Below are positions 1 to 64,000 of a stretch of 64,000 bases of DNA, piece by piece. The stretch comes from Minisyncoccia bacterium. Lineage in GTDB: Bacteria; Patescibacteriota; Minisyncoccia; JACQLN01. The notes beneath the pieces are model-generated. The model made no database searches, was not told where the DNA came from, and saw only the letters and a program-made list of their open reading frames with translations. The position numbers and the translations under genes were made by a program. The DNA is taken from the NCBI GenBank assembly GCA_049274895.1, contig JBASTM010000011.1, forward strand, positions 2,011-66,010. Reading direction: 5' to 3'. How positions within the stretch are numbered: position 1 is the first letter of the stretch; each line of letters opens with the position of its first letter.

Positions 1-1015
1 TCATAATCATCTGGGCCACCATCGGCGGCACGCTGGGGCTTGAAGCAAAAACGGAATTGATGGTGCTGCCGCGCCTGACCTCCTCGCGGGCTTTTAAGAT
101 TATGGCTTTGTAGACGGCATTGCCCACCACGTCGGCGGTTATGGTCAAAGACTGGATGATGGGAATGCCGCCTTTTATAAGCGTGCCCAAGTTTTCGGAA
201 AAGCGCGCCAAATATATCTTCTTAAAGATATTCCCAAAAATAGGCAGTTTGAGTTTTATTTTGTCCCAGTAATCCCGCCCGACTTGGGTTTTAAGGGCGT
301 ACACTCCGGAAAACGCGATGCCGCCCATAGCCAAAATTCCCAACCACCAGCTTCCCCTCAAAAAATCGCTTAGGGCTATGATCAATTTGGTCAGCACCGG
401 CAGTTCCTGGCCGGATTCTTCCAAAACGCTGGTCAGCTGGGGCACCACAAAAATCATCATCGCCGCGCCCACCGCCACCAAAGCCGAGATGATAAAAATG
501 GGATAGGTCAGAGCGCCTTTTACTTTTTTATTAAGATCGTAAGAACGCTCCTCGTGGTCGGCCAGATAGTTTAGAACTTCCTGCAGACGGCCCGAGGCCT
601 CGCCGGCCCGCACCACCGAAACATAAAAAAAAGAAAAAACTTTGTTAAACTTTTCCAAAGATTGGGACAGGGCCGTGCCGGAATCCACATCGCCGGCCAC
701 TTCCATAACTATTTTTTTTAAGGCCGGGGGCGATTGTTCGGCCAAGGTGCGCAAAGCCGCCACCAAAGGCACTTGGGCGTCAAACAGCACCGCCAGCTGT
801 CGAGAAAAGATAACAATATCCTGGCTTTTTACTTTATTGAAAAAAGGCAGCTCGCCGCCTAAACTTAAGGCAAAACCTTTTTTCCCTACGGCGATTTCCA
901 AAATCACCAGGCCGTAGCGATGCAAAGATTCCACCGCCGCATCTTGGTTGGGCGCTTCCACGGTTCCAGTTTGGATGGCACCTGCAGCGGTGCGGGCCTG
1001 GTAATTGAATTTCAT
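1..1015 (-). CDS. pilC: Type IV pilus assembly platform protein PilC (GspF family). The C-terminus runs off the window edge.
   Basis: Manual minus-strand translation from the ATG at 1015-1013 gives MKFNYQARTAAGAIQTGTVEAPNQDAAVESLHRYGLVILEI..., typical of the T2SS-F/PilC family. The frame is open to position 1. It lies 8 nt downstream of the pilT stop. Confidence 0.8.
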   Translation of the reverse strand, partial: MKFNYQARTAAGAIQTGTVEAPNQDAAVESLHRYGLVILEIAVGKKGFALSLGGELPFFNKVKSQDIVIFSRQLAVLFDAQVPLVAALRTLAEQSPPALKKIVMEVAGDVDSGTALSQSLEKFNKVFSFFYVSVVRAGEASGRLQEVLNYLADHEERSYDLNKKVKGALTYPIFIISALVAVGAAMMIFVVPQLTSVLEESGQELPVLTKLIIALSDFLRGSWWLGILAMGGIAFSGVYALKTQVGRDYWDKIKLKLPIFGNIFKKIYLARFSENLGTLIKGGIPIIQSLTITADVVGNAVYKAIILKAREEVRRGSTINSVFASSPSVPPMVAQMIM

Positions 1016-1023
1016 TGTTGCTT

Positions 1024-2106
1024 TTAGTGAGACAGTAATGACGACAACTCCGAAGGGTTAAGCGAATAGATCTCGGCGTTTTCCAGTGAGATCTGGCCTT
1101 GGCGGACCAGCTCCGAAAGCGATTTGTTTAAGGAAATCATACCCTTGTCGGTGCTGGTTTCTATGACCAGATCCAATTGGTGTATTTTGTTTTCCCGAAT
1201 AAGATTGCGGACGGCATAGTTGGCAATCAACACCTCCACGGCCGCCACCAAGCCGCCGTCTACCCGGGGCACCAAGCGCTGGGACACCACGCCCAAAAGG
1301 GCTCCGGCCAGTTGGAGGCGTATTTGAGATTGCTGCTCCGGCGGGAAGCTGTCGATGATGCGGTCTATGGTTTGGGCAGCGGAATTGGTGTGCAGGGTGG
1401 CAAAAATCAAATGCCCGGTTTCGGCCGCGGTGACGGCGGTGGAAATAGTTTCCAAATCGCGCATCTCGCCCAACATCACCACGTCGGCATCCTGCCTAAA
1501 GACCGATCGCAACGCTTTGCGGAAACTTAAAGTGTCGGAACCGACTTCGCGCTGTTCTATTATGGCCTTGTCCGGCACAAACAGATACTCAATCGGGTCT
1601 TCTATGGTAACAATGTGATCGCCGCGTTTATGGTTTATCTCATCCACCAGCGCCGCTAAAGTCGTGGACTTGCCGTGGCCGGTCGGCCCGGAAATTATGA
1701 CAAATCCTTGACTGGGCCGGGTAAACTCGCGTAAAACCTGCGGCAAGCCCAATTCTTCTAAAGTTCTGATTTTATGAGAAATAAGCCGCAAAGCGCCTGA
1801 AATATAACCCCGCTGAAGGTAGATATTGGTCCTAAAGCGGACCTTATCCTTAAAACTGAAAGCAAAATCAATTTCCTTGTTTTTTTGGAAAAACTCCTGC
1901 TTTTCGGTGTCCATCAGCGCCAAACACAAACCGGCCGATGATTCAGGCGTAATCATCGGCCGCTGGGTCAACTGGACCAGCTCACCGTCGATGCGCAAAG
2001 TGGGATGACGGCCCGGAGCGATATGCAAGTCGGAAGCCCCTTGTTCGGCGGCCAGCAGTAAAAGATCTTCTATTTCCCGCTGGTAATTGTTCATAAAAAG
2101 CGACAC
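1024..2106 (-). CDS. pilT: Twitching motility ATPase PilT (type IV pilus retraction ATPase)
   Basis: 360 aa with Walker A GPTGHGKST, a DPIEY motif, and Asp/His boxes of the PilT/GspE secretion ATPase family. Confidence 0.85.
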   Translation of the reverse strand: MSLFMNNYQREIEDLLLLAAEQGASDLHIAPGRHPTLRIDGELVQLTQRPMITPESSAGLCLALMDTEKQEFFQKNKEIDFAFSFKDKVRFRTNIYLQRGYISGALRLISHKIRTLEELGLPQVLREFTRPSQGFVIISGPTGHGKSTTLAALVDEINHKRGDHIVTIEDPIEYLFVPDKAIIEQREVGSDTLSFRKALRSVFRQDADVVMLGEMRDLETISTAVTAAETGHLIFATLHTNSAAQTIDRIIDSFPPEQQSQIRLQLAGALLGVVSQRLVPRVDGGLVAAVEVLIANYAVRNLIRENKIHQLDLVIETSTDKGMISLNKSLSELVRQGQISLENAEIYSLNPSELSSLLSH

Positions 2107-2180
2107 TAATTACTAATGACACACGAATTTACGAATGAATTTTATTCGCGTCATTCGAGTGCATTCGTATATTGGTGCCG
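2107..2180 (-). promoter_or_regulatory. Leader-A element (ATTCGTA/TACGAAT repeat array) upstream of pilT
   Basis: Minus strand reads ...attcattcgtaaattcgtgtgtcattag... followed by ATG. Confidence 0.6.
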
Positions 2181-2549
2181 CTACTTTAAAATTTCTTTAA
2201 CTTTGGCCACCACCTCCGTCGGCGTAAAATGGGCTTTGATAATGTAACTTTGCGCCCCCAGTTCTAAACCGCGCTTAACATCGCTGTCCAAACCGAGATT
2301 GGTCAATAAAATTACCGGAATTTTAGCCGTTTGGCCGTCGGATTTTAGGATTTTTAAAACCTCAAAACCGTCTTTTTTGGGCAGGACAATATCCAACAGC
2401 ACCAAATCCGGCATCAGCTCTTTAGCTTTAGCCAAGCCCATCTCGCCGTCCTGCGCCACCACCACGTCAAAACCCACCTCCTTAAACTTGGTGGAATACA
2501 TGTCCAGCAAAAACGGATCGTCCTCCACTAATAATATTTTGTAAGCCAT
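2181..2549 (-). CDS. Stand-alone response regulator receiver (REC, CheY-like) protein
   Basis: 122 aa (MAYKILLVEDDPFLLDMY...DLVLLDIVLPKKDGFEVL). The receiver domain carries a conserved Asp pocket. It sits between pilB and pilT. Confidence 0.8.
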   Translation of the reverse strand: MAYKILLVEDDPFLLDMYSTKFKEVGFDVVVAQDGEMGLAKAKELMPDLVLLDIVLPKKDGFEVLKILKSDGQTAKIPVILLTNLGLDSDVKRGLELGAQSYIIKAHFTPTEVVAKVKEILK

Positions 2550-2660
2550 GCCAATTTTATCTATGAGTGAAGCGAATAGCTATTAAATTGAGCATCCAGC
2601 ACCTTTTGGAAGTTAAATATTTTACCTTGAAAAGGTGCTGGATAAGGTTTGCCAGTTAAA
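2550..2660 (-). promoter_or_regulatory. Leader-B element (conserved roughly 100-nt 5' leader with hairpin) upstream of the REC gene
   Basis: Minus strand reads TCCAGCACCTTTT-loop-AAAAGGTGCTGGA ... ttcgcttcactcatagataaaattggc-ATG. Confidence 0.65.
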
Positions 2661-2696
2661 TTTTATTCGCTCCGCTCCAAAATTTAGGTCAAGCCC

Positions 2697-4430
2697 TTAT
2701 TCCTCCACTACCCTCAATACTTCTTCTATAGACACCAAGCCCACCAGCGCTTTCATTATACCATCCTGTTTCATAGTAATCATCCCCTGCCGCTGGGCTT
2801 CTGCGGCAATGGCAATTTCGGATATGGCCGAGCTTAAAATAATCTTTTCCAAACTGGGCGTCATTTCAAATATCTCAAAAATGCCCACTCGGCCTTTGGT
2901 GCCCTTAAAACCGCAAGCGGCGCAGCCCGGCGCCTCAAAAATCTGCCAGGGCTTTTTAAGACCGTATTTTTGCTGTTCGGATTCCGGCATATCTTTAAGA
3001 GCATCACTGACTATTTTTGAAAACTTGTCGGGCAGGGGCACTGGCTTGAAACATTCTTTGCACATTTTCTTTATCAATCTTTGAGCCATCCCGGCCACCA
3101 AAGTGGAAGGTATCAGGAAAGGATCTATATCCATATCCGCCAAGCGCGGAATAATGCCCAGGGAATCGTTGGTGTGCAATGTAGAAAAAACCAAATGCCC
3201 GGTCAGCGCGGCGTGGGTGGCCAGGCCCGCGGTTTCTTTGTCTCGGATTTCACCCACCATGATAATATTCGGGTCCTGGCGCAAAATACTGCGCAAGCCC
3301 GAAGCAAAAGTAAAGCCGATTTCCGGATGTATCTGGGATTGGTTTACGCCCGAAATGTAATATTCCAAAGGGTCTTCTAAAGTGATGATGTTGACGCCCT
3401 CTTTATTTAAAAAATTAAGCGTGGTGTAAAGCGTGGTAGATTTGCCCGAGCCGGTGGGGCCGGTGATCAGCACGATACCGTAAGGATTTTTTATGGATCT
3501 TTCATAGGTTTCCATATTTCTGCCTATTAAACCCAAATCAGCGAAGGTGCCCACGCCCACCGTGGGATCCAAAATTCTCAAGGCAATCTTTTCGCCAAAG
3601 GCGGTCGGCAGGGTTGACACCCTAAAATCAATTTTGCCGGAGCCGATCTTGGTGCTAAACCGGCCGTCTTGGGGCATGCGCGTCTCGTCAATTTTAAGAT
3701 TAGAAAGGACTTTGATGCGGCTGATGATGGCGTTATGCGCCTCGCGCGGCAGAATGATGGAAGAATGCAGAGTGCCGTCTAATCTAAACCGGACGCGGGT
3801 TTCGTTTTCCAAAGGCTCAATATGGATATCGGAGGCCTTGCCTTCCACGGCGTGGCGCAGAATGACCGCCACCACCTTGGTAATGGGCGCTTCGGCGGTT
3901 ATCTGTTCGACTTTCTCTGTGCGAGACTCGGCCACCGGCCCAACCTCCGAAACAAATTCCTGCTCCAATTCCTCCAAAGCACTGGTAACCTCCCGCCCCA
4001 AGTTGCGGTACTGCCGGGCCACAGCGTCAAAATCAGTGGCCGAGATAATATTGATTTTAGGTACAAAATTATTCTTAATGGCAATAAATTTAAGCGCTTC
4101 ACTGGCCTCAACATCTTCAGGGTTGACCATACCAATGGTAAGTTCATTGCTATTTTTTTCCACCGGCAGGATTTTGTAGTGTAAAACCGCATCCTCCGGA
4201 ATTTCCTGAAGCACCTCGGCCGGTATATTTTTATCAGCTAGATCAAGATAGGGCAGGCCCAAAATGGCGCTCTTGGCGCGCAAGATATCCAAAGGGTTCA
4301 CCCAATTGCGCTTTACCAATTCTGTCTCCAGGCCCGCCGCGTCGGCCGAAACCTGGAGAGACAGACTTTTGATCTGGCTTTCCTTCAACAAACCATTGTC
4401 TATTAAGTAAGCGAGTAATTTTTCTACCAT
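2697..4430 (-). CDS. pilB: Type IV pilus assembly ATPase PilB (GspE family)
   Basis: 577 aa with Walker A GPTGSGKSTT and an N-terminal GspE N-domain. A tetracysteine Zn motif (CKECF...CAACGF) is present. Confidence 0.9.
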   Translation of the reverse strand: MVEKLLAYLIDNGLLKESQIKSLSLQVSADAAGLETELVKRNWVNPLDILRAKSAILGLPYLDLADKNIPAEVLQEIPEDAVLHYKILPVEKNSNELTIGMVNPEDVEASEALKFIAIKNNFVPKINIISATDFDAVARQYRNLGREVTSALEELEQEFVSEVGPVAESRTEKVEQITAEAPITKVVAVILRHAVEGKASDIHIEPLENETRVRFRLDGTLHSSIILPREAHNAIISRIKVLSNLKIDETRMPQDGRFSTKIGSGKIDFRVSTLPTAFGEKIALRILDPTVGVGTFADLGLIGRNMETYERSIKNPYGIVLITGPTGSGKSTTLYTTLNFLNKEGVNIITLEDPLEYYISGVNQSQIHPEIGFTFASGLRSILRQDPNIIMVGEIRDKETAGLATHAALTGHLVFSTLHTNDSLGIIPRLADMDIDPFLIPSTLVAGMAQRLIKKMCKECFKPVPLPDKFSKIVSDALKDMPESEQQKYGLKKPWQIFEAPGCAACGFKGTKGRVGIFEIFEMTPSLEKIILSSAISEIAIAAEAQRQGMITMKQDGIMKALVGLVSIEEVLRVVEE

Positions 4431-4540
4431 GCCAATTTTATCTATGAGCGAAGCGAATAGCTATTAAATTGAGCACCCAGCACCTTTTCAAGGTAAAGAT
4501 ATTTATACATCTAAAAGGTGCTGGGTAAGGTTTGGCCGCC
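4431..4540 (-). promoter_or_regulatory. Leader-B element upstream of pilB
   Basis: The stem changes to CCCAGCACCTTTT / AAAAGGTGCTGGG. This is a compensatory T-A to C-G change relative to the copy at 2550. Confidence 0.65.
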
Positions 4541-4546
4541 AAGCGC

Positions 4547-4834
4547 TTAATCCGAAAAAGGATTATTTTTGCCGGTGGTCTCGGTTTTTAGGGGCAGGCC
4601 CGGCGGGGGCAGCAGATCTCTAAAACGCTCGTCTTCCAAAATTTTTACCTTGAGATCGGAGATTTGATTGTTGCTGGCCGTTGTTGGGTTCGCCGGCGGC
4701 AAGGCGGTGCTGGGCAGGGCGCTTTTCTTAAAAATACCAAAATAGACAATAGCCGCGCTGGTTAAAACCAGCACAATAAACACTGTTAAAAACAACCGCT
4801 TACGTTTGATTTCTTTGGTAGCTACGACAGGCAT
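4547..4834 (-). CDS. Small Pro-rich membrane-anchored protein (possible PilP-like pilus assembly component)
   Basis: 95 aa with an N-terminal TM helix. It is embedded in the pilMNO-pilB gene string. A leader-A element sits directly upstream. Confidence 0.4.
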   Translation of the reverse strand: MPVVATKEIKRKRLFLTVFIVLVLTSAAIVYFGIFKKSALPSTALPPANPTTASNNQISDLKVKILEDERFRDLLPPPGLPLKTETTGKNNPFSD

Positions 4835-4920
4835 GCTTTTACGAAATACGAATACTTACGAATTTACGAATGGGATTGGAATTTTATTAGTATATTCGTA
4901 TCCATTCGTAATTCGTAAAT
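4835..4920 (-). promoter_or_regulatory. Leader-A element (4x ATTCGTA array forming a long imperfect palindrome) upstream of the 4834 gene
   Basis: Minus strand reads ...cattcgtaaattcgtaagtattcgtatttcgtaaaag-ATG. Confidence 0.65.
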
Positions 4921-5520
4921 CTACTTTTTAAGTACATACGTTTTCATACTAACACTGTAATCAATGATCGGGTCCACATCGACAACCAATTCGCCTTCGG
5001 ATGTTTTCTTTTGGGCCACCGCAAAAGAAATCTTGGTAACATCCAGCAGACGCAAACTTTTTTCCACCGCGCCCAGCCAATTCTTAAAAGAGCCGTAATT
5101 GCCGGAGGCGCTAACTCCCACCGTCAAGGTTTTTATCATTTCTTTGCTGGCGGCAACAACAGCTCGCGAATTGGGAGTCCGGGCGCTGGTATCCTCCGGA
5201 GCTGACTCCACAATAACCCTCACCAAATTCAAACCGTTTTGAGCCGCCAGATTTTCCATAATACTGATCATCTCCGGCTTAAACTCTAAAGATGGCACCG
5301 CCTGCTCCAACCTTTCCACGTTGCTTTTTTGTGAATCCAAAACCTGATTGACGGCATTGAGCTTGTCTATAACCTGGCGTTCCAATTCTATGGATTTTTT
5401 CTTTAAGGCCGCCTCTTGCCTTAGCGCCGCCACACCCGACCAGCTGGGGAGTACCACCAGCCAGACCAGCGCCACCAAGCCGGCCGCCACTAAAATATTT
5501 ATGATGAACTTGCTCGACAT
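4921..5520 (-). CDS. pilO: PilO-like pilus assembly protein
   Basis: 199 aa with an N-terminal TM helix and a coiled coil. It lies immediately downstream of the pilN-like gene. Confidence 0.55.
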   Translation of the reverse strand: MSSKFIINILVAAGLVALVWLVVLPSWSGVAALRQEAALKKKSIELERQVIDKLNAVNQVLDSQKSNVERLEQAVPSLEFKPEMISIMENLAAQNGLNLVRVIVESAPEDTSARTPNSRAVVAASKEMIKTLTVGVSASGNYGSFKNWLGAVEKSLRLLDVTKISFAVAQKKTSEGELVVDVDPIIDYSVSMKTYVLKK

Positions 5521-6092
5521 TATTTTTTTGTAATAAAATCCTTGGAAAAATTAACAACTAAGGTAAAATCCACCCGCCCATCTTCGGCTAAGTTGATATT
5601 GGAAGCCGCAACTGAAACCACTTGGGGCGTATCTTCGAATATTTTTATCTGCTGGGCCAAAACCCCATAGCTGGGAGAGCGGCCCGTCAGTAAAAAAGAG
5701 GCATCAGTATCATCGCCATCAAAACTCTTGAACGCGACCGTATTCAAAGTTTTTTCTCCCAACATCTTAAAAACCTGCGACCAGTAGCGGTGGTTATCCA
5801 AGATATTCTTAAAAACTTCCAGAACATTATTAAGATTATTAAGCCGCGTCTCCAAACTCATATCTCTCTGGCTGGTCAGACGCTGAAGCTCGGTATTAAA
5901 AGAGGCCACCTCGCTGTTCAAACGATATTTCCAAAAGTAAAGCCCGGCTGTTACCGCCAACGCTACGGCGATAAGCGCCAAACCCAGCTTGGCCGTGGCG
6001 CTTAACTCCAGCGAGGGGCTCCGGAAAGTGACAAAGCGCGGCAAGCCCCGGCTGTTTTTTTCTTTTTTGGGTATTAAAGAGATGTTATCCAT
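5520..6092 (-). CDS. pilN: PilN-like pilus assembly protein
   Basis: 190 aa with a single TM (LGLALIAVALAVTAGLYFW) followed by a coiled coil. It follows pilM. Confidence 0.55.
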   Translation of the reverse strand: MDNISLIPKKEKNSRGLPRFVTFRSPSLELSATAKLGLALIAVALAVTAGLYFWKYRLNSEVASFNTELQRLTSQRDMSLETRLNNLNNVLEVFKNILDNHRYWSQVFKMLGEKTLNTVAFKSFDGDDTDASFLLTGRSPSYGVLAQQIKIFEDTPQVVSVAASNINLAEDGRVDFTLVVNFSKDFITKK

Positions 6093-6158
6093 GCCAATTT
6101 TGTCTATGAGCGAAGCCGAGCTCAGCTCGGCGAAGCGATAGATTCTTAGACAAAGCCC
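6093..6158 (-). promoter_or_regulatory. Leader-B-related element (start-proximal half only) upstream of the pilN-like gene
   Basis: Minus strand reads ...gcttcgctcatagacaaaattggc-ATG. Confidence 0.5.
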
Positions 6159-7250
6159 TTACAGTTCCCTCATGGCCAAACCCACCGCCACCGCCAAACT
6201 GGGCGAAAGTTCCCGCCGGAAAATCTGTTCTAAAGCCGGATCAAATTTTACCCGGCCTAGGGAACTGCCGATAATAATTTCCACCCCCAAGCGGCGGCTA
6301 AGATATTCCGTCAGGCCGGGCAGATTGGCCGCGCCGCCGGTTAGGATAATTTTCTCCACCCGTTTTGATGTTTTTTTATTCAACAAGCTTTCCATTCTTT
6401 CCACTTCACTCACCAACTTATCGATAAAGGGTGCGATGACTTGAGCCAATCCTTTTTCCGCCGAAGCGTCCGATACCCCGGCTGTTTTTTTTAACTCTTC
6501 GGCTCGGCTCGGCGCCACATTCAAACTGTGCCCCACCACTTTGGTTATTTCTTTACCCGACATATCGGCGCTGTGGCTCATCAAAATAAAACCGTGGCTG
6601 ATGATGGTCAGATTGGTGCTGCGAGCCCCCATATCTACAATCATTATGGTCCCTTGATCGGGACCCACCAGTGACCGGGCTAAGCTAAAACTTTCCGATT
6701 CCAAGGCCGCTAATTCCAAATTGGCGGCTTTGGCAATCCTTTGGTACTTAGACACCACCTCTTTGGGCACGGCTATTAGGAGTATAGTCACCTTGCCTTT
6801 ACCTGTTGGGGTTGGGGCAGTTGAGGCTACCAAGCCCTCTTCCGGAATGATCAGCCAATCCAGAACCACCTCGGACAGCGGCACGGGAATATAAGAACGA
6901 GCCTCAAAAGGCACGGCGCTTTCTAATTCCTTGGCGCTCAAGCCGGGTAATTCCATTACCGTGAGGAAACTGGAAAATATGGGGATGGACATTACCGCCG
7001 AACGAGCCTTGACCCGCGCCGAAGCCAAAAGATGTTTCAAGACGCTGGCCACATCGTTTTCGGATATCTTGATTCCCAGAGGCGCATTGGGGCTGCCCAA
7101 TATTTCTCCAAAAAAATCCGAGCCGTCTATCAAGCCGTAATTCGCTAATTTTAAATGTTCACCTTCCCGTTCCAGCTCCACTATCTTTACCGAAGATGTG
7201 CCAACATCAACTCCAAGCTGACGCCGGGTTTTTCGACTAAATGGCCACAT
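6159..7250 (-). CDS. pilM: Type IV pilus assembly protein PilM (actin-like ATPase)
   Basis: 363 aa (MWPFSRKTRRQLGVDVGTSSVKIVELE...). FtsA/PilM actin-fold motifs are present. Confidence 0.8.
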   Translation of the reverse strand: MWPFSRKTRRQLGVDVGTSSVKIVELEREGEHLKLANYGLIDGSDFFGEILGSPNAPLGIKISENDVASVLKHLLASARVKARSAVMSIPIFSSFLTVMELPGLSAKELESAVPFEARSYIPVPLSEVVLDWLIIPEEGLVASTAPTPTGKGKVTILLIAVPKEVVSKYQRIAKAANLELAALESESFSLARSLVGPDQGTIMIVDMGARSTNLTIISHGFILMSHSADMSGKEITKVVGHSLNVAPSRAEELKKTAGVSDASAEKGLAQVIAPFIDKLVSEVERMESLLNKKTSKRVEKIILTGGAANLPGLTEYLSRRLGVEIIIGSSLGRVKFDPALEQIFRRELSPSLAVAVGLAMREL

Positions 7251-7356
7251 AATTATGTTGTGTCTACCCTTAAATTATATCACGATTCCGCTCAAAAATT
7301 CAGATAAAACGGTTATCCACACGCGTTTTTAATTTGAGATTTATTGGGTTATTCTG

Positions 7357-8034
7357 ATGTTGATGATCCTAGTAAAATATATAGAACAGACGCTACTGCC
7401 TTCGTATTGCCTCAATTGCAGGCAGGACACGCCGGAAGAGCCCAAAAGTTTGCGTTGGCTGTGTTTGAACTGCCATTTGTTATTGTTACCTCGTTGGCAA
7501 AAATCGCCCTTAAAACCGGAACTGGAGGAATCTTTTTACATCTTTGACTACCAAAAAGATAAATTGGCCAAAAAACTCATCCACGCCCTAAAATACAATT
7601 GGGTTAAAGAGATAGCCGAGACTTTTAAGGTGGCCTTAGAACAGGAACGCTCCAATATTAAAAAAATGGTTTTTGATTTTATCATCCCGGTGCCTTTGCA
7701 TCCCCGGCGGCTAAGAGAACGCGGTTTTAATCAGAGCGAGCTTATCGCCGAAAAAGTAGCCGAGCTGACCGCCAAGCCGATTATTGAAAATATAATAAAA
7801 AGAAAAACTTACCGCCGGCCGCAGATGGAAATAAAAAACAGGGCAGCGCGGATAAAGAATGCCCAGAACATTTTTGAGCTTGTGCAAAATGTGCAAAATC
7901 GGATTTTGCACCATAAGACTGTTTTAATTGTGGACGATGTGGCCACCACCGGCGCCACCTTAAAAGAATGCGCCCGAGTTTTGAAAAACTCGGGCGCGAG
8001 CAAGGTACTGTCGTTCACCCTGGCACAAGATTGA
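7357..8034 (+). CDS. comFC: ComF family competence protein (ComFC, phosphoribosyltransferase domain)
   Basis: 225 aa with an N-terminal 4-Cys motif (CLNCRQ...CLNCH). The C-terminal PRTase motif is VLIVDDVATTGATL. It is divergent from pilM. Confidence 0.8.
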   Translation: MLMILVKYIEQTLLPSYCLNCRQDTPEEPKSLRWLCLNCHLLLLPRWQKSPLKPELEESFYIFDYQKDKLAKKLIHALKYNWVKEIAETFKVALEQERSNIKKMVFDFIIPVPLHPRRLRERGFNQSELIAEKVAELTAKPIIENIIKRKTYRRPQMEIKNRAARIKNAQNIFELVQNVQNRILHHKTVLIVDDVATTGATLKECARVLKNSGASKVLSFTLAQD

Positions 8035-8035
8035 T

Positions 8036-8344
8036 CTAAAGATGAACTGATTTTTTTCTCCAACCGTTCTCTGCCGTTATTAGATCGGCCATTAACATAG
8101 GAAGCTCATCAAACTCTATATAAACTGCCAACAGTTTATCTCTAAAGAAATAGTAGACATCTACTACTACAAAATTGAGCGCACTTTTCTCACCTTTTGA
8201 GGTCATGAAATCTATAAAAAGTCTTAAACCTATAAATACCGTCGGGAGATATACTGTCTTATAGGCAAAATCACCCCATCCTTTGCCCTCCAATGATTCA
8301 TATTCTTCATACTGATCTATATCTAAAGCCAATTCAACTTCCAT
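8036..8344 (-). CDS. Hypothetical protein
   Basis: 102-aa ORF in an AT-rich segment. It has an acidic N-terminus and a central hydrophobic stretch. No recognisable family. Confidence 0.3.
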   Translation of the reverse strand: MEVELALDIDQYEEYESLEGKGWGDFAYKTVYLPTVFIGLRLFIDFMTSKGEKSALNFVVVDVYYFFRDKLLAVYIEFDELPMLMADLITAENGWRKKSVHL

Positions 8345-8538
8345 GGACGCAACCTCCTCTTCTAAGATTTATTAAAAAACTATCCTCTGCCGTACCCCAA
8401 CAAACTACCATTCCATGCCTAATTAGTCAAATCCATTTAGCACGAGCTCACGATCGTATTCTCGTGCTAAATACGGTTTGTACTTATTAAATTTAATGAA
8501 TCCAATGAAATTGATCTAATAGATCTATCTCATAAGAC

Positions 8539-10680
8539 CTATTTGCGGCGGCCGGAAATTATTTCCTCGGCGATGTTTTTGGGCACCTCTTCGTAGTGGT
8601 TGAACTCCATCGTGTATGACGCCCGACCCTCGCTTAAAGAACGCAGTTGGGTGGAATAGCCGAACATTTCGGATAAGGGCACTTTGGCGTCTATAACTTT
8701 AAGCGCCGAATCGCCCACCGCGCTGGTGCCGCCCCGCGCCGCCATTTGCTCGATGCGGGCGCGTTTGGACGAAAGATCCCCGGTAACTTCGCCCAAAAAC
8801 TTTTCGGGCACGATCACCTCAACTTTCATTACTGGCTCCAACAAAACCGGGCTCGCCCTTTTAGCGCCTTCTTGAAAAGCTATACTGCCGGCGATTTTGA
8901 AAGCCATTTCCGAAGAGTCCACCTCGTGAAATGAACCATCATAAAGCGTGGCTTTAACATCAACCACCGGGTAGCCGGCCACCACGCCTTTATCTATCGC
9001 CTCTTTGATGCCTTTTTCCACCGCCGGAATAAACTCCTGCGGAATGGCGCCGCCTTTAATGGCGTTGACAAACTCAAACCCGGCGCCGCGATCCAGCGGC
9101 TCCAATTTTAAGCGCACGTGGCCGTACTGGCCGCGGCCGCCCGACTGGCGGATATATTTGCCTTCGGCCTCGGCCGTGCTTTTAACGGTTTCTTTGTAAG
9201 CTACCTGCGGCCGGCCGACGTTGGCATCCACCTTAAACTCCCGTTTCATACGGTCCACAATTATTTCCAAATGCAATTCGCCCATGCCGGCAATTAAAGT
9301 ATCGCCGGTCTCCTCGTCGCCTCTTATTCTAAAAGTCGGATCTTCATCGGCCAGGCGGCGCAAAGCCAAACCCATTTTTTCCTGATCGGCTTTGGTTTTG
9401 GGCTCAATCCGCACCGAGATGACCGGCTCGGGAAAGACTATCTGCTCCAGCAGTATCGGTTTGTCTTCATCTGAAAGAGTGTCGCCGGTTCGGGTGTATT
9501 TTAAGCCCACCGCCGCGCCGATCTCGCCGGCAAAAATCTCTTTGACTTCTTCGCGGTGGTTGGCGTGCATTCTTAAAATGCGTCCGATTCTTTCTTTTTG
9601 ATTTTTATTGACGTTCAGAACATAGGAACCGGCTTCCAGCGTACCTGAATAGACTCTAAAAAAAGTCAGTTGGCCCACAAAAGGATCACTGGCAACTTTG
9701 AAAGCCAAGGCTGAAAAAGCGACTTCGTCGCTAGCCGGGCGTTCCTCCGAAGCCCCGGTCTTGGGATTGACTCCTTTTACCGGAGGTAAATCTACGGGGC
9801 TCGGCAAATAATAGAGCACGGCGTCCAACATCAACTGCACACCTTTATTTTTTAAGGCCGAACCGCACAAAACTGGAATAAATTTACCGGCAATAGCGGC
9901 GGCCCGCAAAGCTTTTCTTAGTTCAACCAAGGTAGGTTTTTCCCCGCCCAAATAACGCTCCATCAAGACGTCGTCGGTTTCAACAACTTTTTCTACCAGT
10001 TCGGCCCGGCATTTTTCGGCTTCAACTTTCATATCATCGGGAATATCGGCTTCAATAACCTGCTCGCCGTGCTCGCCTTCAAAACGATAGGCCTTCATTT
10101 TCATTAGATCCACCACACCCTCAAAATTTTCCTCCAAACCGATCGGTAATTGGACTTTTACAGCTTTAGAGGTTAAGCGTTCTAAAATGGAAGCATAAGA
10201 TTTTTCAAAAGAAGCGCCGGTGCGGTCCAGTTTGTTTATAAAACAAATTCTAGGCACATTATATTTATCGGCTTGGCGCCAGACGGTTTCGGACTGGGGC
10301 TCCACGCCGGCTACGCCGTCAAAAACCACCACCGCGCCGTCCAAAACGCGAAGCGACCGTTCCACCTCCACCGTAAAATCAACGTGGCCGGGCGTATCGA
10401 TTATGTTAATACGCATCTCTTTTTCCTTGGTTTTGACCCCGCCGGCCCGATCTTCGGTCGGCGTCCAAAAACAGGTGGTAGCCGCGGCGGTTATAGTGAT
10501 GCCCCGCTCCTGTTCCTGTTCCATCCAATCCATGATGGCCTCGCCTTCGTGGACCTCGCCGATCTTGTGCGACACGCCCGTGTAAAACAAAACCCGCTCG
10601 GAAACGGTCGTTTTTCCGGCATCAATGTGAGCTACAATGCCAATATCTCTGGTGCGTTCGATGGGGTAATCACGTGACAT
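8539..10680 (-). CDS. fusA: Translation elongation factor G
   Basis: 713 aa ([25 protein letters not shown]...). GTPase G1-G4 motifs are present. Confidence 0.95.
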
Positions 10681-10810
10681 ATGCCAATTTTATTTACGAA
10701 CGAAGTGAGTAAATATTAAAATTGAGCACCCCGAGCGCAGTCGAGGGGTAATCCTTCGACCTAGCTCAGGATAAGGTTTTGTTACCGCTCGCTTCGCTCG
10801 CGGACAAAGC
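10681..10810 (-). promoter_or_regulatory. Leader-B-related element upstream of fusA
   Basis: Minus strand reads ...gtgctcaattttaatatttactcacttcgttcgtaaataaaattggc-ATG. Confidence 0.5.
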
Positions 10811-10812
10811 CC

Positions 10813-11280
10813 TTACCAACTAAAATGCGCGAAAGCTTTATTAGCTTCGGCCATGCGGTGGGTGTCGTTTTTCTTCTTGATGGCGTTGCCTTCGTTTTTG
10901 GCGGCCAAGATGATCTCCTCGGCCAGTTTCTGGTCCATGGGCTTGCCCTTGCCGGCCCGAGCCGCCAGAATAAGCCACCTCATCGCCAGAGCCAATTTGC
11001 GCTCGCCTCTCACTTCGCGCGGGACCTGGTAATTGGCGCCGCCAATGCGGCGGGATTTTACTTCCAGTTGGGGCGAAACATTTTTGATGGCTGTTTCAAA
11101 AACTTCCAAACCGGGCTTTTTCTCTTTCTGCTCTATATTATCCAAGGCCTGGTAAAAAATCTTCTGGGACACGCTCTTTTCCCCATGCTGCATTATTTTA
11201 TTAATAAACCGGGCGGCCAAAACACTGCCGTGTTTATAATCGGGTTTAATATCGCGTTTGATGTTTATTTTGCGTCGCAT
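10813..11280 (-). CDS. rpsG: 30S ribosomal protein S7
   Basis: 155 aa S7 family. Confidence 0.9.
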   Translation of the reverse strand: MRRKINIKRDIKPDYKHGSVLAARFINKIMQHGEKSVSQKIFYQALDNIEQKEKKPGLEVFETAIKNVSPQLEVKSRRIGGANYQVPREVRGERKLALAMRWLILAARAGKGKPMDQKLAEEIILAAKNEGNAIKKKNDTHRMAEANKAFAHFSW

Positions 11281-11285
11281 GAATC

Positions 11286-11313
11286 AGCTTTTAGCTTTTA
11301 GCTTTTAGCTTCT
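11286..11313. repeat. (AGCTTTT)x4 heptamer tandem repeat in the rpsL-rpsG intercistronic region. It is flanked by inverted TAGCTT/AAGCTA copies.
   Basis: Direct reading: cagcttttagcttttagcttttagcttcttagg, then aagctaataagctaggaagcta. Confidence 0.8.
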
Positions 11314-11355
11314 TAGGATTTTACTAAAAAGCTAATAAGCTAGGAAGCTAATTTT

Positions 11356-11766
11356 CTATTTGGGAGTCTTAGCCCCATACTTGCTCCGCCGCTGCTTGCG
11401 GCCCTCTACGCCGGTAGCATCCAGCAGGCCGCGCACAATGTGATAGCGGATGCCGGGCAAATCTTTAACCCGCCCGCCCCGCAAAATCACCACCGAGTGT
11501 TCCTGCAGATTGTGGCCGATGCCGGGAATATAGGCCGTCACCTCCATACCGTTGGATAATCTCACCCGCGCGATTTTGCGCAAAGCCGAGTTGGGTTTTT
11601 TGGGCGTCATCGTGCGCACCGAAAGGCACACGCCTCTTTTGAAAGGCGACTGGAAAGCGGAGTATCTGTTTTTTAAGCTATTGAACGCAAAAGTCAGCGC
11701 CGGCGATTTGGATTTGCGCTTGGAGGTTTTTCTTGGTCTTTTGATTAGTTGATTTATCGTCGGCAT
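11356..11766 (-). CDS. rpsL: 30S ribosomal protein S12
   Basis: 136 aa with the S12 family signature [10 protein letters not shown]...GHNLQEHS. Confidence 0.95.
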
Positions 11767-11774
11767 TGATTATA

Positions 11775-11806
11775 AAGGTCAGACCTTGCTAGCAAGGTCT
11801 GACCTT
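11775..11806. promoter_or_regulatory. 32-nt perfect palindrome 9 nt upstream of the rpsL start codon
   Basis: aaggtcagaccttgctagcaaggtctgacctt equals its own reverse complement. Confidence 0.7.
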
Positions 11807-11914
11807 GATCTTACTAGGACACATCGGATTTTAAGCTGAAATCATTATAGATTAAAACAGGCCTTGGCGCAAGAACCAGCATCTACCGAGCTTGCGGCCG
11901 CAACCTCGGTAGAT

Positions 11915-11967
11915 GAAATTAAATATAATAATAAAATGGGGTGAGCACGGTGTTTTGCGCTCACCCC
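11915..11967 (-). terminator. Rho-independent terminator (9-bp GC stem plus U-rich tail) closing the upstream structured RNA
   Basis: Minus strand reads ggggtgagc-gcaaaacaccgt-gctcacccc followed by auuuuauuauuauauuu. Confidence 0.7.
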
Positions 11968-12330
11968 TGACGTCGCCGACCCCCGAAGAGAAGAGGGTGT
12001 CGACTACTTGCTTGTTGAAATCCTTCGGGCCGGTTGAATTTATAGCTGTCTCAACCGGGGTCAATCTAAGTGGGAGCGGTATTTCACTGTCGGCTCCCTC
12101 CGACCCGGAAGTCGGAGCTCTAAGCCCAGCTTACTCTACGCGAAACTTAGATTCCCGTTGGGACCGGTGCGTGGGAATTGAACCCACCTATCTCGACTAC
12201 GTTCGCCTCCGAAGCCTCCGACTCCGATCTCTCCGCGTAGGCTCCCCCAGAGGCACATCGAGATAAACCGTCTGACACCGTTTCCATGCAAGCAAATAGA
12301 TGCTAGCAAAACATCTGGCCGAGGTCAATA
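11968..12330 (-). ncRNA. Structured non-coding RNA candidate of unassigned class (rnpB-like or a novel RNA)
   Basis: This is a 620-nt gap with no credible ORF. It contains multiple GC-rich helices and a T-loop-like hairpin gtggg-ttcaatt-cccac. It is bounded by an upstream 17-bp hairpin and a downstream intrinsic terminator. Boundaries are approximate. Confidence 0.35.
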
Positions 12331-12388
12331 GCAGATAAGACATCTAATAATGTTGAACATCCGATGTTCAACATTATTAGACTAATGA

Positions 12389-13006
12389 TCAAAACAACAA
12401 CGGGGAGCCGGTTATCAGCTGGAAGATTACGGGAATTATCGGAACTATCAAAGGAAACAAAAAGAAGATAAATATCAACACCAAAAACATACCATAACGC
12501 TCCAGTATAACGAGCTGGCGTTCGTAGCGGTAGGGCAAAACGGCGGCTAAAATTTTGGAGCCGTCCAAGGGCGGTATGGGAATTAAATTAAAAATACCTA
12601 AAAGGATATTGATGTAGACTATCAAAGACAACCCCAAGCCAGCCGCGGCCGGGATAGGCGCCCAGCGTAAAGCCAAACCAAAAAACAAGGCCACGGCAAA
12701 ATTGGACAAAGGCCCGGCCGCGGCCACGGCGGCCGGGCCCCATTTTTGATTTTTAAGATTATAGGGGTTATAAGGCACGGGCTTAGCCCAACCGAATATA
12801 AACCCGCCCGCGAGATACGAAATCAGCGGCACTAAAAACGAACCCACAAAATCAAGATGTTTGAGAGGGTTAAAACTTAGCCGGCCAAGGTCGCGGGCGG
12901 TGGGATCGCCTAACTTGTTAGCCGCAAGACCATGAGAAACCTCGTGCGCCACCACCGACATAATCAGCACCGCTAAATTGAAAATAAGCAATACCGTTTG
13001 ATCCAT
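12389..13006 (-). CDS. Site-2 protease family zinc metalloprotease (peptidase M50)
   Basis: 205 aa, polytopic. It has HEVSHG (HExxH) and the NLIPIPPLDG motif. Confidence 0.8.
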   Translation of the reverse strand: MDQTVLLIFNLAVLIMSVVAHEVSHGLAANKLGDPTARDLGRLSFNPLKHLDFVGSFLVPLISYLAGGFIFGWAKPVPYNPYNLKNQKWGPAAVAAAGPLSNFAVALFFGLALRWAPIPAAAGLGLSLIVYINILLGIFNLIPIPPLDGSKILAAVLPYRYERQLVILERYGMFLVLIFIFFLFPLIVPIIPVIFQLITGSPLLF

Positions 13007-13046
13007 ATAATGTTTTGTGTTAATGTGATTCTACCATACAAAAAAT

Positions 13047-13086
13047 CATTCGTATATTCGTATAAATTCGTATTTCGTAAAGATAT
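13047..13086 (+). promoter_or_regulatory. Leader-A element upstream of rpmB
   Basis: Reads cattcgtatattcgtataaattcgtatttcgtaaagatat-ATG. Confidence 0.65.
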
Positions 13087-13305
13087 ATGACTTGCCCCGT
13101 ATGTAAAAAAATAAGCGGTTTTCGCATCAAGCGCGTGCTTTTACGTGGCCATTATAATCCCACGGTCAAACAAAAACAGCATCCTAATTTGCAATGGATT
13201 AAAATCGGCTCGGGCAAAAGGATCAAAGTCTGCGCCAGCTGCATCAAGGCCTCTCAAAAAAATCCCAACTACTTTAAAGAGGCGGCTCCGAATTTGGTTA
13301 AATAA
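13087..13305 (+). CDS. rpmB: 50S ribosomal protein L28
   Basis: 72 aa with C-x2-C ... PNLQ ... C-x2-C zinc-ribbon spacing typical of L28. A leader-A element sits directly upstream and a terminator downstream. Confidence 0.65.
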   Translation: MTCPVCKKISGFRIKRVLLRGHYNPTVKQKQHPNLQWIKIGSGKRIKVCASCIKASQKNPNYFKEAAPNLVK

Positions 13306-13335
13306 ATACTCTATCGAGGTTTAACCTCGATACAA

Positions 13336-13365
13336 AAGACCCGACCATGGTCGGGTCTTTTGATT
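13336..13365 (+). terminator. Rho-independent terminator of rpmB
   Basis: Hairpin gacccgacc-atgg-tcgggtc followed by ttttgatt. Confidence 0.75.
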
Positions 13366-13374
13366 CGGTTTGGT

Positions 13375-13445
13375 GTCGGGCTGCGGGGAATCGAACCCCG
13401 GCTGCAAGACCCCCAGCCTCGCGTACTACCATTATACGACAGCCC
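13375..13445 (-). tRNA. tRNA-Pro (anticodon GGG)
   Basis: A manual cloverleaf fits. Acceptor is CGGGCTG/CAGCCCG with U8. D-arm is GTAT-AATGGTA-GTAC. Anticodon stem is CGAGG/TCTTG with loop CTGGGGG. T-arm is CGGGG-TTCGATT-CCCCG. Discriminator is A and CCA is not encoded. Confidence 0.75.
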
Positions 13446-13451
13446 GTTAAA

Positions 13452-13952
13452 CTACTTACCATGCCCGAAACCACCATCTCGGATGCGGAAATCGTCTAAA
13501 ATATCCAAACCGCGTTGGTCTTTGATGGTGGGATCTTGGACTAGATTATAAATGGCGTCGCCGGTGTCTTGGTGCAAAATGGCATAGAGCCGAGTTCCGA
13601 GCTTATATTCTTTAACCAAATCCACTATCACATATTTATGCTCGCCCGCCGCCAAAAAACGGCTGGTACCCACCAATGTGCCGTACTTGTCGTACGGGTT
13701 TTCGTACACGGCCACGAAGCCGGGTCGGGCCAAAGTCACATTATCAACATAAACCCGATTTTCTATGATCACGCCGTCGCTATAGGGTTTTTGATCTATT
13801 ATTTTAACCGAAGCCAAGGTGGACGCCCGAATAGCAAAATCCGGCGTCGGATTGGCCCAGCCCCTCAACCAAACCACGCCAAAATAAAGGCCGAGGGCTA
13901 TTAAACCAAAAAACAAGGCGTAAAACGGCACCTCCAACCTGATTCTTTTCAT
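13452..13952 (-). CDS. Hypothetical membrane-anchored exported protein
   Basis: 166 aa with an N-terminal TM/signal anchor. No recognised motif. Confidence 0.4.
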   Translation of the reverse strand: MKRIRLEVPFYALFFGLIALGLYFGVVWLRGWANPTPDFAIRASTLASVKIIDQKPYSDGVIIENRVYVDNVTLARPGFVAVYENPYDKYGTLVGTSRFLAAGEHKYVIVDLVKEYKLGTRLYAILHQDTGDAIYNLVQDPTIKDQRGLDILDDFRIRDGGFGHGK

Positions 13953-13999
13953 ATTTATTGATTGTATACGAAAATTGACGGTATAATCAAGTGAACCTT

Positions 14000-14974
14000 A
14001 TGTTTGAACAAACTCTCGAAAATTTTCCCAAACAGTTTGAGTGGCGACCGGAGATAGGCAATGCCGAGAAACTCACTCCAAAAGAAAAGATAATTGTTTT
14101 AGGTATGGGCGGCTCGCACCTGGCGGCCGACCTCGCCCGAACTTGGGCGTCTTATTGGGGCAAGATAATGATTCACTCCGACTACGGCCTGCCGGAATTG
14201 ACCGACGAGGAGTTAGCCAGCTATTTGATTATCGCGAGCTCGCACTCGGGCAATACCGAGGAAGTTATTGACGGACTCAATATGGCACTGGAAAAAAACT
14301 TGCCGGTCACGGTAATAGCGAGCGGTGGCCAGTTACTAGAAATAGCCCAAAAGCAAAATCTCCCTTACATCAAACTACCCGCGGAAAATATACAGCCCCG
14401 AGTGGCTCTGGGGCACTCTTTACTGGCCATATTAAAGCTGGCTGGCCAAGAAGAAACCATTAAGGAACTGTACGAACTGGTTCACATGTTGAAAGTGGAG
14501 GAAATAAAACCCGAGGCCCAAAAACTGGCCGAGAAACTACGCGGCCAAATACCAATAATTTATGCTTCCACGCGCAAGTTGCCTTTGGCTGTAAACTGGA
14601 AGGTAAAGTTTAACGAGACGGCCAAGATTCCGGCCTTCGCTAATGCCGTGCCGGAACTTAACCACAACGAAATGGCCGGGTTTGATGCTTCGCCGACCAG
14701 CCGAGAGCTAGGCGAAAAATTCTCGTTTATAATCCTAGAAGATAAATACGACCACCTTAAAAATCAAAAGCGGCTGGCCGCTTTGGCCGAGCTATTAAAG
14801 GCGAGGGGGCTAACAGTGGAAAGAATACAACTTCAAGGCCAAAACCACTGGCATAAGATATTAAGCTCGGTGGTGATGGCCGACTGGACCAGTTATTATT
14901 TAGCCGAATTTTACGGAGTGGAAGTGGAAAACGTGCCGACAGTAGAAGAATTCAAAAAGAAGCTAACTGGTTAA
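14000..14974 (+). CDS. Bifunctional phosphoglucose/phosphomannose isomerase-like SIS-domain protein
   Basis: SIS motif LGMGGSHLAADL. The start is placed at ATG 14000. The ORF-track start at 13991 is GTG. A sigma70-like TTGATT-18-TATAAT sits at 13958-13987. Confidence 0.6.
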   Translation: MFEQTLENFPKQFEWRPEIGNAEKLTPKEKIIVLGMGGSHLAADLARTWASYWGKIMIHSDYGLPELTDEELASYLIIASSHSGNTEEVIDGLNMALEKNLPVTVIASGGQLLEIAQKQNLPYIKLPAENIQPRVALGHSLLAILKLAGQEETIKELYELVHMLKVEEIKPEAQKLAEKLRGQIPIIYASTRKLPLAVNWKVKFNETAKIPAFANAVPELNHNEMAGFDASPTSRELGEKFSFIILEDKYDHLKNQKRLAALAELLKARGLTVERIQLQGQNHWHKILSSVVMADWTSYYLAEFYGVEVENVPTVEEFKKKLTG

Positions 14975-15010
14975 AAAGATTTATGGGACCTATAAGTCCT
15001 ATAATTAAAT

Positions 15011-15040
15011 ATACCGAGATAGCGATCGCTATCTCGGTAT
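15011..15040. terminator. Bidirectional palindromic terminator between convergent genes
   Basis: ataccgagatagcgatcgctatctcggtat is a 30-nt perfect palindrome with a GCGATCGC core, followed by attttc. Confidence 0.6.
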
Positions 15041-15065
15041 ATTTTCAGTAGCATATCAACAAAAA

Positions 15066-15269
15066 TTACATCATCTGCCCGCCCTTTTTGCTAGAGGAAA
15101 CAGCTACCAGTACAGCCGAAAGACCTACCAGAATGTAGACCACTTTGGCCACACCCGAATCCATACCTCCCAACCAGCGGCTGATGTCCCAGCCAAACAA
15201 ACCCACTAACAGCCAGTTGAGACCTCCCAGAACCAAAAGAATGAAGGCCACTTTGTGTAAGGATTTCAT
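15066..15269 (-). CDS. DUF378-family small membrane protein
   Basis: 67 aa with two TM helices and GLNWLLVGLFGWD. A leader-A element sits directly upstream. Confidence 0.55.
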   Translation of the reverse strand: MKSLHKVAFILLVLGGLNWLLVGLFGWDISRWLGGMDSGVAKVVYILVGLSAVLVAVSSSKKGGQMM

Positions 15270-15312
15270 TAATAAATATTTACGAAGTACGAATAATTAC
15301 GAATTTACGAAT
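15270..15312 (-). promoter_or_regulatory. Leader-A element upstream of the DUF378 gene
   Basis: Minus strand reads aattcgtaaattcgtaattattcgtacttcgtaaatatttatta-ATG. Confidence 0.65.
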
Positions 15313-15384
15313 TAAATAATAAGTCCCGTGAATTCGCAAAGATCGCCGACGCTATTAAATGATAATAGCTTTATTATACCACAA

Positions 15385-16785
15385 CTAGCGTCCCAGGCCG
15401 GCCAGGACGATATTCACAGTCTTGAGGATGATGCCCACATCAAATATAAATGAGCGATTTTTAAGGTAGTAAAAGTCGTAAGCCAGTTTCTCGCGGGTAT
15501 CTTCCACCGAAGAGCCGTAGGTGTAGTTTATCTGGGCCCAGCCCGTGAGGCCCGGCTTAACTAAGTATCTACGGTCGTAAAAAGGGATTTCTTTGGTCAA
15601 AAGCTCGTGAAACTCCGGCCGCTCGGCCCGCGGCCCCACAAAAGACATCTCCCCTTTTAAGATGTTAATAAGCTGGGGCAGTTCGTCTAAACGGGTTTTA
15701 CGCAGCAGCCGCCCCACTTTGGTTATTCTGGCATCATTGGGGGTGGTCCACTGGGCCCCGCCCGCTTCGGCATCGGTGCGCATGGTCCTAAACTTGACCA
15801 GTGTAAAAGACCGACCCTGGCGGCCCACCCGAACTTGTTTATAAAAAACCGGGCCGCTGTCTTCCAGTTTGGTCAAAACAGCAACCAAAACACCCAAGGC
15901 CGCAGACGGAATAAAAAGAGCCAAAACTACCCCAAAATCCAAAACCCTTTTGACGCCCTCATAAAAAGTCCGCCGACCCGAGGCGAAATTGTTCAAAAAC
16001 CAAACGTGATCCACGTTGTTAAGGTCAACCTTGCGCCAGACCCTTTCGCTAAACTTGGAAAGATTGGCCACCTCCACGTGGCCCACGAAATTATAAAGCG
16101 ACGAGGTTAAAGAACTCTGATCCAAAAATTTATCATCTATAATAAAAGCGCGAATGCCTTGACTGTTGACCAAAGATGCAATATCAACCTGGCGCGGCGG
16201 ATTCAAAATCTGCGGCAGGTGTTGATGATGGATTTGATTGGCAAAGGCCTGCTGGGGCCCGACCAAAAAATCAACCTTATAGCCGATCTGCGGGTTTTGG
16301 TTAAGCTTGATGGCTAAAACCGCTCCCCGCTCGTCCCAAGAAACTACGGCGGTTTTCACCAAGAGATTCTTTTTTAAGATGCGGTTGATCTGGCCGCGCC
16401 ACAACACAAACAACAAGGAAAAAACGGCAAAATAAATAAAGAGATTGGTTTTGGGAGCCACCTCCGATGAGCCGGCAAAGTAAAACCATAACACCGCCGC
16501 CAAAAAGTTAACGATTAAAGAACGGGCGAGGCCGCCGTAAAACTCCAAGGTGTTTTTGGCCGAAGTAATTTCGTAGAGGTTATGGATGTAAAAAACCACC
16601 AGCCAAACCAGCATTAGCGGCGTGAAAGCTTGGGCGTGTATGTAAAAAAAATCCGCGGTGGTGTAATTGGAACTGGCCAAGCCCGACACACCGCTGTATC
16701 TTAAATAAACCGTGGCCAACAACGCCAAGTAGAGGAATAAAATATCCCCCATCAAGATGATTATCTTTTTGGCTTGGGCGGGCAT
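15385..16785 (-). CDS. Polyprenyl-phosphate sugar phosphotransferase, the initiating enzyme of glycan assembly (WbaP/bacterial sugar transferase family)
   Basis: 466 aa with N-terminal TM helices. The C-terminal sugar-transferase domain reads ...FYKQVRVGRQGRSFTLVKFRTMRTDAE...DELPQLINILKGEMSFVGPR. Confidence 0.85.
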   Translation of the reverse strand: MPAQAKKIIILMGDILFLYLALLATVYLRYSGVSGLASSNYTTADFFYIHAQAFTPLMLVWLVVFYIHNLYEITSAKNTLEFYGGLARSLIVNFLAAVLWFYFAGSSEVAPKTNLFIYFAVFSLLFVLWRGQINRILKKNLLVKTAVVSWDERGAVLAIKLNQNPQIGYKVDFLVGPQQAFANQIHHQHLPQILNPPRQVDIASLVNSQGIRAFIIDDKFLDQSSLTSSLYNFVGHVEVANLSKFSERVWRKVDLNNVDHVWFLNNFASGRRTFYEGVKRVLDFGVVLALFIPSAALGVLVAVLTKLEDSGPVFYKQVRVGRQGRSFTLVKFRTMRTDAEAGGAQWTTPNDARITKVGRLLRKTRLDELPQLINILKGEMSFVGPRAERPEFHELLTKEIPFYDRRYLVKPGLTGWAQINYTYGSSVEDTREKLAYDFYYLKNRSFIFDVGIILKTVNIVLAGLGR

Positions 16786-16835
16786 AAAATGCAGTTTGTT
16801 TTTATCTATCTATACAACCAAAAACATGGCCCAAA

Positions 16836-16869
16836 GTAACCAAAAACCCCGCTCTTCAGAAGGGCGGGG
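16836..16869 (-). terminator. Rho-independent terminator after the peptidoglycan-binding protein gene
   Basis: Minus strand reads ccccgcccttctgaagagcgggg followed by tttttggtt. Confidence 0.6.
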
Positions 16870-16891
16870 TCTTGATTCATATCTAATAAAA

Positions 16892-18265
16892 CTACTTCTT
16901 CAATATCGCATCTATTTGGGCCTGGATGGCTTTGATTTGATCCGCTATCTGCTGGGCCTGACTAGGCGCTGCTGATGACGGTGCGGCCGGAGCCACATAT
17001 GAAGGAGTTGGCGGGGCTATGGGAGCGCTGACCGAAGAACTGCCCAAAATTTCATTAATCTTTTGCAATGTAGCCGGCCCAACTCTACCCACTGCAGGCA
17101 GACCATACTTGGCTTGGAATTTCTTTACCGCGGCTGTGGTCTTGGGACCGTAGAAGCCGCTCACAGTGCCTTCGGGGTAAATGGTTGGATCTTGGGCTAA
17201 GAGCTTTTGCAAGTCCATAACTTCATCATTTCTAGCACCAGGATTAAGTTCAGAATCTATAGAAACTGATCCGGAAACCACCGGCGCAACCTGTGCGGCC
17301 GAGCCGGATGTGATGCTTTGAATTTGTTGCTGGATAGCTTGAATTTGAGATTGGATTTGATTGGCAGTTCTAGCTTGAACCGACGTTGACGGCGCTGGAG
17401 TTGATATGACTTCGGCTTTAGAACCAAAAACATCATTCAACTTAGCCAATGTAGCCGGCCCAACTCTACCCACTGCGGGCAAACCATACTTGGCTTGGAA
17501 TTTCTTTACCGCGGCCGTGGTCTTGGGACCGTAGAAGCCGCTCACAGTGCCTTCGGGATAAATGGTCGGGTCTTGGGACAAAAGCTCCTGCAGTTTCATA
17601 ACCTCGTCATTACGAGCACCGGGATTAATTTCCTTAGTTAGAACTGGCGCCATACTCACAGATACTGGAGCTGATACGACTGGTGCAACCACGGGGGCCG
17701 TAACAGCTGGAGTTGCTGGTCCAACTGTAGTTGCAGTTGTGGTAGTTGTAGTTTTTGGAGTAGCAGTTGTTGATGTAGTAGTAGTTGTAGTCGTGGTAGG
17801 AGAAGCCGAAGAAGTTGAAGATAATGTACTGGTGGTTGATGATGAACTGCTACTGCTAGAGGAAGACCCGCCTCCGCCGGAAGTGGTAGTACAAGTTGAG
17901 CTACCCGGGGCCACATTCACCGTTTCAGAGGAACCGGACGGCAGAGACACGGAAAGCACCGACGAAGAACTGCCGCATTCCAAACTAAACACGGTCTTGT
18001 CACCCCTATAAGTAAAATTCTTTTTATCGGCAGAAGTTAAATTGATGGTTGACCCTGACGCCAAGGTTATATCCATGTCCGCAGCATTCACAACCAATGT
18101 CTCTACCTTACCATTGGTAACGGTTAAATCTATAGTGTTGCCGCCAACGGTAACACTTAGGGTACCCCCACTAGAAATAACCACATCATCAAAAGCCGCA
18201 GAAACAACCAGAGGCAGTACTAACCCCAACAACACCCCGACCCTCAAAATGTTTTTAAGTTTCAT
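16892..18265 (-). CDS. Secreted protein with two peptidoglycan-binding (PG_binding_1-like) domains and a Ser/Thr-rich linker
   Basis: 457 aa with a signal peptide. A roughly 65-aa module ...PGARNDEVM.LQ.LL.QDPTIYPEGTVSGFYGPKTTAAVKKFQAKYGLPAVGRVGPATL... is duplicated. An S/T low-complexity block is present. Confidence 0.7.
   Translation of the reverse strand: MKLKNILRVGVLLGLVLPLVVSAAFDDVVISSGGTLSVTVGGNTIDLTVTNGKVETLVVNAADMDITLASGSTINLTSADKKNFTYRGDKTVFSLECGSSSSVLSVSLPSGSSETVNVAPGSSTCTTTSGGGGSSSSSSSSSSTTSTLSSTSSASPTTTTTTTTSTTATPKTTTTTTATTVGPATPAVTAPVVAPVVSAPVSVSMAPVLTKEINPGARNDEVMKLQELLSQDPTIYPEGTVSGFYGPKTTAAVKKFQAKYGLPAVGRVGPATLAKLNDVFGSKAEVISTPAPSTSVQARTANQIQSQIQAIQQQIQSITSGSAAQVAPVVSGSVSIDSELNPGARNDEVMDLQKLLAQDPTIYPEGTVSGFYGPKTTAAVKKFQAKYGLPAVGRVGPATLQKINEILGSSSVSAPIAPPTPSYVAPAAPSSAAPSQAQQIADQIKAIQAQIDAILKK
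17041..17260. repeat. Intragenic direct repeat, copy 1 (about 90% identical to 17421-17640)
   Basis: Near-identical roughly 200-nt DNA blocks encode the duplicated PG-binding module. Confidence 0.8.
17421..17640. repeat. Intragenic direct repeat, copy 2
   Basis: See copy 1. Confidence 0.8.
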
Positions 18266-18296
18266 AAGTAGAGCGTGTTAAAGAAATAAGAGAGCG

Positions 18297-19034
18297 TTAT
18301 TTGGGGCATTCAACCACATCCACGCTCAGAAAATCAGCAGCTCCTCCAACAGCTCCAACGGCATTAGCCACGGAATCAGCCATTATGGAAATACAATTGG
18401 CACCATTTGATGATCTGAGTATTATTTGGCCACCATTTCCGCCTTCACCGGCTATATAAACTGTAGCAGTCGCATTCTGGGCCGCACCCACTGCACCCAC
18501 AGTCAAGGAAGGATCAATGGTGAGCGTGCCTGTAACATCGGCATCGGCCCAAGTCGTTGTACCTATAGACACAGCACCGCTTAAACCGTCAACCAATAAA
18601 GAGCTCGAAGCTATACCAAAACCGTATCTAACGGAAGACGTAGCGGTTGTAGATGTAGCCGTGATGTAGGAAGTATAGATAAAGTCGCCGATTATGGCGC
18701 CTCCGGCAACAGCCAAACCGCCATCGTTATTAACATCACTCGACACAGTGGTGGTACCTATGCCAAACCGACCCATGGTCCACGAAGGATTGGTAGAAGT
18801 CGATTTAAAGTAATCAGCATGGACAAAACCTTCCACGATAGCCTCACCTTTAACGGCTAAGGCCGCACCGGGGGTAGTCGTGGCTACTGCCACACTGGAC
18901 GTGTTAATGGTTGTGGCACCGTAAGTCACCACCGCAACCATAAAAACTGACAGAAAGACCGCGGCAAAGGAAACAAAAAACCTCTGCTTATTATTTATAA
19001 TTTTAGTCATTTTTTTAAGATTCTCTGGAAACAA
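18297..19034 (-). CDS. Hypothetical exported Thr/Gly/Ala-rich surface protein
   Basis: 245 aa with an N-terminal TM/signal and low-complexity T/G/A-rich beta-type sequence. Confidence 0.4.
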   Translation of the reverse strand: MFPENLKKMTKIINNKQRFFVSFAAVFLSVFMVAVVTYGATTINTSSVAVATTTPGAALAVKGEAIVEGFVHADYFKSTSTNPSWTMGRFGIGTTTVSSDVNNDGGLAVAGGAIIGDFIYTSYITATSTTATSSVRYGFGIASSSLLVDGLSGAVSIGTTTWADADVTGTLTIDPSLTVGAVGAAQNATATVYIAGEGGNGGQIILRSSNGANCISIMADSVANAVGAVGGAADFLSVDVVECPK

Positions 19035-19092
19035 AAACCCAGAGAAGCTACTTTAATAATTTCGAGCCTAGCTGATGTTTAACATCTTAACA

Positions 19093-19124
19093 CTAAAAAC
19101 GAAAAACCTGTAAAGACAGGTTTT
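19093..19124 (-). terminator. Rho-independent terminator after the O-antigen ligase-TPR gene
   Basis: Minus strand reads aaacctgtctttacaggttt followed by ttcgttttt. Confidence 0.6.
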
Positions 19125-19159
19125 CCACAGCTATTAAAGCCTGTATGGTTTTTTGGGTT

Positions 19160-21406
19160 TTATCTGTCTATTTCTCCATTCCTTATCTCTTCGATAAAAG
19201 CCTCACCCTGGACTTTGAACCCCGGCGCCAGTTCTATGACTTTTTGCAGTTCTTCAATGGCTTTTTTGTCCTCAAAAATCTTTACGTATATTGAAGCCAG
19301 GTTCAACCGATATTGAACATTAGCAGGCTCCTGTTTAACCAGCATTTCCCAAATCCGGGCAACCTTTCCAAAATCACCTATAGCGGCGTAAGCGTTTATG
19401 TATTTAGTATCCGCTACCACCTCGGTTCCAAAATGCTTTTTTAACAAAGCATCCGCTTCCGACGATTTCCCTGAAAAAATAAGTATAACCGAGTAATTAT
19501 GAACGGCATCCGGAAACTCCGGCGCCAAGTCATAAGCTTTTTTAAGAGCCCTTAAGGCCAAATCCTCCTCGCCGGCCTTAAAATAAGCCTCGCCCAACAA
19601 AAAATAAAACTGTTGCCTTTTATCCGAAACGGTTAAACCTTCTTCTGCGGCCAAAACAGCGCTCGCCGGATCCTGATTCAGACCGTGAAGCGTCGAAAGA
19701 AAAGCCTTGGCCCTGACGTCGTATGGAAAATCCTCGGCTTGCTTCTTTATTTCTTTGAGAGCGAAATCTATAAATTCCGCTTTATCTTCTTCGGATGTAG
19801 CTGGGTCCTGATCTATCCTGTCGGCGTATTGAGCTAGTTGTTCCCTGATTTCGGGCGTGCCGAAAGTGTTGTAACTCAAACCTTTTTCTAGAGCCTTTAT
19901 ACCCTCACCCAGATCGCGCACCCGGCTGCCGTCGGCCGAATAGGTAACCATTCTTAAAGAATTGATTATGCTTTTTGAAGCTAATATCGGCTTCACGTTA
20001 AAGAAATAGATCGAAAAAACTAGCGTGGGTACCACCACAGCCATAACACCCCAGCGCAAACCGGAAGGAATTTCTACTTTAGAATTATTTTCAACAACAG
20101 GTACCGCCGAAGTTTCTCTATTTTGAGTCCAAAGACTGTGCAAATAAGCCAAAACGGCGAAAAAAAACATATAGCTTGTGAAATTATCGAAGACAAAAAT
20201 ATTATTCACGAAATAAGCGGCCAGCATTCCCGTAAAAACTCCCGAAACACCAACTGTAAAAATATTTTTTTTAGCCAGATCGTATAAAATCTTAAGCGCC
20301 GAAAAGAATAAACTTAAATAGGCCAAAAGGCCAACTAGTCCAGTAGACGTCATCCAGTCAAAAAAAACATTGTGAGCCCGGTCGAACCACGGCTCTTGGC
20401 GCCACAACTGCGGATCGTAATACTTGGAAAATATGTAAACGAAACTTTCCGGACCCCAACCCAAAACCGGGCGGTCCTGCCAAGCTTCGTAAGCCATGCG
20501 CCAAATTATAAAACGGGATTGGGTGGTTGTTTCGCTTAAAGAAATATCGGCGAACCTAGTTAAAACATCGCTATTTCGCACCAAAGACGAATCCTTGATC
20601 GATATAAAAACAACTGGAACAGCCGCAAGAAGAATTAAAAAAACCACGGCTAGTTTGCGAATCTTTCCTTTTTTCCATATAACACCGACGACCAGACCAA
20701 CCGCAAGACCAATTAACAACCCCAGCATAGCTCCACGAGTAGCTGTCTTATAGACGATGAAAAGTTCGAAAATTACCGCGACCGCCAAACCGATCCTTAG
20801 CCAAACATTTCTTCCGCGGGACTTAAGCAAGAAAAACAAAATTAAAAAAATATGGAAAACAAGATATATAGCCAAATAAGTGGCATTGCCCATGGTCCCG
20901 TCCAAACGTTCATCGCCTTGATGGACGTCCAATACACCTAGAAACTGGAATAAGGCATAAAAAGACGCGGCCAGGCTGGCCAAAATGGAAACGCTCCAAA
21001 ATTTAACCCAATCCCGTTCTCGCCTAAATACGCTACCTAAAATAATAAAATAAACGAAATAATGCCAATGGGCCCAAAATCCTTCCATACGTTCAAAGCC
21101 GGACCAAAAACTTTTATAAGGAGAAATGCTGAATATAGTGGCCAAAAATATGGCAGCCGCGAGGGTAATATAGCTGTAAAGAATCGCGGAAGAGCGGGGT
21201 CGGTACTTAGGATCAGCTAAAATAAGCCACAACCAAAAAACAAAAAGGATTTCTATGATAATCCTAAAAATAAAGTTCCTTCCGGTTATAAACGGAAAAT
21301 ATAAAGACTTAGTGACAACCAAAGGCAGAACCGGAACGATAAAGAGACCGATTTTTATGATCCAGCTTACGGAATTTTTATTCAGCATACTTTGTTTGTA
21401 TAGCAT
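19160..21406 (-). CDS. O-antigen ligase (Wzy_C) family membrane protein fused to C-terminal TPR repeats
   Basis: 748 aa with about 12 TM helices and a Wzy_C-like loop (WGPESFVY...RAHNVFFDWMTSTG). Several TPR-like repeats occupy the C-terminal 300 aa. Confidence 0.7.
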   Translation of the reverse strand: MLYKQSMLNKNSVSWIIKIGLFIVPVLPLVVTKSLYFPFITGRNFIFRIIIEILFVFWLWLILADPKYRPRSSAILYSYITLAAAIFLATIFSISPYKSFWSGFERMEGFWAHWHYFVYFIILGSVFRRERDWVKFWSVSILASLAASFYALFQFLGVLDVHQGDERLDGTMGNATYLAIYLVFHIFLILFFLLKSRGRNVWLRIGLAVAVIFELFIVYKTATRGAMLGLLIGLAVGLVVGVIWKKGKIRKLAVVFLILLAAVPVVFISIKDSSLVRNSDVLTRFADISLSETTTQSRFIIWRMAYEAWQDRPVLGWGPESFVYIFSKYYDPQLWRQEPWFDRAHNVFFDWMTSTGLVGLLAYLSLFFSALKILYDLAKKNIFTVGVSGVFTGMLAAYFVNNIFVFDNFTSYMFFFAVLAYLHSLWTQNRETSAVPVVENNSKVEIPSGLRWGVMAVVVPTLVFSIYFFNVKPILASKSIINSLRMVTYSADGSRVRDLGEGIKALEKGLSYNTFGTPEIREQLAQYADRIDQDPATSEEDKAEFIDFALKEIKKQAEDFPYDVRAKAFLSTLHGLNQDPASAVLAAEEGLTVSDKRQQFYFLLGEAYFKAGEEDLALRALKKAYDLAPEFPDAVHNYSVILIFSGKSSEADALLKKHFGTEVVADTKYINAYAAIGDFGKVARIWEMLVKQEPANVQYRLNLASIYVKIFEDKKAIEELQKVIELAPGFKVQGEAFIEEIRNGEIDR

Positions 21407-21434
21407 AAAAGCATACCCGTAGCAACAATTCTAA

Positions 21435-22148
21435 TTATATTTCACCCATCATTCTTTCGGCCAAAAGCCAATCTGCCGGGCTATCTATGTTAACACTGTA
21501 TTTTTCGGCCATGGGATAAATAACCGCTTTGTCGCCGTAGAAATTGGGATTGTCCGGATGGGATAATAGTTCGGTTTTGAACAAATAAATCGCGCCGTTA
21601 TGGTAATAGGTTTTTTTTGGAAAACTTTGGCGTCTGGGGATGCGTTTATGCAACGGCTCTCGGCTGGTTAAAAGCTTAGCCCAACCGGTTTCGTCTTCCG
21701 CCACCGCCCAATAGGGGCTAAAGTGGCCGGGAATCTCCGACATACTGACCACCGAATCCGCTCCTCTAGTTATAAAAAGCTCTAAGGCCTCTTTAATATG
21801 CCAAGTTTGGCGCAGCGGCGCCGTGGGCTGAAGCAACATAACAGCATCGGGCTGGTAATCTTGATTTTCTTTAAGCCAGGAAACGGCATGTTGGAGTACC
21901 GGCAGATGGGGCGTGCCGTCCTGGGCTAAATCCGCCGGGCGCATAAACGGCACATCCACGCCGTATTTCTTGGCCACCTCGGCGATTTCGGTGTCGTCGG
22001 TGCTTAAGATAATGCGGTCAAAAACACCCGACTCCTGCGCAGTTTTTATGGTATAGGCAATCAAAGGCTGTCCACATAAATCGTTTATGTTTTTGCGGGG
22101 TATGCCTTTGGACCCGCCCCGAGCAGTAATAATTCCGAGTATTTTCAT
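21435..22148 (-). CDS. Acylneuraminate (nonulosonic acid) cytidylyltransferase, NeuA/CMP-sugar synthetase family, paralog 1
   Basis: 237 aa with MKILGIITARGGSKGIPRKNI, the CTP_transf_3 signature. Confidence 0.75.
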   Translation of the reverse strand: MKILGIITARGGSKGIPRKNINDLCGQPLIAYTIKTAQESGVFDRIILSTDDTEIAEVAKKYGVDVPFMRPADLAQDGTPHLPVLQHAVSWLKENQDYQPDAVMLLQPTAPLRQTWHIKEALELFITRGADSVVSMSEIPGHFSPYWAVAEDETGWAKLLTSREPLHKRIPRRQSFPKKTYYHNGAIYLFKTELLSHPDNPNFYGDKAVIYPMAEKYSVNIDSPADWLLAERMMGEI

Positions 22149-22165
22149 ATTTTATTCGCGTGGGG

Positions 22166-23413
22166 TCATAAATCGTTAAATGATTTTTGAATATCTAAAT
22201 CAACTGTAGCAAGTATACTGGCCATATTGGAAGCAGTGTTCCCCCAACCGAACATATCGCTTTTTGGGTACTGACCGTGACTGATCTGAAACGCCATCGC
22301 TTTTTTAAGCGAATCGGCGTTACCTTCAACTTCTAAAACATTCTCACCCTTTTCCCTTTTATTCTGCCGCAAACCCGCTAAAACAACGGGTGTGCCAAAA
22401 TAAGCGCCCTCCCGAATAAAACTGGAGGAATTGCCTACGGCGCAGGCGGTATTTTTTAGGTATTTGTAAAAATCGTCCGGGTGGAGATGTTTGGTAAAAA
22501 AAACATCTTGGGGTTTTTCGTTTTCTAGCCAATTTCTGACGGCACTACCCAGCACATCAGAACCGGCGTCAATGTTGGAACCCAAAATTACTTTTGGCCA
22601 GGGCAGTTCTTTTAAGGCCAAGATGAGATTGGTGACCAGTTTGATATTCCCCTCTTGAGAGTCGGTAGCCACGGGATGGACCAAAACTAAGATATAGGGT
22701 TGATTTACATTCAAGCCAGGAAAAACTCTTGGCGGGATCGTAAAATCAATCTTGGCCACAGCGTCTATGGCTGGTGAACCCACCGCAAAAACTTTACCGG
22801 GATCCTCGCCCATTTGGATCACCCGCCGTCGGCTGGATTCGGTGGAAGTAAAATGAATATGGGCCAGTTTGGTAATGGCATGCCGGATACTTTCATCAAT
22901 TGTTCCCGAAACATCGCCGCCTTCATTGTGGGCTATGGGAACGTTCAGGTAAGAAGCCGCGATGGCCACCGCCAACATTTCAAAACGGTCGGCGTTCACA
23001 AAAACAATGTCGGGTTTTATTTTTTTGATTTCCTCGACTAATCTTTCTACGCCCAAACCCACTGTTTTAGCCATAGTTTCCGATTTGCCCCCGTCAAAAA
23101 ATATAGGCGCGTATGATTCTATTTCAAAACCGTCTTTGATTAAATTCTGGGCCAAAAAATCGTTTCTAAAAACATAATCTTGTCCGGCCCACGACCTTAG
23201 ACGCGCCAACACATACCACGGCCCGGCGGCCACCCACGATCGCGGCCGGCTGTGGGCGATATTCTTAAAAAAATAGCCGTAAGCCGCCGGCACGCCCACG
23301 ATTATTTTCAAATCCAAAGCTGGATGATTTTTAATGGCGTCAAGCACCGGCCGCAACCGGCCGTAATGCGCCCGGTTAAAAATCGGCACCAGAATTTTTC
23401 TTTTGGGATTCAT
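22166..23413 (-). CDS. UDP-N-acetylglucosamine 2-epimerase (hydrolysing), NeuC-like
   Basis: 415 aa with the H-x-E-G-G catalytic motif (IAHNEGGDVSG). The epimerase_2 fold carries a Trp-rich N-terminal insertion. Confidence 0.6.
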   Translation of the reverse strand: MNPKRKILVPIFNRAHYGRLRPVLDAIKNHPALDLKIIVGVPAAYGYFFKNIAHSRPRSWVAAGPWYVLARLRSWAGQDYVFRNDFLAQNLIKDGFEIESYAPIFFDGGKSETMAKTVGLGVERLVEEIKKIKPDIVFVNADRFEMLAVAIAASYLNVPIAHNEGGDVSGTIDESIRHAITKLAHIHFTSTESSRRRVIQMGEDPGKVFAVGSPAIDAVAKIDFTIPPRVFPGLNVNQPYILVLVHPVATDSQEGNIKLVTNLILALKELPWPKVILGSNIDAGSDVLGSAVRNWLENEKPQDVFFTKHLHPDDFYKYLKNTACAVGNSSSFIREGAYFGTPVVLAGLRQNKREKGENVLEVEGNADSLKKAMAFQISHGQYPKSDMFGWGNTASNMASILATVDLDIQKSFNDL

Positions 23414-23415
23414 AA

Positions 23416-24525
23416 TTAAACTATCATTTCGGGAGTTATCGGCTGGTGCCTGGCAATATCCGTTTGGGCAACTCTGCCAACTACAGTTTCAAACTTTTCC
23501 GACGGTAAACCGGCCAAATGCGCCTGCGGCCTCATCGCCCCCACCAACTCGCGAGTTACCATAGAACCGGCCGGAATATCTTCCAGCGCCACCAAAGTTT
23601 TCCTAAAAAACGGCCGGAACTGGGCTTCACCTTCTTGTAAGGTTTTAGCCGAATCGCCCAACCCGGCCCTGACAATATCTTTGGAAAGATATTCTTCCTT
23701 TTTATATGGATCCGATTCCAGTTCTCTGATGCCGCCGACCAAACTAGCCAACTCCGAAGGCGTCATGGCCACCTTATGATCCGAACCCCACAAATCACGG
23801 CTCAAAGAAAAATGTTTTTCGATGATGGTCGCGCCCAACGCCACCGCGGCCAGAGCCGAATCAATGCCAATAGAGTGGTCCGAAAAACCTATCGGGATAT
23901 TGTACCTCTCTCTAAAAAAATTGACGGTACCCAGTTGCAATTCCTCCGGCGGGCAGGGATATTTGGAGACGCAATGCAGTAAAGCCAACTCGGCGCCTCG
24001 CCGGCTTAAAAAATCAACCGCGAGGTCAACCTCTTCCAAAGTGCTCATACCGGCCGAGATAATAATGGGCTTATCCGACGCGGCCAGGTAATCCAGCATT
24101 ACAAAATCCAAAATATCGCCCGAGCCGACTTTCCATAAATCCACGCCGACTTCCTCGTTCAAAAGCTTGGCCGCGCCGCGGCTCATAGGTGTGGAGAAAA
24201 AAATTATGCCTAAGTCGTCGCAGTATTTTTTTAATTCCCGCCAGAACCACACCGGTGTGGCCAAAGTGTTTCTTTTGACCCAGTTATACCTGTCCGCGCC
24301 CTTAAAATGCGGCGCGACAACATTGATATCAGCTTGTTCGTCTGCCACGGTATGGGTTTGAAACTTAACCGCGTCGGCTCCGGTTTCTTTAGCCAGCCGC
24401 GCCAGCTCTTTGGCATTTTCTAAATAGACCTCCACCGGCTGATCCACCTCGGTCTGGATAAAACCCTTACCCACCTCGGCCACCATAAAAACCCCATCGC
24501 CGATTATATTTGATAATTTATTCAT
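23416..24525 (-). CDS. N-acylneuraminate (nonulosonic acid) synthase, NeuB family, with C-terminal SAF domain
   Basis: 369 aa. The TIM-barrel NeuB motif is ...IIEKHFSLSRDLWGSDH.... A C-terminal SAF domain is present. Confidence 0.8.
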   Translation of the reverse strand: MNKLSNIIGDGVFMVAEVGKGFIQTEVDQPVEVYLENAKELARLAKETGADAVKFQTHTVADEQADINVVAPHFKGADRYNWVKRNTLATPVWFWRELKKYCDDLGIIFFSTPMSRGAAKLLNEEVGVDLWKVGSGDILDFVMLDYLAASDKPIIISAGMSTLEEVDLAVDFLSRRGAELALLHCVSKYPCPPEELQLGTVNFFRERYNIPIGFSDHSIGIDSALAAVALGATIIEKHFSLSRDLWGSDHKVAMTPSELASLVGGIRELESDPYKKEEYLSKDIVRAGLGDSAKTLQEGEAQFRPFFRKTLVALEDIPAGSMVTRELVGAMRPQAHLAGLPSEKFETVVGRVAQTDIARHQPITPEMIV

Positions 24526-25499
24526 GATTCAAAAACTTTTTTATCGTCCCAATTATAAACCCATTCACCGCCGACCAGACTGGCGAAACGGCCGCGGTAA
24601 TAATCGCGGTTAAGCATCTCGGTATGGGTCATATCCCTTTCGGCTAAACCAAGCATGGTTTTCCATTCTGGAATTTCTTTGGACACGATTGATTTTTGTT
24701 CCTCTGGCGATAATTTTGCAAAAGAAGAAAGCTCTTTTAATTGCGCTGGGTTTATAGAAACCGGCCCGTCTTTGGTTTTATCGGCTTCAAGAACCGTAAA
24801 ATGCCTTTCCACATAATCAGCGCCGAGCATCATGGCTACCTTGGCCATTTTAATTCCGTCTCGGGCAATTAAAGAATGATCTGACCAACCCACCGAAGGC
24901 GTAAATTGGCGCAACCATTCCAGCCGGGCCAAGTTAGCCATGGCCGCGGTGTTGGGATAACTCGTTACGCAATGCAAAAAGGTGAATTTTTTGTTTTTTG
25001 ATTTTAACAGCTCGGCTGTTTTTTTAATCTCATCGTCAAACGAAGCGCCGGTGGAAACAATCAAGTGATCAAATTTTTCGGCCAGTTCCAAAATCATCTG
25101 GTGGCTGCCGCAGTCGTAACTCGCCACCTTAACCAGTTTTTCTCCTTTATACGGCAGTAAAGTCGCTAGAGGAATCCTGTTTCTGGAAAAAACTGTGAGC
25201 ATCGGCGTTATGCCGACTCGATTACACTCCTCCACAAAAAACCGGTAATCGGCTTCGGTCAAGTCCAGCAACTTCATCCGTTCAAACTCTGCCTGATACG
25301 GCCGCTTGATGGTTTTTCTAACACCGTTATGTTCTTCCAACCCTTCATCAAATCTCTCGCGGGGTGTGAGATCCTCCGAAAAAATTATTTGACCCTTCAC
25401 AATATCCGCCCCGTTTTCCTTGGCGGCGTAAATCAGATCTTTAAGAACTTGGCGCTCGCCGTTGTGATTTTGACAAATTTCTACGATGATTTTAGCCAT
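24522..25499 (-). CDS. NeuB-family nonulosonic acid synthase paralog lacking the SAF domain
   Basis: 325 aa with MAKIIVEICQNHNG...VERHFTVLEADKTKDGPVS. ATGA overlap with the downstream neuB. Confidence 0.6.
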   Translation of the reverse strand: MAKIIVEICQNHNGERQVLKDLIYAAKENGADIVKGQIIFSEDLTPRERFDEGLEEHNGVRKTIKRPYQAEFERMKLLDLTEADYRFFVEECNRVGITPMLTVFSRNRIPLATLLPYKGEKLVKVASYDCGSHQMILELAEKFDHLIVSTGASFDDEIKKTAELLKSKNKKFTFLHCVTSYPNTAAMANLARLEWLRQFTPSVGWSDHSLIARDGIKMAKVAMMLGADYVERHFTVLEADKTKDGPVSINPAQLKELSSFAKLSPEEQKSIVSKEIPEWKTMLGLAERDMTHTEMLNRDYYRGRFASLVGGEWVYNWDDKKVFES

Positions 25500-25560
25500 T
25501 GGATTTTACTTTTTTCAGATAACAATACAACCCTAAAATTAACAAATTTGTCTCTTGACA

Positions 25561-25592
25561 TCAAAGTATCCTGAGATGGCGATCGCCATCTC
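25561..25592. terminator. Palindromic hairpin with GCGATCGC core, a paralog of the 15011-15040 element
   Basis: atcctgagatggcgatcgccatctcaggat is a perfect palindrome. Confidence 0.55.
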
Positions 25593-25624
25593 AGGATACA
25601 AAAACAAGGGCGAAGTAAAAACAA

Positions 25625-26782
25625 TTATCTTTGTAGAAAATCCTCTACAATCATCTTGGTGCAGTATTTATTGCCGTCGTAGGTGCCAAAACGATCCAAA
25701 AGATTTTTGTTTACCGCCTGGATTTTGGGCTTGAGCGATTCGGCTTGAGATAAAATTTCTTCTAGCGGCTGGCCGCGATAGATTATACCCAAACCGAGTT
25801 TTTCCACGCAAAGATTATTAAAATAAATTTCGGGGTCGTCTTTAGGGTCAAATTCCGGAGAGACAAACGGCGTGCCGGCCAGCATTGAAAGCCAGACCGA
25901 ACCCCAACCGCTACGGGCGAACTGGAGCTTGATGTTTGCGTTGGGAATAACATGAGGCAAAAGTTTTTCGCTCCCGGGCACAGCTTGGGTATCGTTACTG
26001 TAAAGCTTGAGGCCGAGTTTTTGAGCTTCGGCGTAAAGACGTTCCAAACCGGGAATGCCGGTTATGGTCACATAAATACCTTCGGCAATATCGTCGTTAT
26101 TGGGAACCGGCGGATAGATGGTGGGCGGTATTGAAATCTCTTTAAGGTAAGGTCGGCGGCCTTCCAGATAAGAAAAAGTCCCGGGATGGGCTATGGCCAT
26201 AAACCGGTATTGGGACTCAATCTCCGAAGCCAAAGGGATAATTCTCCTGACTAATTCCCGATCCACTGCAATCTCTTTTTTAGAAACAGTTAGAGTATTT
26301 TTGAGAATTTCAGAAGTGTGCCCAAAACTGACTCCGTAACTCAATGGCAAGCCATACTTGACCCGACCGGAACGGGATAGCTCCACAACTATATCACTGC
26401 CGGAAACCACTTTTTTGTTCCCAGCTAAATCCTCTACTTCAATATCGCCCTTTAGATAATTGGCGGCCGCTGAATTGACCTCGGTGAACTTGTCGGCCCA
26501 AATTTGCAAAGCTTGTTCATAGGTGTTATCACCATAGAAAATAGTTTTAAGAATCTCCCCCAACCGAGGGGCTAGCAAAATTTCGCCGGGATATTTTTGA
26601 TTCGCGGAGCTAAACTCCTCCAGCATAATCCGTTTCTGTTTCTCGCCATAAACCCACGGTACGATAATGCCACAGCGTTCCCTACCTTCGGACTCCAATT
26701 GTTCATTTATAGATAGAGCGATCTCTGTGGTTCTCAAATAAGGACCAGTTCCATAAGCAAAATTAGTGACTATATTCTTCAT
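25625..26782 (-). CDS. Hypothetical protein with a GT-B-like glycosyltransferase C-terminal signature
   Basis: 385 aa with ...FARSGWGSVWLSMLAGTPFV... resembling the GT-B donor-binding region. The assignment is weak. Confidence 0.3.
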   Translation of the reverse strand: MKNIVTNFAYGTGPYLRTTEIALSINEQLESEGRERCGIIVPWVYGEKQKRIMLEEFSSANQKYPGEILLAPRLGEILKTIFYGDNTYEQALQIWADKFTEVNSAAANYLKGDIEVEDLAGNKKVVSGSDIVVELSRSGRVKYGLPLSYGVSFGHTSEILKNTLTVSKKEIAVDRELVRRIIPLASEIESQYRFMAIAHPGTFSYLEGRRPYLKEISIPPTIYPPVPNNDDIAEGIYVTITGIPGLERLYAEAQKLGLKLYSNDTQAVPGSEKLLPHVIPNANIKLQFARSGWGSVWLSMLAGTPFVSPEFDPKDDPEIYFNNLCVEKLGLGIIYRGQPLEEILSQAESLKPKIQAVNKNLLDRFGTYDGNKYCTKMIVEDFLQR

Positions 26783-27723
26783 CTTTTAAGATGTTTGGAA
26801 ACTAAATCAGCAATATAATCCTGCGTAACTTCCATGGCCTCAAAAGTGGCGCCGCCGACATGGGGCATAATTATAAGGTTTTTATTTTTCCGAGCGTAAT
26901 CCACCAAGGAATTGTTTTTAAGGTGAACACCATCGCCTTTTTCATCCCACATTACATCCACCGCCGCGCCGGCGATCCACTTTTGTTTTAACGCCTTTTC
27001 CAAAACACCATTTTCTACAAGCTCGGCCCGGGCGGTGTTTATAAGATAAGCCGATGGCTTCATTGAACGCAAATGTTTTTCTTTAACAAGATTATGAGTG
27101 TCGTCAGTGAGTAACACATGTAAAGAAACGATATCGGATTCTTTAAACAAATCTTCCATAGAAACTTTGGCCACTCCCCGCCCTTTCATGAACCCGGCTG
27201 AAACATTGGGATCGCAAGCTAAAACGCTCATGTCGAACGCTTTAGCATACTTGGCCACAATACGCCCGAGTCGGCCAAAACCCAAAAGCCCGATGGTTTT
27301 ACCTTTAAGTTGGTGTCCACGCCACTTGATTCTATCCCAGCCACCTTTTTTGACATCATCAAAAGCCCAGGGGATGTTCCTGGAAAGCGAGAGTATCAAG
27401 GCGAAAGTTTCTTCGGCAGTGGAAGGCACGTTTCTTAGAAAGCCCTTGCGGCCGCGCAGGGAAATTAATTTTATGCCGCGAGATTTTATTTCGGCGAGAT
27501 CTAGATGATTCATACCCGTGGCTGGAGAGGCGATGATTTTCAAATTTGGAGTTTGATCTAAAAACTTTCTGTCTAGCTGATGCTTAAGCCCGATAACTAA
27601 AACCTCAGCTGATTGTTTTTTTGACCGCGGGGCATCCGACCAAAAACAAACCCGCCCCAGTGATTTATAAATTTCCAGAGCTTTTTTAGAATAATCTTTA
27701 GGCTCGGTGATTAAAATAGTCAT
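26779..27723 (-). CDS. D-isomer-specific 2-hydroxyacid dehydrogenase family protein (NAD-binding)
   Basis: Motif GKTIGLLGFGRLGRIVA. The start is placed at the ATG forming an ATGA overlap with the upstream stop (MTILITEPKDY...). The ORF-track extension to 27831 overlaps the upstream gene by 111 nt. Confidence 0.7.
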   Translation of the reverse strand: MTILITEPKDYSKKALEIYKSLGRVCFWSDAPRSKKQSAEVLVIGLKHQLDRKFLDQTPNLKIIASPATGMNHLDLAEIKSRGIKLISLRGRKGFLRNVPSTAEETFALILSLSRNIPWAFDDVKKGGWDRIKWRGHQLKGKTIGLLGFGRLGRIVAKYAKAFDMSVLACDPNVSAGFMKGRGVAKVSMEDLFKESDIVSLHVLLTDDTHNLVKEKHLRSMKPSAYLINTARAELVENGVLEKALKQKWIAGAAVDVMWDEKGDGVHLKNNSLVDYARKNKNLIIMPHVGGATFEAMEVTQDYIADLVSKHLKR

Positions 27724-28439
27724 GACAATAACCCTTTGGAAATTAAAAACTCGGCAAACTCCCAATCCAGGGGCGAATCTAGGTCTATAATCTCGCCCGC
27801 TAAAAACAAGGGTAAAATATTTTCGCCGCACATGGATTTTTTAACCATGACGGTTTCGTAGCGGGTCACATCCACTTGGCCGTAATGATTGTAAGCCGCC
27901 GGCAGTTTTTGCCGCGGCCAGTTGAATGTTTCTTTTTCACCGGCTATGGTCAGCGTGGGTTTTAAAAATCTCTCACCAGCATGAAACATTTTGTACGGTG
28001 TAACTGGCGGCTTAGCCACCGTCCAAACCGCATCGGCATCTTTATCGGCCGCGAGCATTTCTATGGCTTTATCTATATCCGAAGTTTTTCTGAAAGGATG
28101 GGTGGGGCGAAGGTGGGTTATAAAATCGGGCTTATAATTTTCATTTTTCTCTAACCACTCCAAGGCATGCGCCACTACCGGCCAGTCGGGTGTATGGTCT
28201 TGAGCCAATTCGGCCGGGCGGGTAAAAGGAACTTCGCAACCGTATTTTTTAGCTACTTCCGCGATTTCGGCATTATCGGTGGACAAAATCAAGCGGTCTA
28301 TGTATTTGGCCGCCTTAGCTTTAGCTATGGTGTGGGCGATCAAAGGCTTGCCGCCCAACATTTTTATATTCTTTTTGGGTATGGACTTGGACCCGCCCCG
28401 GGCCATTATCAAACCTAAAACTTTGTAATTTTTATACAT
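27720..28439 (-). CDS. Acylneuraminate cytidylyltransferase (NeuA family), paralog 2
   Basis: 239 aa with LGLIMARGGSKSIPKKNI. It is about half identical to paralog 1 by eye. Confidence 0.75.
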   Translation of the reverse strand: MYKNYKVLGLIMARGGSKSIPKKNIKMLGGKPLIAHTIAKAKAAKYIDRLILSTDNAEIAEVAKKYGCEVPFTRPAELAQDHTPDWPVVAHALEWLEKNENYKPDFITHLRPTHPFRKTSDIDKAIEMLAADKDADAVWTVAKPPVTPYKMFHAGERFLKPTLTIAGEKETFNWPRQKLPAAYNHYGQVDVTRYETVMVKKSMCGENILPLFLAGEIIDLDSPLDWEFAEFLISKGLLS

Positions 28440-28440
28440 T

Positions 28441-30165
28441 TTACAACCTCTTATATTTCACACCCTCAACCTTTTTTATTTCTTCTTCTTTATACAAACC
28501 CCAAGTGTCAAAAAACAGAACATTATTGCTGGCCCAGCCTAAAAGCTGGCGCATATTCAAATCTTCAAAGGCCGGGTTATTATTCATCACCACCACCGCA
28601 TCGGCCTTGGTAAATACCTCCTTCGGACTGTGGGAATGTTTGACTCCTAGATGTTTAATAGCGTCCCGCCTGACCACAGGATCATAAATATTGATATTAT
28701 TTATCCCGGACTTTTTTAGTTTTTCCACCAGACTGACAGCCGTAGAACCGCGAATATCCGAAGTCACCGGCCGACCCTTAAAAGCCAGGCCTAAGATAGC
28801 TACTTTGGGAGATTGGCGGTTTTTTGATTTCAAAAACAAATTGACTTCCCGGGCAATAAAATCAACCATGGCTTGGCTGATGCTTCTGGCACTCTGGGCC
28901 AGTTGGGGTAGGTAGTTGATCTTTTTGGCGCTTTCAATAAACAAGAAAGGATCCTTTTCCAAACAAACTCCGCCCACCCCCGGGCTGGGCAGAGGCACCT
29001 GACCGCGTTCATAACCCCGGTTGGCCGCCTCAATAACACGACTGGTGTTAATGCCCAGCTTATGGCAAATCAAAGCGAGCTCGTTGGCGAAAGCAAAAGT
29101 GACATCGCGATAAACATTATTAACCAATTTAACCATCTCGGCCTCTTCGGGCGAATCCACCAAAACAACCGAGTGGGTCAGGTGATTAAAAATGTTGGCC
29201 GCCAGATCCGCACTGGCCCAATTTAAGCCGCCGATGACCTGCGGCAATTTGCGTAATTCCTCCAAGGCCTTACCCTCCACAGTGCGCTCCGGAGCAAAAG
29301 CCACCAAAAAATCATCGCCGGCTTTCAGGCCTGATTTCTTCTCCAAGATAGGCACAACAACGTTTCTGGTGGTGCCTATGGGCACGGTGGATCTTAAAAT
29401 GACCGCATCGCCAAACTTTAAGACACCACCCAGATTTTCCGCGGCGGATTTTATGTAGCTTAAATCCGGTTTTTTTGTTTTTTTATCCACCGGCGTGCCC
29501 ACGGCGACAAAATAGACATCGCAATTGTTTTCACCTTCAAAATTGGCGGTGATCTTAAAATTAACATTGAGATTATCCTTAAGCAGCTGTTCCAAACCTT
29601 GTTCAAAGAAATGGGGCCTACCTGATTTTAGCGAGTTGGCAACTTTCCTATCGGCATCGTAACCCAAGACCCTAAAACCCAGATCGGCTAAAGTAACAGC
29701 CAAAGTTAGACCCACATAACCCAGCCCCACTACACCCAACTGCTTGAACCTGACATCGCTTTTTTGCCACAAGTCGTAGAAAGAAACCAAATCAATAACC
29801 TTTTTGTCTTTATCAACTATTATTATCTTGCTAAGGCGATCTTTATGCCAATGTTCTTTTTTAATCTTATTGGAGATGAGCGACAAAATCTCATGCGAAC
29901 TTTTGGGCCCCTCGATCAAAAACGGGTTGGGGTTCATAACTTTGGAAACTGGATCCTCCAACGAAATCCCTTTAGACAAACCCCGGCGGATATCGCCGTC
30001 GGTGGCAATGCCTAAGAGTTTTTTATCGGAAGAAACCACTAAGGCGATGCCGGCCGGCACCAGCGTCCGACTGGATTTGTTCAAAGCCAAAAACGACAAA
30101 ACGGATCCAATGGTTGATTTTGGACCCACACAAATCTTCGATAAATTTTTATATCTATCAACCAT
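28441..30165 (-). CDS. Tandem CBS-domain pair fused to a UDP-sugar 6-dehydrogenase (UDP-glucose/GDP-mannose dehydrogenase family)
   Basis: 574 aa. The N-terminal roughly 140 aa form a CBS pair. A Rossmann motif VGVVGLGYVGLTLAVTLA follows, then dehydrogenase central and C-terminal domains. Confidence 0.7.
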   Translation of the reverse strand: MVDRYKNLSKICVGPKSTIGSVLSFLALNKSSRTLVPAGIALVVSSDKKLLGIATDGDIRRGLSKGISLEDPVSKVMNPNPFLIEGPKSSHEILSLISNKIKKEHWHKDRLSKIIIVDKDKKVIDLVSFYDLWQKSDVRFKQLGVVGLGYVGLTLAVTLADLGFRVLGYDADRKVANSLKSGRPHFFEQGLEQLLKDNLNVNFKITANFEGENNCDVYFVAVGTPVDKKTKKPDLSYIKSAAENLGGVLKFGDAVILRSTVPIGTTRNVVVPILEKKSGLKAGDDFLVAFAPERTVEGKALEELRKLPQVIGGLNWASADLAANIFNHLTHSVVLVDSPEEAEMVKLVNNVYRDVTFAFANELALICHKLGINTSRVIEAANRGYERGQVPLPSPGVGGVCLEKDPFLFIESAKKINYLPQLAQSARSISQAMVDFIAREVNLFLKSKNRQSPKVAILGLAFKGRPVTSDIRGSTAVSLVEKLKKSGINNINIYDPVVRRDAIKHLGVKHSHSPKEVFTKADAVVVMNNNPAFEDLNMRQLLGWASNNVLFFDTWGLYKEEEIKKVEGVKYKRL

Positions 30166-30171
30166 CTGGTG

Positions 30172-31590
30172 TTAAATAAATTTTAACTTACGAATGGCAA
30201 ATAAGGTCATTTTCAAAAGCAACCAGCCGTGGCGCCAGCGCTGGATATTGGTTTCGCCGTAGGTGCGAGTTTGATAACGAATGGGCAGTTCTACAATTTT
30301 TAGATTCAGCTTGGCCGCGCCGAACAGCAAATCAAAATCGCCGAAAGGATCAAACTCGCCGAAATATTTTCGGCCAACGGCTATTTTTTGGTAATCGTCG
30401 CGGAACAAAACCTTGGTCCCGCACAGCGTGTCCTTTATCCTTTGACCCAGCAACCAACTAAACATTAAACTAAAAAATTTATTGCCTAATATATTAAGGA
30501 ATCTCATAGATTCTTTTTCTAACTGATACACCAACCGCGAACCGTTAATGAACTCTCCCCGACCCGAGACAATGGCCCGATAAAATTTAGGCAGATCCTC
30601 GGGCGCGACCGTAAGGTCGGCGTCCAAAATCATCAAAACCTCGCCCGTGGCCATTTCAAAACCCAGTCTCACGGCATCACCCTTGCCAATTCCCTTCTGG
30701 ACAGCATAGCGAATATCCGGTTTGCTATCATACTTATCTACAACTCTTCGGATCTCATCCAGGGTTCCATCTTCGGAATGACCCTCAATAAAAATAATCT
30801 CCTGGGAACTTCCAAATCTCGGCAAACGCAAAATTGCGTTCTCAATATTACCTTTTTCGTTTCGAGCGGGAATTATTATGGACACTGAATAATCCCTTTC
30901 TTTTTGAGATTGAGGCCGAGCTATAACATAGTGAATTAGACCCAAGCGAGAAAAAATAGGTAGATTAGCAATTATCTTATTAAAAAAAGCAGAAACCAAA
31001 GGTATCCCTAAAGGCAAAATTAATTTATTGCCTTTTTTAACAACCTCAAAACCGGCAAGCCAGAGCATATTTTCAACATCACTCGGCGACATCCAGTTTT
31101 GAACAGGCCCTTTGGCTTTAAGATTTAATAACTCGGCTAACTGTAAGATAGGTTCCCATAAATAATTGTAATAAGTGATAATTATCCGAGTATGTCCGCG
31201 GCTGATTGCCTTAAGAGTATGAAAAGAACTTTCAATATCCGCCAAATATCCAACTAAATCGGAAAATATGACGTAATCAAAAATACCGTCCGATTCAAAA
31301 TTCTCCGCATCCGCAACAATCCAAGTAAGCTGGGGATATTTTTTTTTGGCTGTTGTTACCATTGCCCTGGAAATATCCACGCCCACACCATAGGCCGGTT
31401 TGACGGCATTGAGCAAGTCGCCGGTACCCGAACCTATTTCTAAAACCCGGCTATGCTCCGGCACGATAAACCGGCATAGATTTTCTACGGTTTTGTGATA
31501 ATACCAATTGCGTTTTTTCCAATAGTCTCTCACCAAAGCTATAGTATTAAAATAATCAACCACTTCTTGTTTGTTCATATCATCTAACAA
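30172..31590 (-). CDS. Bifunctional class I SAM methyltransferase / GT2 glycosyltransferase fusion
   Basis: 472 aa. N-terminal MT motif LEIGSGTGDL. C-terminal GT2 reads SIIIPARNEKGNIE...ILDADL. Confidence 0.7.
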   Translation of the reverse strand: MLDDMNKQEVVDYFNTIALVRDYWKKRNWYYHKTVENLCRFIVPEHSRVLEIGSGTGDLLNAVKPAYGVGVDISRAMVTTAKKKYPQLTWIVADAENFESDGIFDYVIFSDLVGYLADIESSFHTLKAISRGHTRIIITYYNYLWEPILQLAELLNLKAKGPVQNWMSPSDVENMLWLAGFEVVKKGNKLILPLGIPLVSAFFNKIIANLPIFSRLGLIHYVIARPQSQKERDYSVSIIIPARNEKGNIENAILRLPRFGSSQEIIFIEGHSEDGTLDEIRRVVDKYDSKPDIRYAVQKGIGKGDAVRLGFEMATGEVLMILDADLTVAPEDLPKFYRAIVSGRGEFINGSRLVYQLEKESMRFLNILGNKFFSLMFSWLLGQRIKDTLCGTKVLFRDDYQKIAVGRKYFGEFDPFGDFDLLFGAAKLNLKIVELPIRYQTRTYGETNIQRWRHGWLLLKMTLFAIRKLKFI

Positions 31591-31596
31591 TTTTAA

Positions 31597-32526
31597 CTAT
31601 ACCGTCAGATTATATTTTTTGAATACTCTATCTTTGATTTCTTTTACAGACAAATCCATTCTATCCGCTTGAACCTGAGTCAGATGATTCCTCCAATCAC
31701 CCACGATTCCTTTTCGATATTGGCTATTCCAAAGTTCCTCGCCGGGTTTTCGACTAAAATTAGACGTTTCAACACCTGTGGCGTCGGAATTTATTTTTTT
31801 TTCGGAAAGCTTATCTAAAGCGGAAAGTCTTTCGAAAGAACCAGCTTCAACCATGTTTTTTGAGATATCTTCGGAAACTTCCACTTCCAGATATTCTAAA
31901 ATGCCGACCAACATTTTTTGTGGTTCGGTTTTCATTGATTCATAGGTATAGCAATACATATTCCCCTTATAATCATTAAGAATGGAATACTCCTTGTTCG
32001 CTCTCTTTATAAAAGCGTCGACAAAATCGTCTGAAATATTATCGGTAAGATCCTGCCGGCCTTTTCTAGCTTCATTAAAGTGAAAAGAGACTACTCTATC
32101 TTTAATATCCCTTACGATGCAAATTTTCTTCATAACTGGATAGCAATAATCTATCAAATCGAGATAAAATATGTATTCTTGGGTTTTTTCTCCCACCAAT
32201 CTTTTTTTGCGGAATGAATCGCACCATTGGCTGTATCTGTCTCGAAACATATTATAAAGTTCATTTCGGCTAATTTTATTAAAATAGGGAACCAAATCGG
32301 CAAAATAACCATTTCTTGTTTTAGTAAATGATTTAACAAACTTAACTCCGTTATCTTCGTCTATGCTTCCAAGAACGTCAAAAAAGTGCGGTTCGCCAAC
32401 ACCGCTTTTGCCGCCCGGCAAAGTGGGAAAACAATTTATCTCGGGATGCGCGTCCAGCATGGCCGCCAACCAATAAGAACCGCTCTTGTTCATCCCCACC
32501 ACTAAAAAATCTGGCCCTCTTATCAT
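31597..32526 (-). CDS. Sulfotransferase family protein (PAPS-dependent)
   Basis: 309 aa with the 5'-PSB P-loop-like VVGMNKSGSYWL. The fold belongs to the sulfotransferase family. Confidence 0.6.
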   Translation of the reverse strand: MIRGPDFLVVGMNKSGSYWLAAMLDAHPEINCFPTLPGGKSGVGEPHFFDVLGSIDEDNGVKFVKSFTKTRNGYFADLVPYFNKISRNELYNMFRDRYSQWCDSFRKKRLVGEKTQEYIFYLDLIDYCYPVMKKICIVRDIKDRVVSFHFNEARKGRQDLTDNISDDFVDAFIKRANKEYSILNDYKGNMYCYTYESMKTEPQKMLVGILEYLEVEVSEDISKNMVEAGSFERLSALDKLSEKKINSDATGVETSNFSRKPGEELWNSQYRKGIVGDWRNHLTQVQADRMDLSVKEIKDRVFKKYNLTV

Positions 32527-33437
32527 GTTTTTATCGTTTTAAAAAAATCTTCGTAATTCCCCGCCGAAACTGTTAAAGAATGATCCTTTTCCGAAAATTT
32601 GCCGTGATTATAAGCAACTCCATATTTAAAACCAGATTTCCCCAATATTCGTATCGTGTGTTGATTATAATCGCCAAAAGGGTACGAAAAACATCTTATA
32701 TCAGCCCCGATAACGCTTTCAATCGTTTTCTTGGATTCAACAATGTCGTCGAATTGACTCTCTTCATCTAATGATTTTAAAGAAGTATGACTGTAACCAT
32801 GGCTGCCTATTTCCATTCCTTTTTTTCTCATTTCCTTAAGTTGGCTCGGCGTCATGAAAAAATCGGTCAAAAACTTTTTCTCGTCCCGGACCATCTTTTT
32901 GAATAAAGGATCAATGAATCCATTTTTAACCTCAACCGGCAATCCGGCCAACACCTGTTTCAGGTTAGCTGTAAGAACGGTATCTTTAAGCCTTTTCTGG
33001 TTATTGATTCTACGTTTAGAGGAGACATTAAAATCTCTAAATCTTGCTGGATAACAACCCTTAAGATAACTCACCAAGGTGTCGGATACCGACCTTTCGT
33101 TCGACTTGGAGAATATCACGTGCATTTTTATGGTCGCCGGCACTATACCGCCAAAAACACAACCGATCGGAAAAAATGTAGCTCTGACCTTATTGGAAGT
33201 CAAAACTGGAAAAACATTGGTAAAGTGATCTGCCACACCATCGTCGAAAGTAAGCGAAATATACTTCTTAAGAATATAATCTTTATTTTTTTGATCAATG
33301 AAATCACCCAAACCAATTACTCTATAGTGGTCCAATATGAATTTTATTTGCTTCTTAAAATCCTTAAGATTTACGGATTTAAGATTAAAACCGCCTGTTT
33401 TACGATCCCTAACGTAATGATACACGACTATAGGCAT
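32523..33437 (-). CDS. Polysaccharide deacetylase (carbohydrate esterase family 4, NodB domain)
   Basis: NodB motifs LTFDDG and GSHGYSH are present. Confidence 0.8.
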   Translation of the reverse strand: MPIVVYHYVRDRKTGGFNLKSVNLKDFKKQIKFILDHYRVIGLGDFIDQKNKDYILKKYISLTFDDGVADHFTNVFPVLTSNKVRATFFPIGCVFGGIVPATIKMHVIFSKSNERSVSDTLVSYLKGCYPARFRDFNVSSKRRINNQKRLKDTVLTANLKQVLAGLPVEVKNGFIDPLFKKMVRDEKKFLTDFFMTPSQLKEMRKKGMEIGSHGYSHTSLKSLDEESQFDDIVESKKTIESVIGADIRCFSYPFGDYNQHTIRILGKSGFKYGVAYNHGKFSEKDHSLTVSAGNYEDFFKTIKT

Positions 33438-33441
33438 GGTA

Positions 33442-34797
33442 TCAGTCTAAAAAATCCAAAATAAAATTAGCCATCCTTAATCCGGCTTGGCCGTCGTGTT
33501 TCCAGCATTGTTGCGAAACCATTTTTTTTCTGCCTTCGGAATTTAAAGACTGATTTTCCAAATATTTTTTCATCCAATATGCTAAATCTTCCTCGTCTTT
33601 AACCACGGTCACACCACCAGTGTTAATTAATTTGGAATAATGCTCAGTTTCAAAATAACGTATGGGTTTTTTCATTAAAGGATATCTCCCCAAATCAGAG
33701 AATTTTATATTAATTACAGGCTTATCGAATAAAGCCGCGTCTATAGCAATCGAGGAAGTCAAACTTATCATCATATCGCTGTAAGATAAAATATTGACCA
33801 GTCCTTGCAAATCGGAAAAATCCAGATCCCAGTCAACACCCCTTTCCCCGCTGAACTTATACCCTGGTCTTTGGTAAATTATACCCATATCTAAAAGATC
33901 TGGATCCAAATCAACCTTGTCGTTAGGAGGAAAGCGAACCACCAGCTGAACATTAAAACGCTTCAGTTCACTATTAAGAATATGATAGATCATTCTTATC
34001 AAACTCCTATCGGCATCCCCTCTTTCCCGTCCGGACGGGGCGAAAACAACTATTTTTTTATCGCCGGCAATTCCCAAACCACGGTAAAACATATTTCTTT
34101 CTTCCGGCTTGTTCTTAAAATAAAAATCATACTGGGGAATGCCAACAACCTCAATGTCTTTAGAGTCTATATCGACAAAACGGACTGCTTCCTTTTTAAC
34201 CACATCGTTGTAAACAACTAATTTATCCGGCAAAAGACGGATCATACATCGACCGGTTATTTTGTCCCAAGAAGTTATTAAACCAATGCTTTTTATTTTT
34301 CTTCGTTTAGCTTCTTTCAAAAAAGAAATCTCATCGTCGCCAAACAAATGGGCTAAAAACACCAAGTCAGGCTGGTATTTTTCAAAATATCTCCGATAAG
34401 TACCGTCCCAAGCTAAAAAGTAATCCAAAAACCTGACAATCTTCCTAAAAATCTTCCTAGCAAAAATTCTATTAAACAATAGTTTAAAGCCGAACAGGAT
34501 AAAATTTTTATCCTGCTCAAATTTCATCCGGTGCTTCAAATCTACAGTTTTAGTATTTATAAGATTAAACTTTAAAAGACTGAAAATTTTGTTAAGAAAA
34601 AAAGGCCTGTAAGACGGAGTTATTTCATAAATAATATCATCTCCGCCGAATTCTTTTTCGAAGTATTCCTTTTTCTCTCCACTGCTTACAAACAATACTA
34701 TTCTGATTTCTTTTCCTTTAAGAATCTTAAAAACATCGGACCTTAGTATATTCCTGGCTTCAACCCCCTGAAATATGGGAATAAAAACGGTTTTCAT
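33442..34797 (-). CDS. CDP-glycerol glycerophosphotransferase-like (TagB/TagF family), paralog 1
   Basis: Shared paralog motifs: ...SWDKIT...VVGIPQYDFYF... and a C-terminal GT-B half. The start is placed at the ATG at 34797 (MKTVFIPIF, matching the paralog N-termini). The alternative ATG is 34854. Confidence 0.55.
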   Translation of the reverse strand: MKTVFIPIFQGVEARNILRSDVFKILKGKEIRIVLFVSSGEKKEYFEKEFGGDDIIYEITPSYRPFFLNKIFSLLKFNLINTKTVDLKHRMKFEQDKNFILFGFKLLFNRIFARKIFRKIVRFLDYFLAWDGTYRRYFEKYQPDLVFLAHLFGDDEISFLKEAKRRKIKSIGLITSWDKITGRCMIRLLPDKLVVYNDVVKKEAVRFVDIDSKDIEVVGIPQYDFYFKNKPEERNMFYRGLGIAGDKKIVVFAPSGRERGDADRSLIRMIYHILNSELKRFNVQLVVRFPPNDKVDLDPDLLDMGIIYQRPGYKFSGERGVDWDLDFSDLQGLVNILSYSDMMISLTSSIAIDAALFDKPVINIKFSDLGRYPLMKKPIRYFETEHYSKLINTGGVTVVKDEEDLAYWMKKYLENQSLNSEGRKKMVSQQCWKHDGQAGLRMANFILDFLD

Positions 34798-34807
34798 CTT
34801 AAAACTC

Positions 34808-35761
34808 TTACTTGTTTTCGATTTCTTCACGTATAAAGTAAAAATAATGGCCATCTTTCCAATACAACCTTAAAAGAACATCAGTTAAAAAACCGACCGC
34901 AAAAAGAACTATACCGAGAACTACAAACATAGTTCCGGATACAAATAAAATTCCGGAATCAGAGCCGAAAGACAAGGACGTAGAAAACCAAAACAAAAAA
35001 CCAACAAGAGTGAAAAAAAATCCCCAACCACCAAAAAACCTGAAAGGCTTGATGAAATATCTTAAAAAGAAAATGACAGCAAAAAGGTCGAAAACTGTTT
35101 TAGCCATTTTGGAAATCTTCATCCCAGAACCTCTAAAAACCCTAGGACTGTGAGAAATCTCAACCTCACCAATGATTGCCCCTCTTTCCTTCGCCAAAGC
35201 GGGTAAAAAAATCTGCATATTGCCCCAAAGACGAAAATCTTTTATAAACCTGGCCCGGTAAGCCCTGAGCCCGCAACCAAAATCATGGATTTTAAGGTCA
35301 AGTAAGAATCTCACCAAAAGATTGGCGACCTTTGAAAAAACGAGACGTCTCCAAGGATCGTATCTTTTTTTGCGCCAACCAACGACAACGTCAAACCCAG
35401 AATTTATTTTATCGATAAATTTGGAGATATCGGCTGGATTGTTCTGGAGATCGGCATCTAAAAAAACAAGAATCTCACCTTGGGCGTGCTGGATTGCGGT
35501 ATCTAAAGCCGGAGTGTTGCCATAATTTCTTTGATGACAAACAGCTCTTAAGGGTTTCAACTCTTTCATTATTTCCCAACTATTATCTCTTGACCCATCG
35601 TTTACGAAAACAATCTCAAATTTTTCCGGCCTGTTTTCAAGAGATTTTAAGATGCGCGCGTGAAGCTCTTTTAAGCTTTGGGCATCATTATAAACAGGCA
35701 CTAGTATGGAAATCATATGATTTATAACCATAAAATAAAAGGCGAGGTTTTGCAACCTCAC
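34808..35761 (-). CDS. GT2 polyprenol-phosphate glycosyltransferase (GtrB/DPM1-like) with C-terminal TM helices
   Basis: 317 aa with ISILVPVYNDAQSL...VFVNDGSRDNS. The C-terminal 80 aa are hydrophobic. Confidence 0.8.
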   Translation of the reverse strand: MRLQNLAFYFMVINHMISILVPVYNDAQSLKELHARILKSLENRPEKFEIVFVNDGSRDNSWEIMKELKPLRAVCHQRNYGNTPALDTAIQHAQGEILVFLDADLQNNPADISKFIDKINSGFDVVVGWRKKRYDPWRRLVFSKVANLLVRFLLDLKIHDFGCGLRAYRARFIKDFRLWGNMQIFLPALAKERGAIIGEVEISHSPRVFRGSGMKISKMAKTVFDLFAVIFFLRYFIKPFRFFGGWGFFFTLVGFLFWFSTSLSFGSDSGILFVSGTMFVVLGIVLFAVGFLTDVLLRLYWKDGHYFYFIREEIENK

Positions 35762-35784
35762 CTGATTGGACAGAAACCCTAGAT

Positions 35785-37341
35785 TTAGACAGAAACCCTA
35801 GATATCGCTCCAGAACTCCAGCGCGAACCCATGTTTTCCTTTAGTCTAGCCTCGACGTAATCCCGGCGGTTGACAGTGCGCCAAGCCCATTCTCTTAATT
35901 CCACCAAACGTTCCGGAGACACAGTAGTATTCTTCATGACTGGATTTTTCCAATTCATCAGATCCGGATCAAAACCTGGATCCAGATAACCACTTTTTAT
36001 AGCCGTCTCGTAAAGACAACTGCCTGGGAAAGGGATGGGGATAAAGAACGTGCAGTAATGGGCGCCGGCGTCAACCAACCGTCTACCAAGATCAATACTT
36101 TGGTATATTTCGGCTTCCGTCTCATCAGGAAAGCCAATCATCATATTGATCGGGCAGACAATACCGACCTCAACAGCCGTCTCAACCAGCTTGACCACAT
36201 CTGTTCTGGAGTGGTCCAGTTTAGCTGTGGCATATTTATCAAGTATACGTTGGGAGGCCGACTCAACCGGGAAAACAATAACACTAAACCCGGCTGCTTT
36301 GAGTAACTCCAAGTAATCCCGATCAATCTCCAACCCGCCTCTCTTCGACTTTACAAAAAGATGAACCAAGTTGACACCATTGACGTTAGCTATAATCAAA
36401 CCTCTACTGACCACTTGTTCAAATATAGCTTTCACACGCCATTTTTTGGCGAGCATACTATCATCCTCAAAATATAGCTTTTTTATACCCAGATCTTGAA
36501 TCCTATCTATTTCAGAAATAACCCGCTCTACTGATTTGAGCCGCAAAGAACCAATGTCACCACTAAATCCCGATTCATCTTTCTCTGTAGAAATGTGGCA
36601 ATACGTACATCTAAAAGGACAACCCCGCGAGGTCATGATCGGAGCATATCGGTGCTGACCATGAGTAGAAATATCGCCATGAGGAGCCGCTATTTTTTCA
36701 TATTTATCGAGGGGTAATAGCTCCCAAGCCGGCACCGGCAACTGGTCCAAGTCAGTGATTACTGTATCCACCTGCGGTGGGGTAAGTTTATAACCATTAG
36801 CACCATTTCTACAGACGGTCCCCGGAACACCCTTAAGTGACTCTCCCTTGCTCCATTTCTGGACAATATCCACCACTACACGCTCACCCTCGGTGGTGCA
36901 GATTAAGTCTATGGAACTGGAAGACATAAGGCGCGGCACCATGTTGCGGGCATTAACTCCGCCGGTAATAACCAAAGCATCCGGATTCACCTCCCGAACC
37001 AAATGTGCCATTTCCAAAACCATACGGGTTTGGGGTGTAAAATTGGAATTTATACCCACAACATTATAGCCGCCTCTTGATACAACTTCACGAATACGCT
37101 CCGGCGACATACCTATACGCATCAAACCATTAGGTTGTCTAACTACTCTTCGAAACGTATCATCCAGACTATCTCCAGGCCCACCAACTGAAGCATCAAG
37201 CACATCAACTTCAAAACCAGCATCTCTTAATGCTCCAGCCAAATATAGAGGACCTAAAGAACCATCCGGACGGGGTGTTTCTATATCCATCAGCTGGTTC
37301 GGCGGATAGACCAAAAGAACCTTAGGTTCCTTCAATAGCAT
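35785..37341 (-). CDS. B12-binding domain radical SAM protein
   Basis: 518 aa. The N-terminal region is cobalamin-binding-like (KVLLVYPP). The CxxxCxxC motif is GCPFRCTYC. Confidence 0.7.
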   Translation of the reverse strand: MLLKEPKVLLVYPPNQLMDIETPRPDGSLGPLYLAGALRDAGFEVDVLDASVGGPGDSLDDTFRRVVRQPNGLMRIGMSPERIREVVSRGGYNVVGINSNFTPQTRMVLEMAHLVREVNPDALVITGGVNARNMVPRLMSSSSIDLICTTEGERVVVDIVQKWSKGESLKGVPGTVCRNGANGYKLTPPQVDTVITDLDQLPVPAWELLPLDKYEKIAAPHGDISTHGQHRYAPIMTSRGCPFRCTYCHISTEKDESGFSGDIGSLRLKSVERVISEIDRIQDLGIKKLYFEDDSMLAKKWRVKAIFEQVVSRGLIIANVNGVNLVHLFVKSKRGGLEIDRDYLELLKAAGFSVIVFPVESASQRILDKYATAKLDHSRTDVVKLVETAVEVGIVCPINMMIGFPDETEAEIYQSIDLGRRLVDAGAHYCTFFIPIPFPGSCLYETAIKSGYLDPGFDPDLMNWKNPVMKNTTVSPERLVELREWAWRTVNRRDYVEARLKENMGSRWSSGAISRVSV

Positions 37342-37475
37342 TGAGTTTCTCCTTTTTTGTATTACAACTGGTTAATTTTAAGGTACCATCCAGATAATAA
37401 CAACTCTGGCTGTCAATATCAACAACCTTAAACCAAGTAAAAAAACCCACCCAGATTACGGGCAGGTTTATAAAA

Positions 37476-37658
37476 TCAATCCCTCTTGATTCTTTTGGTC
37501 GTGGATATCAAAACCCCAGAAACATCATCAAAAACATAATCCCCCACCAGAATTTGATGGGTAGATACCGGTACCAATACTCCAGAAACATCATCGGCCA
37601 CAAAATTCGCCTCGGTCTTTTTATTATGAGGATCGAGGATGGCTTTACAACCACTCAT
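37476..37658 (-). CDS. Small hypothetical protein with an internal DDVSGVL repeat
   Basis: 60 aa from ATG 37658. A strong SD (AAAGGTGG) sits 5 nt upstream. The ORF-track GTG start is at 37667. It lies between the GHMP kinase and radical SAM genes. Confidence 0.45.
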   Translation of the reverse strand: MSGCKAILDPHNKKTEANFVADDVSGVLVPVSTHQILVGDYVFDDVSGVLISTTKRIKRD

Positions 37659-37704
37659 TTGTGCCACCTTTCTTTGTTGGTCTAATTAAAGAACTTTGAC
37701 CAGA

Positions 37705-38685
37705 TTAAAAATCAATTCTGGCCACCCTGGTACCTTTATAGTCTATACCGAAATCAATAGGTTTAAAACCGAGATCTACCATGGTTTCTTTTAGTCTCAA
37801 TACTCCTTCTTGATCGGCACAACAAAAAAGGAAATAACCGCCTCCACCGGCACCGATCAATTTACCGCCCAATGCCCCATTCTCGAGTGCAGAGTTATAA
37901 ATAACATCAAATTCCGGCGAGCTGATTCGGTCGGACATCTCCCGTTTGATTCGCCAATGCTCGTCCATAAGGCAACCAAAATCGAAAATATTCCCCCGTT
38001 CGAAAGCCTTAAGCACCTGCCGCCCAATGACTTTGGTGCGATGCTTCAACTTAAGAGCTTTTTGACGATCTTGGTCGCGCAACACTTCCACGCTCTCACG
38101 CCGCACTCCTGTATAAAAGAGTAAAGAGCACGAAACAAACTGGCGCACAGTACCGGGACTGATGTTTGGATGGTACCACCTAACCGATTGGTCAGTTCCG
38201 ATCTCCAAGACCGTGAAACCACCCAAAGCGGCTAGATACGGATCTTGCTTGCCGTCGGGCAAACCCAAGGCCTGGGTTATCCGGAAGGCGCCTTCGGCCA
38301 AGTCAGTCTGTGATTTTTGAACGCCCTTAAAATTCCACAAGACGTTCAAGAGACCGACAGCGCAGCTACCGGAAGAACCAAGGCCGGTGCCCATTGGCGT
38401 GTCGGCGTGGAAATAAATACTAACCGCCTTTTTGACGCCAGCAAGCTTTAAGGCCTCCCGACCAATGGTATGCTCGACTTCATCCACAATATCAACCGAT
38501 TCGAACTTAAGATATTGAAGTTCTATCTTCTCCGAAACACCAATCCAGGGCCGGCGCGCGAATATATCCATGAACATATTGATGGCGACACCAAAGATAA
38601 AACCGCCGTATTTTTCGCAATAGGAGGGCAAATCGGTGCCGCCGCCCCCCAAAGAAATCCTGAACGGGGTCCGAGACATCAGCAT
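37705..38685 (-). CDS. GHMP-family sugar kinase
   Basis: 326 aa with the GHMP ATP-binding motif PMGTGLGSSGSCAVG. Confidence 0.75.
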   Translation of the reverse strand: MLMSRTPFRISLGGGGTDLPSYCEKYGGFIFGVAINMFMDIFARRPWIGVSEKIELQYLKFESVDIVDEVEHTIGREALKLAGVKKAVSIYFHADTPMGTGLGSSGSCAVGLLNVLWNFKGVQKSQTDLAEGAFRITQALGLPDGKQDPYLAALGGFTVLEIGTDQSVRWYHPNISPGTVRQFVSCSLLFYTGVRRESVEVLRDQDRQKALKLKHRTKVIGRQVLKAFERGNIFDFGCLMDEHWRIKREMSDRISSPEFDVIYNSALENGALGGKLIGAGGGGYFLFCCADQEGVLRLKETMVDLGFKPIDFGIDYKGTRVARIDF

Positions 38686-38791
38686 GGTATCCTCCTTTTT
38701 TGTTTTTAAGTCAAAGAACCACCCTGTTAAAACTAATCTTATTCACTTTAAGTTGCAACGATTCATAACTTAGTAATACTAATGGTAAATA

Positions 38792-40663
38792 TCATTTTAG
38801 GAAATCATAAATCTCTACATTGGTATTTTTGTATTCAATTTTTAAATCGTGAAATGTCAAAGTTTTAGGATTAACCAATTGCTTTTCCCAAGGTCCGTAA
38901 TAAATATAATCCCCTCCAAGAGTTTTAATATCAACGCTTGATCCATTATAAATTTTTAAAAGTTTGCCAGCATGGCTTTCAAAAATATATCTAAATACTG
39001 TTTTATTTTCTCCCTCTTGGCCGCGTTTGTAGTACTGCCCGTAAAGATTCCTCATGTTTTTTAAAAGGTTCTGGGCGCGGTGAAAATCTTTTTCTTCACA
39101 AACGTTATCACACAACTCCACCGGGTCGGCCTTCATTATTTTAGCTAAAAAATCCGGATCTACACCGAAAAACTTGTATGTTTCCAAAAAGCGTTCTTCT
39201 AGAACACTATTGGCCTCGCCACTGTTTACACCCACTGCCAAAAACGGGCGAGCGGAGGTGTGGTTGTTTAGATATATCGAAGTCACAAAAGACGGCGAAA
39301 CCACAACCGGTTCGAACGGCAAATTATCATTCATCCAATTCCAAGAATCCGTTACGGAACGGCTGAAGCTGTACTCTTTTAAAATAGCGGGCGGAGAGTT
39401 TAAAAAAACAAGAACATTATTAATTTTCTTGGTGACCAAGAAAAAACAAAGAATCATCAAAATAACCGCCATACCCCTAACAATCTTAGCGTCTCTAACA
39501 AGTTCATAAAAAGAATGAAACAAAATTATAAAAATAAAAGGGCTTATGGCTCTAAACCAATGATCGGGCTGCGGCACAAAACCTGTCACAAGTTGCACCA
39601 ACCAGATTAAGCTCATGGCCGCCGTAAAAATCCAATACAAAACAGCTGTTTTGGAATTACGCCAGTAAAAAACCAAATAAACGACAAAAGCCAGTAAAAG
39701 ATAAAAAAGATAATCGAAGTAAAATGGCGACGGATCGACGACATCAATTCTTCGCCCTTCGGTGATGCCCCAACGGTTAGCTATGTCGTTCGACCAAGGC
39801 AAAGAATTAAAAGAAAAATAATTGACCCAATAAGGAATTGTGACCACAACCACCGCCGCCAAAACCGTTATTACCTCGGGTAAAAGTTTAGGATATTTTT
39901 TCCTGGCGGCGAAAGCATAAACCAAAATAAAACCAAGCACTAGGCTGACAAAAACCCAGTAATGAAAATAAGTGTAAAACATAAGTCCAACAACGAGACC
40001 TAAACTAACTGCCAAGCCACGACTCGGACGGCGCCAAAACAAAAGTAACAAGGTTAAAACAGGCAAAAGAACCAAATAGGTCAACATAGGATCCAACGTC
40101 CGAGCTAAAAATAAATCCGTTAGAGGGGTTTTTATGGCTGGATAAAAATTTTTTAAAACAACATCGGAAAATAAATTAATATTTTTAAAAGCATAAGGTA
40201 GATATTTAAAAACTGGAGTCAAAACACCTATCATTCCCATAAAATAAGCCCATAACTTATTTCCAGTTATTACCTTGCCTAACCAATAGAACAGTAAAAA
40301 AAGAATTGGCGGAATAATAAAATGAGCAAATAAATATGATGCGTTAACGTCAGCTTCAAATAAACCCATGAAACCAGCCATAATGATCATGGGAATGGGA
40401 AAGGGACCGAATGGAGAAGGATTGTTGTTATTAAAATGTAGATCGTTAGGCGGAAAATTGCCTTCGTATATTTCCCGGTAGCGGGCTATGGCGCCGTAAG
40501 CCTCATCGCTGTGATGAGAAAGCTGAACGGCTTCATACGGTAAATTTAAATTATCCAATTCTCGCCAAATCAAAATGCTTGGCAGAAAATACAAAAAACC
40601 GATCATTATGGAAGATAAAGATAAAAAACAAACCCATTTGCAACTTAACTTTGCTTTATTCAT
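38792..40663 (-). CDS. Large polytopic membrane protein, paralog A (GT-C-like putative membrane glycosyltransferase/polymerase)
   Basis: 623 aa with at least 12 TM helices. It shares motifs with the next gene: an N-terminal Y..G.FPP.D..FN, a central FYTYFHYWV, and a C-terminal Y(I/V)YYGPWEKQ. Confidence 0.45.
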   Translation of the reverse strand: MNKAKLSCKWVCFLSLSSIMIGFLYFLPSILIWRELDNLNLPYEAVQLSHHSDEAYGAIARYREIYEGNFPPNDLHFNNNNPSPFGPFPIPMIIMAGFMGLFEADVNASYLFAHFIIPPILFLLFYWLGKVITGNKLWAYFMGMIGVLTPVFKYLPYAFKNINLFSDVVLKNFYPAIKTPLTDLFLARTLDPMLTYLVLLPVLTLLLLFWRRPSRGLAVSLGLVVGLMFYTYFHYWVFVSLVLGFILVYAFAARKKYPKLLPEVITVLAAVVVVTIPYWVNYFSFNSLPWSNDIANRWGITEGRRIDVVDPSPFYFDYLFYLLLAFVVYLVFYWRNSKTAVLYWIFTAAMSLIWLVQLVTGFVPQPDHWFRAISPFIFIILFHSFYELVRDAKIVRGMAVILMILCFFLVTKKINNVLVFLNSPPAILKEYSFSRSVTDSWNWMNDNLPFEPVVVSPSFVTSIYLNNHTSARPFLAVGVNSGEANSVLEERFLETYKFFGVDPDFLAKIMKADPVELCDNVCEEKDFHRAQNLLKNMRNLYGQYYKRGQEGENKTVFRYIFESHAGKLLKIYNGSSVDIKTLGGDYIYYGPWEKQLVNPKTLTFHDLKIEYKNTNVEIYDFLK

Positions 40664-42555
40664 TTATTTATTTTGTAAATGGACACATTGGGAGAAAAAT
40701 AAATCGAAGAAAGTTTTTTATTGCTTCTAAAATCAGGTCGACTGAATTGTTTTTCCCATGGCCCGTAATAAACGTAATCGGCAGATAAATCGCCAAAGGT
40801 CGGCATAGGTAAAGTCTTATATTTTTCGGTTAGTTTATTTAAATAATCTTCGGACATAAAACTATCGCCTTTGAGCACGGACTTACCCTTGGAAAAATAA
40901 TTTATGTATAAAAATCTATTACTTTTATTAAGATTCATCCAGCCGTCCTTAGGACATGGTTCGGTACAAGTAACTTCTTTTTCCGAAAGACGATTCTTAA
41001 ATACTTCGGTTGTAACGTCGAAAAACTTATTGGCCGCCAAAAATCTATCCTCCAATCTAGCCATGGGCATGGCCGAAGCAAACCCGGCCGCAAGATAAGG
41101 ACGGCTGGAAGTGTAAGATGCTAAATAAACGGAAGAAACCGGCGAAGAAGACAATAATTTCGGCTCGTGGGGCAAATTTATGTCTATCCAAGACCAAGAC
41201 GAACTGACACTGGAATCAAAATAATACGATTTTAGAACTTCTTCGTTGGGATTTGCCAACTTGATTATATTCACAATTTTTTTTGTGGGTATAACTAAAA
41301 CAAGAAAAATAACAACTAAATTTATTATTTTTTTAAACAGGATTTTTGTCGAAATCTTTTTTAACAAATCGTGAAAAATTACAAACAACATAAAAAAAAC
41401 AATAAAAGCCGCCGCTTTGGTGGCCTGTCCTGGAACAGGCATAAAACCGGTTAAAAACTGCAAGTTTCCCGACAAAACCATCCCCGCCGAGCAAATTAAA
41501 AACAAAATCATCTTGTCTTTTTCGCGTTTTCTGTAAAGGAAATAAGAAATAACTGCCAACACAATATAGACCGGGTACCGCCAACGAAATTGAGTAAAAA
41601 TACCCAAAGACCTACCCTCGGCTACCCCGTAGCGATATACGAAATCTTTGTAATCGGCCAGCTGCGAGGTTTGAAAATAGTTAAAGGCGTAAGGTAAAGT
41701 CACAAGAATCAAAGAGATTCCCAATAAAATAAAATTGAAAAATCTTTCGCGGTTGTTATTCCGATCGTAAACCGAATACAAAAAAAGCATACCTATGACC
41801 AGCGTGACATAAACCCAATAATGAAAATACGTGTAAAACAAAAAACCTGAAGCCACACCGGCTAAGACCGCGTAAATTTTTAAAGGTTTAAACCAAAACT
41901 TGAACAAAAAACCAAAAGAAGCGATTAAAAACGGCAACGTAAGAAGAGGATCGTCGATTCTGGCCAAATATAACTTATGCACTGGAGTGTCTACTAGCGG
42001 CACAAATTGCTTTACCACAACACTCAAAAAACCAATAATCCCGTTTAAATTCATATCGTCCACACCCCAACGGTAAAACCAAAAAGCCAGAGGCGTAAGA
42101 GATCCGCTAAAAGCAAAAAACAACCTCCAATTTAGGGATTCAAAAAATATTTTTGATAACAAATATAAACCCGCGAATATGACGATGGAAAATAAAAATT
42201 GGGCGCTGAGATAGGCTAAGTTCGTATCGCCGTTCCATAAGAAAAAAAACGCCGAAAAAACGAGAGGCGGCAGATGATTTAATACCGTCGGCCTTTGTTC
42301 GTTAAAATAAGCGTCTTGGGGCGGAAAATGACCGTCGTAAACCTCGTGGGCCCGCGGCAAATAATCTTTAAGCTCATCTTTGTAAGTTTCCAATTGAGCC
42401 AAAACAAAAGAGCTGTCCGAATGATTGAAATTTTTCCAAATTAAAAAAGGCGGTAAAAAGTAAAACAGGGCAACAACAACGCCCAATATCGCGACCATTA
42501 ATGTCTCAGCGTATTTTTTTGAAAAATTCACGTTATTTTGGCAACATGGAAACAA
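40660..42555 (-). CDS. Large polytopic membrane protein, paralog B (GT-C-like)
   Basis: 631 aa with the same motif set as paralog A. ATGA overlap with paralog A. Confidence 0.45.
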   Translation of the reverse strand: MFPCCQNNVNFSKKYAETLMVAILGVVVALFYFLPPFLIWKNFNHSDSSFVLAQLETYKDELKDYLPRAHEVYDGHFPPQDAYFNEQRPTVLNHLPPLVFSAFFFLWNGDTNLAYLSAQFLFSIVIFAGLYLLSKIFFESLNWRLFFAFSGSLTPLAFWFYRWGVDDMNLNGIIGFLSVVVKQFVPLVDTPVHKLYLARIDDPLLTLPFLIASFGFLFKFWFKPLKIYAVLAGVASGFLFYTYFHYWVYVTLVIGMLFLYSVYDRNNNRERFFNFILLGISLILVTLPYAFNYFQTSQLADYKDFVYRYGVAEGRSLGIFTQFRWRYPVYIVLAVISYFLYRKREKDKMILFLICSAGMVLSGNLQFLTGFMPVPGQATKAAAFIVFFMLFVIFHDLLKKISTKILFKKIINLVVIFLVLVIPTKKIVNIIKLANPNEEVLKSYYFDSSVSSSWSWIDINLPHEPKLLSSSPVSSVYLASYTSSRPYLAAGFASAMPMARLEDRFLAANKFFDVTTEVFKNRLSEKEVTCTEPCPKDGWMNLNKSNRFLYINYFSKGKSVLKGDSFMSEDYLNKLTEKYKTLPMPTFGDLSADYVYYGPWEKQFSRPDFRSNKKLSSIYFSPNVSIYKINK

Positions 42556-43909
42556 TAAACTTCCCTATTCTCAAACCGGAAGATCCGTCGAACTTATAAG
42601 CCTGTTCGCGAAGAAAACGCTCTCTGCCGTCTTTGTCTATTTGAGGATTATTTAGATATAAATTAATGTTTTTTACCAATTCATCTTGGTTTTCGGCTAC
42701 TCTGCAACAATTTGTCTTTAACATTTTTTTAACATGATCGTAATATTTAACAAAACGACCAACACTCGAAAGATCGTCTTTTTTTTCGAAGCCGTCGAAA
42801 GAAACGCAAACTACAGGTTTATCAAAACAAACCGCGTCAATAATTAAGCTGGAAGCGTAAACCACAACCAAATCGCTATGAAACAAAGAATCGGCCAACT
42901 TAATGGTTTCTTTGTTCGTAACTTCCTTGTCGGAAAAACTGCCTTCTTTAAAAGAAACACCCGTTTCGTAAATAAAAAAACGCTTCGAAGGAAGGAAGTA
43001 ATCCAATTCCACTTTGTCGTTGGGAGGCAATCTCACTAAAAATCTTACATCGTCGGGCAAAGAACCTTCGTTTGACTTATTTTTAAGTATTTCCAAAATT
43101 TGCCAATCGGTTTCAATAAAACGTTTACCCAAGGGCCCTAAAAAAACAAGCCGACAAGACGGATCAAAGCCTATATTTTTAAAAAAATCCAGCCTGGAAA
43201 TTCGAGGTTCGTTAAAATAATAATCTAATTGAGGCATTCCGCCGACGAATATATTGCCGCTTTTCATCCCCTGATACTTAACGACTTCCGATTTTATCGT
43301 TTCGTTGTGAACAATAAGCTTGTCGGGAGTAAAACGAAACAAACCCTTGTTGGTTATGTTATCCCATGATCTAACCATTCCTACAACAGTAATTCCACTT
43401 TTTTTCGCTTCGGCCAACAAATTTATGTCGCTGTTGTGAAAAATATCGGTGCAAAAAACAAGATCGGGTTCATACTTTTCAAAAAAAGGTTTAAAAAAAA
43501 CGCTGTTTATGGAAATATGGTCTAAAAACCTGGCCAGAGACTTAACGCCCGGAATTTTGCTGGCAAAATAAGCCAAAAATCTGGAGAGGATATAAGCAAA
43601 AAAATCTTTATCTTGAGACAACTTTCGTTTTTGATGTAAAAATCTTGTTTTGGTGTTTAAAAGCGATCCCGACAGATACCTAAAAATAATTCCTTGTTTG
43701 CGTACGGGCAAATCTTTTATTCCTTCTATTAAAACATTCTCGCTCGCGAAATTTTTAACAAAATAATCTTTCTTGTAATCCGGGCAAAAAATAACTATCC
43801 GGCAATCGGCCGTTTTTTTTATTGCTTCTAAAACATCAGATTCCAGTATGTTTCTGGAAATAAATGGATTAAAACTGGTTATAAATATTGTTCGCATAAT
43901 ATTGAGCAA
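42533..43909 (-). CDS. CDP-glycerol glycerophosphotransferase-like (TagB/TagF family), paralog 2
   Basis: 458 aa with GMVRSWDNIT...GGMPQLDYYF. Confidence 0.55.
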   Translation of the reverse strand: MLNIMRTIFITSFNPFISRNILESDVLEAIKKTADCRIVIFCPDYKKDYFVKNFASENVLIEGIKDLPVRKQGIIFRYLSGSLLNTKTRFLHQKRKLSQDKDFFAYILSRFLAYFASKIPGVKSLARFLDHISINSVFFKPFFEKYEPDLVFCTDIFHNSDINLLAEAKKSGITVVGMVRSWDNITNKGLFRFTPDKLIVHNETIKSEVVKYQGMKSGNIFVGGMPQLDYYFNEPRISRLDFFKNIGFDPSCRLVFLGPLGKRFIETDWQILEILKNKSNEGSLPDDVRFLVRLPPNDKVELDYFLPSKRFFIYETGVSFKEGSFSDKEVTNKETIKLADSLFHSDLVVVYASSLIIDAVCFDKPVVCVSFDGFEKKDDLSSVGRFVKYYDHVKKMLKTNCCRVAENQDELVKNINLYLNNPQIDKDGRERFLREQAYKFDGSSGLRIGKFIVSMLPK

Positions 43910-44966
43910 CTTTATTCCAACTCATCGACTTAGCAAAATCGATCGAAGCTCTAGACAATTTTTCTTTAAGACCAATATCGCCAATTATGGATAAAATAGC
44001 TTCAGCTGCTTTTTTTCCATCATTAGTTGGAACCAAAAATCCGTTTATTCCGTTTTTCACCGCGTCTTCGGCACTTGTATTCAAAGTTGCTATAATAGGC
44101 AGACCATAAACAGCAGCTTCCAGAAACACCAAACCAAAACCTTCAATATCTTTACCGTCGTCTTGAGGCAATAAAATAAACAACTCGGCGGCGTGATATA
44201 ACGCAATTAAAAAGTCTTCTTCGACCTTGTCAAAAAAAACCACCTTGTTTTCAATTTTGAGATTTGACATTTGATATTTAAGATTATCCTTTTCCGGTCC
44301 TTTACCCACAATGACGTATTTTAATTCGGGAAATTGTTTGGATATTCGGGCGAAAGTTTCAATCGAATACTCGTACCCTTTTCTTTTTTTTAACGTTCCC
44401 ACGCTTAAAATATACGGCTTTAAATCGGTAATTTGCTTGCCCTCCGTAACTTTACCGCGTCCTTCCGAAGTCTTGGACGAAGTAGGAGCGAAGGAGGAAA
44501 ATTTTTCAAAATCCACCCCATGATTTATAACCTCGATTTTTAAGTTGGGAATGATTTTTAAAATTTCTTTTTTGGTGTTATTACTTATAGCCACAACCTT
44601 GTCGGCTTTTTTGTAGGCCCAAATCATGAGGGTTTTTTTAAAAAAGCGGTACAGCGGCTGAACCGCTCCCGTGCCTATCGCCGTAATAACTATTTTTTTT
44701 CTAAGGCCAACAGAAAAAGCGGTAGCTATGAATCCGTAAGGCCAGCCGTCTAAGGCGTGAATAACTTCGCTTTGGCTGAAAATTCCGCGTATTTTAAAAA
44801 AATTAAAAAGTAAGGATACAAATCCTCCGGAAAGAATGTCCATCGAGGTTAAAATTTTAAATTCCCAATCGGGGTTTTCCTTCTTTAAGGCTCGCGAAAA
44901 AGACAACCAAAAACTGCCGGAGCCGGTATTTGGTTTTAGATTGTGGTTAAGGAAGCATATTTTCAT
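43869..44966 (-). CDS. GT4 (GT1-fold) glycosyltransferase
   Basis: 365 aa with EGFGLVFLEAAVYGLPIIAT. Confidence 0.8.
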   Translation of the reverse strand: MKICFLNHNLKPNTGSGSFWLSFSRALKKENPDWEFKILTSMDILSGGFVSLLFNFFKIRGIFSQSEVIHALDGWPYGFIATAFSVGLRKKIVITAIGTGAVQPLYRFFKKTLMIWAYKKADKVVAISNNTKKEILKIIPNLKIEVINHGVDFEKFSSFAPTSSKTSEGRGKVTEGKQITDLKPYILSVGTLKKRKGYEYSIETFARISKQFPELKYVIVGKGPEKDNLKYQMSNLKIENKVVFFDKVEEDFLIALYHAAELFILLPQDDGKDIEGFGLVFLEAAVYGLPIIATLNTSAEDAVKNGINGFLVPTNDGKKAAEAILSIIGDIGLKEKLSRASIDFAKSMSWNKVAQYYANNIYNQF

Positions 44967-45930
44967 AACGATTCAAAAACTTGTAAAACATGTTCCAACA
45001 ATGGAGTTTCCACGGTTTTAGTAACTTAGAAACATCCGAATAGTTGTTTTCACCCAAAAACAAAGAAGAAAAAGGTTTCCGAGAAGATTTTACCGCCACC
45101 AACCTGATATGATTGTTTCTGGGAAAACCTTTCTGCAATGCCAACTCTTTCAAACTCTTACGCGCATCATCCTCAAAAAATATTAAATCGAATCCGGCCG
45201 AGGCCGCGAAATTTTTAAGAACATTGGGTGCAAACATGTAAGGATGATCGATCTGAATCGAATTTAAAATTTTGCCAGATTTTCTCGACTGTAAAATGAA
45301 ATTCTTTACCTCCAGGTATAAAACCCCATTGTCTTTAAGAACGCCGTAAGCCCAAGAAAAAAAGTGGCGCGGATCCAAAAAATGATTGAGTGCTTGGGTG
45401 CAAAAAACATTGTCGGCTTTAACGGGAAAAGTGTCGGTATTTATATCCTCTATCGAGGCCTGTTTCGTTTGAACGTTGTTTTTTAGGGCATGATTACTTT
45501 CATACAAAGAAGGTTCTACACCTAAAATATCGTTACCCAATACGCTTCTTACGCCGCTTAAAAGACCTCCTGTCCCGGATCCAACGTCAATAATCAAGCC
45601 CGGCTTAAAATAACGCCCCAATTTTTCGGCTAAAAATCTTCCTTCTTTAAAGCGTTTTCCAAAAATACTGCTTAATTTATCGTCTTTTAAAATATTTCTC
45701 TTGTTCTTTAAAATATTTTTCGTCCTGTATTCGCCCGTCGAATAATATTCGTCGTACCACTTTTTGGTCATTCTGGGATTAATGAATATGAGCCCGCATT
45801 TTTTGCAAATGCACGTATCTAAATTCAACCCGTCATGAGTCCGCCGAGCTATAATTTCCAAATTGTTACCCAAGCATAAATTACAAGGTAATTGTTCCTT
45901 TAAAGATGTTTCATAATTTAAATTCAACAT
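44947..45930 (-). CDS. Class I SAM methyltransferase with N-terminal Zn-ribbon
   Basis: 327 aa with CNLC...CKKCG and the MT motif IIDVGSGTGGL. Confidence 0.7.
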   Translation of the reverse strand: MLNLNYETSLKEQLPCNLCLGNNLEIIARRTHDGLNLDTCICKKCGLIFINPRMTKKWYDEYYSTGEYRTKNILKNKRNILKDDKLSSIFGKRFKEGRFLAEKLGRYFKPGLIIDVGSGTGGLLSGVRSVLGNDILGVEPSLYESNHALKNNVQTKQASIEDINTDTFPVKADNVFCTQALNHFLDPRHFFSWAYGVLKDNGVLYLEVKNFILQSRKSGKILNSIQIDHPYMFAPNVLKNFAASAGFDLIFFEDDARKSLKELALQKGFPRNNHIRLVAVKSSRKPFSSLFLGENNYSDVSKLLKPWKLHCWNMFYKFLNRYENMLP

Positions 45931-48716
45931 AAATTTAAATGTTTTTTAATAATATTTAAACACTCGTTAACCGACATTTTGCTGGTATGTAAAGTAATGC
46001 TCGGATTTTCGGGAACCTCGTAGGGGTAACCCTCGCTCACACCGATTAAATTTTTTATCTCGCCTGCTTCGGCTTTTCGATAAAGACCTTTGGTGTCGCG
46101 ATTGGAGCATTCAGACACCGGACAGTCCACAAAAAGTTCCGTAAAACGGTCAGGCCCTATGATTCCTTTCGCCAAAGATCTGTCGTCCTTAAAAGGAGAA
46201 ATAACCGGCACTAAAACGTAATCGCATTCTGCGATTTTTTTTCTGGCTAGACCAGCGATGAATCTGTTATTTTCCCTAATATCCTCGCGCGAAAAACCCA
46301 GATGACGGTTTAAAGTACTCCTAACTACATCTCCATCGATTATCTCCGCCTTTTTCCCTAAAAATTCCATGTCTTTTTTAAACGCTTCGGCTAACGTTGT
46401 CTTGCCCGAACCGGAAAGACCGGTAAACCAAATAACTTTTTTGCCGGCTAAGGTCGGTTCTTTAACGAAAACTTCTTCGTTGTTTTTTATAGCCGCGGTT
46501 ATCATCCGTGAAATTTCCGGGCGCATGAACCATTCGGGCGGCTCGATGCCGTTCTCAAGCATTTTTCTGGCTTGAGTACCACTTATATACAGCTTGTCGT
46601 TTTCGGAATGGTCATTGCCAACTTCGGCTTCAGTAACATGAAAATTCTTCTTCTTGGAATAAAAAACATTGTCGAACTTGATTATTTCCATACCTAAATC
46701 GGGCAATTGGTCGAATATGGTGTGGGAAGCCTTGGGAGAATAAAAATTGCCCACGCCGGTATGATCGCGACCAACAATAAAAGAACTGCATCCATAATTT
46801 TTGCGGCATATGGCGGTAAAAACCGCTTCCCTGGGGCCGGCATACCTGGAATAGGTGGCAAAAGCCGCTAAAACAACCTTGCCTTTGGGATAAAATTTTT
46901 CCAGCATCATTGCGTATGATTTTATTATGAAATCGGCGTTAAAATCGCCGACTTTCTTTTTGCCCACCACAGGGTGAATCAATAAACCGTCGCAACCGGT
47001 CCGTTTTAAGGCTTGAAGCTGGATATATTCATGACTCCTGTGTATCACGTTCCTGGTATGAAAACCAACCACGTTAGACCAGCCTAAGTCGTTAAACAGT
47101 CGGCGGATCTGCCGTGGCGTTAACTCGTAAGCTCTGGTTTTGGACTTTCTTCGGCTTACTAAAAATATTTTCCCGCCCAAAAGAACCGGATTCATGCTTT
47201 CAATCCTTTTAACCCCGGGATGGCTTTTATCTTCGGTCCCGTAAAGTTTTATCGACATTTCTTTCTTGTCGAAATTAAATTTTTCGTCGAGATCAAGAAT
47301 AGCTATAACATCGCCTCGACTATCGGCCAAAGCCGCTTTTTGCCCGATTTTCAAACCTTCGGCTTGATCGGCCGGTACGTCTAAAACAATTGGAATTGGC
47401 CAAATAACTCCGTTTTTGAGGCGCGTGGAATCCAACACGGAATTAAAATCATCCTTATTCATAAAACCTTCCAAAGGACTGAAAACCCCGGTGGCTATTT
47501 GTTCCGCGTCCATTTGTAGATCGTCGTTCAAAACAATTTTAGGCAAAGATTCCAAATATTCCCGCGCAGGCAGTTCGCTGCTCTTTAAGACCCGGTCAAC
47601 TAGCTTGCCTCCGTGCGGCTCAGGCAAACCGGAATTTATCTCCATATCCAAAAGATAGTTGGTAGCGTCGAAATGTTTTACAAAATCGCCGTTATCATTG
47701 TTTTTGATTTTTTTGTTCTCTAAAGCCAACTGGGCATGCCGAATAAGCTTTTTTAACATATTTATGCATTCCATCGGATGCTTGCCGATGGCCGCTTCTC
47801 CGGCCAAAGTTAGACCGGCCGCCCCGTCCAAAATGGTGGTTATGACATCGTGAACTTCGGCGCGAGTCGGTTTCTTTTTTTCTATCATAGTTTCCAAAAG
47901 ATTGGTGGCAACAAAAACTTCTTTGTTTTTTGATTTTGCTTTGTGCAGTATTATCTTTTGGGTAAACGGTATTTTTTCGATTGGTATCTCCTTACTCAAA
48001 TCTCCGCGGTCAATCAATAAGTAATCCGATTTATCTATGATTTCATCAAGATTCTCTAAAGCATCCAAACACTCTATTTTCGAAATTATTTTCATCGAAC
48101 CGTTAGTGGCTTTTTTGACGGTGTCGACGGATTTACCGGAACGAGCGAAAGACATGGCAATATGCTCCACTTTATTGGCTAATCCTATAGCTATGGACTG
48201 ATGATCTTTTTCAGACAACGTCGGCAGAATTATTTTTTTTCCAGAACCGGAATCAACGACAACTCCTTTGTTTTTTCCGACCTCGCCGCCCACCACCACC
48301 CTGGACATTACATAACCGTGAGATAACGTGGAAACATCCAAAACCTGCAAAACCAAAGTGTCAAAATCGATGTATATTAAATCGCCTTCTTTTAACTGCT
48401 CTAAAACAATTTCCGGCTTAAGGCATATATTTTCCGAGTCTCCCACGATATCACCTTTATGGATTTTAACTTTGCTGCCTTCGGTGTAATAAACCTTGTT
48501 TGAAATAAGATCACCGCTACGGATTTGGGAACCTTCGGTATCGATTATAAATGGCAGCCCGACTTTTTGAGACAACGACAAAAAATACTTAAGATCGTCC
48601 AAGGTGGAATGAGACATGTTTATTCTCACAAAATCAACGCCTTTGGCTTTTATTTTCCTAAGATGTTCTTCGGTATTCGTGGACGGACCGAGTGTAACTA
48701 TTATTTTTACATCCAT
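45924..48716 (-). CDS. Trifunctional fusion of a pyruvate kinase catalytic domain to sulfate adenylyltransferase (ATP sulfurylase) and adenylylsulfate (APS) kinase, i.e. a PAPS synthase with an N-terminal PK module
   Basis: 930 aa. Residues 1-330 align motif by motif with the pyruvate kinase A/B domains (IVTLGPST, VRINMSHS, DTEGSQIR, ISKIECLDALENL, LIDRGDLS, ATNLLETM...PTRAEV, TLAGEAA). The middle is ATP sulfurylase (HTRNVIHRSHEY). The C-terminus is APS kinase (FTGLSGSGKTTLA). Confidence 0.75.
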   Translation of the reverse strand: MDVKIIVTLGPSTNTEEHLRKIKAKGVDFVRINMSHSTLDDLKYFLSLSQKVGLPFIIDTEGSQIRSGDLISNKVYYTEGSKVKIHKGDIVGDSENICLKPEIVLEQLKEGDLIYIDFDTLVLQVLDVSTLSHGYVMSRVVVGGEVGKNKGVVVDSGSGKKIILPTLSEKDHQSIAIGLANKVEHIAMSFARSGKSVDTVKKATNGSMKIISKIECLDALENLDEIIDKSDYLLIDRGDLSKEIPIEKIPFTQKIILHKAKSKNKEVFVATNLLETMIEKKKPTRAEVHDVITTILDGAAGLTLAGEAAIGKHPMECINMLKKLIRHAQLALENKKIKNNDNGDFVKHFDATNYLLDMEINSGLPEPHGGKLVDRVLKSSELPAREYLESLPKIVLNDDLQMDAEQIATGVFSPLEGFMNKDDFNSVLDSTRLKNGVIWPIPIVLDVPADQAEGLKIGQKAALADSRGDVIAILDLDEKFNFDKKEMSIKLYGTEDKSHPGVKRIESMNPVLLGGKIFLVSRRKSKTRAYELTPRQIRRLFNDLGWSNVVGFHTRNVIHRSHEYIQLQALKRTGCDGLLIHPVVGKKKVGDFNADFIIKSYAMMLEKFYPKGKVVLAAFATYSRYAGPREAVFTAICRKNYGCSSFIVGRDHTGVGNFYSPKASHTIFDQLPDLGMEIIKFDNVFYSKKKNFHVTEAEVGNDHSENDKLYISGTQARKMLENGIEPPEWFMRPEISRMITAAIKNNEEVFVKEPTLAGKKVIWFTGLSGSGKTTLAEAFKKDMEFLGKKAEIIDGDVVRSTLNRHLGFSREDIRENNRFIAGLARKKIAECDYVLVPVISPFKDDRSLAKGIIGPDRFTELFVDCPVSECSNRDTKGLYRKAEAGEIKNLIGVSEGYPYEVPENPSITLHTSKMSVNECLNIIKKHLNLC

Positions 48717-48727
48717 GATTTTATTGA

Positions 48728-50461
48728 TTAATCGTCGATATATTTTCTAAACCATGCTTCCAAATCCAATAACTGCCATAAAAAAAATGAATTATCGCCT
48801 TTGCCGGAAAAAAACTCATCAACCTTCTCTTTAACTTTAACACTGTTCCAATAAGGCCGGTTTTTGAAACTCGGAGAATTTATGATGTCGTAAACTTCTT
48901 TTTTGAAATGCCGCCTCAACCATTTAGTTTGAAAAGCCCCGAAGAAAAACTTGGGCTTATTCTTGCCCTCGTCCGGAACGATTCCTTCCATAGAATCGCG
49001 CAACAAAGTTTTGAACCGGCCGTCCTCCATTTTTAACCTTTTAGGCAGAAAAAAACAAAATTCCGCCAAACGATAATCCAAATACGGCACTCTTAACTCC
49101 CGGCCATACGCCATGCTTATGTGATCGTTGAAACGCAAAACCCGCGGCATCTTTATATATTTTATATCTCTATACTGCATATTTAAGAGATCGGACTTAA
49201 AAGGTTTCGGAAAATCTGTTTTTAAATCCTTAAATTTTAAAGCAAATTTTGAATCTATTATTCCCGGTTCGCCTTCGCGGGTGAGATCCTGACTTATATT
49301 GTTTTCTCTGCCGCCGGTCTCGTAATACTTATACCCACCCAAAATCTCGTCCGCACCCTGGCCCTCCAAAAGAACTTTTACCCCCAGTATTCCAGTTTCT
49401 TCGTATAAATTGAAATAATTTATGGTGGAAAAACCTCCATAGGGCTCGTCTTGTATCTCCGTCAACCTATCTTTAAGCCACCAAGTTTTTTCGGGCGTGA
49501 GTTTGCTGGTATACAAAAAATTTTTCTGTTTTTTAGAAAGCAAGTTTTTCAAATACTTAACCTCGTCGTAATCGGCGTCAGCCAGCCCGGCCGAAAAAAG
49601 ACGGAGCTGTTCGCCCATCAGACTGTTCGCAAAAAAAAGCATACTCATAGAATCCAGGCCACTGGAAACGTTAAGCCCCACCGGCGCGTCGCTTCTGAAT
49701 TGCAATCTGATGGCGTCGGCCATTAATGTTTTAAACAAATCTAAAGCGTCGGTTCGGGAAATGTTGTCATATTGATTCTCTTTATCCTTAAGTAAGGCTA
49801 AATCCCAATAAGTTTTAATCGTTAATTTATTTTTCTTCCATACAGCGCATTCGCCCGGCATGAGGCGGTTTATTCCCTTAAAAAAAGTCTCTTTGGAATG
49901 ATCATAAAAAGCGTGACGTAAATATTCAAATATTATTTTATCGTTCGGCTGAGAACCAACACCCAGTTTAATCAACGCTTTTATTTCGGAAGCAAACTTA
50001 AAAACGCCATTTTCAAAAGAATAATAAAAGGGTTTTATGCCGAAATTGTCACGGGCGCAGAACAGTTCTTTTTCTCTCGTATCGTAAATGGCAAAAGCGA
50101 ACTGTCCGTTAAATTTAAGTAAACAACTCTTTCCCCATTTTTGATAAGCAGCTAACAAAACTTCGGTATCGGTTCCGGTTTTAAACTTAAATTCGGAAAG
50201 TTCTTTCTTTAACTCGATGAAATTAAAAATCTCTCCGTTAAAAACGACTACAAAACGTTTATCGTGGCTAAACATAGGCTGATTACCAGCTAAAGATAAA
50301 TCTAAAATAGCTAATCTCCTATGCCCAAGAGCTACAACCTCATCAGTAATACCATAATAAACACCTTCTCCGTCGGGACCACGGTGTTTCATTGAATCAC
50401 GCGCTTCGATAAATATTTTTTTATTTATCTTTCCGCCGATTTGTCCAATTATGGCACACAT
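48728..50461 (-). CDS. Asparagine synthase (glutamine-hydrolysing)-like amidotransferase
   Basis: 577 aa with the N-terminal nucleophile MCAIIG and an asn-synthase PP-loop SGLDS. Confidence 0.8.
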   Translation of the reverse strand: MCAIIGQIGGKINKKIFIEARDSMKHRGPDGEGVYYGITDEVVALGHRRLAILDLSLAGNQPMFSHDKRFVVVFNGEIFNFIELKKELSEFKFKTGTDTEVLLAAYQKWGKSCLLKFNGQFAFAIYDTREKELFCARDNFGIKPFYYSFENGVFKFASEIKALIKLGVGSQPNDKIIFEYLRHAFYDHSKETFFKGINRLMPGECAVWKKNKLTIKTYWDLALLKDKENQYDNISRTDALDLFKTLMADAIRLQFRSDAPVGLNVSSGLDSMSMLFFANSLMGEQLRLFSAGLADADYDEVKYLKNLLSKKQKNFLYTSKLTPEKTWWLKDRLTEIQDEPYGGFSTINYFNLYEETGILGVKVLLEGQGADEILGGYKYYETGGRENNISQDLTREGEPGIIDSKFALKFKDLKTDFPKPFKSDLLNMQYRDIKYIKMPRVLRFNDHISMAYGRELRVPYLDYRLAEFCFFLPKRLKMEDGRFKTLLRDSMEGIVPDEGKNKPKFFFGAFQTKWLRRHFKKEVYDIINSPSFKNRPYWNSVKVKEKVDEFFSGKGDNSFFLWQLLDLEAWFRKYIDD

Positions 50462-51285
50462 TATATTTTTTTCTTATCTGCCATAATCTGTATCCATCCC
50501 TCGCCATGGATTATACGGCTTTTTAAAGTTTCGTAGTCATATCTTTCAAACTTGACCCGGCGGATGTTTTCGAAACCGGCTTTTTCGAACCAGTTTCTGA
50601 TTTCGGTTTCGGTATAACGATGGGTATAAGGCGTATATAAATTATCCAGCAAATTGTAGCGCTTGTTGGGCGGAACACCGATAACTTTGAATACGGTGTA
50701 AGCTGTTTTAAATGGTATCCATCTTTTTAGAAAAAACCTAAAAAAATCGTTAGTTAGCCATTTTAAACCTCCTTTACCATACATGGAAAGAAAAATCCGT
50801 CCGCCGGGTTTTGCCACCCGAACTAATTCATCAAATCCCTTTTTAGGCTCCGGCATCAACAAAAGTACACCGGAGCAAATAACATAATCGAAGTAATTAT
50901 CTAAAAACGGAAGGTCTCCGGCGGAAGAATTCATAAGTTCTATATTGGAAAGCTCTTTAGCCCACTTTCTGTTTCTGCCAGCTTCCAAACCGGCCTCGTT
51001 TACATCCACACCTATAACTCTGGCCGCCCCCAGACGCCCCAAGGCCACCACGAATCTGCCTTGTCCGCAACCCACATCCAAACAGATTTTATTTTTAAAC
51101 CACTCCATGGGGATACCCCATTTTTTTTGGCGTATGGTAAAAAGTTCCACAGACTCCTCAAATCTTTTTTCGTCGTAACCAGGAAATATCTCGTTATAAA
51201 TAGAAGCGGTTTTATTTTCCGTTTGCGTGGGCTTAAACGACCAATTATCTTTTAGAGGTATTTTTAAAATATTTGTTTCTTTCAT
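50461..51285 (-). CDS. Class I SAM methyltransferase (tandem paralog a)
   Basis: CLDVGCGQGRFVVAL. The start is placed at the ATGA overlap (MKETNILK). The ORF-track start is 51315. Confidence 0.7.
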   Translation of the reverse strand: MKETNILKIPLKDNWSFKPTQTENKTASIYNEIFPGYDEKRFEESVELFTIRQKKWGIPMEWFKNKICLDVGCGQGRFVVALGRLGAARVIGVDVNEAGLEAGRNRKWAKELSNIELMNSSAGDLPFLDNYFDYVICSGVLLLMPEPKKGFDELVRVAKPGGRIFLSMYGKGGLKWLTNDFFRFFLKRWIPFKTAYTVFKVIGVPPNKRYNLLDNLYTPYTHRYTETEIRNWFEKAGFENIRRVKFERYDYETLKSRIIHGEGWIQIMADKKKI

Positions 51286-52052
51286 TGTTTTTTGTCGGCG
51301 TAAATCTGTATCCATCCCTCACCATGGATGATGCGGCTTTTTAAAGTTTCGTAATCGTATCTTTCGAATTTAACGCGGCGTATGTTTTCGAATCCGGATT
51401 CCGAAAACCATCGACGGATTTCAGATTCCAAAAATCTATAACAGTAAGGCACGTATAAATTATCTAAGATGTTATATCTTTTATTGGCCGGAATGCCGAA
51501 AAAAGAAAAAATAGACTCAACCACTTTAAACGGGATAATTCTACAAATGGAATATCTGAATAGATCATTGACCAGCCATTTAAAACCACCTCGGCCGTAA
51601 ACCGAAAGAAACATTTTACCGCCCGGATTTAATACTCGAACAAGTTCGTTGAAAGCTTTTAAAGGATCGGGAGTATGATGTATAACACCGCTTGAAATCA
51701 CATAATCAAAGCCGGCGTCAGGGAAGGGTAAATCCAAAACTGAACCTTCTTGGGCTAAGGCATTACTTATAACTCTTTCTTTGAGTCTTTGGTTAGATAG
51801 ATCCACGGCCGGTTTACTTACGTCAATTCCCACCACTTTTTTCACGCCAAGTCTCGCCAAGGCCACCAAATATCTGCCACCGCCGCAACCAACATCGAGA
51901 CAAACTTTGTTTTTGAACCAGTCCAGATCTATATTCCAAACCCTATGCCTTTTAAAAAACAAGTCTACCGAATCTTCGAAGAGCTTATCGGAATAACCCG
52001 CAAACAAATTACCGTATATCAACGATGTTTTTTCTTTATAAATAGAAGACAT
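51282..52052 (-). CDS. Class I SAM methyltransferase (tandem paralog b)
   Basis: CLDVGCGGGRYLVAL. Its C-terminal 30 aa are nearly identical to paralog a. Confidence 0.75.
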   Translation of the reverse strand: MSSIYKEKTSLIYGNLFAGYSDKLFEDSVDLFFKRHRVWNIDLDWFKNKVCLDVGCGGGRYLVALARLGVKKVVGIDVSKPAVDLSNQRLKERVISNALAQEGSVLDLPFPDAGFDYVISSGVIHHTPDPLKAFNELVRVLNPGGKMFLSVYGRGGFKWLVNDLFRYSICRIIPFKVVESIFSFFGIPANKRYNILDNLYVPYCYRFLESEIRRWFSESGFENIRRVKFERYDYETLKSRIIHGEGWIQIYADKKQ

Positions 52053-52058
52053 TGTTTT

Positions 52059-53396
52059 TTATTTAACCCGGGAAATAATATATTCCGCCAACCGCCGACC
52101 GGAACCGCCGTCCAGTTTCCAACACTTTTCTTGAACTATCCTTTGTCTACCTTCTTTATCCAGATCTGGGTTGGCAAGATAATCTTTAATATAAAACGAA
52201 AAATCATCCGGATTCGTAGCTAACTTTATACCTCCGGTGTTAAGAAGCGATTTTTGATGGTCAAAATCATAAAACCGCCTCAGGCTTTTCCAATAAGGAT
52301 AATTTTTCGCGCCATCGAACCCTATAAAGACAACTGGTTTTCCAAAAACAACGGCATCCACGGCTAAAGTTGAAGCGAAAGCCACTACAACATCGCTATG
52401 ATACAGCAAATCAGCCAATTTGTCGTTAACTCTCAAATCTGATCTCAGGGAATCGGGACTTTCCGACGGCGCATCTATGGCTATTTTACCAGGAACAGCT
52501 TTGAAGGCACCTAAGTTAACATCGCCTACAAAATATAAACGTAGTATCAGTTGAACATCCAAATCAAGAAGTTTTTTTATGGCTACAGGATTAACAGGAT
52601 TGTCTTTGGAAAAAATGTTCGGAGTTGGAGCAAAAAAAACCGTTTTTTTAGAAGGATCCAAATTAAGTTTTTTGAACAATTCCTCTTTGGAAATATTCCT
52701 GTGTTTAATATATTTATCGTAATGAGGAATACCCGACACAAAAATATCTTTCGGCTCGATATCGTTGTATTTTACAGTCTCATTCTTTATGCTTGGAGTG
52801 TTAACCACTAAGCTCCCAGGAATAAACCTGTTAAGACCATGTGTGGTTATGTTATCCCACGATCTCACCATGCCTAAAATCGGTATTCCCCTTTTCTTGG
52901 CTTCCCTAATTACAATAACATCGTGGGGTTCAAAAATATCGGTCGAAAAAACCATATCGGGGGAATATTTTTGGAAAAGATTGGAGAAATTTTCCTTATC
53001 CGAAAAACGGTAATCGAGCCATCTTAAAAACCGGCGAAAAAAACTAAAACGAGAAAGTTTGGCTATTAACGTCCAAAAAATAAAACCAACCCAGCGGTTA
53101 TGTTGTTTAGCTTCGGTGAAACGGCAAATACGCCTAGAATCAGTATCTAAAGCGTTTAAAAACAAAGCCGCCAAAAAAGATTCTTTACGGGAAGGTTTCT
53201 TAAAATTCAAACCTTCAATTTTAACGTTGGTTCCGCCAAATCTTTCCTCATAAGATTCTTTTTTTTCGGCCGGAGCCAGCACTACGATGCTTAGATTCTC
53301 TTTGAGGCTTAATATTTTTAATACGTCCGTATCCAGAATGTTTCTCGCGATCAATCCGAAAAAAGACGTTATAAAAATTGTTTTCTTGTTTTCCAT
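52059..53396 (-). CDS. CDP-glycerol glycerophosphotransferase-like (TagB/TagF family), paralog 3
   Basis: GMVRSWDNIT...SGIPHYDKYIK. The start is placed at MENKKTIFITSF by paralog alignment. The longest ORF reaches 53441. Confidence 0.5.
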   Translation of the reverse strand: MENKKTIFITSFFGLIARNILDTDVLKILSLKENLSIVVLAPAEKKESYEERFGGTNVKIEGLNFKKPSRKESFLAALFLNALDTDSRRICRFTEAKQHNRWVGFIFWTLIAKLSRFSFFRRFLRWLDYRFSDKENFSNLFQKYSPDMVFSTDIFEPHDVIVIREAKKRGIPILGMVRSWDNITTHGLNRFIPGSLVVNTPSIKNETVKYNDIEPKDIFVSGIPHYDKYIKHRNISKEELFKKLNLDPSKKTVFFAPTPNIFSKDNPVNPVAIKKLLDLDVQLILRLYFVGDVNLGAFKAVPGKIAIDAPSESPDSLRSDLRVNDKLADLLYHSDVVVAFASTLAVDAVVFGKPVVFIGFDGAKNYPYWKSLRRFYDFDHQKSLLNTGGIKLATNPDDFSFYIKDYLANPDLDKEGRQRIVQEKCWKLDGGSGRRLAEYIISRVK

Positions 53397-53472
53397 GACC
53401 GAATTCTCTAGTATCATATATAAAACCATACATACAGCCAAAATGTTATAAAAGACTGTAACTGTAAAATCG

Positions 53473-54225
53473 ATGAAATACTATACTTCCGAGGAATTAA
53501 GAGGTCAGAATCAGGCCGAGGCCCGAAATATTTTGGAAAAATGCTCGGGACCGTTCGTCCGGTACAACTTTGGCATAAACATATTCAAACACTGGTTTAA
53601 TAAAGAATTCGACTCTGATCCCGATGTTAAAACACTAGATCTGGGAAGCGCCAGCGGCGCTTTTGAGGCTCAACTTAAAGATATCGGCTACAGCAATGTT
53701 TACGGCCTAGACATAGACGACTACCGCCTACCAAAAAACAAAGAATTCTTTAAAGATTTTAAAACAGCCGATTTGGGTTGGGACAAAATACCCTGGCCGG
53801 ATAATCACTTCCAAATTGTCACCGGCTGGTGCATTTTACCCCATCTGGAAAATCCGTTCCACTGCGTACGTGAAATACACCGCATCTTGGCGCCTGGAGG
53901 AATTTTCATTTTCTCGGTTCCGCATGTAACTGCCAAACACAGCATAGATTATCTTTCCCAAAAAAAAGATTTTGGAAGTTATCGGGCCACCAACAACCAC
54001 TTGGTGATTTTCACCCCCGCCGTTATAAATAAAGCCATACTAAAATATTTTGATCTCTTAAACACCGAATTCGCGGTAAGAACCGCCAAAATTTTCAAAA
54101 GAGGTCTACAAGGAAAATTAAGAAAAATTCTTTATTTTGGAGCAGAAAAAATATCTCCTAAACTAAAAAGAAAAATAGATGAGCGTTGGGCTTACGACGT
54201 TATTTATATAGTCAGAAAAAAATGA
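53473..54225 (+). CDS. Class I SAM methyltransferase
   Basis: 250 aa with LDLGSASGAF. It is on the plus strand. Confidence 0.7.
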   Translation: MKYYTSEELRGQNQAEARNILEKCSGPFVRYNFGINIFKHWFNKEFDSDPDVKTLDLGSASGAFEAQLKDIGYSNVYGLDIDDYRLPKNKEFFKDFKTADLGWDKIPWPDNHFQIVTGWCILPHLENPFHCVREIHRILAPGGIFIFSVPHVTAKHSIDYLSQKKDFGSYRATNNHLVIFTPAVINKAILKYFDLLNTEFAVRTAKIFKRGLQGKLRKILYFGAEKISPKLKRKIDERWAYDVIYIVRKK

Positions 54226-55571
54226 AAACTCTGTTTTTATTCATACCTCATTATGTTTTCAGTTCCGACTTGCTGCATACCGATTACATAAAAATATTGT
54301 CCGAAAACTATAAAGTGGTAATTTTTAGCCCTATTTTCGAATCAGAAAACCCTGCCGGCTACTACTACTCGCCCAACGTAACATACATACCTTGGCTGGA
54401 GGAAAACCCCAAATTTTGGCTATTTTTTACCAAAATCTTGCGGGTTTCTTTGATCAGAGAGTTCGATAATTTGGAATACTATAAATTGCGTCAGTTGACC
54501 AAAGCCAATTTAAACTGGCAGAGAAAAATACTTAGACGAGCAGGGTGGTTTTTACCAAGATTCATGCTTACAGCCAAGTTCTTCACCAAATTGGAAGAAT
54601 TTTTAATAGGCAATTCCCCGAAATTTCAAATGTTGACTAAAAAATACAAGCCGAGCATAGTAGTAACCTGCACTCCCGGATTCAGTTTTTTAGAGGCTGA
54701 AGCCATAATCATGGCTAAAAAAAATAGATTAAAAACAATAGCTATTGATTCGAGTTGGGACAATTTTACTTCTAATGCAGTCCAATTCAGAAAAACCGAT
54801 TACCTGGCTTGTTGGAACGAGATAATGAAAAAAGAAGCTATGGAAATTCATACTTACACCGAAGATAAAGTTTTTGTTTCCGGGGTATATCGTTTCGACC
54901 ATCATTTTAAGGCAAATCCGCAAGACGTTTCCAGAAAAGAATTTCTTAAAAATAAAAATCTTGATCCTAACTTAAAAACTCTGTTTTTAAGCACGGTCCC
55001 GCCCAATACCTACCCTTTTCAGTACGATGTCTGGCGCAAAGTGGTTGAAATGCGTCGTGATGGGCGGATTCCCAACGTTAATTTACTGATACGCTTACAT
55101 CCCAACGATGACATCACTAAATACGAGGAGTTTAAAAAACTCGAAAATGTTCATATAGAACCAGCTGGCCACAACAAGCCTAAAACCAAAGAAAGTGGCC
55201 ATAAAGTTGAAATGGACAAAAGTGATTTAGATAATCTTCGTCATTCCCTAAAATACACCGACGTCAACGTAAATTTCAGGTCCAGTTTAAGCCTTGAAGC
55301 CACTATATACGATAAACCCGTGATAAACATAGCTCTTTTCGGCTATGTCAATCGCTATCGAGTGGATTGGTATATTCCTATAATAAAAAGCGGCGGGGTA
55401 AAACTAGCCGAAAGTGAAGAAGAATTGTCCGGCTACATCAACGATTACTTAAAAAATCCCAATTTGGATTCGGCAGGCCGAAAAGAAATTTTCAACCAAT
55501 ACGTTAAATTCAGAGACGGAAACTCGAGCACCCGCAGCGTCGAAATCCTGAGTAAAATCATAAATTCCTAG
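54222..55571 (+). CDS. CDP-glycerol glycerophosphotransferase-like (TagB/TagF family), paralog 4
   Basis: IDSSWDNFT...SGVYRFDHHFK. The start is placed at the ATGA overlap (MKTLFLFIP). The ORF-track start is 54186. Confidence 0.5.
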   Translation: MKTLFLFIPHYVFSSDLLHTDYIKILSENYKVVIFSPIFESENPAGYYYSPNVTYIPWLEENPKFWLFFTKILRVSLIREFDNLEYYKLRQLTKANLNWQRKILRRAGWFLPRFMLTAKFFTKLEEFLIGNSPKFQMLTKKYKPSIVVTCTPGFSFLEAEAIIMAKKNRLKTIAIDSSWDNFTSNAVQFRKTDYLACWNEIMKKEAMEIHTYTEDKVFVSGVYRFDHHFKANPQDVSRKEFLKNKNLDPNLKTLFLSTVPPNTYPFQYDVWRKVVEMRRDGRIPNVNLLIRLHPNDDITKYEEFKKLENVHIEPAGHNKPKTKESGHKVEMDKSDLDNLRHSLKYTDVNVNFRSSLSLEATIYDKPVINIALFGYVNRYRVDWYIPIIKSGGVKLAESEEELSGYINDYLKNPNLDSAGRKEIFNQYVKFRDGNSSTRSVEILSKIINS

Positions 55572-56955
55572 AAATCTTTCTTCTGAACACGGCTTTTAAA
55601 AAAGCTGTGGTTTTTTTTGTTCCCTCTTTGATTATTTTTTTATCCACCGCGTCAAAAACAAAAAAACTTTTTAAGTCAAACATAAGATAAGAGTGCGACT
55701 TTATTAAGTAAATAAAAAATAGAACTGTGGTTAAGGCGTACGTTAAAACCCACTCTATAGCCGCTCCAGTAACGCCAAATAAAGGCAACAATATAGCCAA
55801 AAATATCGGAGATAGGAGTGATTCATCCAACGACCGAAGAGTGAGAATTTTGATTTCTTTTAACGCCGTAAGCATCATTCTTAAAATCTTGTAAACGCCG
55901 TACAACAAAACTATTCCTGTCATTATCCAAAAAAGATACAGAGACGGAATATATTTAGGAAAAGCGATATATACGATCACAGGAACAACAGCAGCGGAAA
56001 AAAGAGCCAAAACAAACGCCAAAAAAATTGAGTATTTGGTCATACGGGTAAAAATATATTTCATTCTATTTTTATCATCCAACTCCCGAGGTAACAAAGC
56101 CGCCAAGGTGCCAAGAGGCATAAGCCGAACTATCATGGCTATAATGTTTCTCGCGAAAATAAAATAACCCACCGCTTCGGTGTTTAAAAAAATTCTGATC
56201 AGCCACGGGCGCAAGCTGGCCGAAATACGGGACGTCACGAATCTAACACTAAACCAAACTCCGTAATTTTTCAGCAAACCCCTTAAAATAGAAAATTTGA
56301 CTGCAGAAACTCCTTTTAAGGTTTTCGAATAAAGACCCCAAAAACGAAAAGAAGAAAAAGAAAAAGTGGCCAAGTTACCTATAATATAGGCTCCCATAAC
56401 CTGTGTGACGCCAAAACCCTGCCAAAACAAAAAAAACAAGATACTTAAAAACTTAACGGCTTCCCCGAAAACAGGAGCACCGACAAGAGAAAAATTAAGT
56501 CTGCTTTTAAAAAAAAGTTCCAAAGCCGACTGAGCCACTCTAAAAATCAAAACAGAAATCGCCAATTGGAGATATAAAGTTATATTTTGATGATAATAAC
56601 CAGCAACGAATTTAGACCCCAATATAACACAAACACTCAATAACGCGGCCAAACCAACTTTTAAAATAAAATATTCCCAAAAAATCCTCTTAGCCGACGA
56701 TAACTTTTCTTCCTTAAAATATTTACTCAAATCCACCGACACCACAGAATCAACGAACCCTGCCGACAAACTTTCGGCAATGGCGGCCACCGAAATTATA
56801 AGCTGGTACAAACCGTATTCGTAAACACTTAAAAGACCCACTATTAAGAATGAATTTAAAACAGTAGCTCCGTAAAATACCAAACTCCAAAAACCCTCTT
56901 TGGTTTCGCCCTCGATGAATTTTTCCGAAAAAGAATATTTTTTCTCTTTGTTCAT
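55558..56955 (-). CDS. Oligosaccharide/polysaccharide flippase (Wzx, MOP superfamily)
   Basis: 465 aa with about 12-14 TM helices. Polysaccharide biosynthesis protein family. Confidence 0.7.
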   Translation of the reverse strand: MNKEKKYSFSEKFIEGETKEGFWSLVFYGATVLNSFLIVGLLSVYEYGLYQLIISVAAIAESLSAGFVDSVVSVDLSKYFKEEKLSSAKRIFWEYFILKVGLAALLSVCVILGSKFVAGYYHQNITLYLQLAISVLIFRVAQSALELFFKSRLNFSLVGAPVFGEAVKFLSILFFLFWQGFGVTQVMGAYIIGNLATFSFSSFRFWGLYSKTLKGVSAVKFSILRGLLKNYGVWFSVRFVTSRISASLRPWLIRIFLNTEAVGYFIFARNIIAMIVRLMPLGTLAALLPRELDDKNRMKYIFTRMTKYSIFLAFVLALFSAAVVPVIVYIAFPKYIPSLYLFWIMTGIVLLYGVYKILRMMLTALKEIKILTLRSLDESLLSPIFLAILLPLFGVTGAAIEWVLTYALTTVLFFIYLIKSHSYLMFDLKSFFVFDAVDKKIIKEGTKKTTAFLKAVFRRKISRNL

Positions 56956-56959
56956 TAAA

Positions 56960-58018
56960 TTAAATTCTTGAAAATTCCTTAGAAAGAATTTCTATCAAAA
57001 GAGCTAGACTATGTTTCTCGACGGCTATCTCTCTAAGTTCCTTTCCCATTTCCTGTTTCAACTCCTTAGATAAACACAAAAGTTTTATAATCTTTTTCGA
57101 CAAATCGTCGGCGTCATTTTCGTTAAAAAGGCATGTTTCTTTTAATTTAGGCGGGAGAATCCGATCAAATAGTTTATTGGAAACTAAAATAGGCGTCTCG
57201 CAGGCCATGGCCTCGACAACGGCTTTATCGAAACTTCCCGTGGCCGTTAAATTAACGAATACGCCGCTCCTCACGTAAACAAGTGGAGTATCAATGTTCC
57301 TTACCGGTTTCCCAAAAACAACTTTGCCGTCAGCCGTCAAATCAGCGGCCATATTTTTTATTTTTTCCAAATAAACCCGGTTACTTTCGGAAACAGCGGC
57401 GCCAACCACATTAACGACAAAAGAAATATTTTGTCTGTCTAAAATACGGGTAGCCGCCAAAAGACATTCCAAATTTTTTATGGGTGAAACCCGACCAAGA
57501 TACAATACCGAATTTTCTCTACGAACCGAATCCTGATTTCTCTTAAAAAAATCTGTGTCTATACCCACCGGCATCAGGCGTGTTTTTTTAAACCCGGAAA
57601 CGAAAGAAAATGGCGAGGTGCAAAAAACCCGATGCGACAAAAAAATACCTAATTTGGTGGTTAGCGAACCAAGCGGATGGTTGTACCATAAAAACACCTG
57701 TTTTCCTCCTATTTTCCAAAACAAACCGCCCAACAAAATATATAACGGGTTCATGTGCACAAAAACCGAGTTGTAGTCTTTTCTCAGAATCCAAATATAT
57801 TTGTAAAAAAGAAATACTCGCCTCCAACGGCTAGATCCATATTCCTTTCTTAAAGAAAAAACCCGAACATTAACAGGGAGTTCGGTTCGACCTTGATAAA
57901 GACAGATCACGTTGATTCTATCTACCTTTCTAGATAACTCTTCTATCCAGCGGTGGTAAACACCTAAAACGTCGTCGTTTTTATCTACCTTTTGGGTTAT
58001 AAACAATAATTTGATCAT
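56960..58018 (-). CDS. GT4 glycosyltransferase
   Basis: 352 aa with RVSPIKN...VVEAMACETPILVS. Confidence 0.75.
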   Translation of the reverse strand: MIKLLFITQKVDKNDDVLGVYHRWIEELSRKVDRINVICLYQGRTELPVNVRVFSLRKEYGSSRWRRVFLFYKYIWILRKDYNSVFVHMNPLYILLGGLFWKIGGKQVFLWYNHPLGSLTTKLGIFLSHRVFCTSPFSFVSGFKKTRLMPVGIDTDFFKRNQDSVRRENSVLYLGRVSPIKNLECLLAATRILDRQNISFVVNVVGAAVSESNRVYLEKIKNMAADLTADGKVVFGKPVRNIDTPLVYVRSGVFVNLTATGSFDKAVVEAMACETPILVSNKLFDRILPPKLKETCLFNENDADDLSKKIIKLLCLSKELKQEMGKELREIAVEKHSLALLIEILSKEFSRI

Positions 58019-58047
58019 ATCATCAAGACATCACATCAAAAAGGAGC

Positions 58048-58929
58048 TTAGATAAGCTCCTTGTAGTGTTTCTTGTACCAGCTTACCGTCCGTTTCATTC
58101 CCGCCTCCAATGGGGTAAACTTAAACTTGCCGATCCACTTATACAATGTACTCGTATCTCCTTGTATGACTGCCTTTGAAGTCTCACCAGCTCTCATTGG
58201 TAAGAATTCAATCTTAGCTTTAAGTATATCTGCTATTAATTTTGCAACCTTGATCAACGGCTCGCCCTTACCACTACCGGAATCGATAACTTCTGTGGCT
58301 ACTTTATCCAATTCTAAAGCACGAACTAAAATCTCAGCTGTATCACCGGCGTAAACCAAGTCCACCAACTGACTGCCATCGCCGTAAACCTGAAGCGGTT
58401 GGCCTTGCAAAGCCCTGATTATAAAACTGGGCGCGAATTTGCGAACAGGCTTGAACTTCTGACCTTCTCCATACACATTAAAACCTCTGACAACATTTAT
58501 ATGCGTGCCAAATTCTCGGTTATATAAAAAGGCAAAATCTTTGGCCGTCCTCTTAGTTATAGCATAAGGATTATGCCAAACATCGGGCAAGGTTATGTAA
58601 ACGCATTTTTTGCCGTATTTTTTAACCGCTTCGAAAACGTTCAATGTTCCTAAAATATTGACTTCGTTGGTTTCGATAATATGTTGAAGTGTTTCGGCTG
58701 TACCTAAAATCCCAGCCAGATGTATTACCCCATCACATTCAAAAACAGCTTGATCCACGGCATTTTTGTCGCGAATATCGGCCACAAAATTTTGAACCCC
58801 TGGTGCTGATTTAATAACCTTGCGATCGAAACTCACCACTTGGCAACCACGATCTAATAATTTTTGTATAACATGGCTACCGATAAAACCTTGGCCTCCC
58901 GTCACTAAAACTTTTTTTAAATTACTCAT
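58048..58929 (-). CDS. NAD-dependent nucleotide-sugar epimerase/dehydratase (SDR family)
   Basis: 293 aa with VLVTGGQGFIGSHV and YxxxK. Confidence 0.8.
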   Translation of the reverse strand: MSNLKKVLVTGGQGFIGSHVIQKLLDRGCQVVSFDRKVIKSAPGVQNFVADIRDKNAVDQAVFECDGVIHLAGILGTAETLQHIIETNEVNILGTLNVFEAVKKYGKKCVYITLPDVWHNPYAITKRTAKDFAFLYNREFGTHINVVRGFNVYGEGQKFKPVRKFAPSFIIRALQGQPLQVYGDGSQLVDLVYAGDTAEILVRALELDKVATEVIDSGSGKGEPLIKVAKLIADILKAKIEFLPMRAGETSKAVIQGDTSTLYKWIGKFKFTPLEAGMKRTVSWYKKHYKELI

Positions 58930-60052
58930 AATTTTTTTGAGTTAAAGCGTTTGTGAGCGCTTGATAATATAACTTTAAATAAACCTCTTTGGTAATAAAA
59001 CCAACCGCCATGGCTAGCGATTGTTTTTTAAATATTGCCAGTTTACCCGCATCAGAAGCCAATTCTATCAATTTATCGGCCAATTGTCTATAATCTCCAA
59101 CCAGGACCACAAAACCATTTTTGCCGTTTATGATGGTTTCGCCGGCTGGGGCGACATCGGTCATCACGACCGGCAAACCCGAAGCCATAGCCTCCGCCGG
59201 CGAACGCGCCCCGCCTTCGTAATTAGAAGTTAATAAAAACAAGTCAGCTGTCCTGTAATAGGATATTATGTCATCCGACCAGTTTTCCATGACAACATCC
59301 TCTTGTAATTTGAGGCCTAAGATCTGTGACTTAATATTTGTGTGTTCGGGACCAGAGCCGACAATAAGTAAAAGGGCTTGAGGGCATACCTTAACCACCT
59401 CGGCCATCGCTCTAATTGCCAAACCAATATTTTTTTCTCTGGCTAACCGGGTAGCCATAAGAATTATAAATCTGTCCGGGTATTTTCTGCGCAAGTCAAT
59501 CTTGACCGCACCGGTTTTAAATCTCTCCATATCGTAAACTATAGGCAAAACTGTAATCTTGGAGCTTAGGACTTGAAGTTCGAAGCACAAAGAATCCTTG
59601 ATGCGTTCCGAAACCACACGAAGCCCATCAGCCTTTTTAACCAACCACTTACCTAAAACGACTTTGATTTTGTTCCTTACGGACTCTTGTTGAAAATACA
59701 GACTCAAAAAATCTGTGTGGACCTGGAGTTGTAAGGGTAAATTAAACTTTTTCTTTAGTAAGTAAGCAATTAGACCAAGTTCAAACGGGTCCTGTGAGGT
59801 AATTACCAACCGGGAAATTGAAACACGGGGGAATTGAGAAATTAATTTAGCACCGGTTCTAAAGATTTTTATATAACCATTGGCCGGGTAAATAAAAACG
59901 TTTCCAAAATTTTGATTTTTGGTCTTTGATTTTTGGTTTTTAACAATAATATGTAGTTCCTCCACCAGCTTTCCGTAATCTCTCATCCTCTGCCGAACTT
60001 CCGATCCCTCAATAAATATATTCTCGTCGGTTGATAGCATTAAGACTTTCAT
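58922..60052 (-). CDS. GT4 glycosyltransferase
   Basis: 376 aa with YEGGARSPAEAMASGLPVVMT. Confidence 0.8.
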   Translation of the reverse strand: MKVLMLSTDENIFIEGSEVRQRMRDYGKLVEELHIIVKNQKSKTKNQNFGNVFIYPANGYIKIFRTGAKLISQFPRVSISRLVITSQDPFELGLIAYLLKKKFNLPLQLQVHTDFLSLYFQQESVRNKIKVVLGKWLVKKADGLRVVSERIKDSLCFELQVLSSKITVLPIVYDMERFKTGAVKIDLRRKYPDRFIILMATRLAREKNIGLAIRAMAEVVKVCPQALLLIVGSGPEHTNIKSQILGLKLQEDVVMENWSDDIISYYRTADLFLLTSNYEGGARSPAEAMASGLPVVMTDVAPAGETIINGKNGFVVLVGDYRQLADKLIELASDAGKLAIFKKQSLAMAVGFITKEVYLKLYYQALTNALTQKNYE

Positions 60053-60702
60053 TATTTTTCCAAAACAAAAAACAACCTGTAACCGTCCAAGACCGGCCTG
60101 ATGATTTTAATCTTCTTAAAATGACTTTTAAGTATCTTTTTAACCTTACCTAATCGCCAGTTATAACCGTCTATTTCCCAATAATGTTGCCCTGATATTT
60201 TTATGCCGCCGAATTTTAACGGTATCCTTAGAAACAAACTTAAAAGATTACTCCTTAAAAAAGTCCTGATGCCGGGAAACTTAAAAATAATTTCCCAACC
60301 GGTGGAACGGTACGGCAAAGAGATAACGGCGTATCGGGAACTGACACGCTTGATCTCCAAAAGATCTTTCTCAAACTCACCGAAAGGCAAGTGCTCCAGA
60401 ACCTCAAAAGCGGTTACCACCCGAAAGGAATCGGCCCCGAAAGGCAACTCTCTTATATCAGCCACATGGTCGGGGTTGAGTTTAGGGTCAAAATCGCAGG
60501 TAACCACGCTAAAACCGGCCGTTTTTAAGCAATTAGAGGCCATCCCCGAACCCACACCCACCTCCAAAATGCCGTCTTTGGCCTTGTCTTTAACCAACTG
60601 CGAGACTAAGTCTATTTGATAAAAATACGAAATAAACCGTTCCAAGGTGTTGTACTTGGGCTTAAAATAATGCTCTTTGTTTTTTTGGGGTTTTAATTCC
60701 AT
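60052..60702 (-). CDS. Class I SAM methyltransferase
   Basis: 216 aa with ILEVGVGSGMAS. Confidence 0.7.
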   Translation of the reverse strand: MELKPQKNKEHYFKPKYNTLERFISYFYQIDLVSQLVKDKAKDGILEVGVGSGMASNCLKTAGFSVVTCDFDPKLNPDHVADIRELPFGADSFRVVTAFEVLEHLPFGEFEKDLLEIKRVSSRYAVISLPYRSTGWEIIFKFPGIRTFLRSNLLSLFLRIPLKFGGIKISGQHYWEIDGYNWRLGKVKKILKSHFKKIKIIRPVLDGYRLFFVLEK

Positions 60703-62942
60703 TTTTGAATCAAATTTACCAGCTCTCGAATCGTGTTTTCTATAGAGAATTTTTGAGCTTTGGTTTTGGCTTTTTCAGAAATACTCTCTCTAAAATTTTT
60801 ATCTTTACCCAGCTTATCTATGGCATCCAAAAATTGTTTTTTATCGTTCGGCTCCACCAATATGCCATCCACTCCGTTTTCTATAATCTCCGAAAGATTG
60901 CCGATATTGGTGGCAATAACCGGCAAACCCACACTCATCGCTTCTACTATTTGAAATGAAAAACTTTCAAAGTGGGTGTTAAGAACGAATACCTCGGCTT
61001 CTTGTAATTTCCGCATGAGTTCTTCTCTTGGAATCTGACCCAAAAGTTCCACCCGATCTTGTAATTTGAGATTTGAGATTTGAGATTTGAGATTGGTATG
61101 CTCCGGTCCATCTCCGGCGATAACTAATTTCCACTCCGGCAAGTCCCGCATCAATTCTACCAAAAAACCAAAACCCTTCCACGGCACCAATCTCCCAGCC
61201 GATATGATAACTTTTGGTTTAGAGTGAGTAGCTGGTAGTGAGTAGCTGGTAGTCAAGTCTATACCATTATAGATAACCTTAATCTTGTTGGGATTTCTGA
61301 CCCATTTTGAAACCAACTGTCGAAAATACTTACTGGGCGTAATTACTATATTGGCTTGATCCACCACAAACCTTTGAACCCAACGCAAAAACTCCACTTT
61401 CCAGCCGTATTGTTTGTTTTGAAAATCGTCTATGGAATCTTTGACTCCGAAACGCTGGGTTGATTGCTCCCAAACGTAATCGCCCGGTACTCTTATTATA
61501 AACTTTTTCCGGCATAATTTGGCGGCGAGAAGCGACGGCAAGCCGACGCTGATGGTGTCTTGGGCTAAAACCCAATCGTGCCCGGGGCACAACCGTAACG
61601 ATTTTATAAAATAAAAAAAATGGCGCAGCCCTTTCGGCCAGTTTCTGACGGCCCGAAACGGCAACACGGTTACGCTAATACCGCATTGAGGCAGCTCTCG
61701 CTCCAATAAAGCGGCGTAAGTGGCCGGACCGCCGACCTCCGGCGGATAAATGCCGGTGGCGAGCAATAGTTTTTTAGTGAGTAGTGAGTAGTGAGTAGTG
61801 AGTAAACCGAAAATTTTATTCATTTTATGGGCTATCGGATTCCAAGAATATTTTTCTTTAACCAGCTTCTGGCCATTCTCGGATAACCGGCGGGACAGCT
61901 CGGGATTGTTTGCTATTCTTGTTATCTTTTCGGCTAAATCTTTGGGATCATCAACTCGGCAAAATAGTCCATTGTCATCATCTTTAAGAAAGTCGGGAAT
62001 GCCCCCAACCGAAGTTCCGATGACCGGAAGGCCGGCTGCCATAGCTTCCAAAAATGAATTGCCCAAACCCTCCGAACGCGAGGGACGTACAAAAACATCG
62101 GCTTGGGATAAATACTCTGGAATCAAATCGGGATCAACCTGGCCGACGAATTTGACCCTGTCGGCAACATCCAAATCTTTGGCCAGTTTTTCCAACTTTA
62201 ATCTATCCGGACCATCGCCAACGATAATAGTTTGTAGTTGGTAGTTGGTAGTTGGTAGTAAAGAAATGGCGCGGATGAGAGTATCAATCCCATTTTTATA
62301 AACCAACCGCGAAGTGGTAATGATTGTATAAGTCTTATCAGACTTATGGGTCTTATTGGTCTTATATGAATCTAAATTAACCCCGTTGGGTACAACCTCC
62401 ATGGGGCAGGTTGCCCCATGCCTACGGGCAAAATCGGCAAGGTACCCGCTAATGGCCTGGATGTGATCAGCATTCTTAAATATCAGCCGCCATAATGGGT
62501 AAAATACGCCTACTCGCTTGAGTATATGCTGTTCCGAATCGCCTTCCTGCAAGGTCAAAAGCGTTGGAACCTTTGGATGCAAAAATTTGAAAAATAACCC
62601 CGCCAGACCGGCATAAGCGGCCATAACGGACCAAACAATCTGATAGTTATTTTGACGGTGAAGTTTTCTAGCTAACAACACGGCCTTTAAGGGGTATGTT
62701 AATTTGGTTCCACTGACTCTGTAGACATTCACCTTACCCATGACCTCCTTGACTTCATGACTTCTACTGAATTGCAGAGATATTAGATCGAAATTAAAAT
62801 CACCGCTCAAGCGGCTGGTAATCTCTTTAACGGCTATCTCGGCGCCCCCGACCATAGGAAAATAGGCCAGAGAAAAAATCAAAACCCGCGGCTTCTGATG
62901 GGTCATAACATTAAAACCATCGGCGCGCGGGTTAAATAACAT
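60693..62942 (-). CDS. Double GT4 glycosyltransferase (two complete GT4 modules fused) containing four heptanucleotide repeat tracts
   Basis: 749 aa. The EX7E-type motifs are SRSEGLGNSFLEAMAAGLPVIGT and HFESFSFQIVEAMSVGLPVIAT. Confidence 0.8.
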   Translation of the reverse strand: MLFNPRADGFNVMTHQKPRVLIFSLAYFPMVGGAEIAVKEITSRLSGDFNFDLISLQFSRSHEVKEVMGKVNVYRVSGTKLTYPLKAVLLARKLHRQNNYQIVWSVMAAYAGLAGLFFKFLHPKVPTLLTLQEGDSEQHILKRVGVFYPLWRLIFKNADHIQAISGYLADFARRHGATCPMEVVPNGVNLDSYKTNKTHKSDKTYTIITTSRLVYKNGIDTLIRAISLLPTTNYQLQTIIVGDGPDRLKLEKLAKDLDVADRVKFVGQVDPDLIPEYLSQADVFVRPSRSEGLGNSFLEAMAAGLPVIGTSVGGIPDFLKDDDNGLFCRVDDPKDLAEKITRIANNPELSRRLSENGQKLVKEKYSWNPIAHKMNKIFGLLTTHYSLLTKKLLLATGIYPPEVGGPATYAALLERELPQCGISVTVLPFRAVRNWPKGLRHFFYFIKSLRLCPGHDWVLAQDTISVGLPSLLAAKLCRKKFIIRVPGDYVWEQSTQRFGVKDSIDDFQNKQYGWKVEFLRWVQRFVVDQANIVITPSKYFRQLVSKWVRNPNKIKVIYNGIDLTTSYSLPATHSKPKVIISAGRLVPWKGFGFLVELMRDLPEWKLVIAGDGPEHTNLKSQISNLKLQDRVELLGQIPREELMRKLQEAEVFVLNTHFESFSFQIVEAMSVGLPVIATNIGNLSEIIENGVDGILVEPNDKKQFLDAIDKLGKDKNFRESISEKAKTKAQKFSIENTIRELVNLIQKWN
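61064..61094. repeat. (ATTTGAG)x4 heptamer tandem repeat inside the double-GT4 CDS
   Basis: Reads atttgagatttgagatttgagatttgagatt and encodes NLKSQISNLK. Confidence 0.85.
61224..61251. repeat. (GTGAGTAGCTGGTA)x2, which is two heptamer pairs, inside the double-GT4 CDS
   Basis: Reads gtgagtagctggtagtgagtagctggta. Confidence 0.85.
61777..61804. repeat. (GTGAGTA)x4 heptamer tandem repeat inside the double-GT4 CDS (inter-module linker)
   Basis: Reads gtgagtagtgagtagtgagtagtgagta and encodes LLTTHYSLL. Confidence 0.85.
62234..62259. repeat. (GTAGTTG)x3.7 heptamer tandem repeat inside the double-GT4 CDS
   Basis: Reads gtagttggtagttggtagttggtagt and encodes LPTTNYQLQT. Confidence 0.85.
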
Positions 62943-63740
62943 CTACTTTAACCGGTCAATTTCCTCGGCTACACCCGGCTGGTCGGGCGAAAGTTTAAGC
63001 ACTTCTTGATAGTATTTGAGAGCGTTAGTTTTATCGCCCTCATCACGGTAATAGGTAGCCAAAGCCAACATTAAATTAACATCTTTGATTACACTTATAC
63101 CCTCCAATAAAATCTTGGGCGCTTCCGATTTTTTAGCCGTATAAACATTCTTATAGAAATCGGCGAAACCAATATAATAACCTACCTGGTAAGGATCATT
63201 GGCTATAGCTTTCTTAAAGTTAAACTCGGCTCTGGCATTATCGTGCAAATAGAACCCGTAGAGATTGCCTAAGTTAGCAAAAGAAAGAGCGTTGGCCGGA
63301 TACAAAATGCCGGCATATTCCCAAGCGTCGCGCGCGCCCTCAAAATCGTTAAAAAACTTTTTTATAACTCCCACCGCGATCCAATCATCCACTCCGGCTG
63401 GACCAGTAGCATCCGCCGCTAAAACCACGGCCAACACCTTTAAATCTCCTCGTTGTTTTTCTATTAGTTCTTGCGGTGCGCTAAAACCTTTACCAAAACG
63501 AATTTCACCAATAGGCCGTCCCAAGTAAATAGGAACTTGGGGATTAGCTGAACCAGGAGAATAATAAGATTCTTTATTTACCATTGCGTTATCTACGGAA
63601 CTAGTGTTATTTAGTTCAGGAATATTATTGTTAGAAGTTGGTACATCGGGAGTCTTCAACAGTTGATTCGCACCAACCACAACAACTATAGCCGAGACAA
63701 GACCTAAAACTACTAGTATTTTTCTGTTTATTATAAACAT
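62943..63740 (-). CDS. TPR-repeat protein with N-terminal TM anchor
   Basis: The start is placed at MFIINRKILVVLGLV. The ORF-track start is 63848. TPR-like repeats occupy the C-terminal half. Confidence 0.6.
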   Translation of the reverse strand: MFIINRKILVVLGLVSAIVVVVGANQLLKTPDVPTSNNNIPELNNTSSVDNAMVNKESYYSPGSANPQVPIYLGRPIGEIRFGKGFSAPQELIEKQRGDLKVLAVVLAADATGPAGVDDWIAVGVIKKFFNDFEGARDAWEYAGILYPANALSFANLGNLYGFYLHDNARAEFNFKKAIANDPYQVGYYIGFADFYKNVYTAKKSEAPKILLEGISVIKDVNLMLALATYYRDEGDKTNALKYYQEVLKLSPDQPGVAEEIDRLK

Positions 63741-63764
63741 ATCAAGAATAGAATTATAACCAAA

Positions 63765-63807
63765 CCACACAAAAAAACAACCCCTCCGATATAGATCGGA
63801 GGGGTTG
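63765..63807 (-). terminator. Rho-independent terminator
   Basis: Minus strand reads caacccctccgatctatatcggaggggttg followed by ttttttt. Confidence 0.75.
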
Positions 63808-63861
63808 TTTCCTAGCTCTTCTCCAGCACAAGGCAAGGAGAAGCACAAGTTAGCTAGACTA

Positions 63862-64000
63862 ACTAGTTCAAGGTTACGGTCTCAACCACACCGGCATCGC
63901 TGTTAGAAAGACCGGGTACTAAGAATCCATTGAACCAATCGTAAGAGTTGATGGACTGCGAAGTGTTGGTTGAATTACCGGACCAGATAAAATCATCATC
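63862..64000 (-). CDS. C-terminal fragment of an upstream minus-strand gene (unknown product)
   Basis: The open frame runs to the window edge and ends ...AGVVETVTLN stop. Confidence 0.35.

Follow-up and report, generated by a model that had tools for sequence, protein, structure and literature searches.

Four genes in the window, the whole 64-kb stretch of DNA analysed here, carry a similar element (Leader-B) at their starts, and the question is whether this element is a promoter, a signal joining pilus genes and fusA into one regulon, or a module selected for its folded structure. Pattern scanning for CATAGATAAAATTGGCATG with up to three mismatches found four sites in the 64 kb, each on the minus strand, which also encodes the genes in question; 0.05 sites are expected from shuffled sequence, and none of 100 shuffles attained four. 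The four start-adjoining copies (A to D, Table 1) are therefore real. Copies A and B are 98% identical over 40 nt, 87% over 82 nt and 84% over the last 110 nt, which bears out the likeness near the starts that had been described. Both also contain the hairpin CCAGCACCTTTT...AAAAGGTGCTGG as originally seen, with unrelated loops and a compensatory closing pair (U-A in copy A, C-G in copy B). The further copies that had been placed at 6093 and 10681 are both present, but copy C is without this hairpin and the 5' half of the block, and copy D has a different hairpin. Each copy adjoins a start codon: the motif lies directly at the ATG of REC, PilB and PilN-like, and at EF-G the junction reads GGCAT-ATG, with the start codon 2 nt further on than in the other copies. 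Three of the four copies lie in the pilus cluster. The window genes are nearly all on one strand, and few have a Shine-Dalgarno sequence. No exact-protein matches were found for rpsG or for the open reading frame (ORF) at 4547-4834.

Table 1. Features of the Leader-B cassettes in the window. R1 is a covariance model; energies are those of P2 folds.
Feature	Position	Strand	Description
Empty junction	1013..1026	-	pilT stop - AAGCAACA - pilC ATG; 8 nt here
CATAGATAAAATTGGCATG motif sites	2547-2565, 4428-4446, 6090-6108, 10680-10698	-	Pattern scan
Full cassette spans	2550-2699 (A), 4431-4549 (B), 6093-6161 (C), 10681-10817 (D)	-	
Genes whose start adjoins a copy	REC 2181-2549; PilB 2697-4430; PilN-like 5520-6092; EF-G 8539-10680	-	
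Arms CCAGCACCTTTT...AAAAGGTGCTGG	2596-2607 + 2630-2641 (A); 4477-4488 + 4513-4524 (B)		
Copy A P2	2549..2594	-	AU-rich conserved hairpin UGCUCAAUUUAAUAGCUAUUCGCUUCACUCAUAGAUAAAAUUGGCA; last base is the A of the REC ATG (2547-2549); R1 match 71.9 bits; -7.3 kcal/mol
Copy A P1	2595..2642	-	(U)CCAGCACCUUUU-loop-AAAAGGUGCUGG(A); 13 pairs, flush between UUA and UGCUC
Copy A P0	2643..2700	-	Helix AUAAGG/CCUUAU holds the PilB stop UAA (2697-2699), from MFE fold and pairing table; this basal helix surrounds a variable hairpin with GGAGCGGAGCGAA apex
Copy B P2	4430..4475	-	Last base is the A of the PilB ATG (4428-4430); R1 match 77.2 bits; -9.6 kcal/mol
Copy B P1	4476..4525	-	Stem as in copy A; 15 pairs; closing pair C-G
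Copy B P0, reduced	4526..4550	-	UAAG...CUUA around UUGGCGGCCAA; begins at the stop (4547-4549) of ORF 4547-4834
Copy C, collapsed cassette	6093..6161	-	Between pilM stop (6159-6161) and pilN-like ATG (6090-6092); apex hairpin GCCGAGCUGAGCUCGGC (6115-6131)
Copy D P2	10681..10729	-	Followed by AU, then the fusA ATG (10678-10680); R1 match 74.4 bits; -11.2 kcal/mol, z = -4.6
Copy D P1	10730..10770	-	Other sequence type CCUGAGC..GGUCGAAGG..CCCCUCGAC..GCUCGGG, equivalent position
Copy D P0	10771..10817	-	GGUAAGG/CCUUAUC holds the rpsG stop (10813-10815); then UUUGUCCGC...GCGG..ACAAA, apex GAGCGAAGCGAG
P2-model match to P0 of copy D	10778..10808	+	25.9 bits

Read on the coding strand, the full cassette fills the whole spacer from the upstream stop codon to the downstream start codon and consists of three adjacent hairpins, P0, P1 and P2; shorter forms (P1-P2, P2 alone, or a collapsed single hairpin) also exist. 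The hairpin originally seen in the leader of about 100 nt is the middle module, P1, and the conserved start-proximal 50 nt themselves form hairpin P2. The true spans are longer than had been read, because the element reaches upstream to the preceding stop codon. Copy C has neither P1 nor the 5' arm of P2 and was not recovered by the full-length model; its stop-proximal GGGCUUUGUCUA pairs straight to the start-proximal UAGACAAAAUUGGC, and its sequence is identical in locus L114 from the same sample. The P1 sequence type of copy D recurs in five other loci (L028, L041, L042, L111 and L112). Other intra-operon spacers in the window form single long stop-to-start hairpins, and neighbouring spacers are perfect hairpins of 28-30 bp.

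P2 is a weak, AU-rich, conserved hairpin of ~47 nt, with ~21 helical steps, one bulge, one internal loop and fold energies of -7 to -11 kcal/mol. Its 3' arm is the TAGATAAAATTGGC / ...TARAYAAAATTGGC motif, and its final pairs include the A of the AUG. Among genome-derived copies, 95.4% of cells were paired and five pairs were changed on both sides (62 cells), as compared with ~40% pairing and at most one such pair in slid controls; RNAalifold independently predicts the same hairpin. In an independent metagenome sample, chosen by the left arm alone, 96% were paired, with 11 compensatory pairs (88 cells), a result attained by none of 500 shuffles. For instance, positions 19-85 of the metagenome copies are A-U in 34 and G-C in 18, and positions 23-82 are U-A in 34 and C-G in 20. 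Diverged copies preserve the pairing despite changes in the arms (e.g. CAUGAUUGU/ACAAUCAUG). Selection on base pairing, which had been proposed from the single compensatory pair in P1, is thus upheld, with covariation that is much stronger in P2 and P0.

In P0, every base of the stop codon is paired in 22 of 23 copies, whichever variant is used (UAAGG/CCUUA, UAAAGG/CCUUUA or UGAAGG/CCUUCA), and the nucleotide preceding it pairs as U-A, A-U, G-C or G.U. Over eight positions around the stop (-2 to +3) there are 129 Watson-Crick pairs, 9 G.U pairs, no other pairs and 46 unpaired cells, and in at least 31 of 112 model matches P0 directly adjoins the point where a co-directional ORF stops. P1, in contrast to the conserved P2, is long, GC-rich and sequence-variable: its stems are near-perfect duplexes of 12-22 bp whose sequence varies freely, and in at least 30 of 44 copies a helix of at least 10 bp directly adjoins UUA on one side and UGCUC on the other. 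The apex of P0 (GAG..CGA) could pair with that of P2 (UCG..CUC), which is thermodynamically possible and is used in the minimum free energy fold of copy A; reading of the few informative loci revealed no P0-P2 covariation indicative of kissing or long-range pairing. The pair counts disagree on the folding strand: the G.U excess of P0 favours the sense strand, and the P2 counts do not. On the sense strand, 25 cells of P2 are A.C and 10 are G.U, which gives no support for sense-RNA folding of P2 specifically.

These structures bear directly on the proposal that TAGATAAAAT is a -10 box of a lineage-specific promoter yielding nearly leaderless transcripts. The sequence TAAAAT does sit 4 nt upstream of the ATG, and sparse Shine-Dalgarno use in the genome fits leaderless expression. 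However, a 4-nt discriminator is too short for transcription to start at the A of the ATG under the established sigma-70 geometry. Furthermore, TAGATAAAAT is the 3' arm of a helix, and the variable positions of the putative box change in concert with the 5' arm (A-U/G-C, U-A/C-G). Diverged copies have other hexamers but retain the pairing, and one third of copies have CAAAAT instead of TAAAAT. The element also occurs within tightly conserved ribosomal-protein operons, and copies at operon starts, which have no upstream ORF and no P0, have a TATAAT of their own 45-110 nt upstream of P2. A sigma-70 consensus scan of window positions 1-14000 (-35/-10, 16-18 nt spacing) found no sense-strand site in the four copies, and the total of promoter-like sites in that region equals the shuffle expectation. 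A promoter is therefore very improbable, and the AT-rich "promoter-like" motif beside start codons is not to be annotated as one.

The cassette was found at ~45 loci in CPR genomes and on 54 metagenome contigs, a breadth that is claimed for the Parcubacteria group only. The ATG lies exactly at the model position and opens an ORF in 96 of 122 matches, with most others at -5 to +9 nt, in agreement with the earlier suggestion of a lineage-specific module at translation starts. More than 30 unrelated Pfam families lie downstream, and many sites are inside ribosomal-protein operons; among the genes that follow a cassette are S4, S5, S7, S11, S19, L10, L13, L36, SecY, NusG, NusB, RpoD, GyrB, CysRS, SSB, PilB/C/N, ABC ATPases and EF-G. 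The cassette is kept before the same genes across deep divergence (S4 at 43.5%, S11, SecY, L36 and CysRS), and the P2 sequence is conserved across several Parcubacteria-group candidate phyla, which suggests that a conserved host factor recognises it. Several TPA metagenome-assembled genomes (MAGs) bear the uncertain label 'Candidatus Saccharibacteria', and one of them, CAYHXG01, is syntenic with the window. Against Rfam 15 at the gathering threshold, a tRNA-Pro was the sole match and no cassette was matched; a scan of 2000-11500 at E<=5 likewise gave no match on any copy. As for a phage or plasmid origin, pattern scans of IMG/VR gave 0 hits, and no match to INPHARED phages or PLSDB plasmids came up with blastn. 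No description of the cassette was found by full-text search of the literature.

A common regulon signal for the pilus genes and fusA, whether an operator, a riboswitch-like leader or a leader peptide, could draw on the location of three window copies in the pilus cluster. This proposal is contradicted by the variety of downstream families and by the exchange of cassettes among near-identical strains described below, and there is no Rfam match; the regulon is accordingly regarded as next to impossible. A leader peptide was also rejected on the reading frame itself. The GUG-started 12-codon frame in P2 is not conserved, with lengths of 4-19 codons across copies, read-through in 29 of 132 copies and no start in 16 of 132. 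Changes in the frame are non-synonymous yet pair-preserving, and apex insertions are not multiples of three.

Cassettes are gained, lost and replaced among closely related strains. Loci L111 and L112 are 93-98% identical in coding DNA, yet their cassettes differ at five of six junctions. The pilT-pilC junction is empty in the window and likewise only 7-8 nt long in L111, but in the relative L041 (PilT 92% identical) it contains the complete set of P0, P1 and P2, and no target-site duplication is evident from TAA-[cassette]-ATG in L041 versus TAA-AAGCAACA-ATG in the window. In L026, a different cassette family stands ahead of pilB and REC; other families include cassettes of 37-42 nt. Additionally, near-identical whole cassettes occupy neighbouring junctions (A/B 84%, L042a/b 86.5%), and sequence sub-types are common to copies within one genome and between genomes.

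Such turnover would fit a purely selfish REPIN- or PATE-like palindrome, in which a tyrosine (HUH) transposase would act on the hairpins in single-stranded DNA, there is no RNA role, and position and orientation simply follow from compaction of the genome and from the strand bias of genes and replication. The strain-level swapping and presence/absence, the shared sub-types and the location of nearly all window genes on one strand are consistent with this. So is the architecture of the cassette: the P2 model matches the P0 region of copy D on the opposite strand (Table 1), and P0 therefore resembles an inverted P2-like unit. Similar matches, found on the opposite strand only, occur in L009, L011, L012, L036, L039 and L105, although the likeness is partial and a P0 is present in at least 31 of 112 copies. 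The A.C excess in P2 and G.U excess in P0 fit one unit copied in two orientations. However, the ATG is abutted exactly in ~80% of copies, and where the cassette abuts the stop codon, coding nucleotides show compensating changes. An unpaired GTAG/CGTC tag is absent, no transposase was identified in the 64-kb window and the short loci, and the cassette is conserved over deep lineages before the same genes. There are also no full copies in reverse orientation. Purely selfish DNA is thus a rather improbable explanation.

Overall, Leader-B is a single family of palindromic cassettes repeated between genes in Parcubacteria-type CPR (Patescibacteria), ultra-small groundwater bacteria; its helices carry compensatory changes, it extends from stop to start, and it is not tied to particular genes. 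Its role is likely to be translational coupling or RNase III processing. The preferred explanation, adopted tentatively and as slightly less than an even call, is an intergenic palindrome family of the REP/REPIN/ERIC kind that is co-transcribed with the operon, folds in the mRNA and couples downstream initiation. The cassette would spread or be copied between gene junctions and be transcribed together with the operon, and selection would maintain its folding in mRNA. The folded cassette would loop the spacer out and so bring stop and start side by side, and P2 would cover the A-rich start region, which lacks a Shine-Dalgarno sequence. With stop and start held together and P2 over the start region, initiation would be tied to local melting: a ribosome terminating upstream would melt the local structure and thereby allow initiation at the downstream cistron. 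Cleavage of the hairpins by RNase III would be a likely additional fate.

Several observations weigh against the preferred explanation. Strict orientation, exact ATG abutment and same-gene retention across deep divergence are unlike ordinary REP or MITE elements, neither a target-site duplication nor, in the 64-kb window and the short loci, a transposase was found, and the A.C and G.U counts of P2 lend no support to its folding as sense RNA. The copies at operon starts have no upstream ORF or P0, and therefore coupling cannot be the role of P2 there. At -7 to -11 kcal/mol, P2 is weak and may mask nothing. In two copies (L062 and L009:3596-3670), P2 is followed by a canonical Shine-Dalgarno sequence. 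The sequence in L062, GGAGGUGAU, implies that the anti-Shine-Dalgarno in the carrier organisms is probably canonical, which is relevant to a split ribosome-binding site. In that arrangement, for which phage T4 genes 38 and 25 are a precedent, the G-rich foot GGGGUGCUC 5' of P2 would be Shine-Dalgarno-like and be brought beside the AUG by the hairpin. By reading of the sequence, GGGGUGCUC can make 8 of 9 pairs with the canonical anti-Shine-Dalgarno, and the effective spacing over the hairpin would be ~6-8 nt. However, as the 3' arm of P1 the G run is already paired, and its conservation is poor in copies with a different P1 or none (GGAUGCUC, GAAGUGCUC, AAAGCUUC), making a split site highly unlikely. 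An intrinsic terminator was rejected separately: there is no U tract, P1 being followed by UGCUCAAUUUU, and just a weak 5-pair match occurs in copy D. The same UGCUCAAUUUU resembles the antitermination signal boxA (UGCUCUUUAACA), a lead that was set aside because UGCUCAAUUUU is the paired 5' arm of P2.

Alternatively, the cassette could be a dedicated mRNA processing or stability module recognised by RNase III, with cuts in P1 and/or P2 dividing operon transcripts. P0 would then shield the upstream 3' end, and P2 or its freed A-rich 3' arm would form a short leader of the downstream mRNA. There are parallels in the sites of the T7 early region and in the activation, or unmasking, of the adhE start by RNase III in E. 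coli. P2 resembles T7 R1.1-type sites, and its length, bulge and internal loop give it a shape compatible with an RNase III site. Similarly, the near-perfect, freely varying duplexes of P1 and the perfect 28-30 bp hairpins of neighbouring spacers fit such processing, which would also account for the operon-first P1-P2 copies and for those with a Shine-Dalgarno sequence after P2. RNase III, RNase J and PNPase are retained in CPR genomes (PMC12641178). In contrast, many P1 stems, at 12-15 bp, are short for an RNase III substrate, as are the cassettes of 37-42 nt in other families. The pairing of the stop codon itself, with compensation, is left unexplained, and junctions function without any cassette. 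Processing by RNase III as the dedicated role is thus possible but unlikely.

A broader proposal is that CPR/Parcubacteria operons are punctuated by a modular set of interchangeable stop-to-start hairpin cassettes, Leader-B being the most conserved among them. These would be cut or remodelled by RNase III or the terminating ribosome, would yield cistrons that are stabilised individually and have almost no leader or lack a Shine-Dalgarno sequence, and would be actively shuffled between junctions and strains. This doubtful idea would join a bacterial counterpart of tRNA punctuation in mitochondria to a mobile element of a new, junction-targeted kind.

CPR/Patescibacteria account for a large part of bacterial diversity, and almost nothing is known of their gene expression. 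Leader-B is a widespread, covarying, RNA-forming element without an Rfam match and is suitable as a new family. Its architecture, in which spacer hairpins pair with the upstream stop codon and the downstream start codon alike, is consistent, and whole-cassette exchange is unusually fast between strains with 93-98% identical genes. If the cassettes couple or punctuate cistrons, this would explain how operons poor in Shine-Dalgarno sequences are translated. Additionally, cassettes are strain markers, and in CPR MAGs they cause breaks in the assembly and wrong calls of gene starts.

Among known systems, REP/REPIN elements are repetitive extragenic palindromes, with inverted REP doublets mobilised by RAYT transposases (PMC3116915, PMC3337134, PMC3733652), and REP families comprise sub-families whose stems differ by complementary changes, contain G.T pairs and have termini that supply stop codons (PMC3733652). 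Leader-B similarly consists of short imperfect palindromes repeated in extragenic DNA, with complementary-stem sub-families (compare PMC3733652). The presence of copies varies between strains, cassette termini abut stop codons, and G.U pairs are present. P0 partly resembles an inverted P2-like unit around a spacer, which may correspond to the inverted doublets. Unlike REP, however, there is no unpaired GTAG/CGTC tag; GUAG appears in one P2 sub-type only, and there it is paired (CUAC/GUAG inner helix). No RAYT was identified in the 64-kb window and the short loci. Further differences are that the cassette is strictly oriented, that its 3' unit finishes on the start codon of the following gene, that its middle module is a long hairpin of its own, and that the family spans several Parcubacteria candidate phyla and not just a single species complex.

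ERIC/IRU elements of enterobacteria and Correia elements (CREE/NEMIS) of Neisseria are intergenic imperfect palindromes of ~100-150 nt in transcribed operon regions. They are patchy between strains, and their RNA hairpins affect mRNA processing or stability, through RNase E for ERIC and RNase III for Correia. Leader-B is likewise intergenic, imperfectly palindromic and patchy between strains. In contrast, its sequence is unrelated, it has no TA target duplication and no Correia-type terminal inverted repeats, and it runs exactly from stop to start, whereas ERIC and Correia insert either way at variable distances from genes.

The RNase III sites of T7 early mRNA are also bulged hairpins of about two turns between cistrons, tolerant of sequence and dependent on structure. 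The T7 sites are not mobile-like repeated cassettes and leave a leader that contains a Shine-Dalgarno sequence. Translational coupling through RNA structure is established for the coat-replicase and lysis genes of RNA phage MS2 and for ribosomal-protein operons. As in those systems, the downstream start region of Leader-B is paired, and a ribosome terminating on the upstream cistron has to open the helix in which that cistron ends. Unlike them, the full cassettes put stop and start in separate hairpins (P0 and P2) and are generic and interchangeable; coupling is a putative mechanism here. In copy C, as in the coupling systems, the stop-proximal strand pairs directly with the start-proximal strand.

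Leader-B, a conserved element that abuts start codons, is present in four copies in the window (A to D, before the genes for a receiver-domain protein [REC], PilB, a PilN-like protein and EF-G, respectively), each of them on the minus strand, here the coding strand. The 19-mer CATAGATAAAATTGGCATG, allowing three or fewer mismatches, matches at these four positions and nowhere else in the 64 kb, compared to 0.05 matches expected from shuffles, and thus the four originally predicted copies exist. Between copies A and B, identity is 98% across 40 nt and 87% across 82 nt; both contain CCAGCACCUUUU-loop-AAAAGGUGCUGG, a hairpin with unrelated loops that is closed by U-A in copy A and by C-G in copy B. 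The PilN-like ORF adjoins PilO and PilM, and EF-G is downstream of S12 and S7. Approximately 50 of the 55 window ORFs are on the minus strand; a strong Shine-Dalgarno sequence is present in only three or four of ~55, and most starts have A/U-rich sequence 5' of them.

Scanning the motif RYTCRTARAYAAAATTGGCAT against one genome per species (GTDB) gave 56 loci. Approximately 45 are Patescibacteria (CPR) MAGs, in all of which the same conserved block lies 5' of the motif and an ATG and ORF lie 3' of it; the 13 non-CPR matches have no upstream block and are missed by the covariance model. The conserved 50 nt form a start-proximal hairpin, P2: UGC(U)CAAUUUURU(AG)YUAY(UC)RY(UUC)RY(UC)RUARAYAAAAUUGGCA. 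Among 44 copies, 95.4% of cells form pairs, with two-sided changes at five pairs (62 cells), compared to ~40% paired and at most one such pair in slid-register controls, and the same helices were recovered unaided by RNAalifold. Because this sample had been chosen on the 3' arm, a second was drawn from metagenomes using the 5' arm only. The 3' arm was found in ~52 of 55 of these copies, and in the model alignment 96% of cells are paired, with 11 compensatory pairs (88 cells) that none of 500 shuffles matched. Diverged copies have many arm changes and yet preserve the helix. Given this pairing and covariation in both samples, the "-10-like" TAGATAAAAT is the 3' arm of P2, and the last or second-last pair of this hairpin includes the A of AUG. 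In the UC/UC internal loop, the left UC is unpaired yet unchanged in 44/44 copies, and the P2 apex carries extra inserted hairpins of variable length in copy C and three other loci (L009, L014 and L033).

Upstream of P2 is P1, the hairpin of the original prediction. At least 30 of 44 copies have a P1 helix of 10 bp or more, with UUA immediately 5' and UGCUC immediately 3' of it; the foot of the helix is rich in C on its 5' strand and in G on its 3' strand, and a handful of sequence types recur across copies and genomes. Where a co-directional gene precedes, a third hairpin, P0, lies upstream of P1, and its basal helix includes the stop codon of the upstream gene (UAAGG/CCUUA). This helix has matched variants (UAAAGG/CCUUUA and UGAAGG/CCUUCA), and the last coding nucleotide is also compensated. 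The stop codon is fully paired in 22/23 copies (eight tabulated positions around the stop codon: 129 Watson-Crick, 9 G.U, no other pair types, 46 unpaired cells), and a strict pattern detects a P0 of this kind in no fewer than 31 of the 112 copies. Selection on RNA structure, as predicted, is thus supported and extended by pairing and compensatory changes in both P2 and P0, and the proposed start-site module is likewise supported and extended. The P2 model matches P0 on the opposite strand only, suggesting that P0 is similar to a P2-like unit in inverted orientation. The three local hairpins form in copy D, and copy A favours an extended fold; in copy C, a collapsed cassette, the stop-proximal strand pairs directly with the start-proximal strand.

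A promoter was rejected, since a scan left the sense strand unflagged and conservation tracks pairing rather than a hexamer. At operon starts, a separate TATAAT appears, at consensus level, to lie 45-110 nt upstream of the cassette copies. Similarly, the suggested pilus/fusA regulon does not hold, as more than 30 gene families are downstream, many within the str, S10, spc and alpha operons. A conserved leader peptide was rejected because the reading frame is not conserved. No match was found in Rfam, in phage and plasmid collections, or, as a description of this element, in the literature searched.

Comparisons between relatives indicate cassette turnover. For instance, L026, a locus from a related MAG that is syntenic with the window pilus cluster (56-89% amino-acid identity), has Leader-B before pilN only; a different stop-to-start palindromic cassette, of ~110 nt, occurs there twice, before pilB and before REC. 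In L041 (PilT 92% identical), a full cassette fills the pilT-pilC junction, where the window has TAA-AAGCAACA-ATG only, with stop and start at the same positions and no target duplication between the filled and empty states. In two Hainich groundwater contigs, L111 and L112, the REC protein is identical to that of the window, and cassettes differ at 5/6 junctions despite 93-98% identical coding DNA; L112 is a mosaic of window and L111 states. Neighbouring junctions carry near-duplicates of whole cassettes. Nevertheless, certain genes keep the cassette in front of them even where they have diverged deeply (S4 43.5%, S11 75%, CysRS 70%, SecY 87%). Some operons are very dense in cassettes, as seen in L042 (a 3333-nt contig), L070/L092 and L024: L042 has three within ~1.5 kb of the L36-S13-S11-S4 region, L024 has four, and contig Ga0209541_10000532 has at least five. 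In three loci, rpmJ (L36) is preceded by a cassette. Further intra-operon spacers of the window likewise consist of one long hairpin each, spanning the stop-to-start interval.

Gene junctions and other features (window positions unless a locus is named)
Feature	Positions, strand	Window or named locus	L111/L112
pilT-pilC		8-nt spacer	L111: 7-8-nt spacer
REC-pilT	2107-2180, minus	'UACGAAU' type (second family: one long hairpin, arms of UACGAAU/AUUCGUA unit runs, from just past stop to just short of start)	L112: 'UACGAAU' type; L111: 'CCUAUAGG' type
pilB-REC	2547-2565 (19-mer), minus	Copy A	Same ends, interior different
ORF95-pilB	4428-4446 (19-mer), minus	Copy B	42-nt 'CCUAUAGG' hairpin
pilO-ORF95	4835-4920, minus	'UACGAAU' hairpin (second family)	Full Leader-B
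pilM-pilN	6090-6108 (19-mer), minus	Collapsed copy C	L111: full variant
Before fusA	10680-10698 (19-mer), minus	Copy D	
fusA to 102-aa ORF	8345-8538, minus	194 nt: three hairpins, then canonical Shine-Dalgarno AGAGGAGG	
102-aa ORF	8036-8344	Strong Shine-Dalgarno; no precomputed Pfam match; by position, it may be S10	
Other ORFs with strong Shine-Dalgarno	35785-37341, 37705-38685		
rpsL-rpsG	11281-11355, minus	~28 bp hairpin of UAGCUU/AAGCUA repeat units	
Upstream of ORF	28441-30165 (ORF)	'cattcgtaag' stretch, related to UACGAAU family	
tRNA-Pro(GGG)	13375-13446, minus	Sole Rfam or ARAGORN match in window	
Direct repeats, ~210 nt	17043-17251/17424-17632; 50467-50684/51285-51502	87% and 73% identical; apparently within coding DNA	
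Families D4, D12	61051-61094; 59301-59371	Tandem TTTGAGA run with related 71-nt repeat; resembles 'UUUGGAUUUUGAG' spacer of L008	
Further stop-to-start palindromic families in relatives	L026 1415-1528, 3263-3373; L111 1831-1872, 4108-4144; L008 3152-3253	'UAGUUC...GAACUAAG', 'GGUCCUAUAAGACC', 'UUUGGAUUUUGAG'	

The favoured mode of action is coupling through a folded spacer. The cassette would be co-transcribed with its operon, and its folding would hold stop and start side by side, and P2 would cover the A-rich start region, which lacks a Shine-Dalgarno sequence; initiation at the downstream gene would thereby be tied to the terminating ribosome. The weak points of this reading are the low fold energy of P2 (-7 to -11 kcal/mol), two copies with a canonical Shine-Dalgarno after P2, operon-first copies without P0, and the excess of A.C (25) over G.U (10) among non-Watson-Crick cells of P2 on the sense strand (alignment A3), a trend opposite to that of P0. 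Processing of the cassette by RNase III, which CPR genomes retain (PMC12641178), is the main rival to coupling through the spacer, or a complement to it.

Leader-B belongs to a known class, the intergenic palindromic repeats, and the observations fit a REP/REPIN/ERIC-like repeated palindrome that is limited to gene junctions and kept foldable on the coding strand. As in REP families elsewhere (PMC3733652), there are complementary stem sub-families, G.T pairs and termini that provide stop codons. Within this class, it is unusual in its stop-to-start sealing, its three-module architecture, and its breadth across the Parcubacteria group together with strain-level cassette swapping.

Follow-up and report, generated by a model that had tools for sequence, protein, structure and literature searches.

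Here, we describe a predicted minus-strand transcription unit inside positions 11767-12388 of a 64,000-nucleotide stretch of DNA (the window) from a genome of the Parcubacteria (CPR). The unit consists of a promoter (12328-12300), an RNA (approximately 12296-11930), and a terminator (11967-11938), with rpsL, rpsG, and fusA downstream of the RNA and with M50, L28, and tRNA-Pro genes as the other neighbors. The RNA gene (11930-12296, minus strand) is about 365 nt long, its 5' end being inferred from the -10 box and its 3' end corresponding to the U-tract. The promoter (minus strand) combines TTGACC, a 17-nt spacer, and an extended -10 element, TGcTAGCAT (9 of 12 matches, TG present), fits the pattern of the rpsL promoters of this clade, and keeps the layout TTGAC-N17-TGCTA(G/A)nAT in the homologous loci L001, L089, and L085. 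The intrinsic terminator, which had already been recognized in the first-pass annotation, is an 11-bp hairpin (8 G-C pairs) at 11967-11938 followed by ATTTTATTAT, so that terminator and U-tract together occupy 11930-11967 of the minus strand; it is conserved across lineages, with two compensated pairs in L085. Promoter and terminator are both kept in four lineages.

Several hairpins and a second promoter, all on the minus strand, flank this unit. A perfect 19-bp hairpin with a 3-nt loop (12342-12382) directly follows the stop codon of the M50 gene, upstream of the RNA promoter, and a related hairpin also follows the M50 gene in L092, a relative without the RNA; the hairpin thus most likely marks the end of the M50 gene or transcript and lies outside the RNA. 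It had been reported as a 17-bp element at 12337-12373 preceding the GC-rich structure, and although the hairpin itself is real, its size, coordinates, and assignment had to be revised. The second hairpin noted earlier, at 11881-11914 with a palindromic GCGGCCGC loop, stands as described; it is located outside the RNA, downstream of the terminator and upstream of the rpsL promoter, and hairpins of different sequence occupy the equivalent position in L085, L001, and L089. The promoter of rpsL itself (11844-11872; TTGCGC, 17 nt, TATAAT) was read from the sequence, and its TATAAT element and spacing are conserved in L001, L085, L092, L096, and L098, including relatives without the RNA. The rpsL leader hairpin (11775-11806), a perfect 15+15 palindrome situated 8 nt ahead of the ATG and likewise outside the RNA, is found in relatives with and without the RNA.

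The unit is noncoding, as the first-pass annotation had proposed. In six-frame translations of the homologues, stop codons break up both the 117-aa ORF of the plus strand and the ORFs of the minus strand, and a six-frame pseudo-protein joined from the window, L089, and L085 produced no match among 5.8 billion proteins, which speaks strongly against the missed protein gene that had been named as one possible refutation. The dense structure perceived earlier is borne out by folding: a folding energy of -152.4 kcal/mol was obtained for the minus strand (z = -4.06), a value that none of 100 shuffles reached, and compensatory changes are present in four lineages.

Homologues were sought in S12-guided loci, comprising 80 genomes and 11 protein look-ups, and in one metagenome pattern scan, and were identified at L001:2553-2860, L089:3424-3794, L085:1418-1721, and L091:1194-1498. 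Only four related lineages carry the RNA, namely the window, L001, L089, and L085/L090/L091, the last three loci coming from Hainich groundwater samples (ERZ12926xx), and in all homologues it is located between the Peptidase_M50 gene and rpsL, in the same orientation as rpsL. No second copy was detected with nhmmer and the covariance model R1 in the window, about 50 CPR loci, and 9 viral loci, and three pattern scans of viral contigs yielded no real match, which speaks against a multi-copy or mobile RNA. The RNA is absent from the M50-rpsL slot in relatives with 91-93% identical S12; in equally close relatives, this hypervariable slot either is empty or contains other genes (GIY-YIG, Exo_endo_phos, a toxin-antitoxin-like pair, unknown ORFs). 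In L092, the slot holds, behind a similar promoter, an unrelated 171-aa membrane-protein ORF without a Pfam domain. Lack of conservation in relatives, which had been considered an argument against an RNA, is therefore only half the picture: the RNA is kept in four lineages, and equally close relatives have the slot without it. Judging by these loci, the RNA appears to be a single-copy, accessory, lineage-specific element.

The four lineages differ at 20-30% of positions and yet keep the promoter, the terminator, the closing helix P1, and all helices. The alignment with relatives that had been proposed for covariation gave 96.2% of cells paired and 17 of 42 pairs changed on both sides, matched by none of 500 shuffles, and in slid controls, the paired fraction did not exceed 47% and no more than 3 pairs changed on both sides; these statistics are weak and inflated by shared ancestry because only four independent, closely related lineages contribute. 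Across the homologous RNAs, loops are invariant and stems compensated, and the terminator sequence is unusually well conserved.

The RNA comprises two modules inside P1. The 5' strand of P1 (12283-12299, minus strand) pairs with 12004-12019, forming in the window 11 bp (CUAUUUGCUUG/CAAGCAAGUAG) plus 5 bp (UGGAA/UUUCA), and in L001 and L089 GGCAUGGAA/UUCCAUGCC; the closing helix is found in all lineages, in differing register. Between P1 and the terminator lies a variable 3' hairpin (11972-12003, minus strand), represented in L001, L089, and L085 by a hairpin of different sequence.

The first module is a tRNA-like domain (12165-12280, minus strand), located upstream of the second inside the same closing helix and organized as a three-way junction with an acceptor-like stem (CGGUGU/GCACCG), a D-like strand (CAGACGG), a variable arm, and a T-arm. 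The T-loop hairpin GTGGG-TTCAATT-CCCAC singled out in the first-pass annotation was recovered on the minus strand at 12187-12171 and is this T-arm (GUGGG-UUCAAUU-CCCAC, 5 bp, 7-nt T-loop). The 7-nt T-loop is of the UUCRANY type, UUCAAUU in the window and L089 and UUCGAUC in L085, where the arm reads GUGGG-UUCGAUC-CCCGC. In L001, the stem is kept with a compensated pair (GUGAG/CUCAC) and the T-loop consensus is lost (AAUCGAA); the D-like strand is changed as well, and divergence of both elements in the same lineage would be expected if they interact. Each of the three tRNA-like helices has at least one compensated pair. The acceptor-like stem (5-6 bp) covaries, with pair 2 being G-C, G-U, or A-U across lineages, and the variable arm, which spans about 90 nt in L089 and the window but only 7 bp plus UUCG (18 nt) in L085, shows three flipped pairs between L085 and the window. 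These pairs were counted by hand because the MAFFT alignment misplaced L001 and L085. The junction is the minimum-free-energy fold in 4 of 4 sequences folded alone. It has neither an anticodon nor a free CCA end, the 3' strand continuing into GUCC(C/U)A and helix P3, and pair 3 of the acceptor-like stem is G-C rather than G3:U70. The earlier failure to fit a tRNA by hand agrees with the detectors, given that ARAGORN found only tRNA-Pro at 13375-13446 and the best Rfam tRNA-type score (tRNA-Sec, 15 bits, E 2.9 in L089) is not significant, but the hairpin nevertheless belongs to a complete tRNA-like three-way junction.

The second module (12063-12153, minus strand) consists of helix 76 (9 bp), T-loop 1, helix 77, helix 78, and T-loop 2, and its conserved core is a homologue, or paralogue, of the L1 stalk of 23S rRNA, the ribosomal element that clasps the elbow of a tRNA. 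Using cmscan, a match to LSU_rRNA_bacteria was obtained that spans model positions 2125-2216, that is, the L1 stalk (helices 76-78), with 55.5 bits (E 5.7e-16; above the gathering score of 50) in L089, 46.8 bits (E 3.6e-13) in L085, and 29.1 bits (E 1.5e-7; below the gathering score) for the window copy at 12141-12074; blastn places the L089 core at the same position of E. coli 23S rRNA. With the L089 element above the Rfam LSU threshold, annotation pipelines might wrongly call it a partial 23S rRNA gene. The 64-kb window contains no further rRNA or LSU match, and the stalk copy is not a segment of a complete 23S gene. Of the Rfam searches suggested in the first-pass annotation, those with RNase P, tmRNA, 6S, and SRP models came back empty, and the LSU model recovered this core.

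The correspondence with the ribosomal stalk extends to individual nucleotides. The T-loop 1 region (12130-12141, minus strand; GCGUAGAGUAAG, elsewhere GCGUAGAAUAGG) aligns with the LSU consensus GuguAGgAUAgG and corresponds to 23S positions 2110-2119, including the platform G at 2112. The T-loop 2 region (12074-12091, minus strand; GACAGUGAAAUA, followed by the 3' strand of helix 77, CCGCUC) corresponds to 23S positions 2162-2178, with the platform A at 2169; within it, GGAGCCGACAGUGAAAUA is invariant in all five sequences. A double T-loop motif is defined by six invariant nucleotides and platform purines (PMC3664808). All six (AG..A in T-loop 1, UG..A in T-loop 2) are kept in 5 of 5 sequences, in the form AGAAUA (AGAGUA in the window) and UGAAA, and so are both platform purines of the 2112:2169 type, a G two residues before T-loop 1 and an A that is the apical residue of T-loop 2. 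The stems vary: in the distal hairpin of helix 78 (12098-12117, minus strand; CUCCGACU-UCCG-GGUCGGAG), 7 of 8 pairs change on both sides among lineages with 100% of cells paired, and pairs altered on both sides number 4 in helix 76 and 3 in helix 77 (4 independent lineages). The window copy has lost two nucleotides at the helix 77/78 junction (GGGAG to UG--G), and with this damage and a score of only 29 bits, uL1 binding may not be conserved in the window.

Two further helices would form the base of the stalk. The 5' strand of P3 (12154-12164, minus strand; GUCC-CAA-CGGG) pairs with 12020-12029 (CCCG-AA-GGAU) according to RNAalifold, in the position of helix 75; all 8 pairs are invariant, so covariation speaks neither for nor against this helix. 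The P8 hairpin (12030-12058, minus strand; CCGGUUGA...UCAACCGG), preceded by a conserved UGAC linker, is located in the position of helix 79, contains two fully compensated pairs in L085 (CUGAUU/AAUCAG), and has a variable loop of 12-30 nt. P3, P4, and P8 have the topology of E. coli helices 75, 76, and 79; however, the LSU alignment does not extend past helix 76, and the pairs of P3 show no variation, so that P3 and its equivalence, together with that of P8, to helices 75 and 79 are a matter of topology only.

With the anatomy in place, established RNA classes can be considered. A divergent RNase P RNA, offered as one identity in the first-pass annotation, a divergent tmRNA, or a missed protein-coding gene is hardly credible. 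The size of about 365 nt suits both RNAs, the T-arm resembles that of the tmRNA tRNA-like domain, and a double T-loop module is also present in the RNase P specificity domain (PMC3664808). However, Rfam and ARAGORN searches were negative, and neither a conserved ORF nor a protein homologue came to light; in particular, no RNase P, tmRNA, SRP, or 6S model matched the window, L085, or L089 at E <= 10. RNase P RNA was further rejected for want of a P4 pseudoknot. This pseudoknot is formed by CR-I and CR-V, which are about 250 nt apart in RNase P RNA; the CR-I/CR-V-like strings pointed out earlier are on the plus strand, 2 nt from each other, and are the antisense of helix 78 and T-loop 1 of the stalk. 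For a tmRNA, normal or permuted, the G3:U70 pair, CCA end, and tag ORF are missing, the acceptor strands follow the unpermuted order and covary with each other, and the L085 arm that would hold the tag frame is only 18 nt long. An SRP RNA was dismissed because there is no GNRA helix 8 and no Rfam match, and a Y RNA (YrlA) because there is no Rfam match and no rsr nearby; a resemblance to the Ro site (GGUCC/UUGACC) is explained by P3 and the junction. An FMN riboswitch was likewise rejected: the string GCCGACAGUGAAA, which this RNA shares with B. subtilis ribD, simply reflects the T-loop context, and no RF00050 match was found. Replacement of the RNA by a protein of equivalent function, such as protein-only RNase P, was also rejected, the ORF in the L092 slot being a 171-aa membrane protein without a Pfam domain. 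What emerges is a noncoding, terminator-delimited, structured minus-strand RNA that is lineage-specific, as the first-pass annotation had surmised, and matches no Rfam family over its whole length.

The invariable location of the RNA directly upstream of rpsL, in shared orientation, raises the alternative of a cis-acting leader or attenuator of rpsL-rpsG-fusA, in which binding of a ribosomal protein or tRNA would decide between termination and read-through, as in ribosomal-protein leaders or T-boxes. An rRNA mimic is a hallmark of ribosomal-protein leaders, the tRNA-elbow platform resembles T-box stem I, and the sequence of the terminator at the RNA end is unusually well conserved. Nevertheless, we consider this quite unlikely, given that rpsL retains a conserved promoter and a leader hairpin of its own past the terminator, as it also does in relatives where the RNA is missing, and that the mimic is a uL1 site, yet the operon encodes S12, S7, and EF-G. 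Neither rplK nor rplA was identified among the ORFs scanned near the RNA (most other window ORFs are unannotated), and at the same M50-rpsL position, behind a similar promoter, L092 holds an unrelated protein gene. No anti-terminator pairing is conserved across the four lineages, and no T-box or leader family matched the window, L085, or L089. A T-box as such was set aside because there is no Rfam match in these three sequences and inspection revealed no conserved pairing alternative to the terminator; an attenuator was set aside because pairing of the terminator 5' arm with the 3' strand of helix 77/76 is possible over 7 bp in the window but is not shared by the other lineages.

Alternatively, the element could be non-functional debris, a 23S rDNA fragment and a tRNA-like piece that landed in a recombination hot spot and decay neutrally, with the helices perhaps gene-converted from 23S rRNA. 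The M50-rpsL slot is hypervariable, the patchy distribution of the RNA would be expected of neutral debris in such a slot as well, and the damaged helix 77/78 junction of the window and the degenerate T-loop of L001 fit as well. Retention of the promoter, terminator, P1, and helices in four lineages at 20-30% divergence argues against decay, as do the invariant loops and compensated stems. Gene conversion from 23S rRNA would account neither for a helix 76 that in every case has only about half the length of its rRNA counterpart nor for the conservation of P3 and P8 on its flanks; furthermore, the tRNA-like stems covary and have no rRNA donor. On balance, we regard debris as rather improbable.

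Still less probable, in our estimate very much so, is that the RNA is a piece of a fragmented 23S rRNA, that is, that the 23S gene lacks the L1 stalk and the RNA supplies it in trans. In its favor, the L089 element exceeds the LSU gathering score over precisely helices 76-78, and in some CPR lineages, uL1 or portions of the L1 stalk region are missing from the ribosome (PMC9297842). Against it, the domain is closed by its own P3 and P1 with no free strand to pair with the 23S body, the stalk helix is shorter than in rRNA and joined to a tRNA-like domain, and the slot is without the RNA in relatives with 91-93% identical S12.

The explanation we favor, with middling confidence, is that the element encodes a structured RNA of about 300-370 nt that is transcribed on its own and non-essential, a two-module chimera within P1 acting through L1-stalk-type contacts. 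Its anatomy is solid, with transcription signals, conservation, covariation, L1-stalk homology, and a tRNA-like fold all shown, whereas its expression, binding partners, docking in cis, and physiological role are inferred. In the first module, the acceptor-like stem would be stacked on the canonical T-arm, with a single-stranded GG "D-loop" strand and with the length-variable arm in place of an anticodon arm. In the second, an L1-stalk paralogue would stand on a three-way junction of helix 75/76/79 topology, its G:A stacking platform docking the G19:C56 elbow of a tRNA and its helix 77/78 surface binding ribosomal protein uL1. The platform would probably be filled in cis by the tRNA-like elbow of the RNA itself, or else in trans by a cellular tRNA. 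From these predicted contacts, it follows that the RNA may serve as a decoy or scaffold for uL1, tRNA elbows, or both, rather than as a catalyst or an mRNA leader.

Several observations bear on this proposal. Docking in cis cannot be the only role of the stalk head because L001 has lost the T-loop consensus and kept the head. With regard to uL1, a precedent exists in the binding of the protein both to a 55-nt fragment from this part of the rRNA and to mRNAs that mimic it (PMC2175363). One subgroup of Parcubacteria, however, lacks uL1 altogether, and rare use of Shine-Dalgarno (SD) sequences has been linked to the uL1-lacking group (PMC9297842). SD sequences are rare in the present genome (5 of 54 ORFs), and this trait of the uL1-lacking group counts against a reading based on uL1.

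A bolder proposal, which we consider unlikely, is that the RNA represents a fourth natural class of double T-loop tRNA-elbow receptors, after the L1 stalk, RNase P, and T-box, with its own tRNA-like ligand co-encoded. The elbow in cis would then be an autoinhibitory pseudo-ligand, displaced by a cellular tRNA (or uL1), and the RNA might, as a free-standing molecule, act as a sensor of tRNA or uL1 or as a sponge for either, in a CPR lineage with a record of remodeled L1 stalks. In an equally speculative variant, the RNA could be an L1 stalk acting in trans on the ribosome.

Returning to the two-module chimera, comparison with known systems delineates what is shared and what is not. Like the 23S L1 stalk, the RNA has helix 77, a bipartite helix 78, both T-loops, the six invariant nucleotides, a G2112:A2169-type platform, and, by prediction, a three-way junction base of matching topology. 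Unlike the stalk, it has its own promoter and terminator, is located between protein genes, occurs only in some close relatives, has a helix 76 of 9-12 bp (about 18 bp in E. coli), and combines the stalk with a tRNA-like domain and with the extra closing helix P1. Like the autoregulatory uL1 sites in the leaders of L11/L1 operon mRNAs, it is a non-ribosomal copy of the 23S uL1 site. The known uL1 mimics are 36-49 nt long, comprise helices 77 and 78 without the T-loop head, and are located in the 5' UTR of the uL1-encoding operon (rplK-rplA), whereas this RNA contains the complete stalk as a separate RNA gene upstream of rpsL; it is not in a 5' UTR of rplK-rplA, and rplA was not identified among the neighboring ORFs scanned. 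The double T-loop module was also compared with the distal region of T-box stem I and the J11/12-J12/13 module of RNase P. The covariance-model match, which takes in helix 78, identifies it as a homologue of the L1 version, and unlike a T-box, the RNA has no specifier loop, T-box sequence, or antiterminator, and unlike the RNase P module, no catalytic core. The tRNA-like domains of tmRNA and YrlA likewise have an acceptor-like stem on a canonical T-arm, an unpaired GG D-like strand, and a helix that replaces the anticodon arm, and in YrlA, too, the tRNA-like part belongs to a larger RNA whose 5' and 3' strands pair to close it. In contrast to both, there is no alanine identity pair, CCA end, tag ORF, or Rfam match here, and rsr, smpB, and rtcB are not found nearby.

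Mimicry of rRNA is known from short sites in ribosomal-protein mRNA leaders, and mimicry of tRNA from tmRNA, Y RNAs, and viral 3' ends; to our knowledge, no tmRNA or Y RNA carries an rRNA stalk. In the searchable literature, we found no described, independently transcribed RNA that joins a complete L1 stalk, tRNA-elbow platform included, to a tRNA-like elbow. If expressed and folded as predicted, the RNA would be a compact natural model of the contact between the L1 stalk and the tRNA elbow outside the ribosome and a new use of the double T-loop module. Under the same condition, it would bear on E-site tRNA release or uL1 homeostasis in those Parcubacteria in which uL1 and the L1 stalk have been lost or remodeled.

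The window belongs to a Parcubacteria (CPR) genome: its S12 is identical to an NCBI entry for a 'Minisyncoccia bacterium', and the nearest S12 relatives are Parcubacteria MAGs. On the minus strand, rpsL (S12; 11356-11766) is followed downstream by rpsG (10813-11280) and fusA (8539-10680), and the 622-nt spacer between rpsL and the upstream Peptidase_M50 gene (12389-13006) holds the RNA. A PDDEXK_3 ORF lies between rpsG and fusA in four related loci (L081, L082, L083 and L092) and a 139-aa ORF takes its position in L089; the window has none there. The RNA is preceded by a promoter-like site (TTGACC-17-TGcTAGCAT, 12328-12300) and ends in an 11-bp, G+C-rich intrinsic terminator (11967-11938) followed by a U-tract, both conserved across homologous loci, and the predicted fold of minus-strand positions 12300-11925 reaches -152.4 kcal/mol (z = -4.06). 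Besides this terminator, the hairpins described in the first-pass annotation were all recovered, namely the upstream one, a perfect 19-bp hairpin (12342-12382), the T-loop hairpin GTGGG-TTCAATT-CCCAC (12187-12171), and a second hairpin (11881-11914). Its view that the region lacks a plausible ORF also held, with the ORFs not kept in homologues and no protein homologue found for a six-frame pseudo-protein among 5.8 billion proteins.

When 1 kb of the window was first compared with Rfam (E <= 10), nothing meaningful emerged, and the scans were then run on shorter, more consensus-like homologues. In the related locus L089, positions 3573-3664 matched LSU_rRNA_bacteria positions 2125-2216 with 55.5 bits (E 5.7e-16), exceeding the family gathering score; L085 matched the same positions with 46.8 bits, and, in a narrower scan, window positions 12141-12074 matched the model with 29.1 bits (E 1.5e-7). 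The L089 core also matched the same place in the 23S gene by blastn against E. coli genomes. RNase P (the divergent rnpB suggested in the first-pass annotation), tmRNA, and a protein gene were all rejected within the reach of the tools used. The matched positions are the L1 stalk, comprising helix 76, T-loop 1 (GuguAGgAUAgG), helix 77, the two-part helix 78, and T-loop 2 (UGAaAUACC). In the E. coli LD93-1 23S locus (positions 201-222), T-loop 2 reads GGAGCCGACAGCGAAAUACC, nearer to the Parcubacteria RNA than the K-12 version, GACCUUGAAAUACC; this reading accounts for GCCGACAG in other T-loop contexts, too. In the double T-loop module of the L1 stalk, which is also found in RNase P and T-box stem I, six core nucleotides (AG..A, UG..A) are nearly invariant, and the platform residues 2112 and 2169 stack on the G19:C56 elbow of tRNA (Lehmann et al., PMC3664808). 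The six nucleotides and the two platform purines are all kept in five of five sequences (the window, L001, L089, L085, and a near-identical copy of the last), the block GGAGCCGACAGUGAAAUA is invariant, and helices 76, 77, and 78 covary. In the window copy, two nucleotides are deleted from the helix 77/78 junction, the place where uL1 binds.

The secondary structure was derived by RNAalifold of the five sequences and inspection. A closing helix, P1 (12299-12283 with 12019-12004), encloses a three-way junction (12280-12165), helix P3, the core domain, itself closed by a 9-bp helix (12153-12063), and hairpin P8; a variable hairpin and the terminator lie 3' of P1. P3 and P8 occupy the places of E. 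coli 23S helices 75 and 79, an equivalence that is topological only, because the alignment to the LSU model does not go beyond helix 76 and none of the P3 pairs varies. In the core, standard pairs fill 96.2% of pair cells and 17 of 42 pairs are changed on both sides (matched by 0 of 500 shuffles), figures that, with only four closely related lineages, are suggestive but fall short of proof; when the partners were slid by 1-3 columns, at most 47% of cells remained paired. Loops that do not vary nonetheless contrast clearly with stems that are compensated.

The three-way junction is built from an acceptor-like stem, the unpaired strand CAGACGG, an arm whose length varies greatly, and a T-arm, and is the minimum-free-energy structure of each of the four versions folded alone. 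One acceptor-like pair is G-C in the window and L001, G-U in L089, and A-U in L085; a T-stem G-C pair becomes A-U in L001, and L085 has three arm pairs flipped relative to the window. Three lineages keep a canonical T-loop (UUCAAUU or UUCGAUC), and in L001 the T-loop (AAUCGAA) has diverged together with the D-like strand (CCGAUGUG), as expected if the two interact in the manner of T- and D-loops. An actual tRNA or tmRNA was rejected: the RNA lacks an anticodon arm (7 bp and UUCG in L085) and a CCA end, the 3' strand continuing into P3; a G3:U70 pair and tag frame, as in tmRNA, are missing; and tRNA/tmRNA detectors were negative on the RNA.

Among loci reached via S12 and one metagenome pattern scan, homologues occur in only four independent lineages, the window, L001 (S12 94% identical to that of the window), L089, and L085 (with near-identical L090 and L091), always with M50 on one side and rpsL on the other. 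The conservation in relatives on which the first-pass annotation made its proposal depend therefore extends to these lineages and stops short of others equally close, in which the spacer holds a GIY-YIG ORF (L081), a 171-aa membrane protein with a promoter similar to that of the RNA (L092), an Exo_endo_phos gene (L086), or unknown ORFs (L093, L094), or is short (L088) or 316 nt long without the RNA (L098). A RelE/ParE-like pair of small ORFs is also among the spacer contents of close relatives. Given this variation, and with no second copy detected by nhmmer and the core covariance model R1 in the window and some 50 further loci, CPR and viral, the RNA is single-copy, lineage-restricted, and patchy; it behaves like accessory cargo of a hypervariable slot, not a housekeeping gene fixed here. 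Neutral debris would fit such a slot and distribution, but the transcription signals are kept and stems are compensated even in parts without an rRNA donor. That the RNA is a part of 23S encoded in trans is unlikely since the domain is self-closed and missing in close relatives.

The position upstream of rpsL and the conserved terminator would also suit a cis-acting leader of the str operon; however, rpsL is served by a conserved promoter and leader hairpin of its own, the protein that the mimic targets is the wrong one for this operon, and no anti-terminator is conserved. The rpsL leader, which has no Shine-Dalgarno (SD) sequence, carries a perfect 15+15 palindrome, AAGGTCAGACCTTGC-TA-GCAAGGTCTGACCTT (11775-11806, minus strand), 8 nt before the ATG. 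The palindrome recurs unchanged in L001 and L092 and almost unchanged in L085, L081, L096, and L098, among them relatives that lack the RNA, and may be a site of S12/S7 autoregulation or an operator. The hairpin at 11881-11914, whose loop GCGGCCGC is palindromic, sits between the terminator of the RNA and the promoter of rpsL and may act as a second terminator or bind a protein; hairpins of unrelated sequence take its position elsewhere, with palindromic centres CGATCG (L085) and AACGGCGTT (L001). An insertion of ~113 nt exactly at the L085 rpsL start codon (L085:1891-2003), with internal inverted repeats and ATGCCC duplicated on its flanks, resembles a miniature mobile element that has duplicated its target site. 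Four minus-strand window genes have their start codon at the end of a 20-nt leader, TCATAGATAAAATTGGCATG: a response regulator (2547-2566), a T2SSE ATPase (4428-4447), a 190-aa ORF (6090-6109), and, in degenerate form, fusA (10680-10699). Only 0.01 matches would be expected where four were found, and the leader may signal translation starts independently of SD.

The predicted RNA gene, a separate one, combines a tRNA-like elbow with a paralogue of an rRNA element, the L1 stalk. In the ribosome, this stalk holds tRNA elbows and binds protein uL1. A 55-nt fragment of the L1-stalk rRNA region is bound by uL1, which regulates its own synthesis by binding short mRNA mimics of that region (PMC2175363). 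Most likely, the RNA would act through L1-stalk contacts, either as decoy or as scaffold, with uL1, a tRNA elbow, or both as partners, and its own tRNA-like elbow may occupy the platform in cis. With their similar lengths (about 10-11 bp each), P3, helix 76, and the acceptor/T stack could conceivably form a closed triangle. The junction deletion in the window and the loss of the cis elbow in L001, which keeps the stalk head, caution against one simple role. A Parcubacteria subgroup lacks uL1 and overlaps lineages in which the anti-SD motif is absent (Tsurumaki et al., PMC9297842); low SD use in the window, where an SD-like motif precedes only 5 of 54 ORFs (three of these motifs being perfect AGGAGG-type sites), fits this SD-poor subgroup linked to uL1 loss. 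No Rfam family spans the entire RNA, and searches of the literature on L1-stalk mimics, CPR tRNA-like RNAs, and CPR structured RNAs turned up no account of it. With its function putative and only four family members, we do not rank the RNA as categorically new; it would join two kinds already known, rRNA mimicry and tRNA mimicry.

Follow-up and report, generated by a model that had tools for sequence, protein, structure and literature searches.

The S-layer O-glycan of Tannerella forsythia reportedly contains a uronamide, O-methylated residues and a terminal nonulosonic acid (NulO) attached to ManNAcA. In the general protein O-glycosylation/NulO cluster of this organism the CMP-NulO genes adjoin GT-B genes of the TagB/TagF superfamily, a likeness to the locus described here that holds at the superfamily level, and knock-outs have identified the TagB-domain proteins Tanf_01245 and TFUB4_00887 as Pse/Leg transferases (PMC5420450). 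Wzx/Wzy-type O-antigen, capsule and EPS loci share with the present one a priming phosphoglycosyltransferase, cytoplasmic GT4 and GT2 glycosyltransferases, a MOP flippase and a Wzy_C membrane protein, at a GC content lower than that of the core genome. Judging from its gene families, we consider it probable that the region at 15385-63740 of the window (the whole 64,000-nt stretch analysed, from a metagenome-assembled genome of Minisyncoccia, Patescibacteria/CPR) is a Wzx/Wzy-type surface-glycan biosynthesis locus with TagF-like NulO transferases (Table 1). The first-pass annotation had proposed a surface-glycoconjugate locus in which NulO is made and the glycan is sulfated from PAPS and methylated several times, a proposal that the gene families support. 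Loci of this type recur in CPR; the literature searched contains no description of them, and no paper in it connects nonulosonic acids with Patescibacteria or reports on sulfotransferases of that group.

The 38 open reading frames cover ~98% of the 48,356 bp, a large share of the host genome, whose size is probably ~1 Mb. The boundaries set by the first-pass annotation are accurate, the last gene ending at 15385 and the first most plausibly starting at ATG 63740, just 3' of a 19-bp-stem terminator and a TATAAT-like box. The tight packing is also real: 17 of the 37 gene junctions overlap, 13 have gaps of 0-30 bp, six of 31-130 bp and one of 363 bp. Exact ATGA overlaps occur at four junctions at longest-ORF coordinates, and at two more once the starts of g10 (27723) and g31 (54222) are refined. 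Two genes, a methyltransferase (53473-54225) and a TagF-like gene (54186-55571 before refinement), nevertheless lie on the plus strand, so that the claimed single-strand layout does not hold, and a single super-operon is doubtful: terminator-like hairpins in the intergenic gaps and the 363-bp gap indicate several transcription units. Promoter and terminator calls come from consensus scans, in which promoter matches were near shuffle expectation. Probably the locus consists of several transcription units in one orientation and a conserved two-gene module that diverges from them; the methyltransferase followed by TagF-like paralogue d, divergent from paralogue c, recurs in three related loci (L008, L016, L028). 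The AT-richness noted earlier was borne out, with mean GC3 at 0.575 in housekeeping genes, 0.49 in g1-g12 and 0.41 in g13-g38 (Mann-Whitney p = 3e-8).

Table 1. Genes and transcription signals of the locus, in window coordinates
Feature	Position	Strand	Basis
g1 priming polyprenyl-phosphate glycosylphosphotransferase, large WbaP/EpsB type, N-terminal TM block	15385-16785	-	PF02397 E = 5e-65; TIGR03025 343 bits (cut-off 295.6); 6 hydrophobic segments
g2 wall-associated protein, two PG_binding_1 repeats	16892-18265	-	PF01471 E = 1.5e-26
g3 single-TM protein	18297-19034	-	
Terminator-like hairpin between g4 and g3	19099-19128	-	13-bp stem + T run
g4 Wzy_C membrane domain + C-terminal TPR domain	19160-21406	-	PF04932 E = 7e-23; TPR families; 11 TM segments
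g5 CMP-NulO synthetase (NeuA/PseF-like) 1	21435-22148	-	PF02348 E = 6e-23; TIGR03584 172 bits (cut-off 205.7)
g6 hydrolysing UDP-HexNAc 2-epimerase (NeuC/NnaA type)	22166-23413	-	TIGR03568 310.7 bits (cut-off 235.9); PF02350
g7 NulO synthase, NeuB + SAF domains	23416-24525	-	PF03102 E = 1e-68; PF08666; TIGR03569 259 bits (under equivalog cut-off)
g8 second NeuB-type synthase, without SAF	24522-25499	-	PF03102 E = 4e-43
Strong hairpin in 125-bp gap g9/g8	25566-25599	-	15-bp stem, 8 GC pairs
g9 GT-B (GT1/GT28-like) nucleotide-sugar-binding protein	25625-26782	-	
g10 D-2-hydroxyacid dehydrogenase (glyoxylate/hydroxypyruvate reductase or PGDH-like)	26779-27723	-	PF02826 E = 7e-51; all NCBIfam matches below cut-off; longest ORF to 27831, ATG 27723 gives ATGA overlap with g11
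g11 CMP-NulO synthetase (NeuA/PseF-like) 2	27720-28439	-	PF02348; TIGR03584 153 bits
g12 NDP-sugar 6-dehydrogenase, N-terminal CBS region	28441-30165	-	Pfam; TIGR03026 385 bits (cut-off 189.8)
g13 SAM methyltransferase + GT2 fusion	30172-31590	-	Pfam
g14 PAPS-dependent sulfotransferase	31597-32526	-	PF00685 E = 8e-21; PF13469
g15 CE4 polysaccharide deacetylase	32523-33437	-	PF01522 E = 2.5e-28
g16 TagF-like GT-B paralogue a	33442-34797	-	NCBI start, 451 aa; longest ORF to 34854
g17 ArnC/GtrB-like polyprenyl-phosphate glycosyltransferase, GT2 + C-terminal TM helices	34808-35761	-	PF00535
g18 B12-binding radical-SAM enzyme	35785-37341	-	PF04055; PF02310
Promoter-like site after hairpin in 363-bp gap	37422-37394	-	10/12 with TG
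Terminator-like hairpin inside 363-bp gap	37469-37443	-	
g19 GHMP sugar kinase (HddA/fucokinase-like)	37705-38685	-	Pfam; NCBIfam below cut-off
g20 GT-C-fold membrane glycosyltransferase	38792-40663	-	Predicted structure
g21 paralogue of g20	40660-42555	-	33% identity
g22 TagF-like GT-B paralogue b	42533-43897	-	
g23 GT4 glycosyltransferase	43869-44966	-	Pfam
g24 SAM methyltransferase	44947-45930	-	Pfam
g25 pyruvate-kinase barrel + PUA_2/ATP sulfurylase + APS kinase fusion	45924-48716	-	Pfam
g26 AsnB-type glutamine amidotransferase	48728-50461	-	Pfam; TIGR01536 376 bits (cut-off 267)
g27 and g28 tandem SAM methyltransferases	50461-51315, 51282-52052	-	Pfam; 58% identical
g29 TagF-like GT-B paralogue c	52059-53396	-	Family-consistent start 53396
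g30 SAM methyltransferase, divergent from g29	53473-54225	+	Pfam
g31 TagF-like GT-B paralogue d	54222-55571	+	NCBI call, 449 aa
Terminator-like hairpin after g30/g31	55588-55609	+	
g32 Wzx-type (MOP) flippase candidate	55558-56955	-	At least 9 TM segments
g33 GT4 glycosyltransferase	56960-58018	-	Pfam
g34 NAD-dependent sugar epimerase/dehydratase	58048-58929	-	PF01370
g35 GT4 glycosyltransferase	58922-60052	-	Pfam
g36 SAM methyltransferase	60052-60702	-	Pfam
g37 double GT4 glycosyltransferase, two GT4 modules	60693-62942	-	PF00534 two stretches, 299 bits
g38 membrane-anchored TPR protein, first gene of locus	62943-63740	-	TPR families; start and signal-anchor sequence-read
Upstream boundary, terminator of preceding gene	63772-63813	-	19-bp stem

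Pfam and NCBIfam profile searches reproduced nearly all of the earlier family calls, with TIGR03025, TIGR03568, TIGR01536 and TIGR03026 above their curated cut-offs. They found five GT4 modules (one protein being double), two GT2 domains and six SAM-methyltransferase domains, plus one B12-radical-SAM enzyme, g18. The latter is a probable C- or P-methyltransferase; its best NCBIfam match, the Sden_1168 P-methyltransferase model, is far below cut-off, and a 58% identical homologue occurs in another NulO locus (L047). The probable role of g26 is carboxylate amidation, and the best NCBIfam matches of g34 are LegB/RmlB-type dehydratase models, below cut-off. Two genes do not appear to take part in glycan synthesis: g2, which weakly matches NCBIfam models of peptidoglycan hydrolases and of L,D-transpeptidases, is probably a peptidoglycan-binding wall enzyme, and g3 is not glycan-synthesis-like and has no Pfam or NCBIfam match.

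The two NeuA, one NeuC and two NeuB assignments, including a NeuB without SAF, were recovered by Pfam and NCBIfam. By homology there are two CMP-NulO supply modules, a NeuC-NeuB-NeuA set (g6, g7 and g5) and a second set comprising the SAF-less NeuB g8, the NeuA g11 (41% identical to g5), the dehydrogenases g10 and g12 and the GT-B protein g9. The g8 protein shares the HC..YP, SDHS and E(K/R)HF motifs with g7 in an alignment, retains intact metal-binding His motifs, and has an 82% identical orthologue in the related locus L014. Best named relatives of g12 are UDP-ManNAc dehydrogenases (NF040825 and PRK11064 match below cut-off); the non-hydrolysing 2-epimerase needed for UDP-ManNAcA synthesis is not evident in the locus. 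Although g9 has no direct Pfam match, 11 of the 49 members of its family match Glyco_tran_28_C, and the family profile detects a UGT nucleotide-sugar motif in the PDB (E = 2e-5); a fusion of g9-like and g12-like sequences in one protein (P0333) links g9 functionally to g12. NCBIfam detected neither a DegT aminotransferase nor an N-acetyltransferase in the locus, so the simplest reading is that the NulO made is of Neu5Ac/Kdn type, with NeuB and NeuA below the NCBIfam equivalog cut-offs.

The four TagF-like paralogues (g16, g22, g29 and g31) belong to a largely CPR family, which NCBI names 'CDP-glycerol glycerophosphotransferase family'. All match PF04464, weakly and mostly at the C terminus (E from 3e-15 to 2e-5), and these matches were the sole basis of the glycerol-phosphate backbone proposed by the first-pass annotation. 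TarL is the family's sole significant sequence relative in the PDB, and the TagF-like polymerase Cps3D matches a sub-profile marginally (E = 0.008); the links to both run via a G-x-P-x-x-D linker and 'AP' motifs only. Across 67 family sequences S-W-D is invariant and an invariant His is absent, whereas TagF and Cps3D have W-H-G (H444 is mutated in PDB entry 3l7j). It thus appears that an invariant Asp has taken the place of the catalytic His of WHG, the equivalence of SWD and WHG being drawn from motif order and secondary-structure context, without a significant alignment. A search with a TagD (glycerol-3-phosphate cytidylyltransferase) query sequence gave no significant match in the window (best E = 2.7) or in 48 related loci (best E = 0.95), although tagD could lie elsewhere in the genome; Pfam results for the locus included no TagGH-type ABC exporter, LCP ligase or TagA/TagB primer set. 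NeuA or NeuB is present in the fetched flanks of 25/48 related loci (15/26 of those of at least 15 kb), directly adjoining the TagF-like gene in eight and within 2 kb in 17, and homologues from Bacteroidota and Chloroflexota show this co-occurrence too (L045, L049, L050). The paralogues are therefore more likely NulO transferases than glycerol-phosphate polymerases, as far as sequence and context indicate.

The reported PAPS synthase fusion, g25, does contain ATP sulfurylase and APS kinase, but is in fact a triple fusion with a pyruvate-kinase barrel, an architecture described in no paper of the literature searched. The g25 product is 100% identical to a protein from a Minisyncoccia MAG, in keeping with a CPR host. 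The barrel, which has no C-terminal regulatory domain, contains the RxNxSH, DT, KIE, RGD and ATN motifs, and motifs and catalytic residues are invariant across 45 family members. This architecture occurs in >100 clusters, mostly CPR among those with a source name; a 750-residue form without APS kinase also occurs. In all five other contigs examined the triple fusion sits in a polysaccharide locus beside one or more sulfotransferases, with a CysQ-type phosphatase adjoining it in two. The combination of gene functions had been called unusual for any bacterium and undescribed for CPR; the second part stands for the CPR literature searched, whereas the first is tempered by the presence of sulfotransferase, fusion and NeuB/NeuC/NeuA together in two of these five contigs.

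Among the membrane proteins, g32 has no direct Pfam or NCBIfam match, but 3/7 homologues match PF01943 (best E = 3e-12), which supports its designation as Wzx transitively. Wzy_C, found in g4, defines a superfamily of O-antigen polymerases, ligases and O-oligosaccharyltransferases; a protein of the same 749-residue Wzy_C-TPR architecture adjoins Bac_transf and Wzx in L052. The g17 protein matches the ArnC model over its full length, and also the PgfS, AglJ and PpgS models (NCBIfam). Neither g20 nor g21 has a Pfam match, but the confident model of g20 (pLDDT 91.6) is predicted to have a GT-C fold, with Foldseek matches to PglB (E = 5e-7), STT3, DPY19, AftA and ArnT, in agreement with the earlier call of GT-C-like paralogues. 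The 56 homologues of g20 are all unnamed or 'hypothetical', and D53/R63/E64 after TM1 are near-invariant in the family. A GHMP kinase shares five loci (L006, L018, L030, L034, L046) with this family without adjoining it, and no small GtrA-type flippase was seen in the locus.

In the pathway that we propose, g1 would prime synthesis, and the five GT4 modules and the methyltransferase-GT2 fusion g13 would lengthen the chain at the cytoplasmic side of the membrane. The four TagF-like paralogues, each working beside a methyltransferase, would transfer NulO from CMP donors onto the growing glycan, with no glycerol-phosphate polymerisation. The pyruvate-kinase domain of g25 may regenerate ATP from PEP, driving synthesis of the PAPS supplied to the sulfotransferase g14, and AsnB (g26) may amidate a uronic or ulosonic carboxylate. 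After flipping, g4 would polymerise the unit or ligate it to a wall, lipid or protein (pilin/S-layer) acceptor, while g17 with g20/g21 would use polyprenyl-phosphate donors to attach side-branch sugars beyond the membrane. The predicted product is an acidic, sulfated, O-methylated heteroglycan rich in NulO.

Two other readings deserve weight, though we think each unlikely. The region may comprise at least two glycan systems lying side by side: a conserved NulO core of higher GC at ~15.4-31.6 kb, which includes the primer and the Wzy_C-TPR protein, and, at 31.6-63.7 kb, lower-GC, horizontally shuffled cassettes (GT-C/polyprenyl-phosphate branch, sulfation, TagF-like/methyltransferase) that make or decorate a different glycan. 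The GC3 step, the internal hairpins and the terminator-promoter pair point this way, as do the nearest relative, L014, which keeps the g13-g7 order at 63-86% identity with other genes upstream of g13, and the occurrence of the same blocks in many different orders across related loci. However, the single priming transferase, Wzx candidate and Wzy_C protein lie at the region's opposite ends, PAPS, sulfotransferase and NulO genes occur together in other CPR loci, and the low-GC TagF-like genes would need the CMP-NulO of the high-GC part if they are NulO transferases. It is similarly a minority possibility that the product is not a wall polymer but an oligosaccharide linked to protein (an O-glycan of type IV pilin or S-layer), with g4 as a PglL/TfpO-type O-oligosaccharyltransferase and the GT-C protein(s) perhaps also acting on protein. 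Wzy_C is the family of the PglL/PilO O-oligosaccharyltransferases, the best NCBIfam match of g4 is 'putative O-glycosylation ligase', the top structural matches of g20 are oligosaccharyltransferases, a type IV pilus gene set (1024-7250) lies 8-14 kb away, and there is a parallel between the gene inventory and the S-layer O-glycan of T. forsythia. Yet Wzy_C sequence does not separate polymerase, ligase and O-oligosaccharyltransferase, the locus itself contains no pilin or S-layer gene, and ~12 transferases fit a long repeat unit or a polymer equally well. Least probable, despite the PF04464 matches, the NCBI name and phosphotransferases as closest solved relatives, is that the substrate which the TagF-like enzymes polymerise or attach is glycerol phosphate, or some other polyol or sugar phosphate activated with CDP, giving a teichoic-acid-like phosphodiester polymer decorated with NulO, sulfate and methyl groups, given the missing TagD, exporter, primer set and ligase, the apparent loss of the catalytic His, the CMP-NulO partners and the NulO-transferring TagB-domain proteins of T. 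forsythia.

Read as a Wzx/Wzy-type locus with TagF-like NulO transferases, the region resembles that of T. forsythia in having an enzyme of the UDP-ManNAc dehydrogenase type, and its predicted glycan would likewise combine a uronamide (AsnB-type amidation) with O-methylated sugars. It differs in lacking the Pse/Leg-specific upstream enzymes, in having four TagF-like paralogues, which belong to a separate and mostly CPR family with the SWD motif, and in its extra two NulO synthases, PAPS-dependent sulfation, B12-radical-SAM enzyme and GT-C branch. TagF/TarL, Cps3D and Bcs3 share the linker and 'AP' motifs with the CPR family, and a CMP leaving group is common to their chemistry and NulO transfer. 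The CPR proteins, in contrast, are ~450 aa without membrane-association and TPR extensions, have Asp in place of the conserved His, have no nearby CDP-glycerol or CDP-ribitol supply gene and are partnered by NeuA/NeuB. Unlike other Wzx/Wzy loci, this one has no recognised chain-length regulator or export machinery, has a Wzy_C domain fused to TPR repeats and belongs to a monoderm-like CPR cell with a small genome. Bacterial Sat-CysC and eukaryotic PAPSS resemble g25 in joining ATP sulfurylase, with a PUA-like domain, to APS kinase in one polypeptide, to which g25 adds the N-terminal pyruvate-kinase catalytic barrel. The ArnC-ArnT, GtrB-GtrV, CsbB-YfhO and PglB systems likewise have an ArnC-like GT2 with C-terminal TM helices and GT-C-fold enzymes in which acidic residues following TM1 are conserved, whereas the CPR GT-C family has no Pfam model, is tandem-duplicated and recurs in loci with a GHMP kinase. 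In polymer type, the predicted glycan recalls the teichulosonic acids (Kdn/Pse) of Actinobacteria (S. coelicolor SCO4873-4882), anionic wall glycopolymers of a monoderm bacterium with ulosonic acids in place of phosphate, a likeness drawn at the level of the product.

Profile annotation with Pfam and NCBIfam reproduced nearly all of the family calls made in the first-pass annotation, and the dense gene run it described at 15385–63740 was recovered as 38 open reading frames (ORFs) with ~98% coding. The locus logic is that of a Wzx/Wzy glycan locus. Four curated models were passed: TIGR03025 (priming transferase), TIGR03568 (NeuC-type hydrolyzing 2-epimerase), TIGR01536 (AsnB), and TIGR03026 (NDP-sugar dehydrogenase). 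The priming polyprenyl-phosphate glycosylphosphotransferase scored 343 bits against a TIGR03025 cut-off of 295.6 and also matched PF02397. The Wzy/O-antigen-ligase-type membrane protein scored 81.5 bits with PF04932 (cut-off 31.7), a match by which polymerase, ligase, and O-oligosaccharyltransferase roles are indistinguishable. The Wzx candidate (55558–56955) has at least nine transmembrane segments; it had no direct match in Pfam, NCBIfam, or the PDB, and PF01943 was matched by three of seven homologs (best E = 3e-12). It is one of five ORFs lacking a Pfam match, four of which have since been resolved (the others being 38792–40663, 40660–42555, and 25625–26782); the fifth, 18297–19034, has no NCBIfam match either. 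Single-sequence PDB searches with this candidate (g32), a TagF-like protein (g16), a GT-B protein (g9), and a GT-C protein (g20) returned nothing usable. The gene at 16892–18265 encodes a peptidoglycan-binding wall enzyme and is probably not a glycan-synthesis gene.

The description of the host as CPR-like agrees with its taxonomy, Minisyncoccia being a class of Minisyncoccota, i.e. Patescibacteria/CPR. Within the window's first 15 kb are type IV pilus genes (PilT/PilB-type ATPases, PilM, PilO), EF-G, ribosomal S7 and S12, an M50 protease, tRNA-Pro, and phosphoglucose isomerase. The pilus set (1024–7250; PilT-like and PilB-like ATPases, a response regulator, PilO, and PilM) is on the same strand, 8–14 kb from the locus, and its proximity bears on a possible role in pilin glycosylation. 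The tRNA-Pro (GGG) gene (13375–13446, minus strand) lies ~2 kb past the downstream end of the locus, with genes for a DUF7282 protein and phosphoglucose isomerase in between.

The 37 gene junctions comprise 17 overlaps, 13 gaps of 0–30 bp, six gaps of 31–130 bp, and a single gap of 363 bp. The upstream boundary is sharp: the stop of the preceding gene (near 63864) is followed by a terminator with a 19-bp stem (63813–63772), a TATAAT-like box, and the ATG at 63740, which begins a signal-anchor sequence. The stretch 63864–64000 (minus strand) encodes an Asn-, Ser-, and Asp-rich C-terminal tail of 45 residues from a gene that extends past the window edge and stops just ahead of this terminator. 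The locus had been described as a single-strand super-operon, which overstates its unity, since consensus scans of the larger intergenic gaps identify terminator-like hairpins, which are not proof of termination, and two genes (53473–54225 and 54222–55571) are on the plus strand. This pair is not an assembly quirk, because the order of a leftward TagF-like-d gene and methyltransferase followed by a rightward TagF-like-c gene recurs in three related loci (L008, L016, and L028). Given family-consistent starts, ~76 bp (53397–53472) separate the divergent TagF-like-c and methyltransferase genes and include promoter-like sites that overlap one another on the two strands; several CPR loci keep this divergent layout.

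Terminator-like hairpins found by consensus scans of the larger intergenic gaps
Feature	Position	Strand	Remark
Terminator-like hairpin	19128-19099	-	
Terminator-like hairpin	25599-25566	-	
Terminator-like hairpin	37469-37443	-	A promoter-like site (37422-37394; 10/12 by consensus scan) comes next
Terminator-like hairpin	55588-55609	+	After the plus-strand gene pair

A check of base composition bore out the reported AT-richness: mean GC3 falls from 0.575 in 13 flanking genes to 0.49 in locus genes 1–12 and 0.41 in genes 13–38, counted from the 15385 end (p = 3e-8). Two small candidates were set aside. A riboswitch in the 363-bp gap was dropped, as no Rfam family matched there at thresholds up to E ≤ 1. 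A 60-residue ORF (37479–37658, minus strand) that lies just ahead of the B12-radical-SAM gene has a good Shine-Dalgarno sequence and an internal DDVSGVL repeat, and is followed by a terminator and promoter-like site. A RiPP precursor reading of it was abandoned: no counterpart occurs beside a 58% identical radical-SAM homolog in the related locus L047 or in any other locus, and both times the radical-SAM enzyme is in a glycan locus. The ORF is probably spurious.

The nonulosonic acid (NulO) genes are well supported as families. The hydrolyzing UDP-HexNAc 2-epimerase scored 310.7 bits with TIGR03568 (cut-off 235.9), the two PEP-condensing NulO synthases (g7 and g8) scored 231 and 148 bits with PF03102 and have metal-binding His motifs in common, and the CMP-NulO synthetases (g5 and g11) exceeded the PF02348 cut-off. 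Both NeuB and both NeuA proteins fall below the equivalog cut-offs (NeuB/PseI; PseF). Because the locus has neither a DegT aminotransferase nor an N-acetyltransferase, the simplest reading of the NeuC-NeuB-NeuA set would be a Neu5Ac- or Kdn-type sugar. The NeuB noted as lacking a SAF domain (24522–25499) does keep the HC..YP, SDHS, and E(K/R)HF motifs of its SAF-bearing neighbor, and an 82% identical ortholog in the nearest related locus (L014) argues that it is a real second synthase. The family of the adjacent GT-B gene (25625–26782) numbers 227 representatives at E ≤ 0.001; Glyco_tran_28_C is matched by 11 of 49 aligned members, and the family profile matches the UGT nucleotide-sugar motif. 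In another organism a single 985-residue protein (P0333) joins such a GT-B domain to a homolog of the CBS-NDP-sugar dehydrogenase encoded at 28441–30165, thus linking the two genes functionally. Identification of the GT-B protein as PseG was rejected, there being no NCBIfam match; a GT1/GT28-like nucleotide-sugar-binding fold alone is supported.

The four TagF-like paralogs are 26–37% identical over their full length. PF04464 matches their C-terminal portions only (E from 3e-15 to 2e-5; 56, 36, 27, and 24 bits against a cut-off of 22.1, two barely above it), the best stretches starting at profile positions 109–260 of 367 and covering ~30–70% of the model. The predicted structure is a GT-B fold (pLDDT 91.3). 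In PDB profile searches the family matched TarL (E = 5e-5) and, marginally, Cps3D (E = 0.008), through G-x-P-x-x-D and 'AP' motifs only; a profile of the four paralogs gave just a weak C-terminal match to TarL, and an N-domain sub-profile did not align with TarL or Cps3D across the position of the motifs discussed next. No invariant His occurs in 67 aligned members, in all of which the triplet S-W-D follows directly on an N-domain β strand. TagF and Cps3D carry W-H-G, a motif located with a peptide query; in PDB entry 3l7j the mutated residue is H444. We infer that SWD corresponds to WHG from the order of the motifs and their structural setting, no alignment between the two being significant. 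The Asp of the triplet is D178 in the 451-residue g16.

These genes had underpinned the proposal of a glycerol-phosphate polymer, which fails at two defining points, the donor supply in or near the locus (TagD) and the catalytic His (TagF H444). For TagD, tblastn gave nothing significant (best E = 0.95 in 48 TagF-like loci and 2.7 in the window), a negative somewhat weakened by the use of an unverified B. subtilis TagD sequence as query. As regards the TagGH ABC exporter and an LCP ligase, no ABC-transporter or LytR_cpsA_psr family was found by Pfam among the 38 locus genes.

The genomic neighborhood of the family points to a different donor. A survey that scanned one genome per species yielded 48 TagF-like loci, nearly all from Patescibacteria, with a few from Chloroflexota and Bacteroidota, one from a Planctomycetaceae MAG, and two from MAGs labeled Gammaproteobacteria. 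When the window proteins were searched against these loci, a NeuA/NeuB homolog was present within the fetched flanks of 25 of the 48 (15 of 26 when only loci of 15 kb or more are counted); it lay directly next to a TagF-like gene in eight loci and no more than 2 kb away in 17. The non-CPR homologs in L045 and L050 adjoin NeuB/NeuC/NeuA, 2-hydroxyacid dehydrogenase, and AsnB genes. In Tannerella forsythia, TagB-domain proteins are required to transfer pseudaminic or legionaminic acid derivatives onto ManNAcA (PMC5420450), and SpsB of Bacillus subtilis is likewise discussed as a NulO transferase (PMC7439481). We give about even chances to the four proteins being CMP-nonulosonic-acid transferases. 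That they are CDP-polyol or sugar-phosphate transferases is a distinctly less probable reading, and some other donor takes up the remainder. A 'CDP-glycerol glycerophosphotransferase' annotation in CPR genomes is thus probably no sign of teichoic acid, a correction to routine annotation.

A polyprenyl-phosphate branch is represented by a GT2 protein and two GT-C-like paralogs (38792–40663 and 40660–42555; 33% identical), whose family has 56 detectable relatives, all unnamed. By its model (pLDDT 91.6), 38792–40663 is predicted to be a GT-C fold, Foldseek giving probability 1.0 to PglB, STT3, DPY19, AftA, and ArnT at TM-scores of 0.42–0.49. D53, R63, and E64, after TM1 in the first external loop, are near-invariant, with D53 and E64 at least 90% conserved. 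The GT2 protein (34808–35761) matches the ArnC model over its full length at 143.6 bits, below the equivalog cut-off, and also matches PgfS, AglJ, and PpgS. Together they are a familiar lipid-sugar/GT-C pair, predicted for glycosylation outside the membrane.

The sulfation genes were likewise substantiated (ATP sulfurylase, PF01747, 259 bits; APS kinase, PF01583, 155 bits; sulfotransferase, PF00685, 75 bits). A CysQ-type PAP phosphatase was not apparent in the window, though two related loci have one. The 930-residue PAPS synthase fusion (g25) does contain PUA_2, ATP sulfurylase, and APS kinase domains, but it is more than a PAPS synthase: residues 3–318 are a pyruvate-kinase barrel, with the C-terminal pyruvate-kinase regulatory domain absent. 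It has the catalytic and metal-site motifs RxNxSH, DT, K-I-E (lysine K213), RGD, and ATN, which do not vary among 45 fusion relatives. Clustering at 90% identity gives more than 100 clusters with this architecture (relatives P0002–P0120), those with a named source being almost all from Patescibacteria lineages; there is also a 750-residue version that lacks the APS kinase. The fusion was examined in five other contexts (L001, L003, L052, L053, and L054), and in each it lies beside one or more sulfotransferase genes in a polysaccharide locus, with a CysQ-type phosphatase alongside in two and NeuB/NeuC/NeuA within 10 kb in two. The pyruvate-kinase domain likely regenerates, from PEP, the ATP spent on PAPS synthesis. 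We found no paper describing a pyruvate-kinase/sulfurylase fusion in the literature searched. On a 368-kb contig, L054 has a fusion without APS kinase (10001–12259) flanked by six sulfotransferase genes and genes for Wzx, a Wzy_C protein, and a Wzz/GGDEF protein, a content that suggests a polysaccharide locus with heavy sulfation.

Comparison with L014 showed synteny in part: the block from the methyltransferase-GT2 fusion through the SAF-bearing NeuB is kept in the same order at 63–86% identity, but the genes upstream of it differ. Across the 48 loci the same cassettes recur in many orders, among them pairings of TagF-like and methyltransferase genes, of GT4 runs and Wzx, and of GT-C genes and a GHMP kinase within one locus. 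The L014 comparison, this reordering, and the GC3 step support a conserved nonulosonic acid core joined to a shuffled, lower-GC cassette region, and a 'variable island' is plausible. In L001, a CPR sulfation/NulO locus, a Capsule_synth (KpsC/KpsS-like) protein (7515–9029) and an 851-residue protein with a faint YfhO match (13773–16328) take the places held in the window by the TagF-like and GT-C genes, a swap which suggests that transferase cassettes are interchangeable.

The locus is thus real and largely well annotated, and it is of a known kind rather than a system of a new one. Three points give it value: the recurrence of a sulfated glycan locus across CPR (every one of the five contexts examined, two with NulO synthesis genes alongside), the reinterpretation of the TagF-like genes, and a pyruvate-kinase-fused PAPS synthase not noted before. 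CPR bacteria are ultrasmall and mostly episymbiotic, and their surface, the site of host attachment, is essentially unknown in its chemistry. Nothing relevant came up in literature searches linking CPR to nonulosonic or sialic acid, to PAPS, or to sulfotransferases. Some 48 kb devoted to an acidic, sulfated, methylated, sialic-acid-like glycan would be a large share of a genome of ~1 Mb, the usual size for CPR, and such a large locus, with related loci recurring across CPR classes, offers testable targets in host recognition, phage defense, and immune-like mimicry. The SWD-motif TagF-like transferases, the GT-C family without Pfam coverage, and the fused PAPS synthase merit characterization; the last could serve in PAPS regeneration in vitro.

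The most far-reaching reading is speculative and, we think, rather unlikely as a whole: a phosphate-free, teichulosonic-acid-like anionic polymer of Patescibacteria, O-methylated and sulfated, in which a CPR-centered His-to-Asp offshoot of TagF would act as CMP-NulO transferases or polymerases and an undescribed, PEP-driven trifunctional enzyme would supply PAPS, coupling glycolytic PEP directly to sulfate activation. TagF-like proteins may be involved in the S. coelicolor teichulosonic acid cluster SCO4873–4882. Papers on teichulosonic acid name this cluster and not its enzymes. The closest described chemistry is the S-layer O-glycan of T. forsythia, with a terminal nonulosonic acid on ManNAcA and a uronamide; O-methyl sugars are reportedly part of it as well. 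Relative to that glycan, the window locus adds sulfate, a second ulosonic acid pathway, a B12-radical-SAM enzyme, and a GT-C branch.
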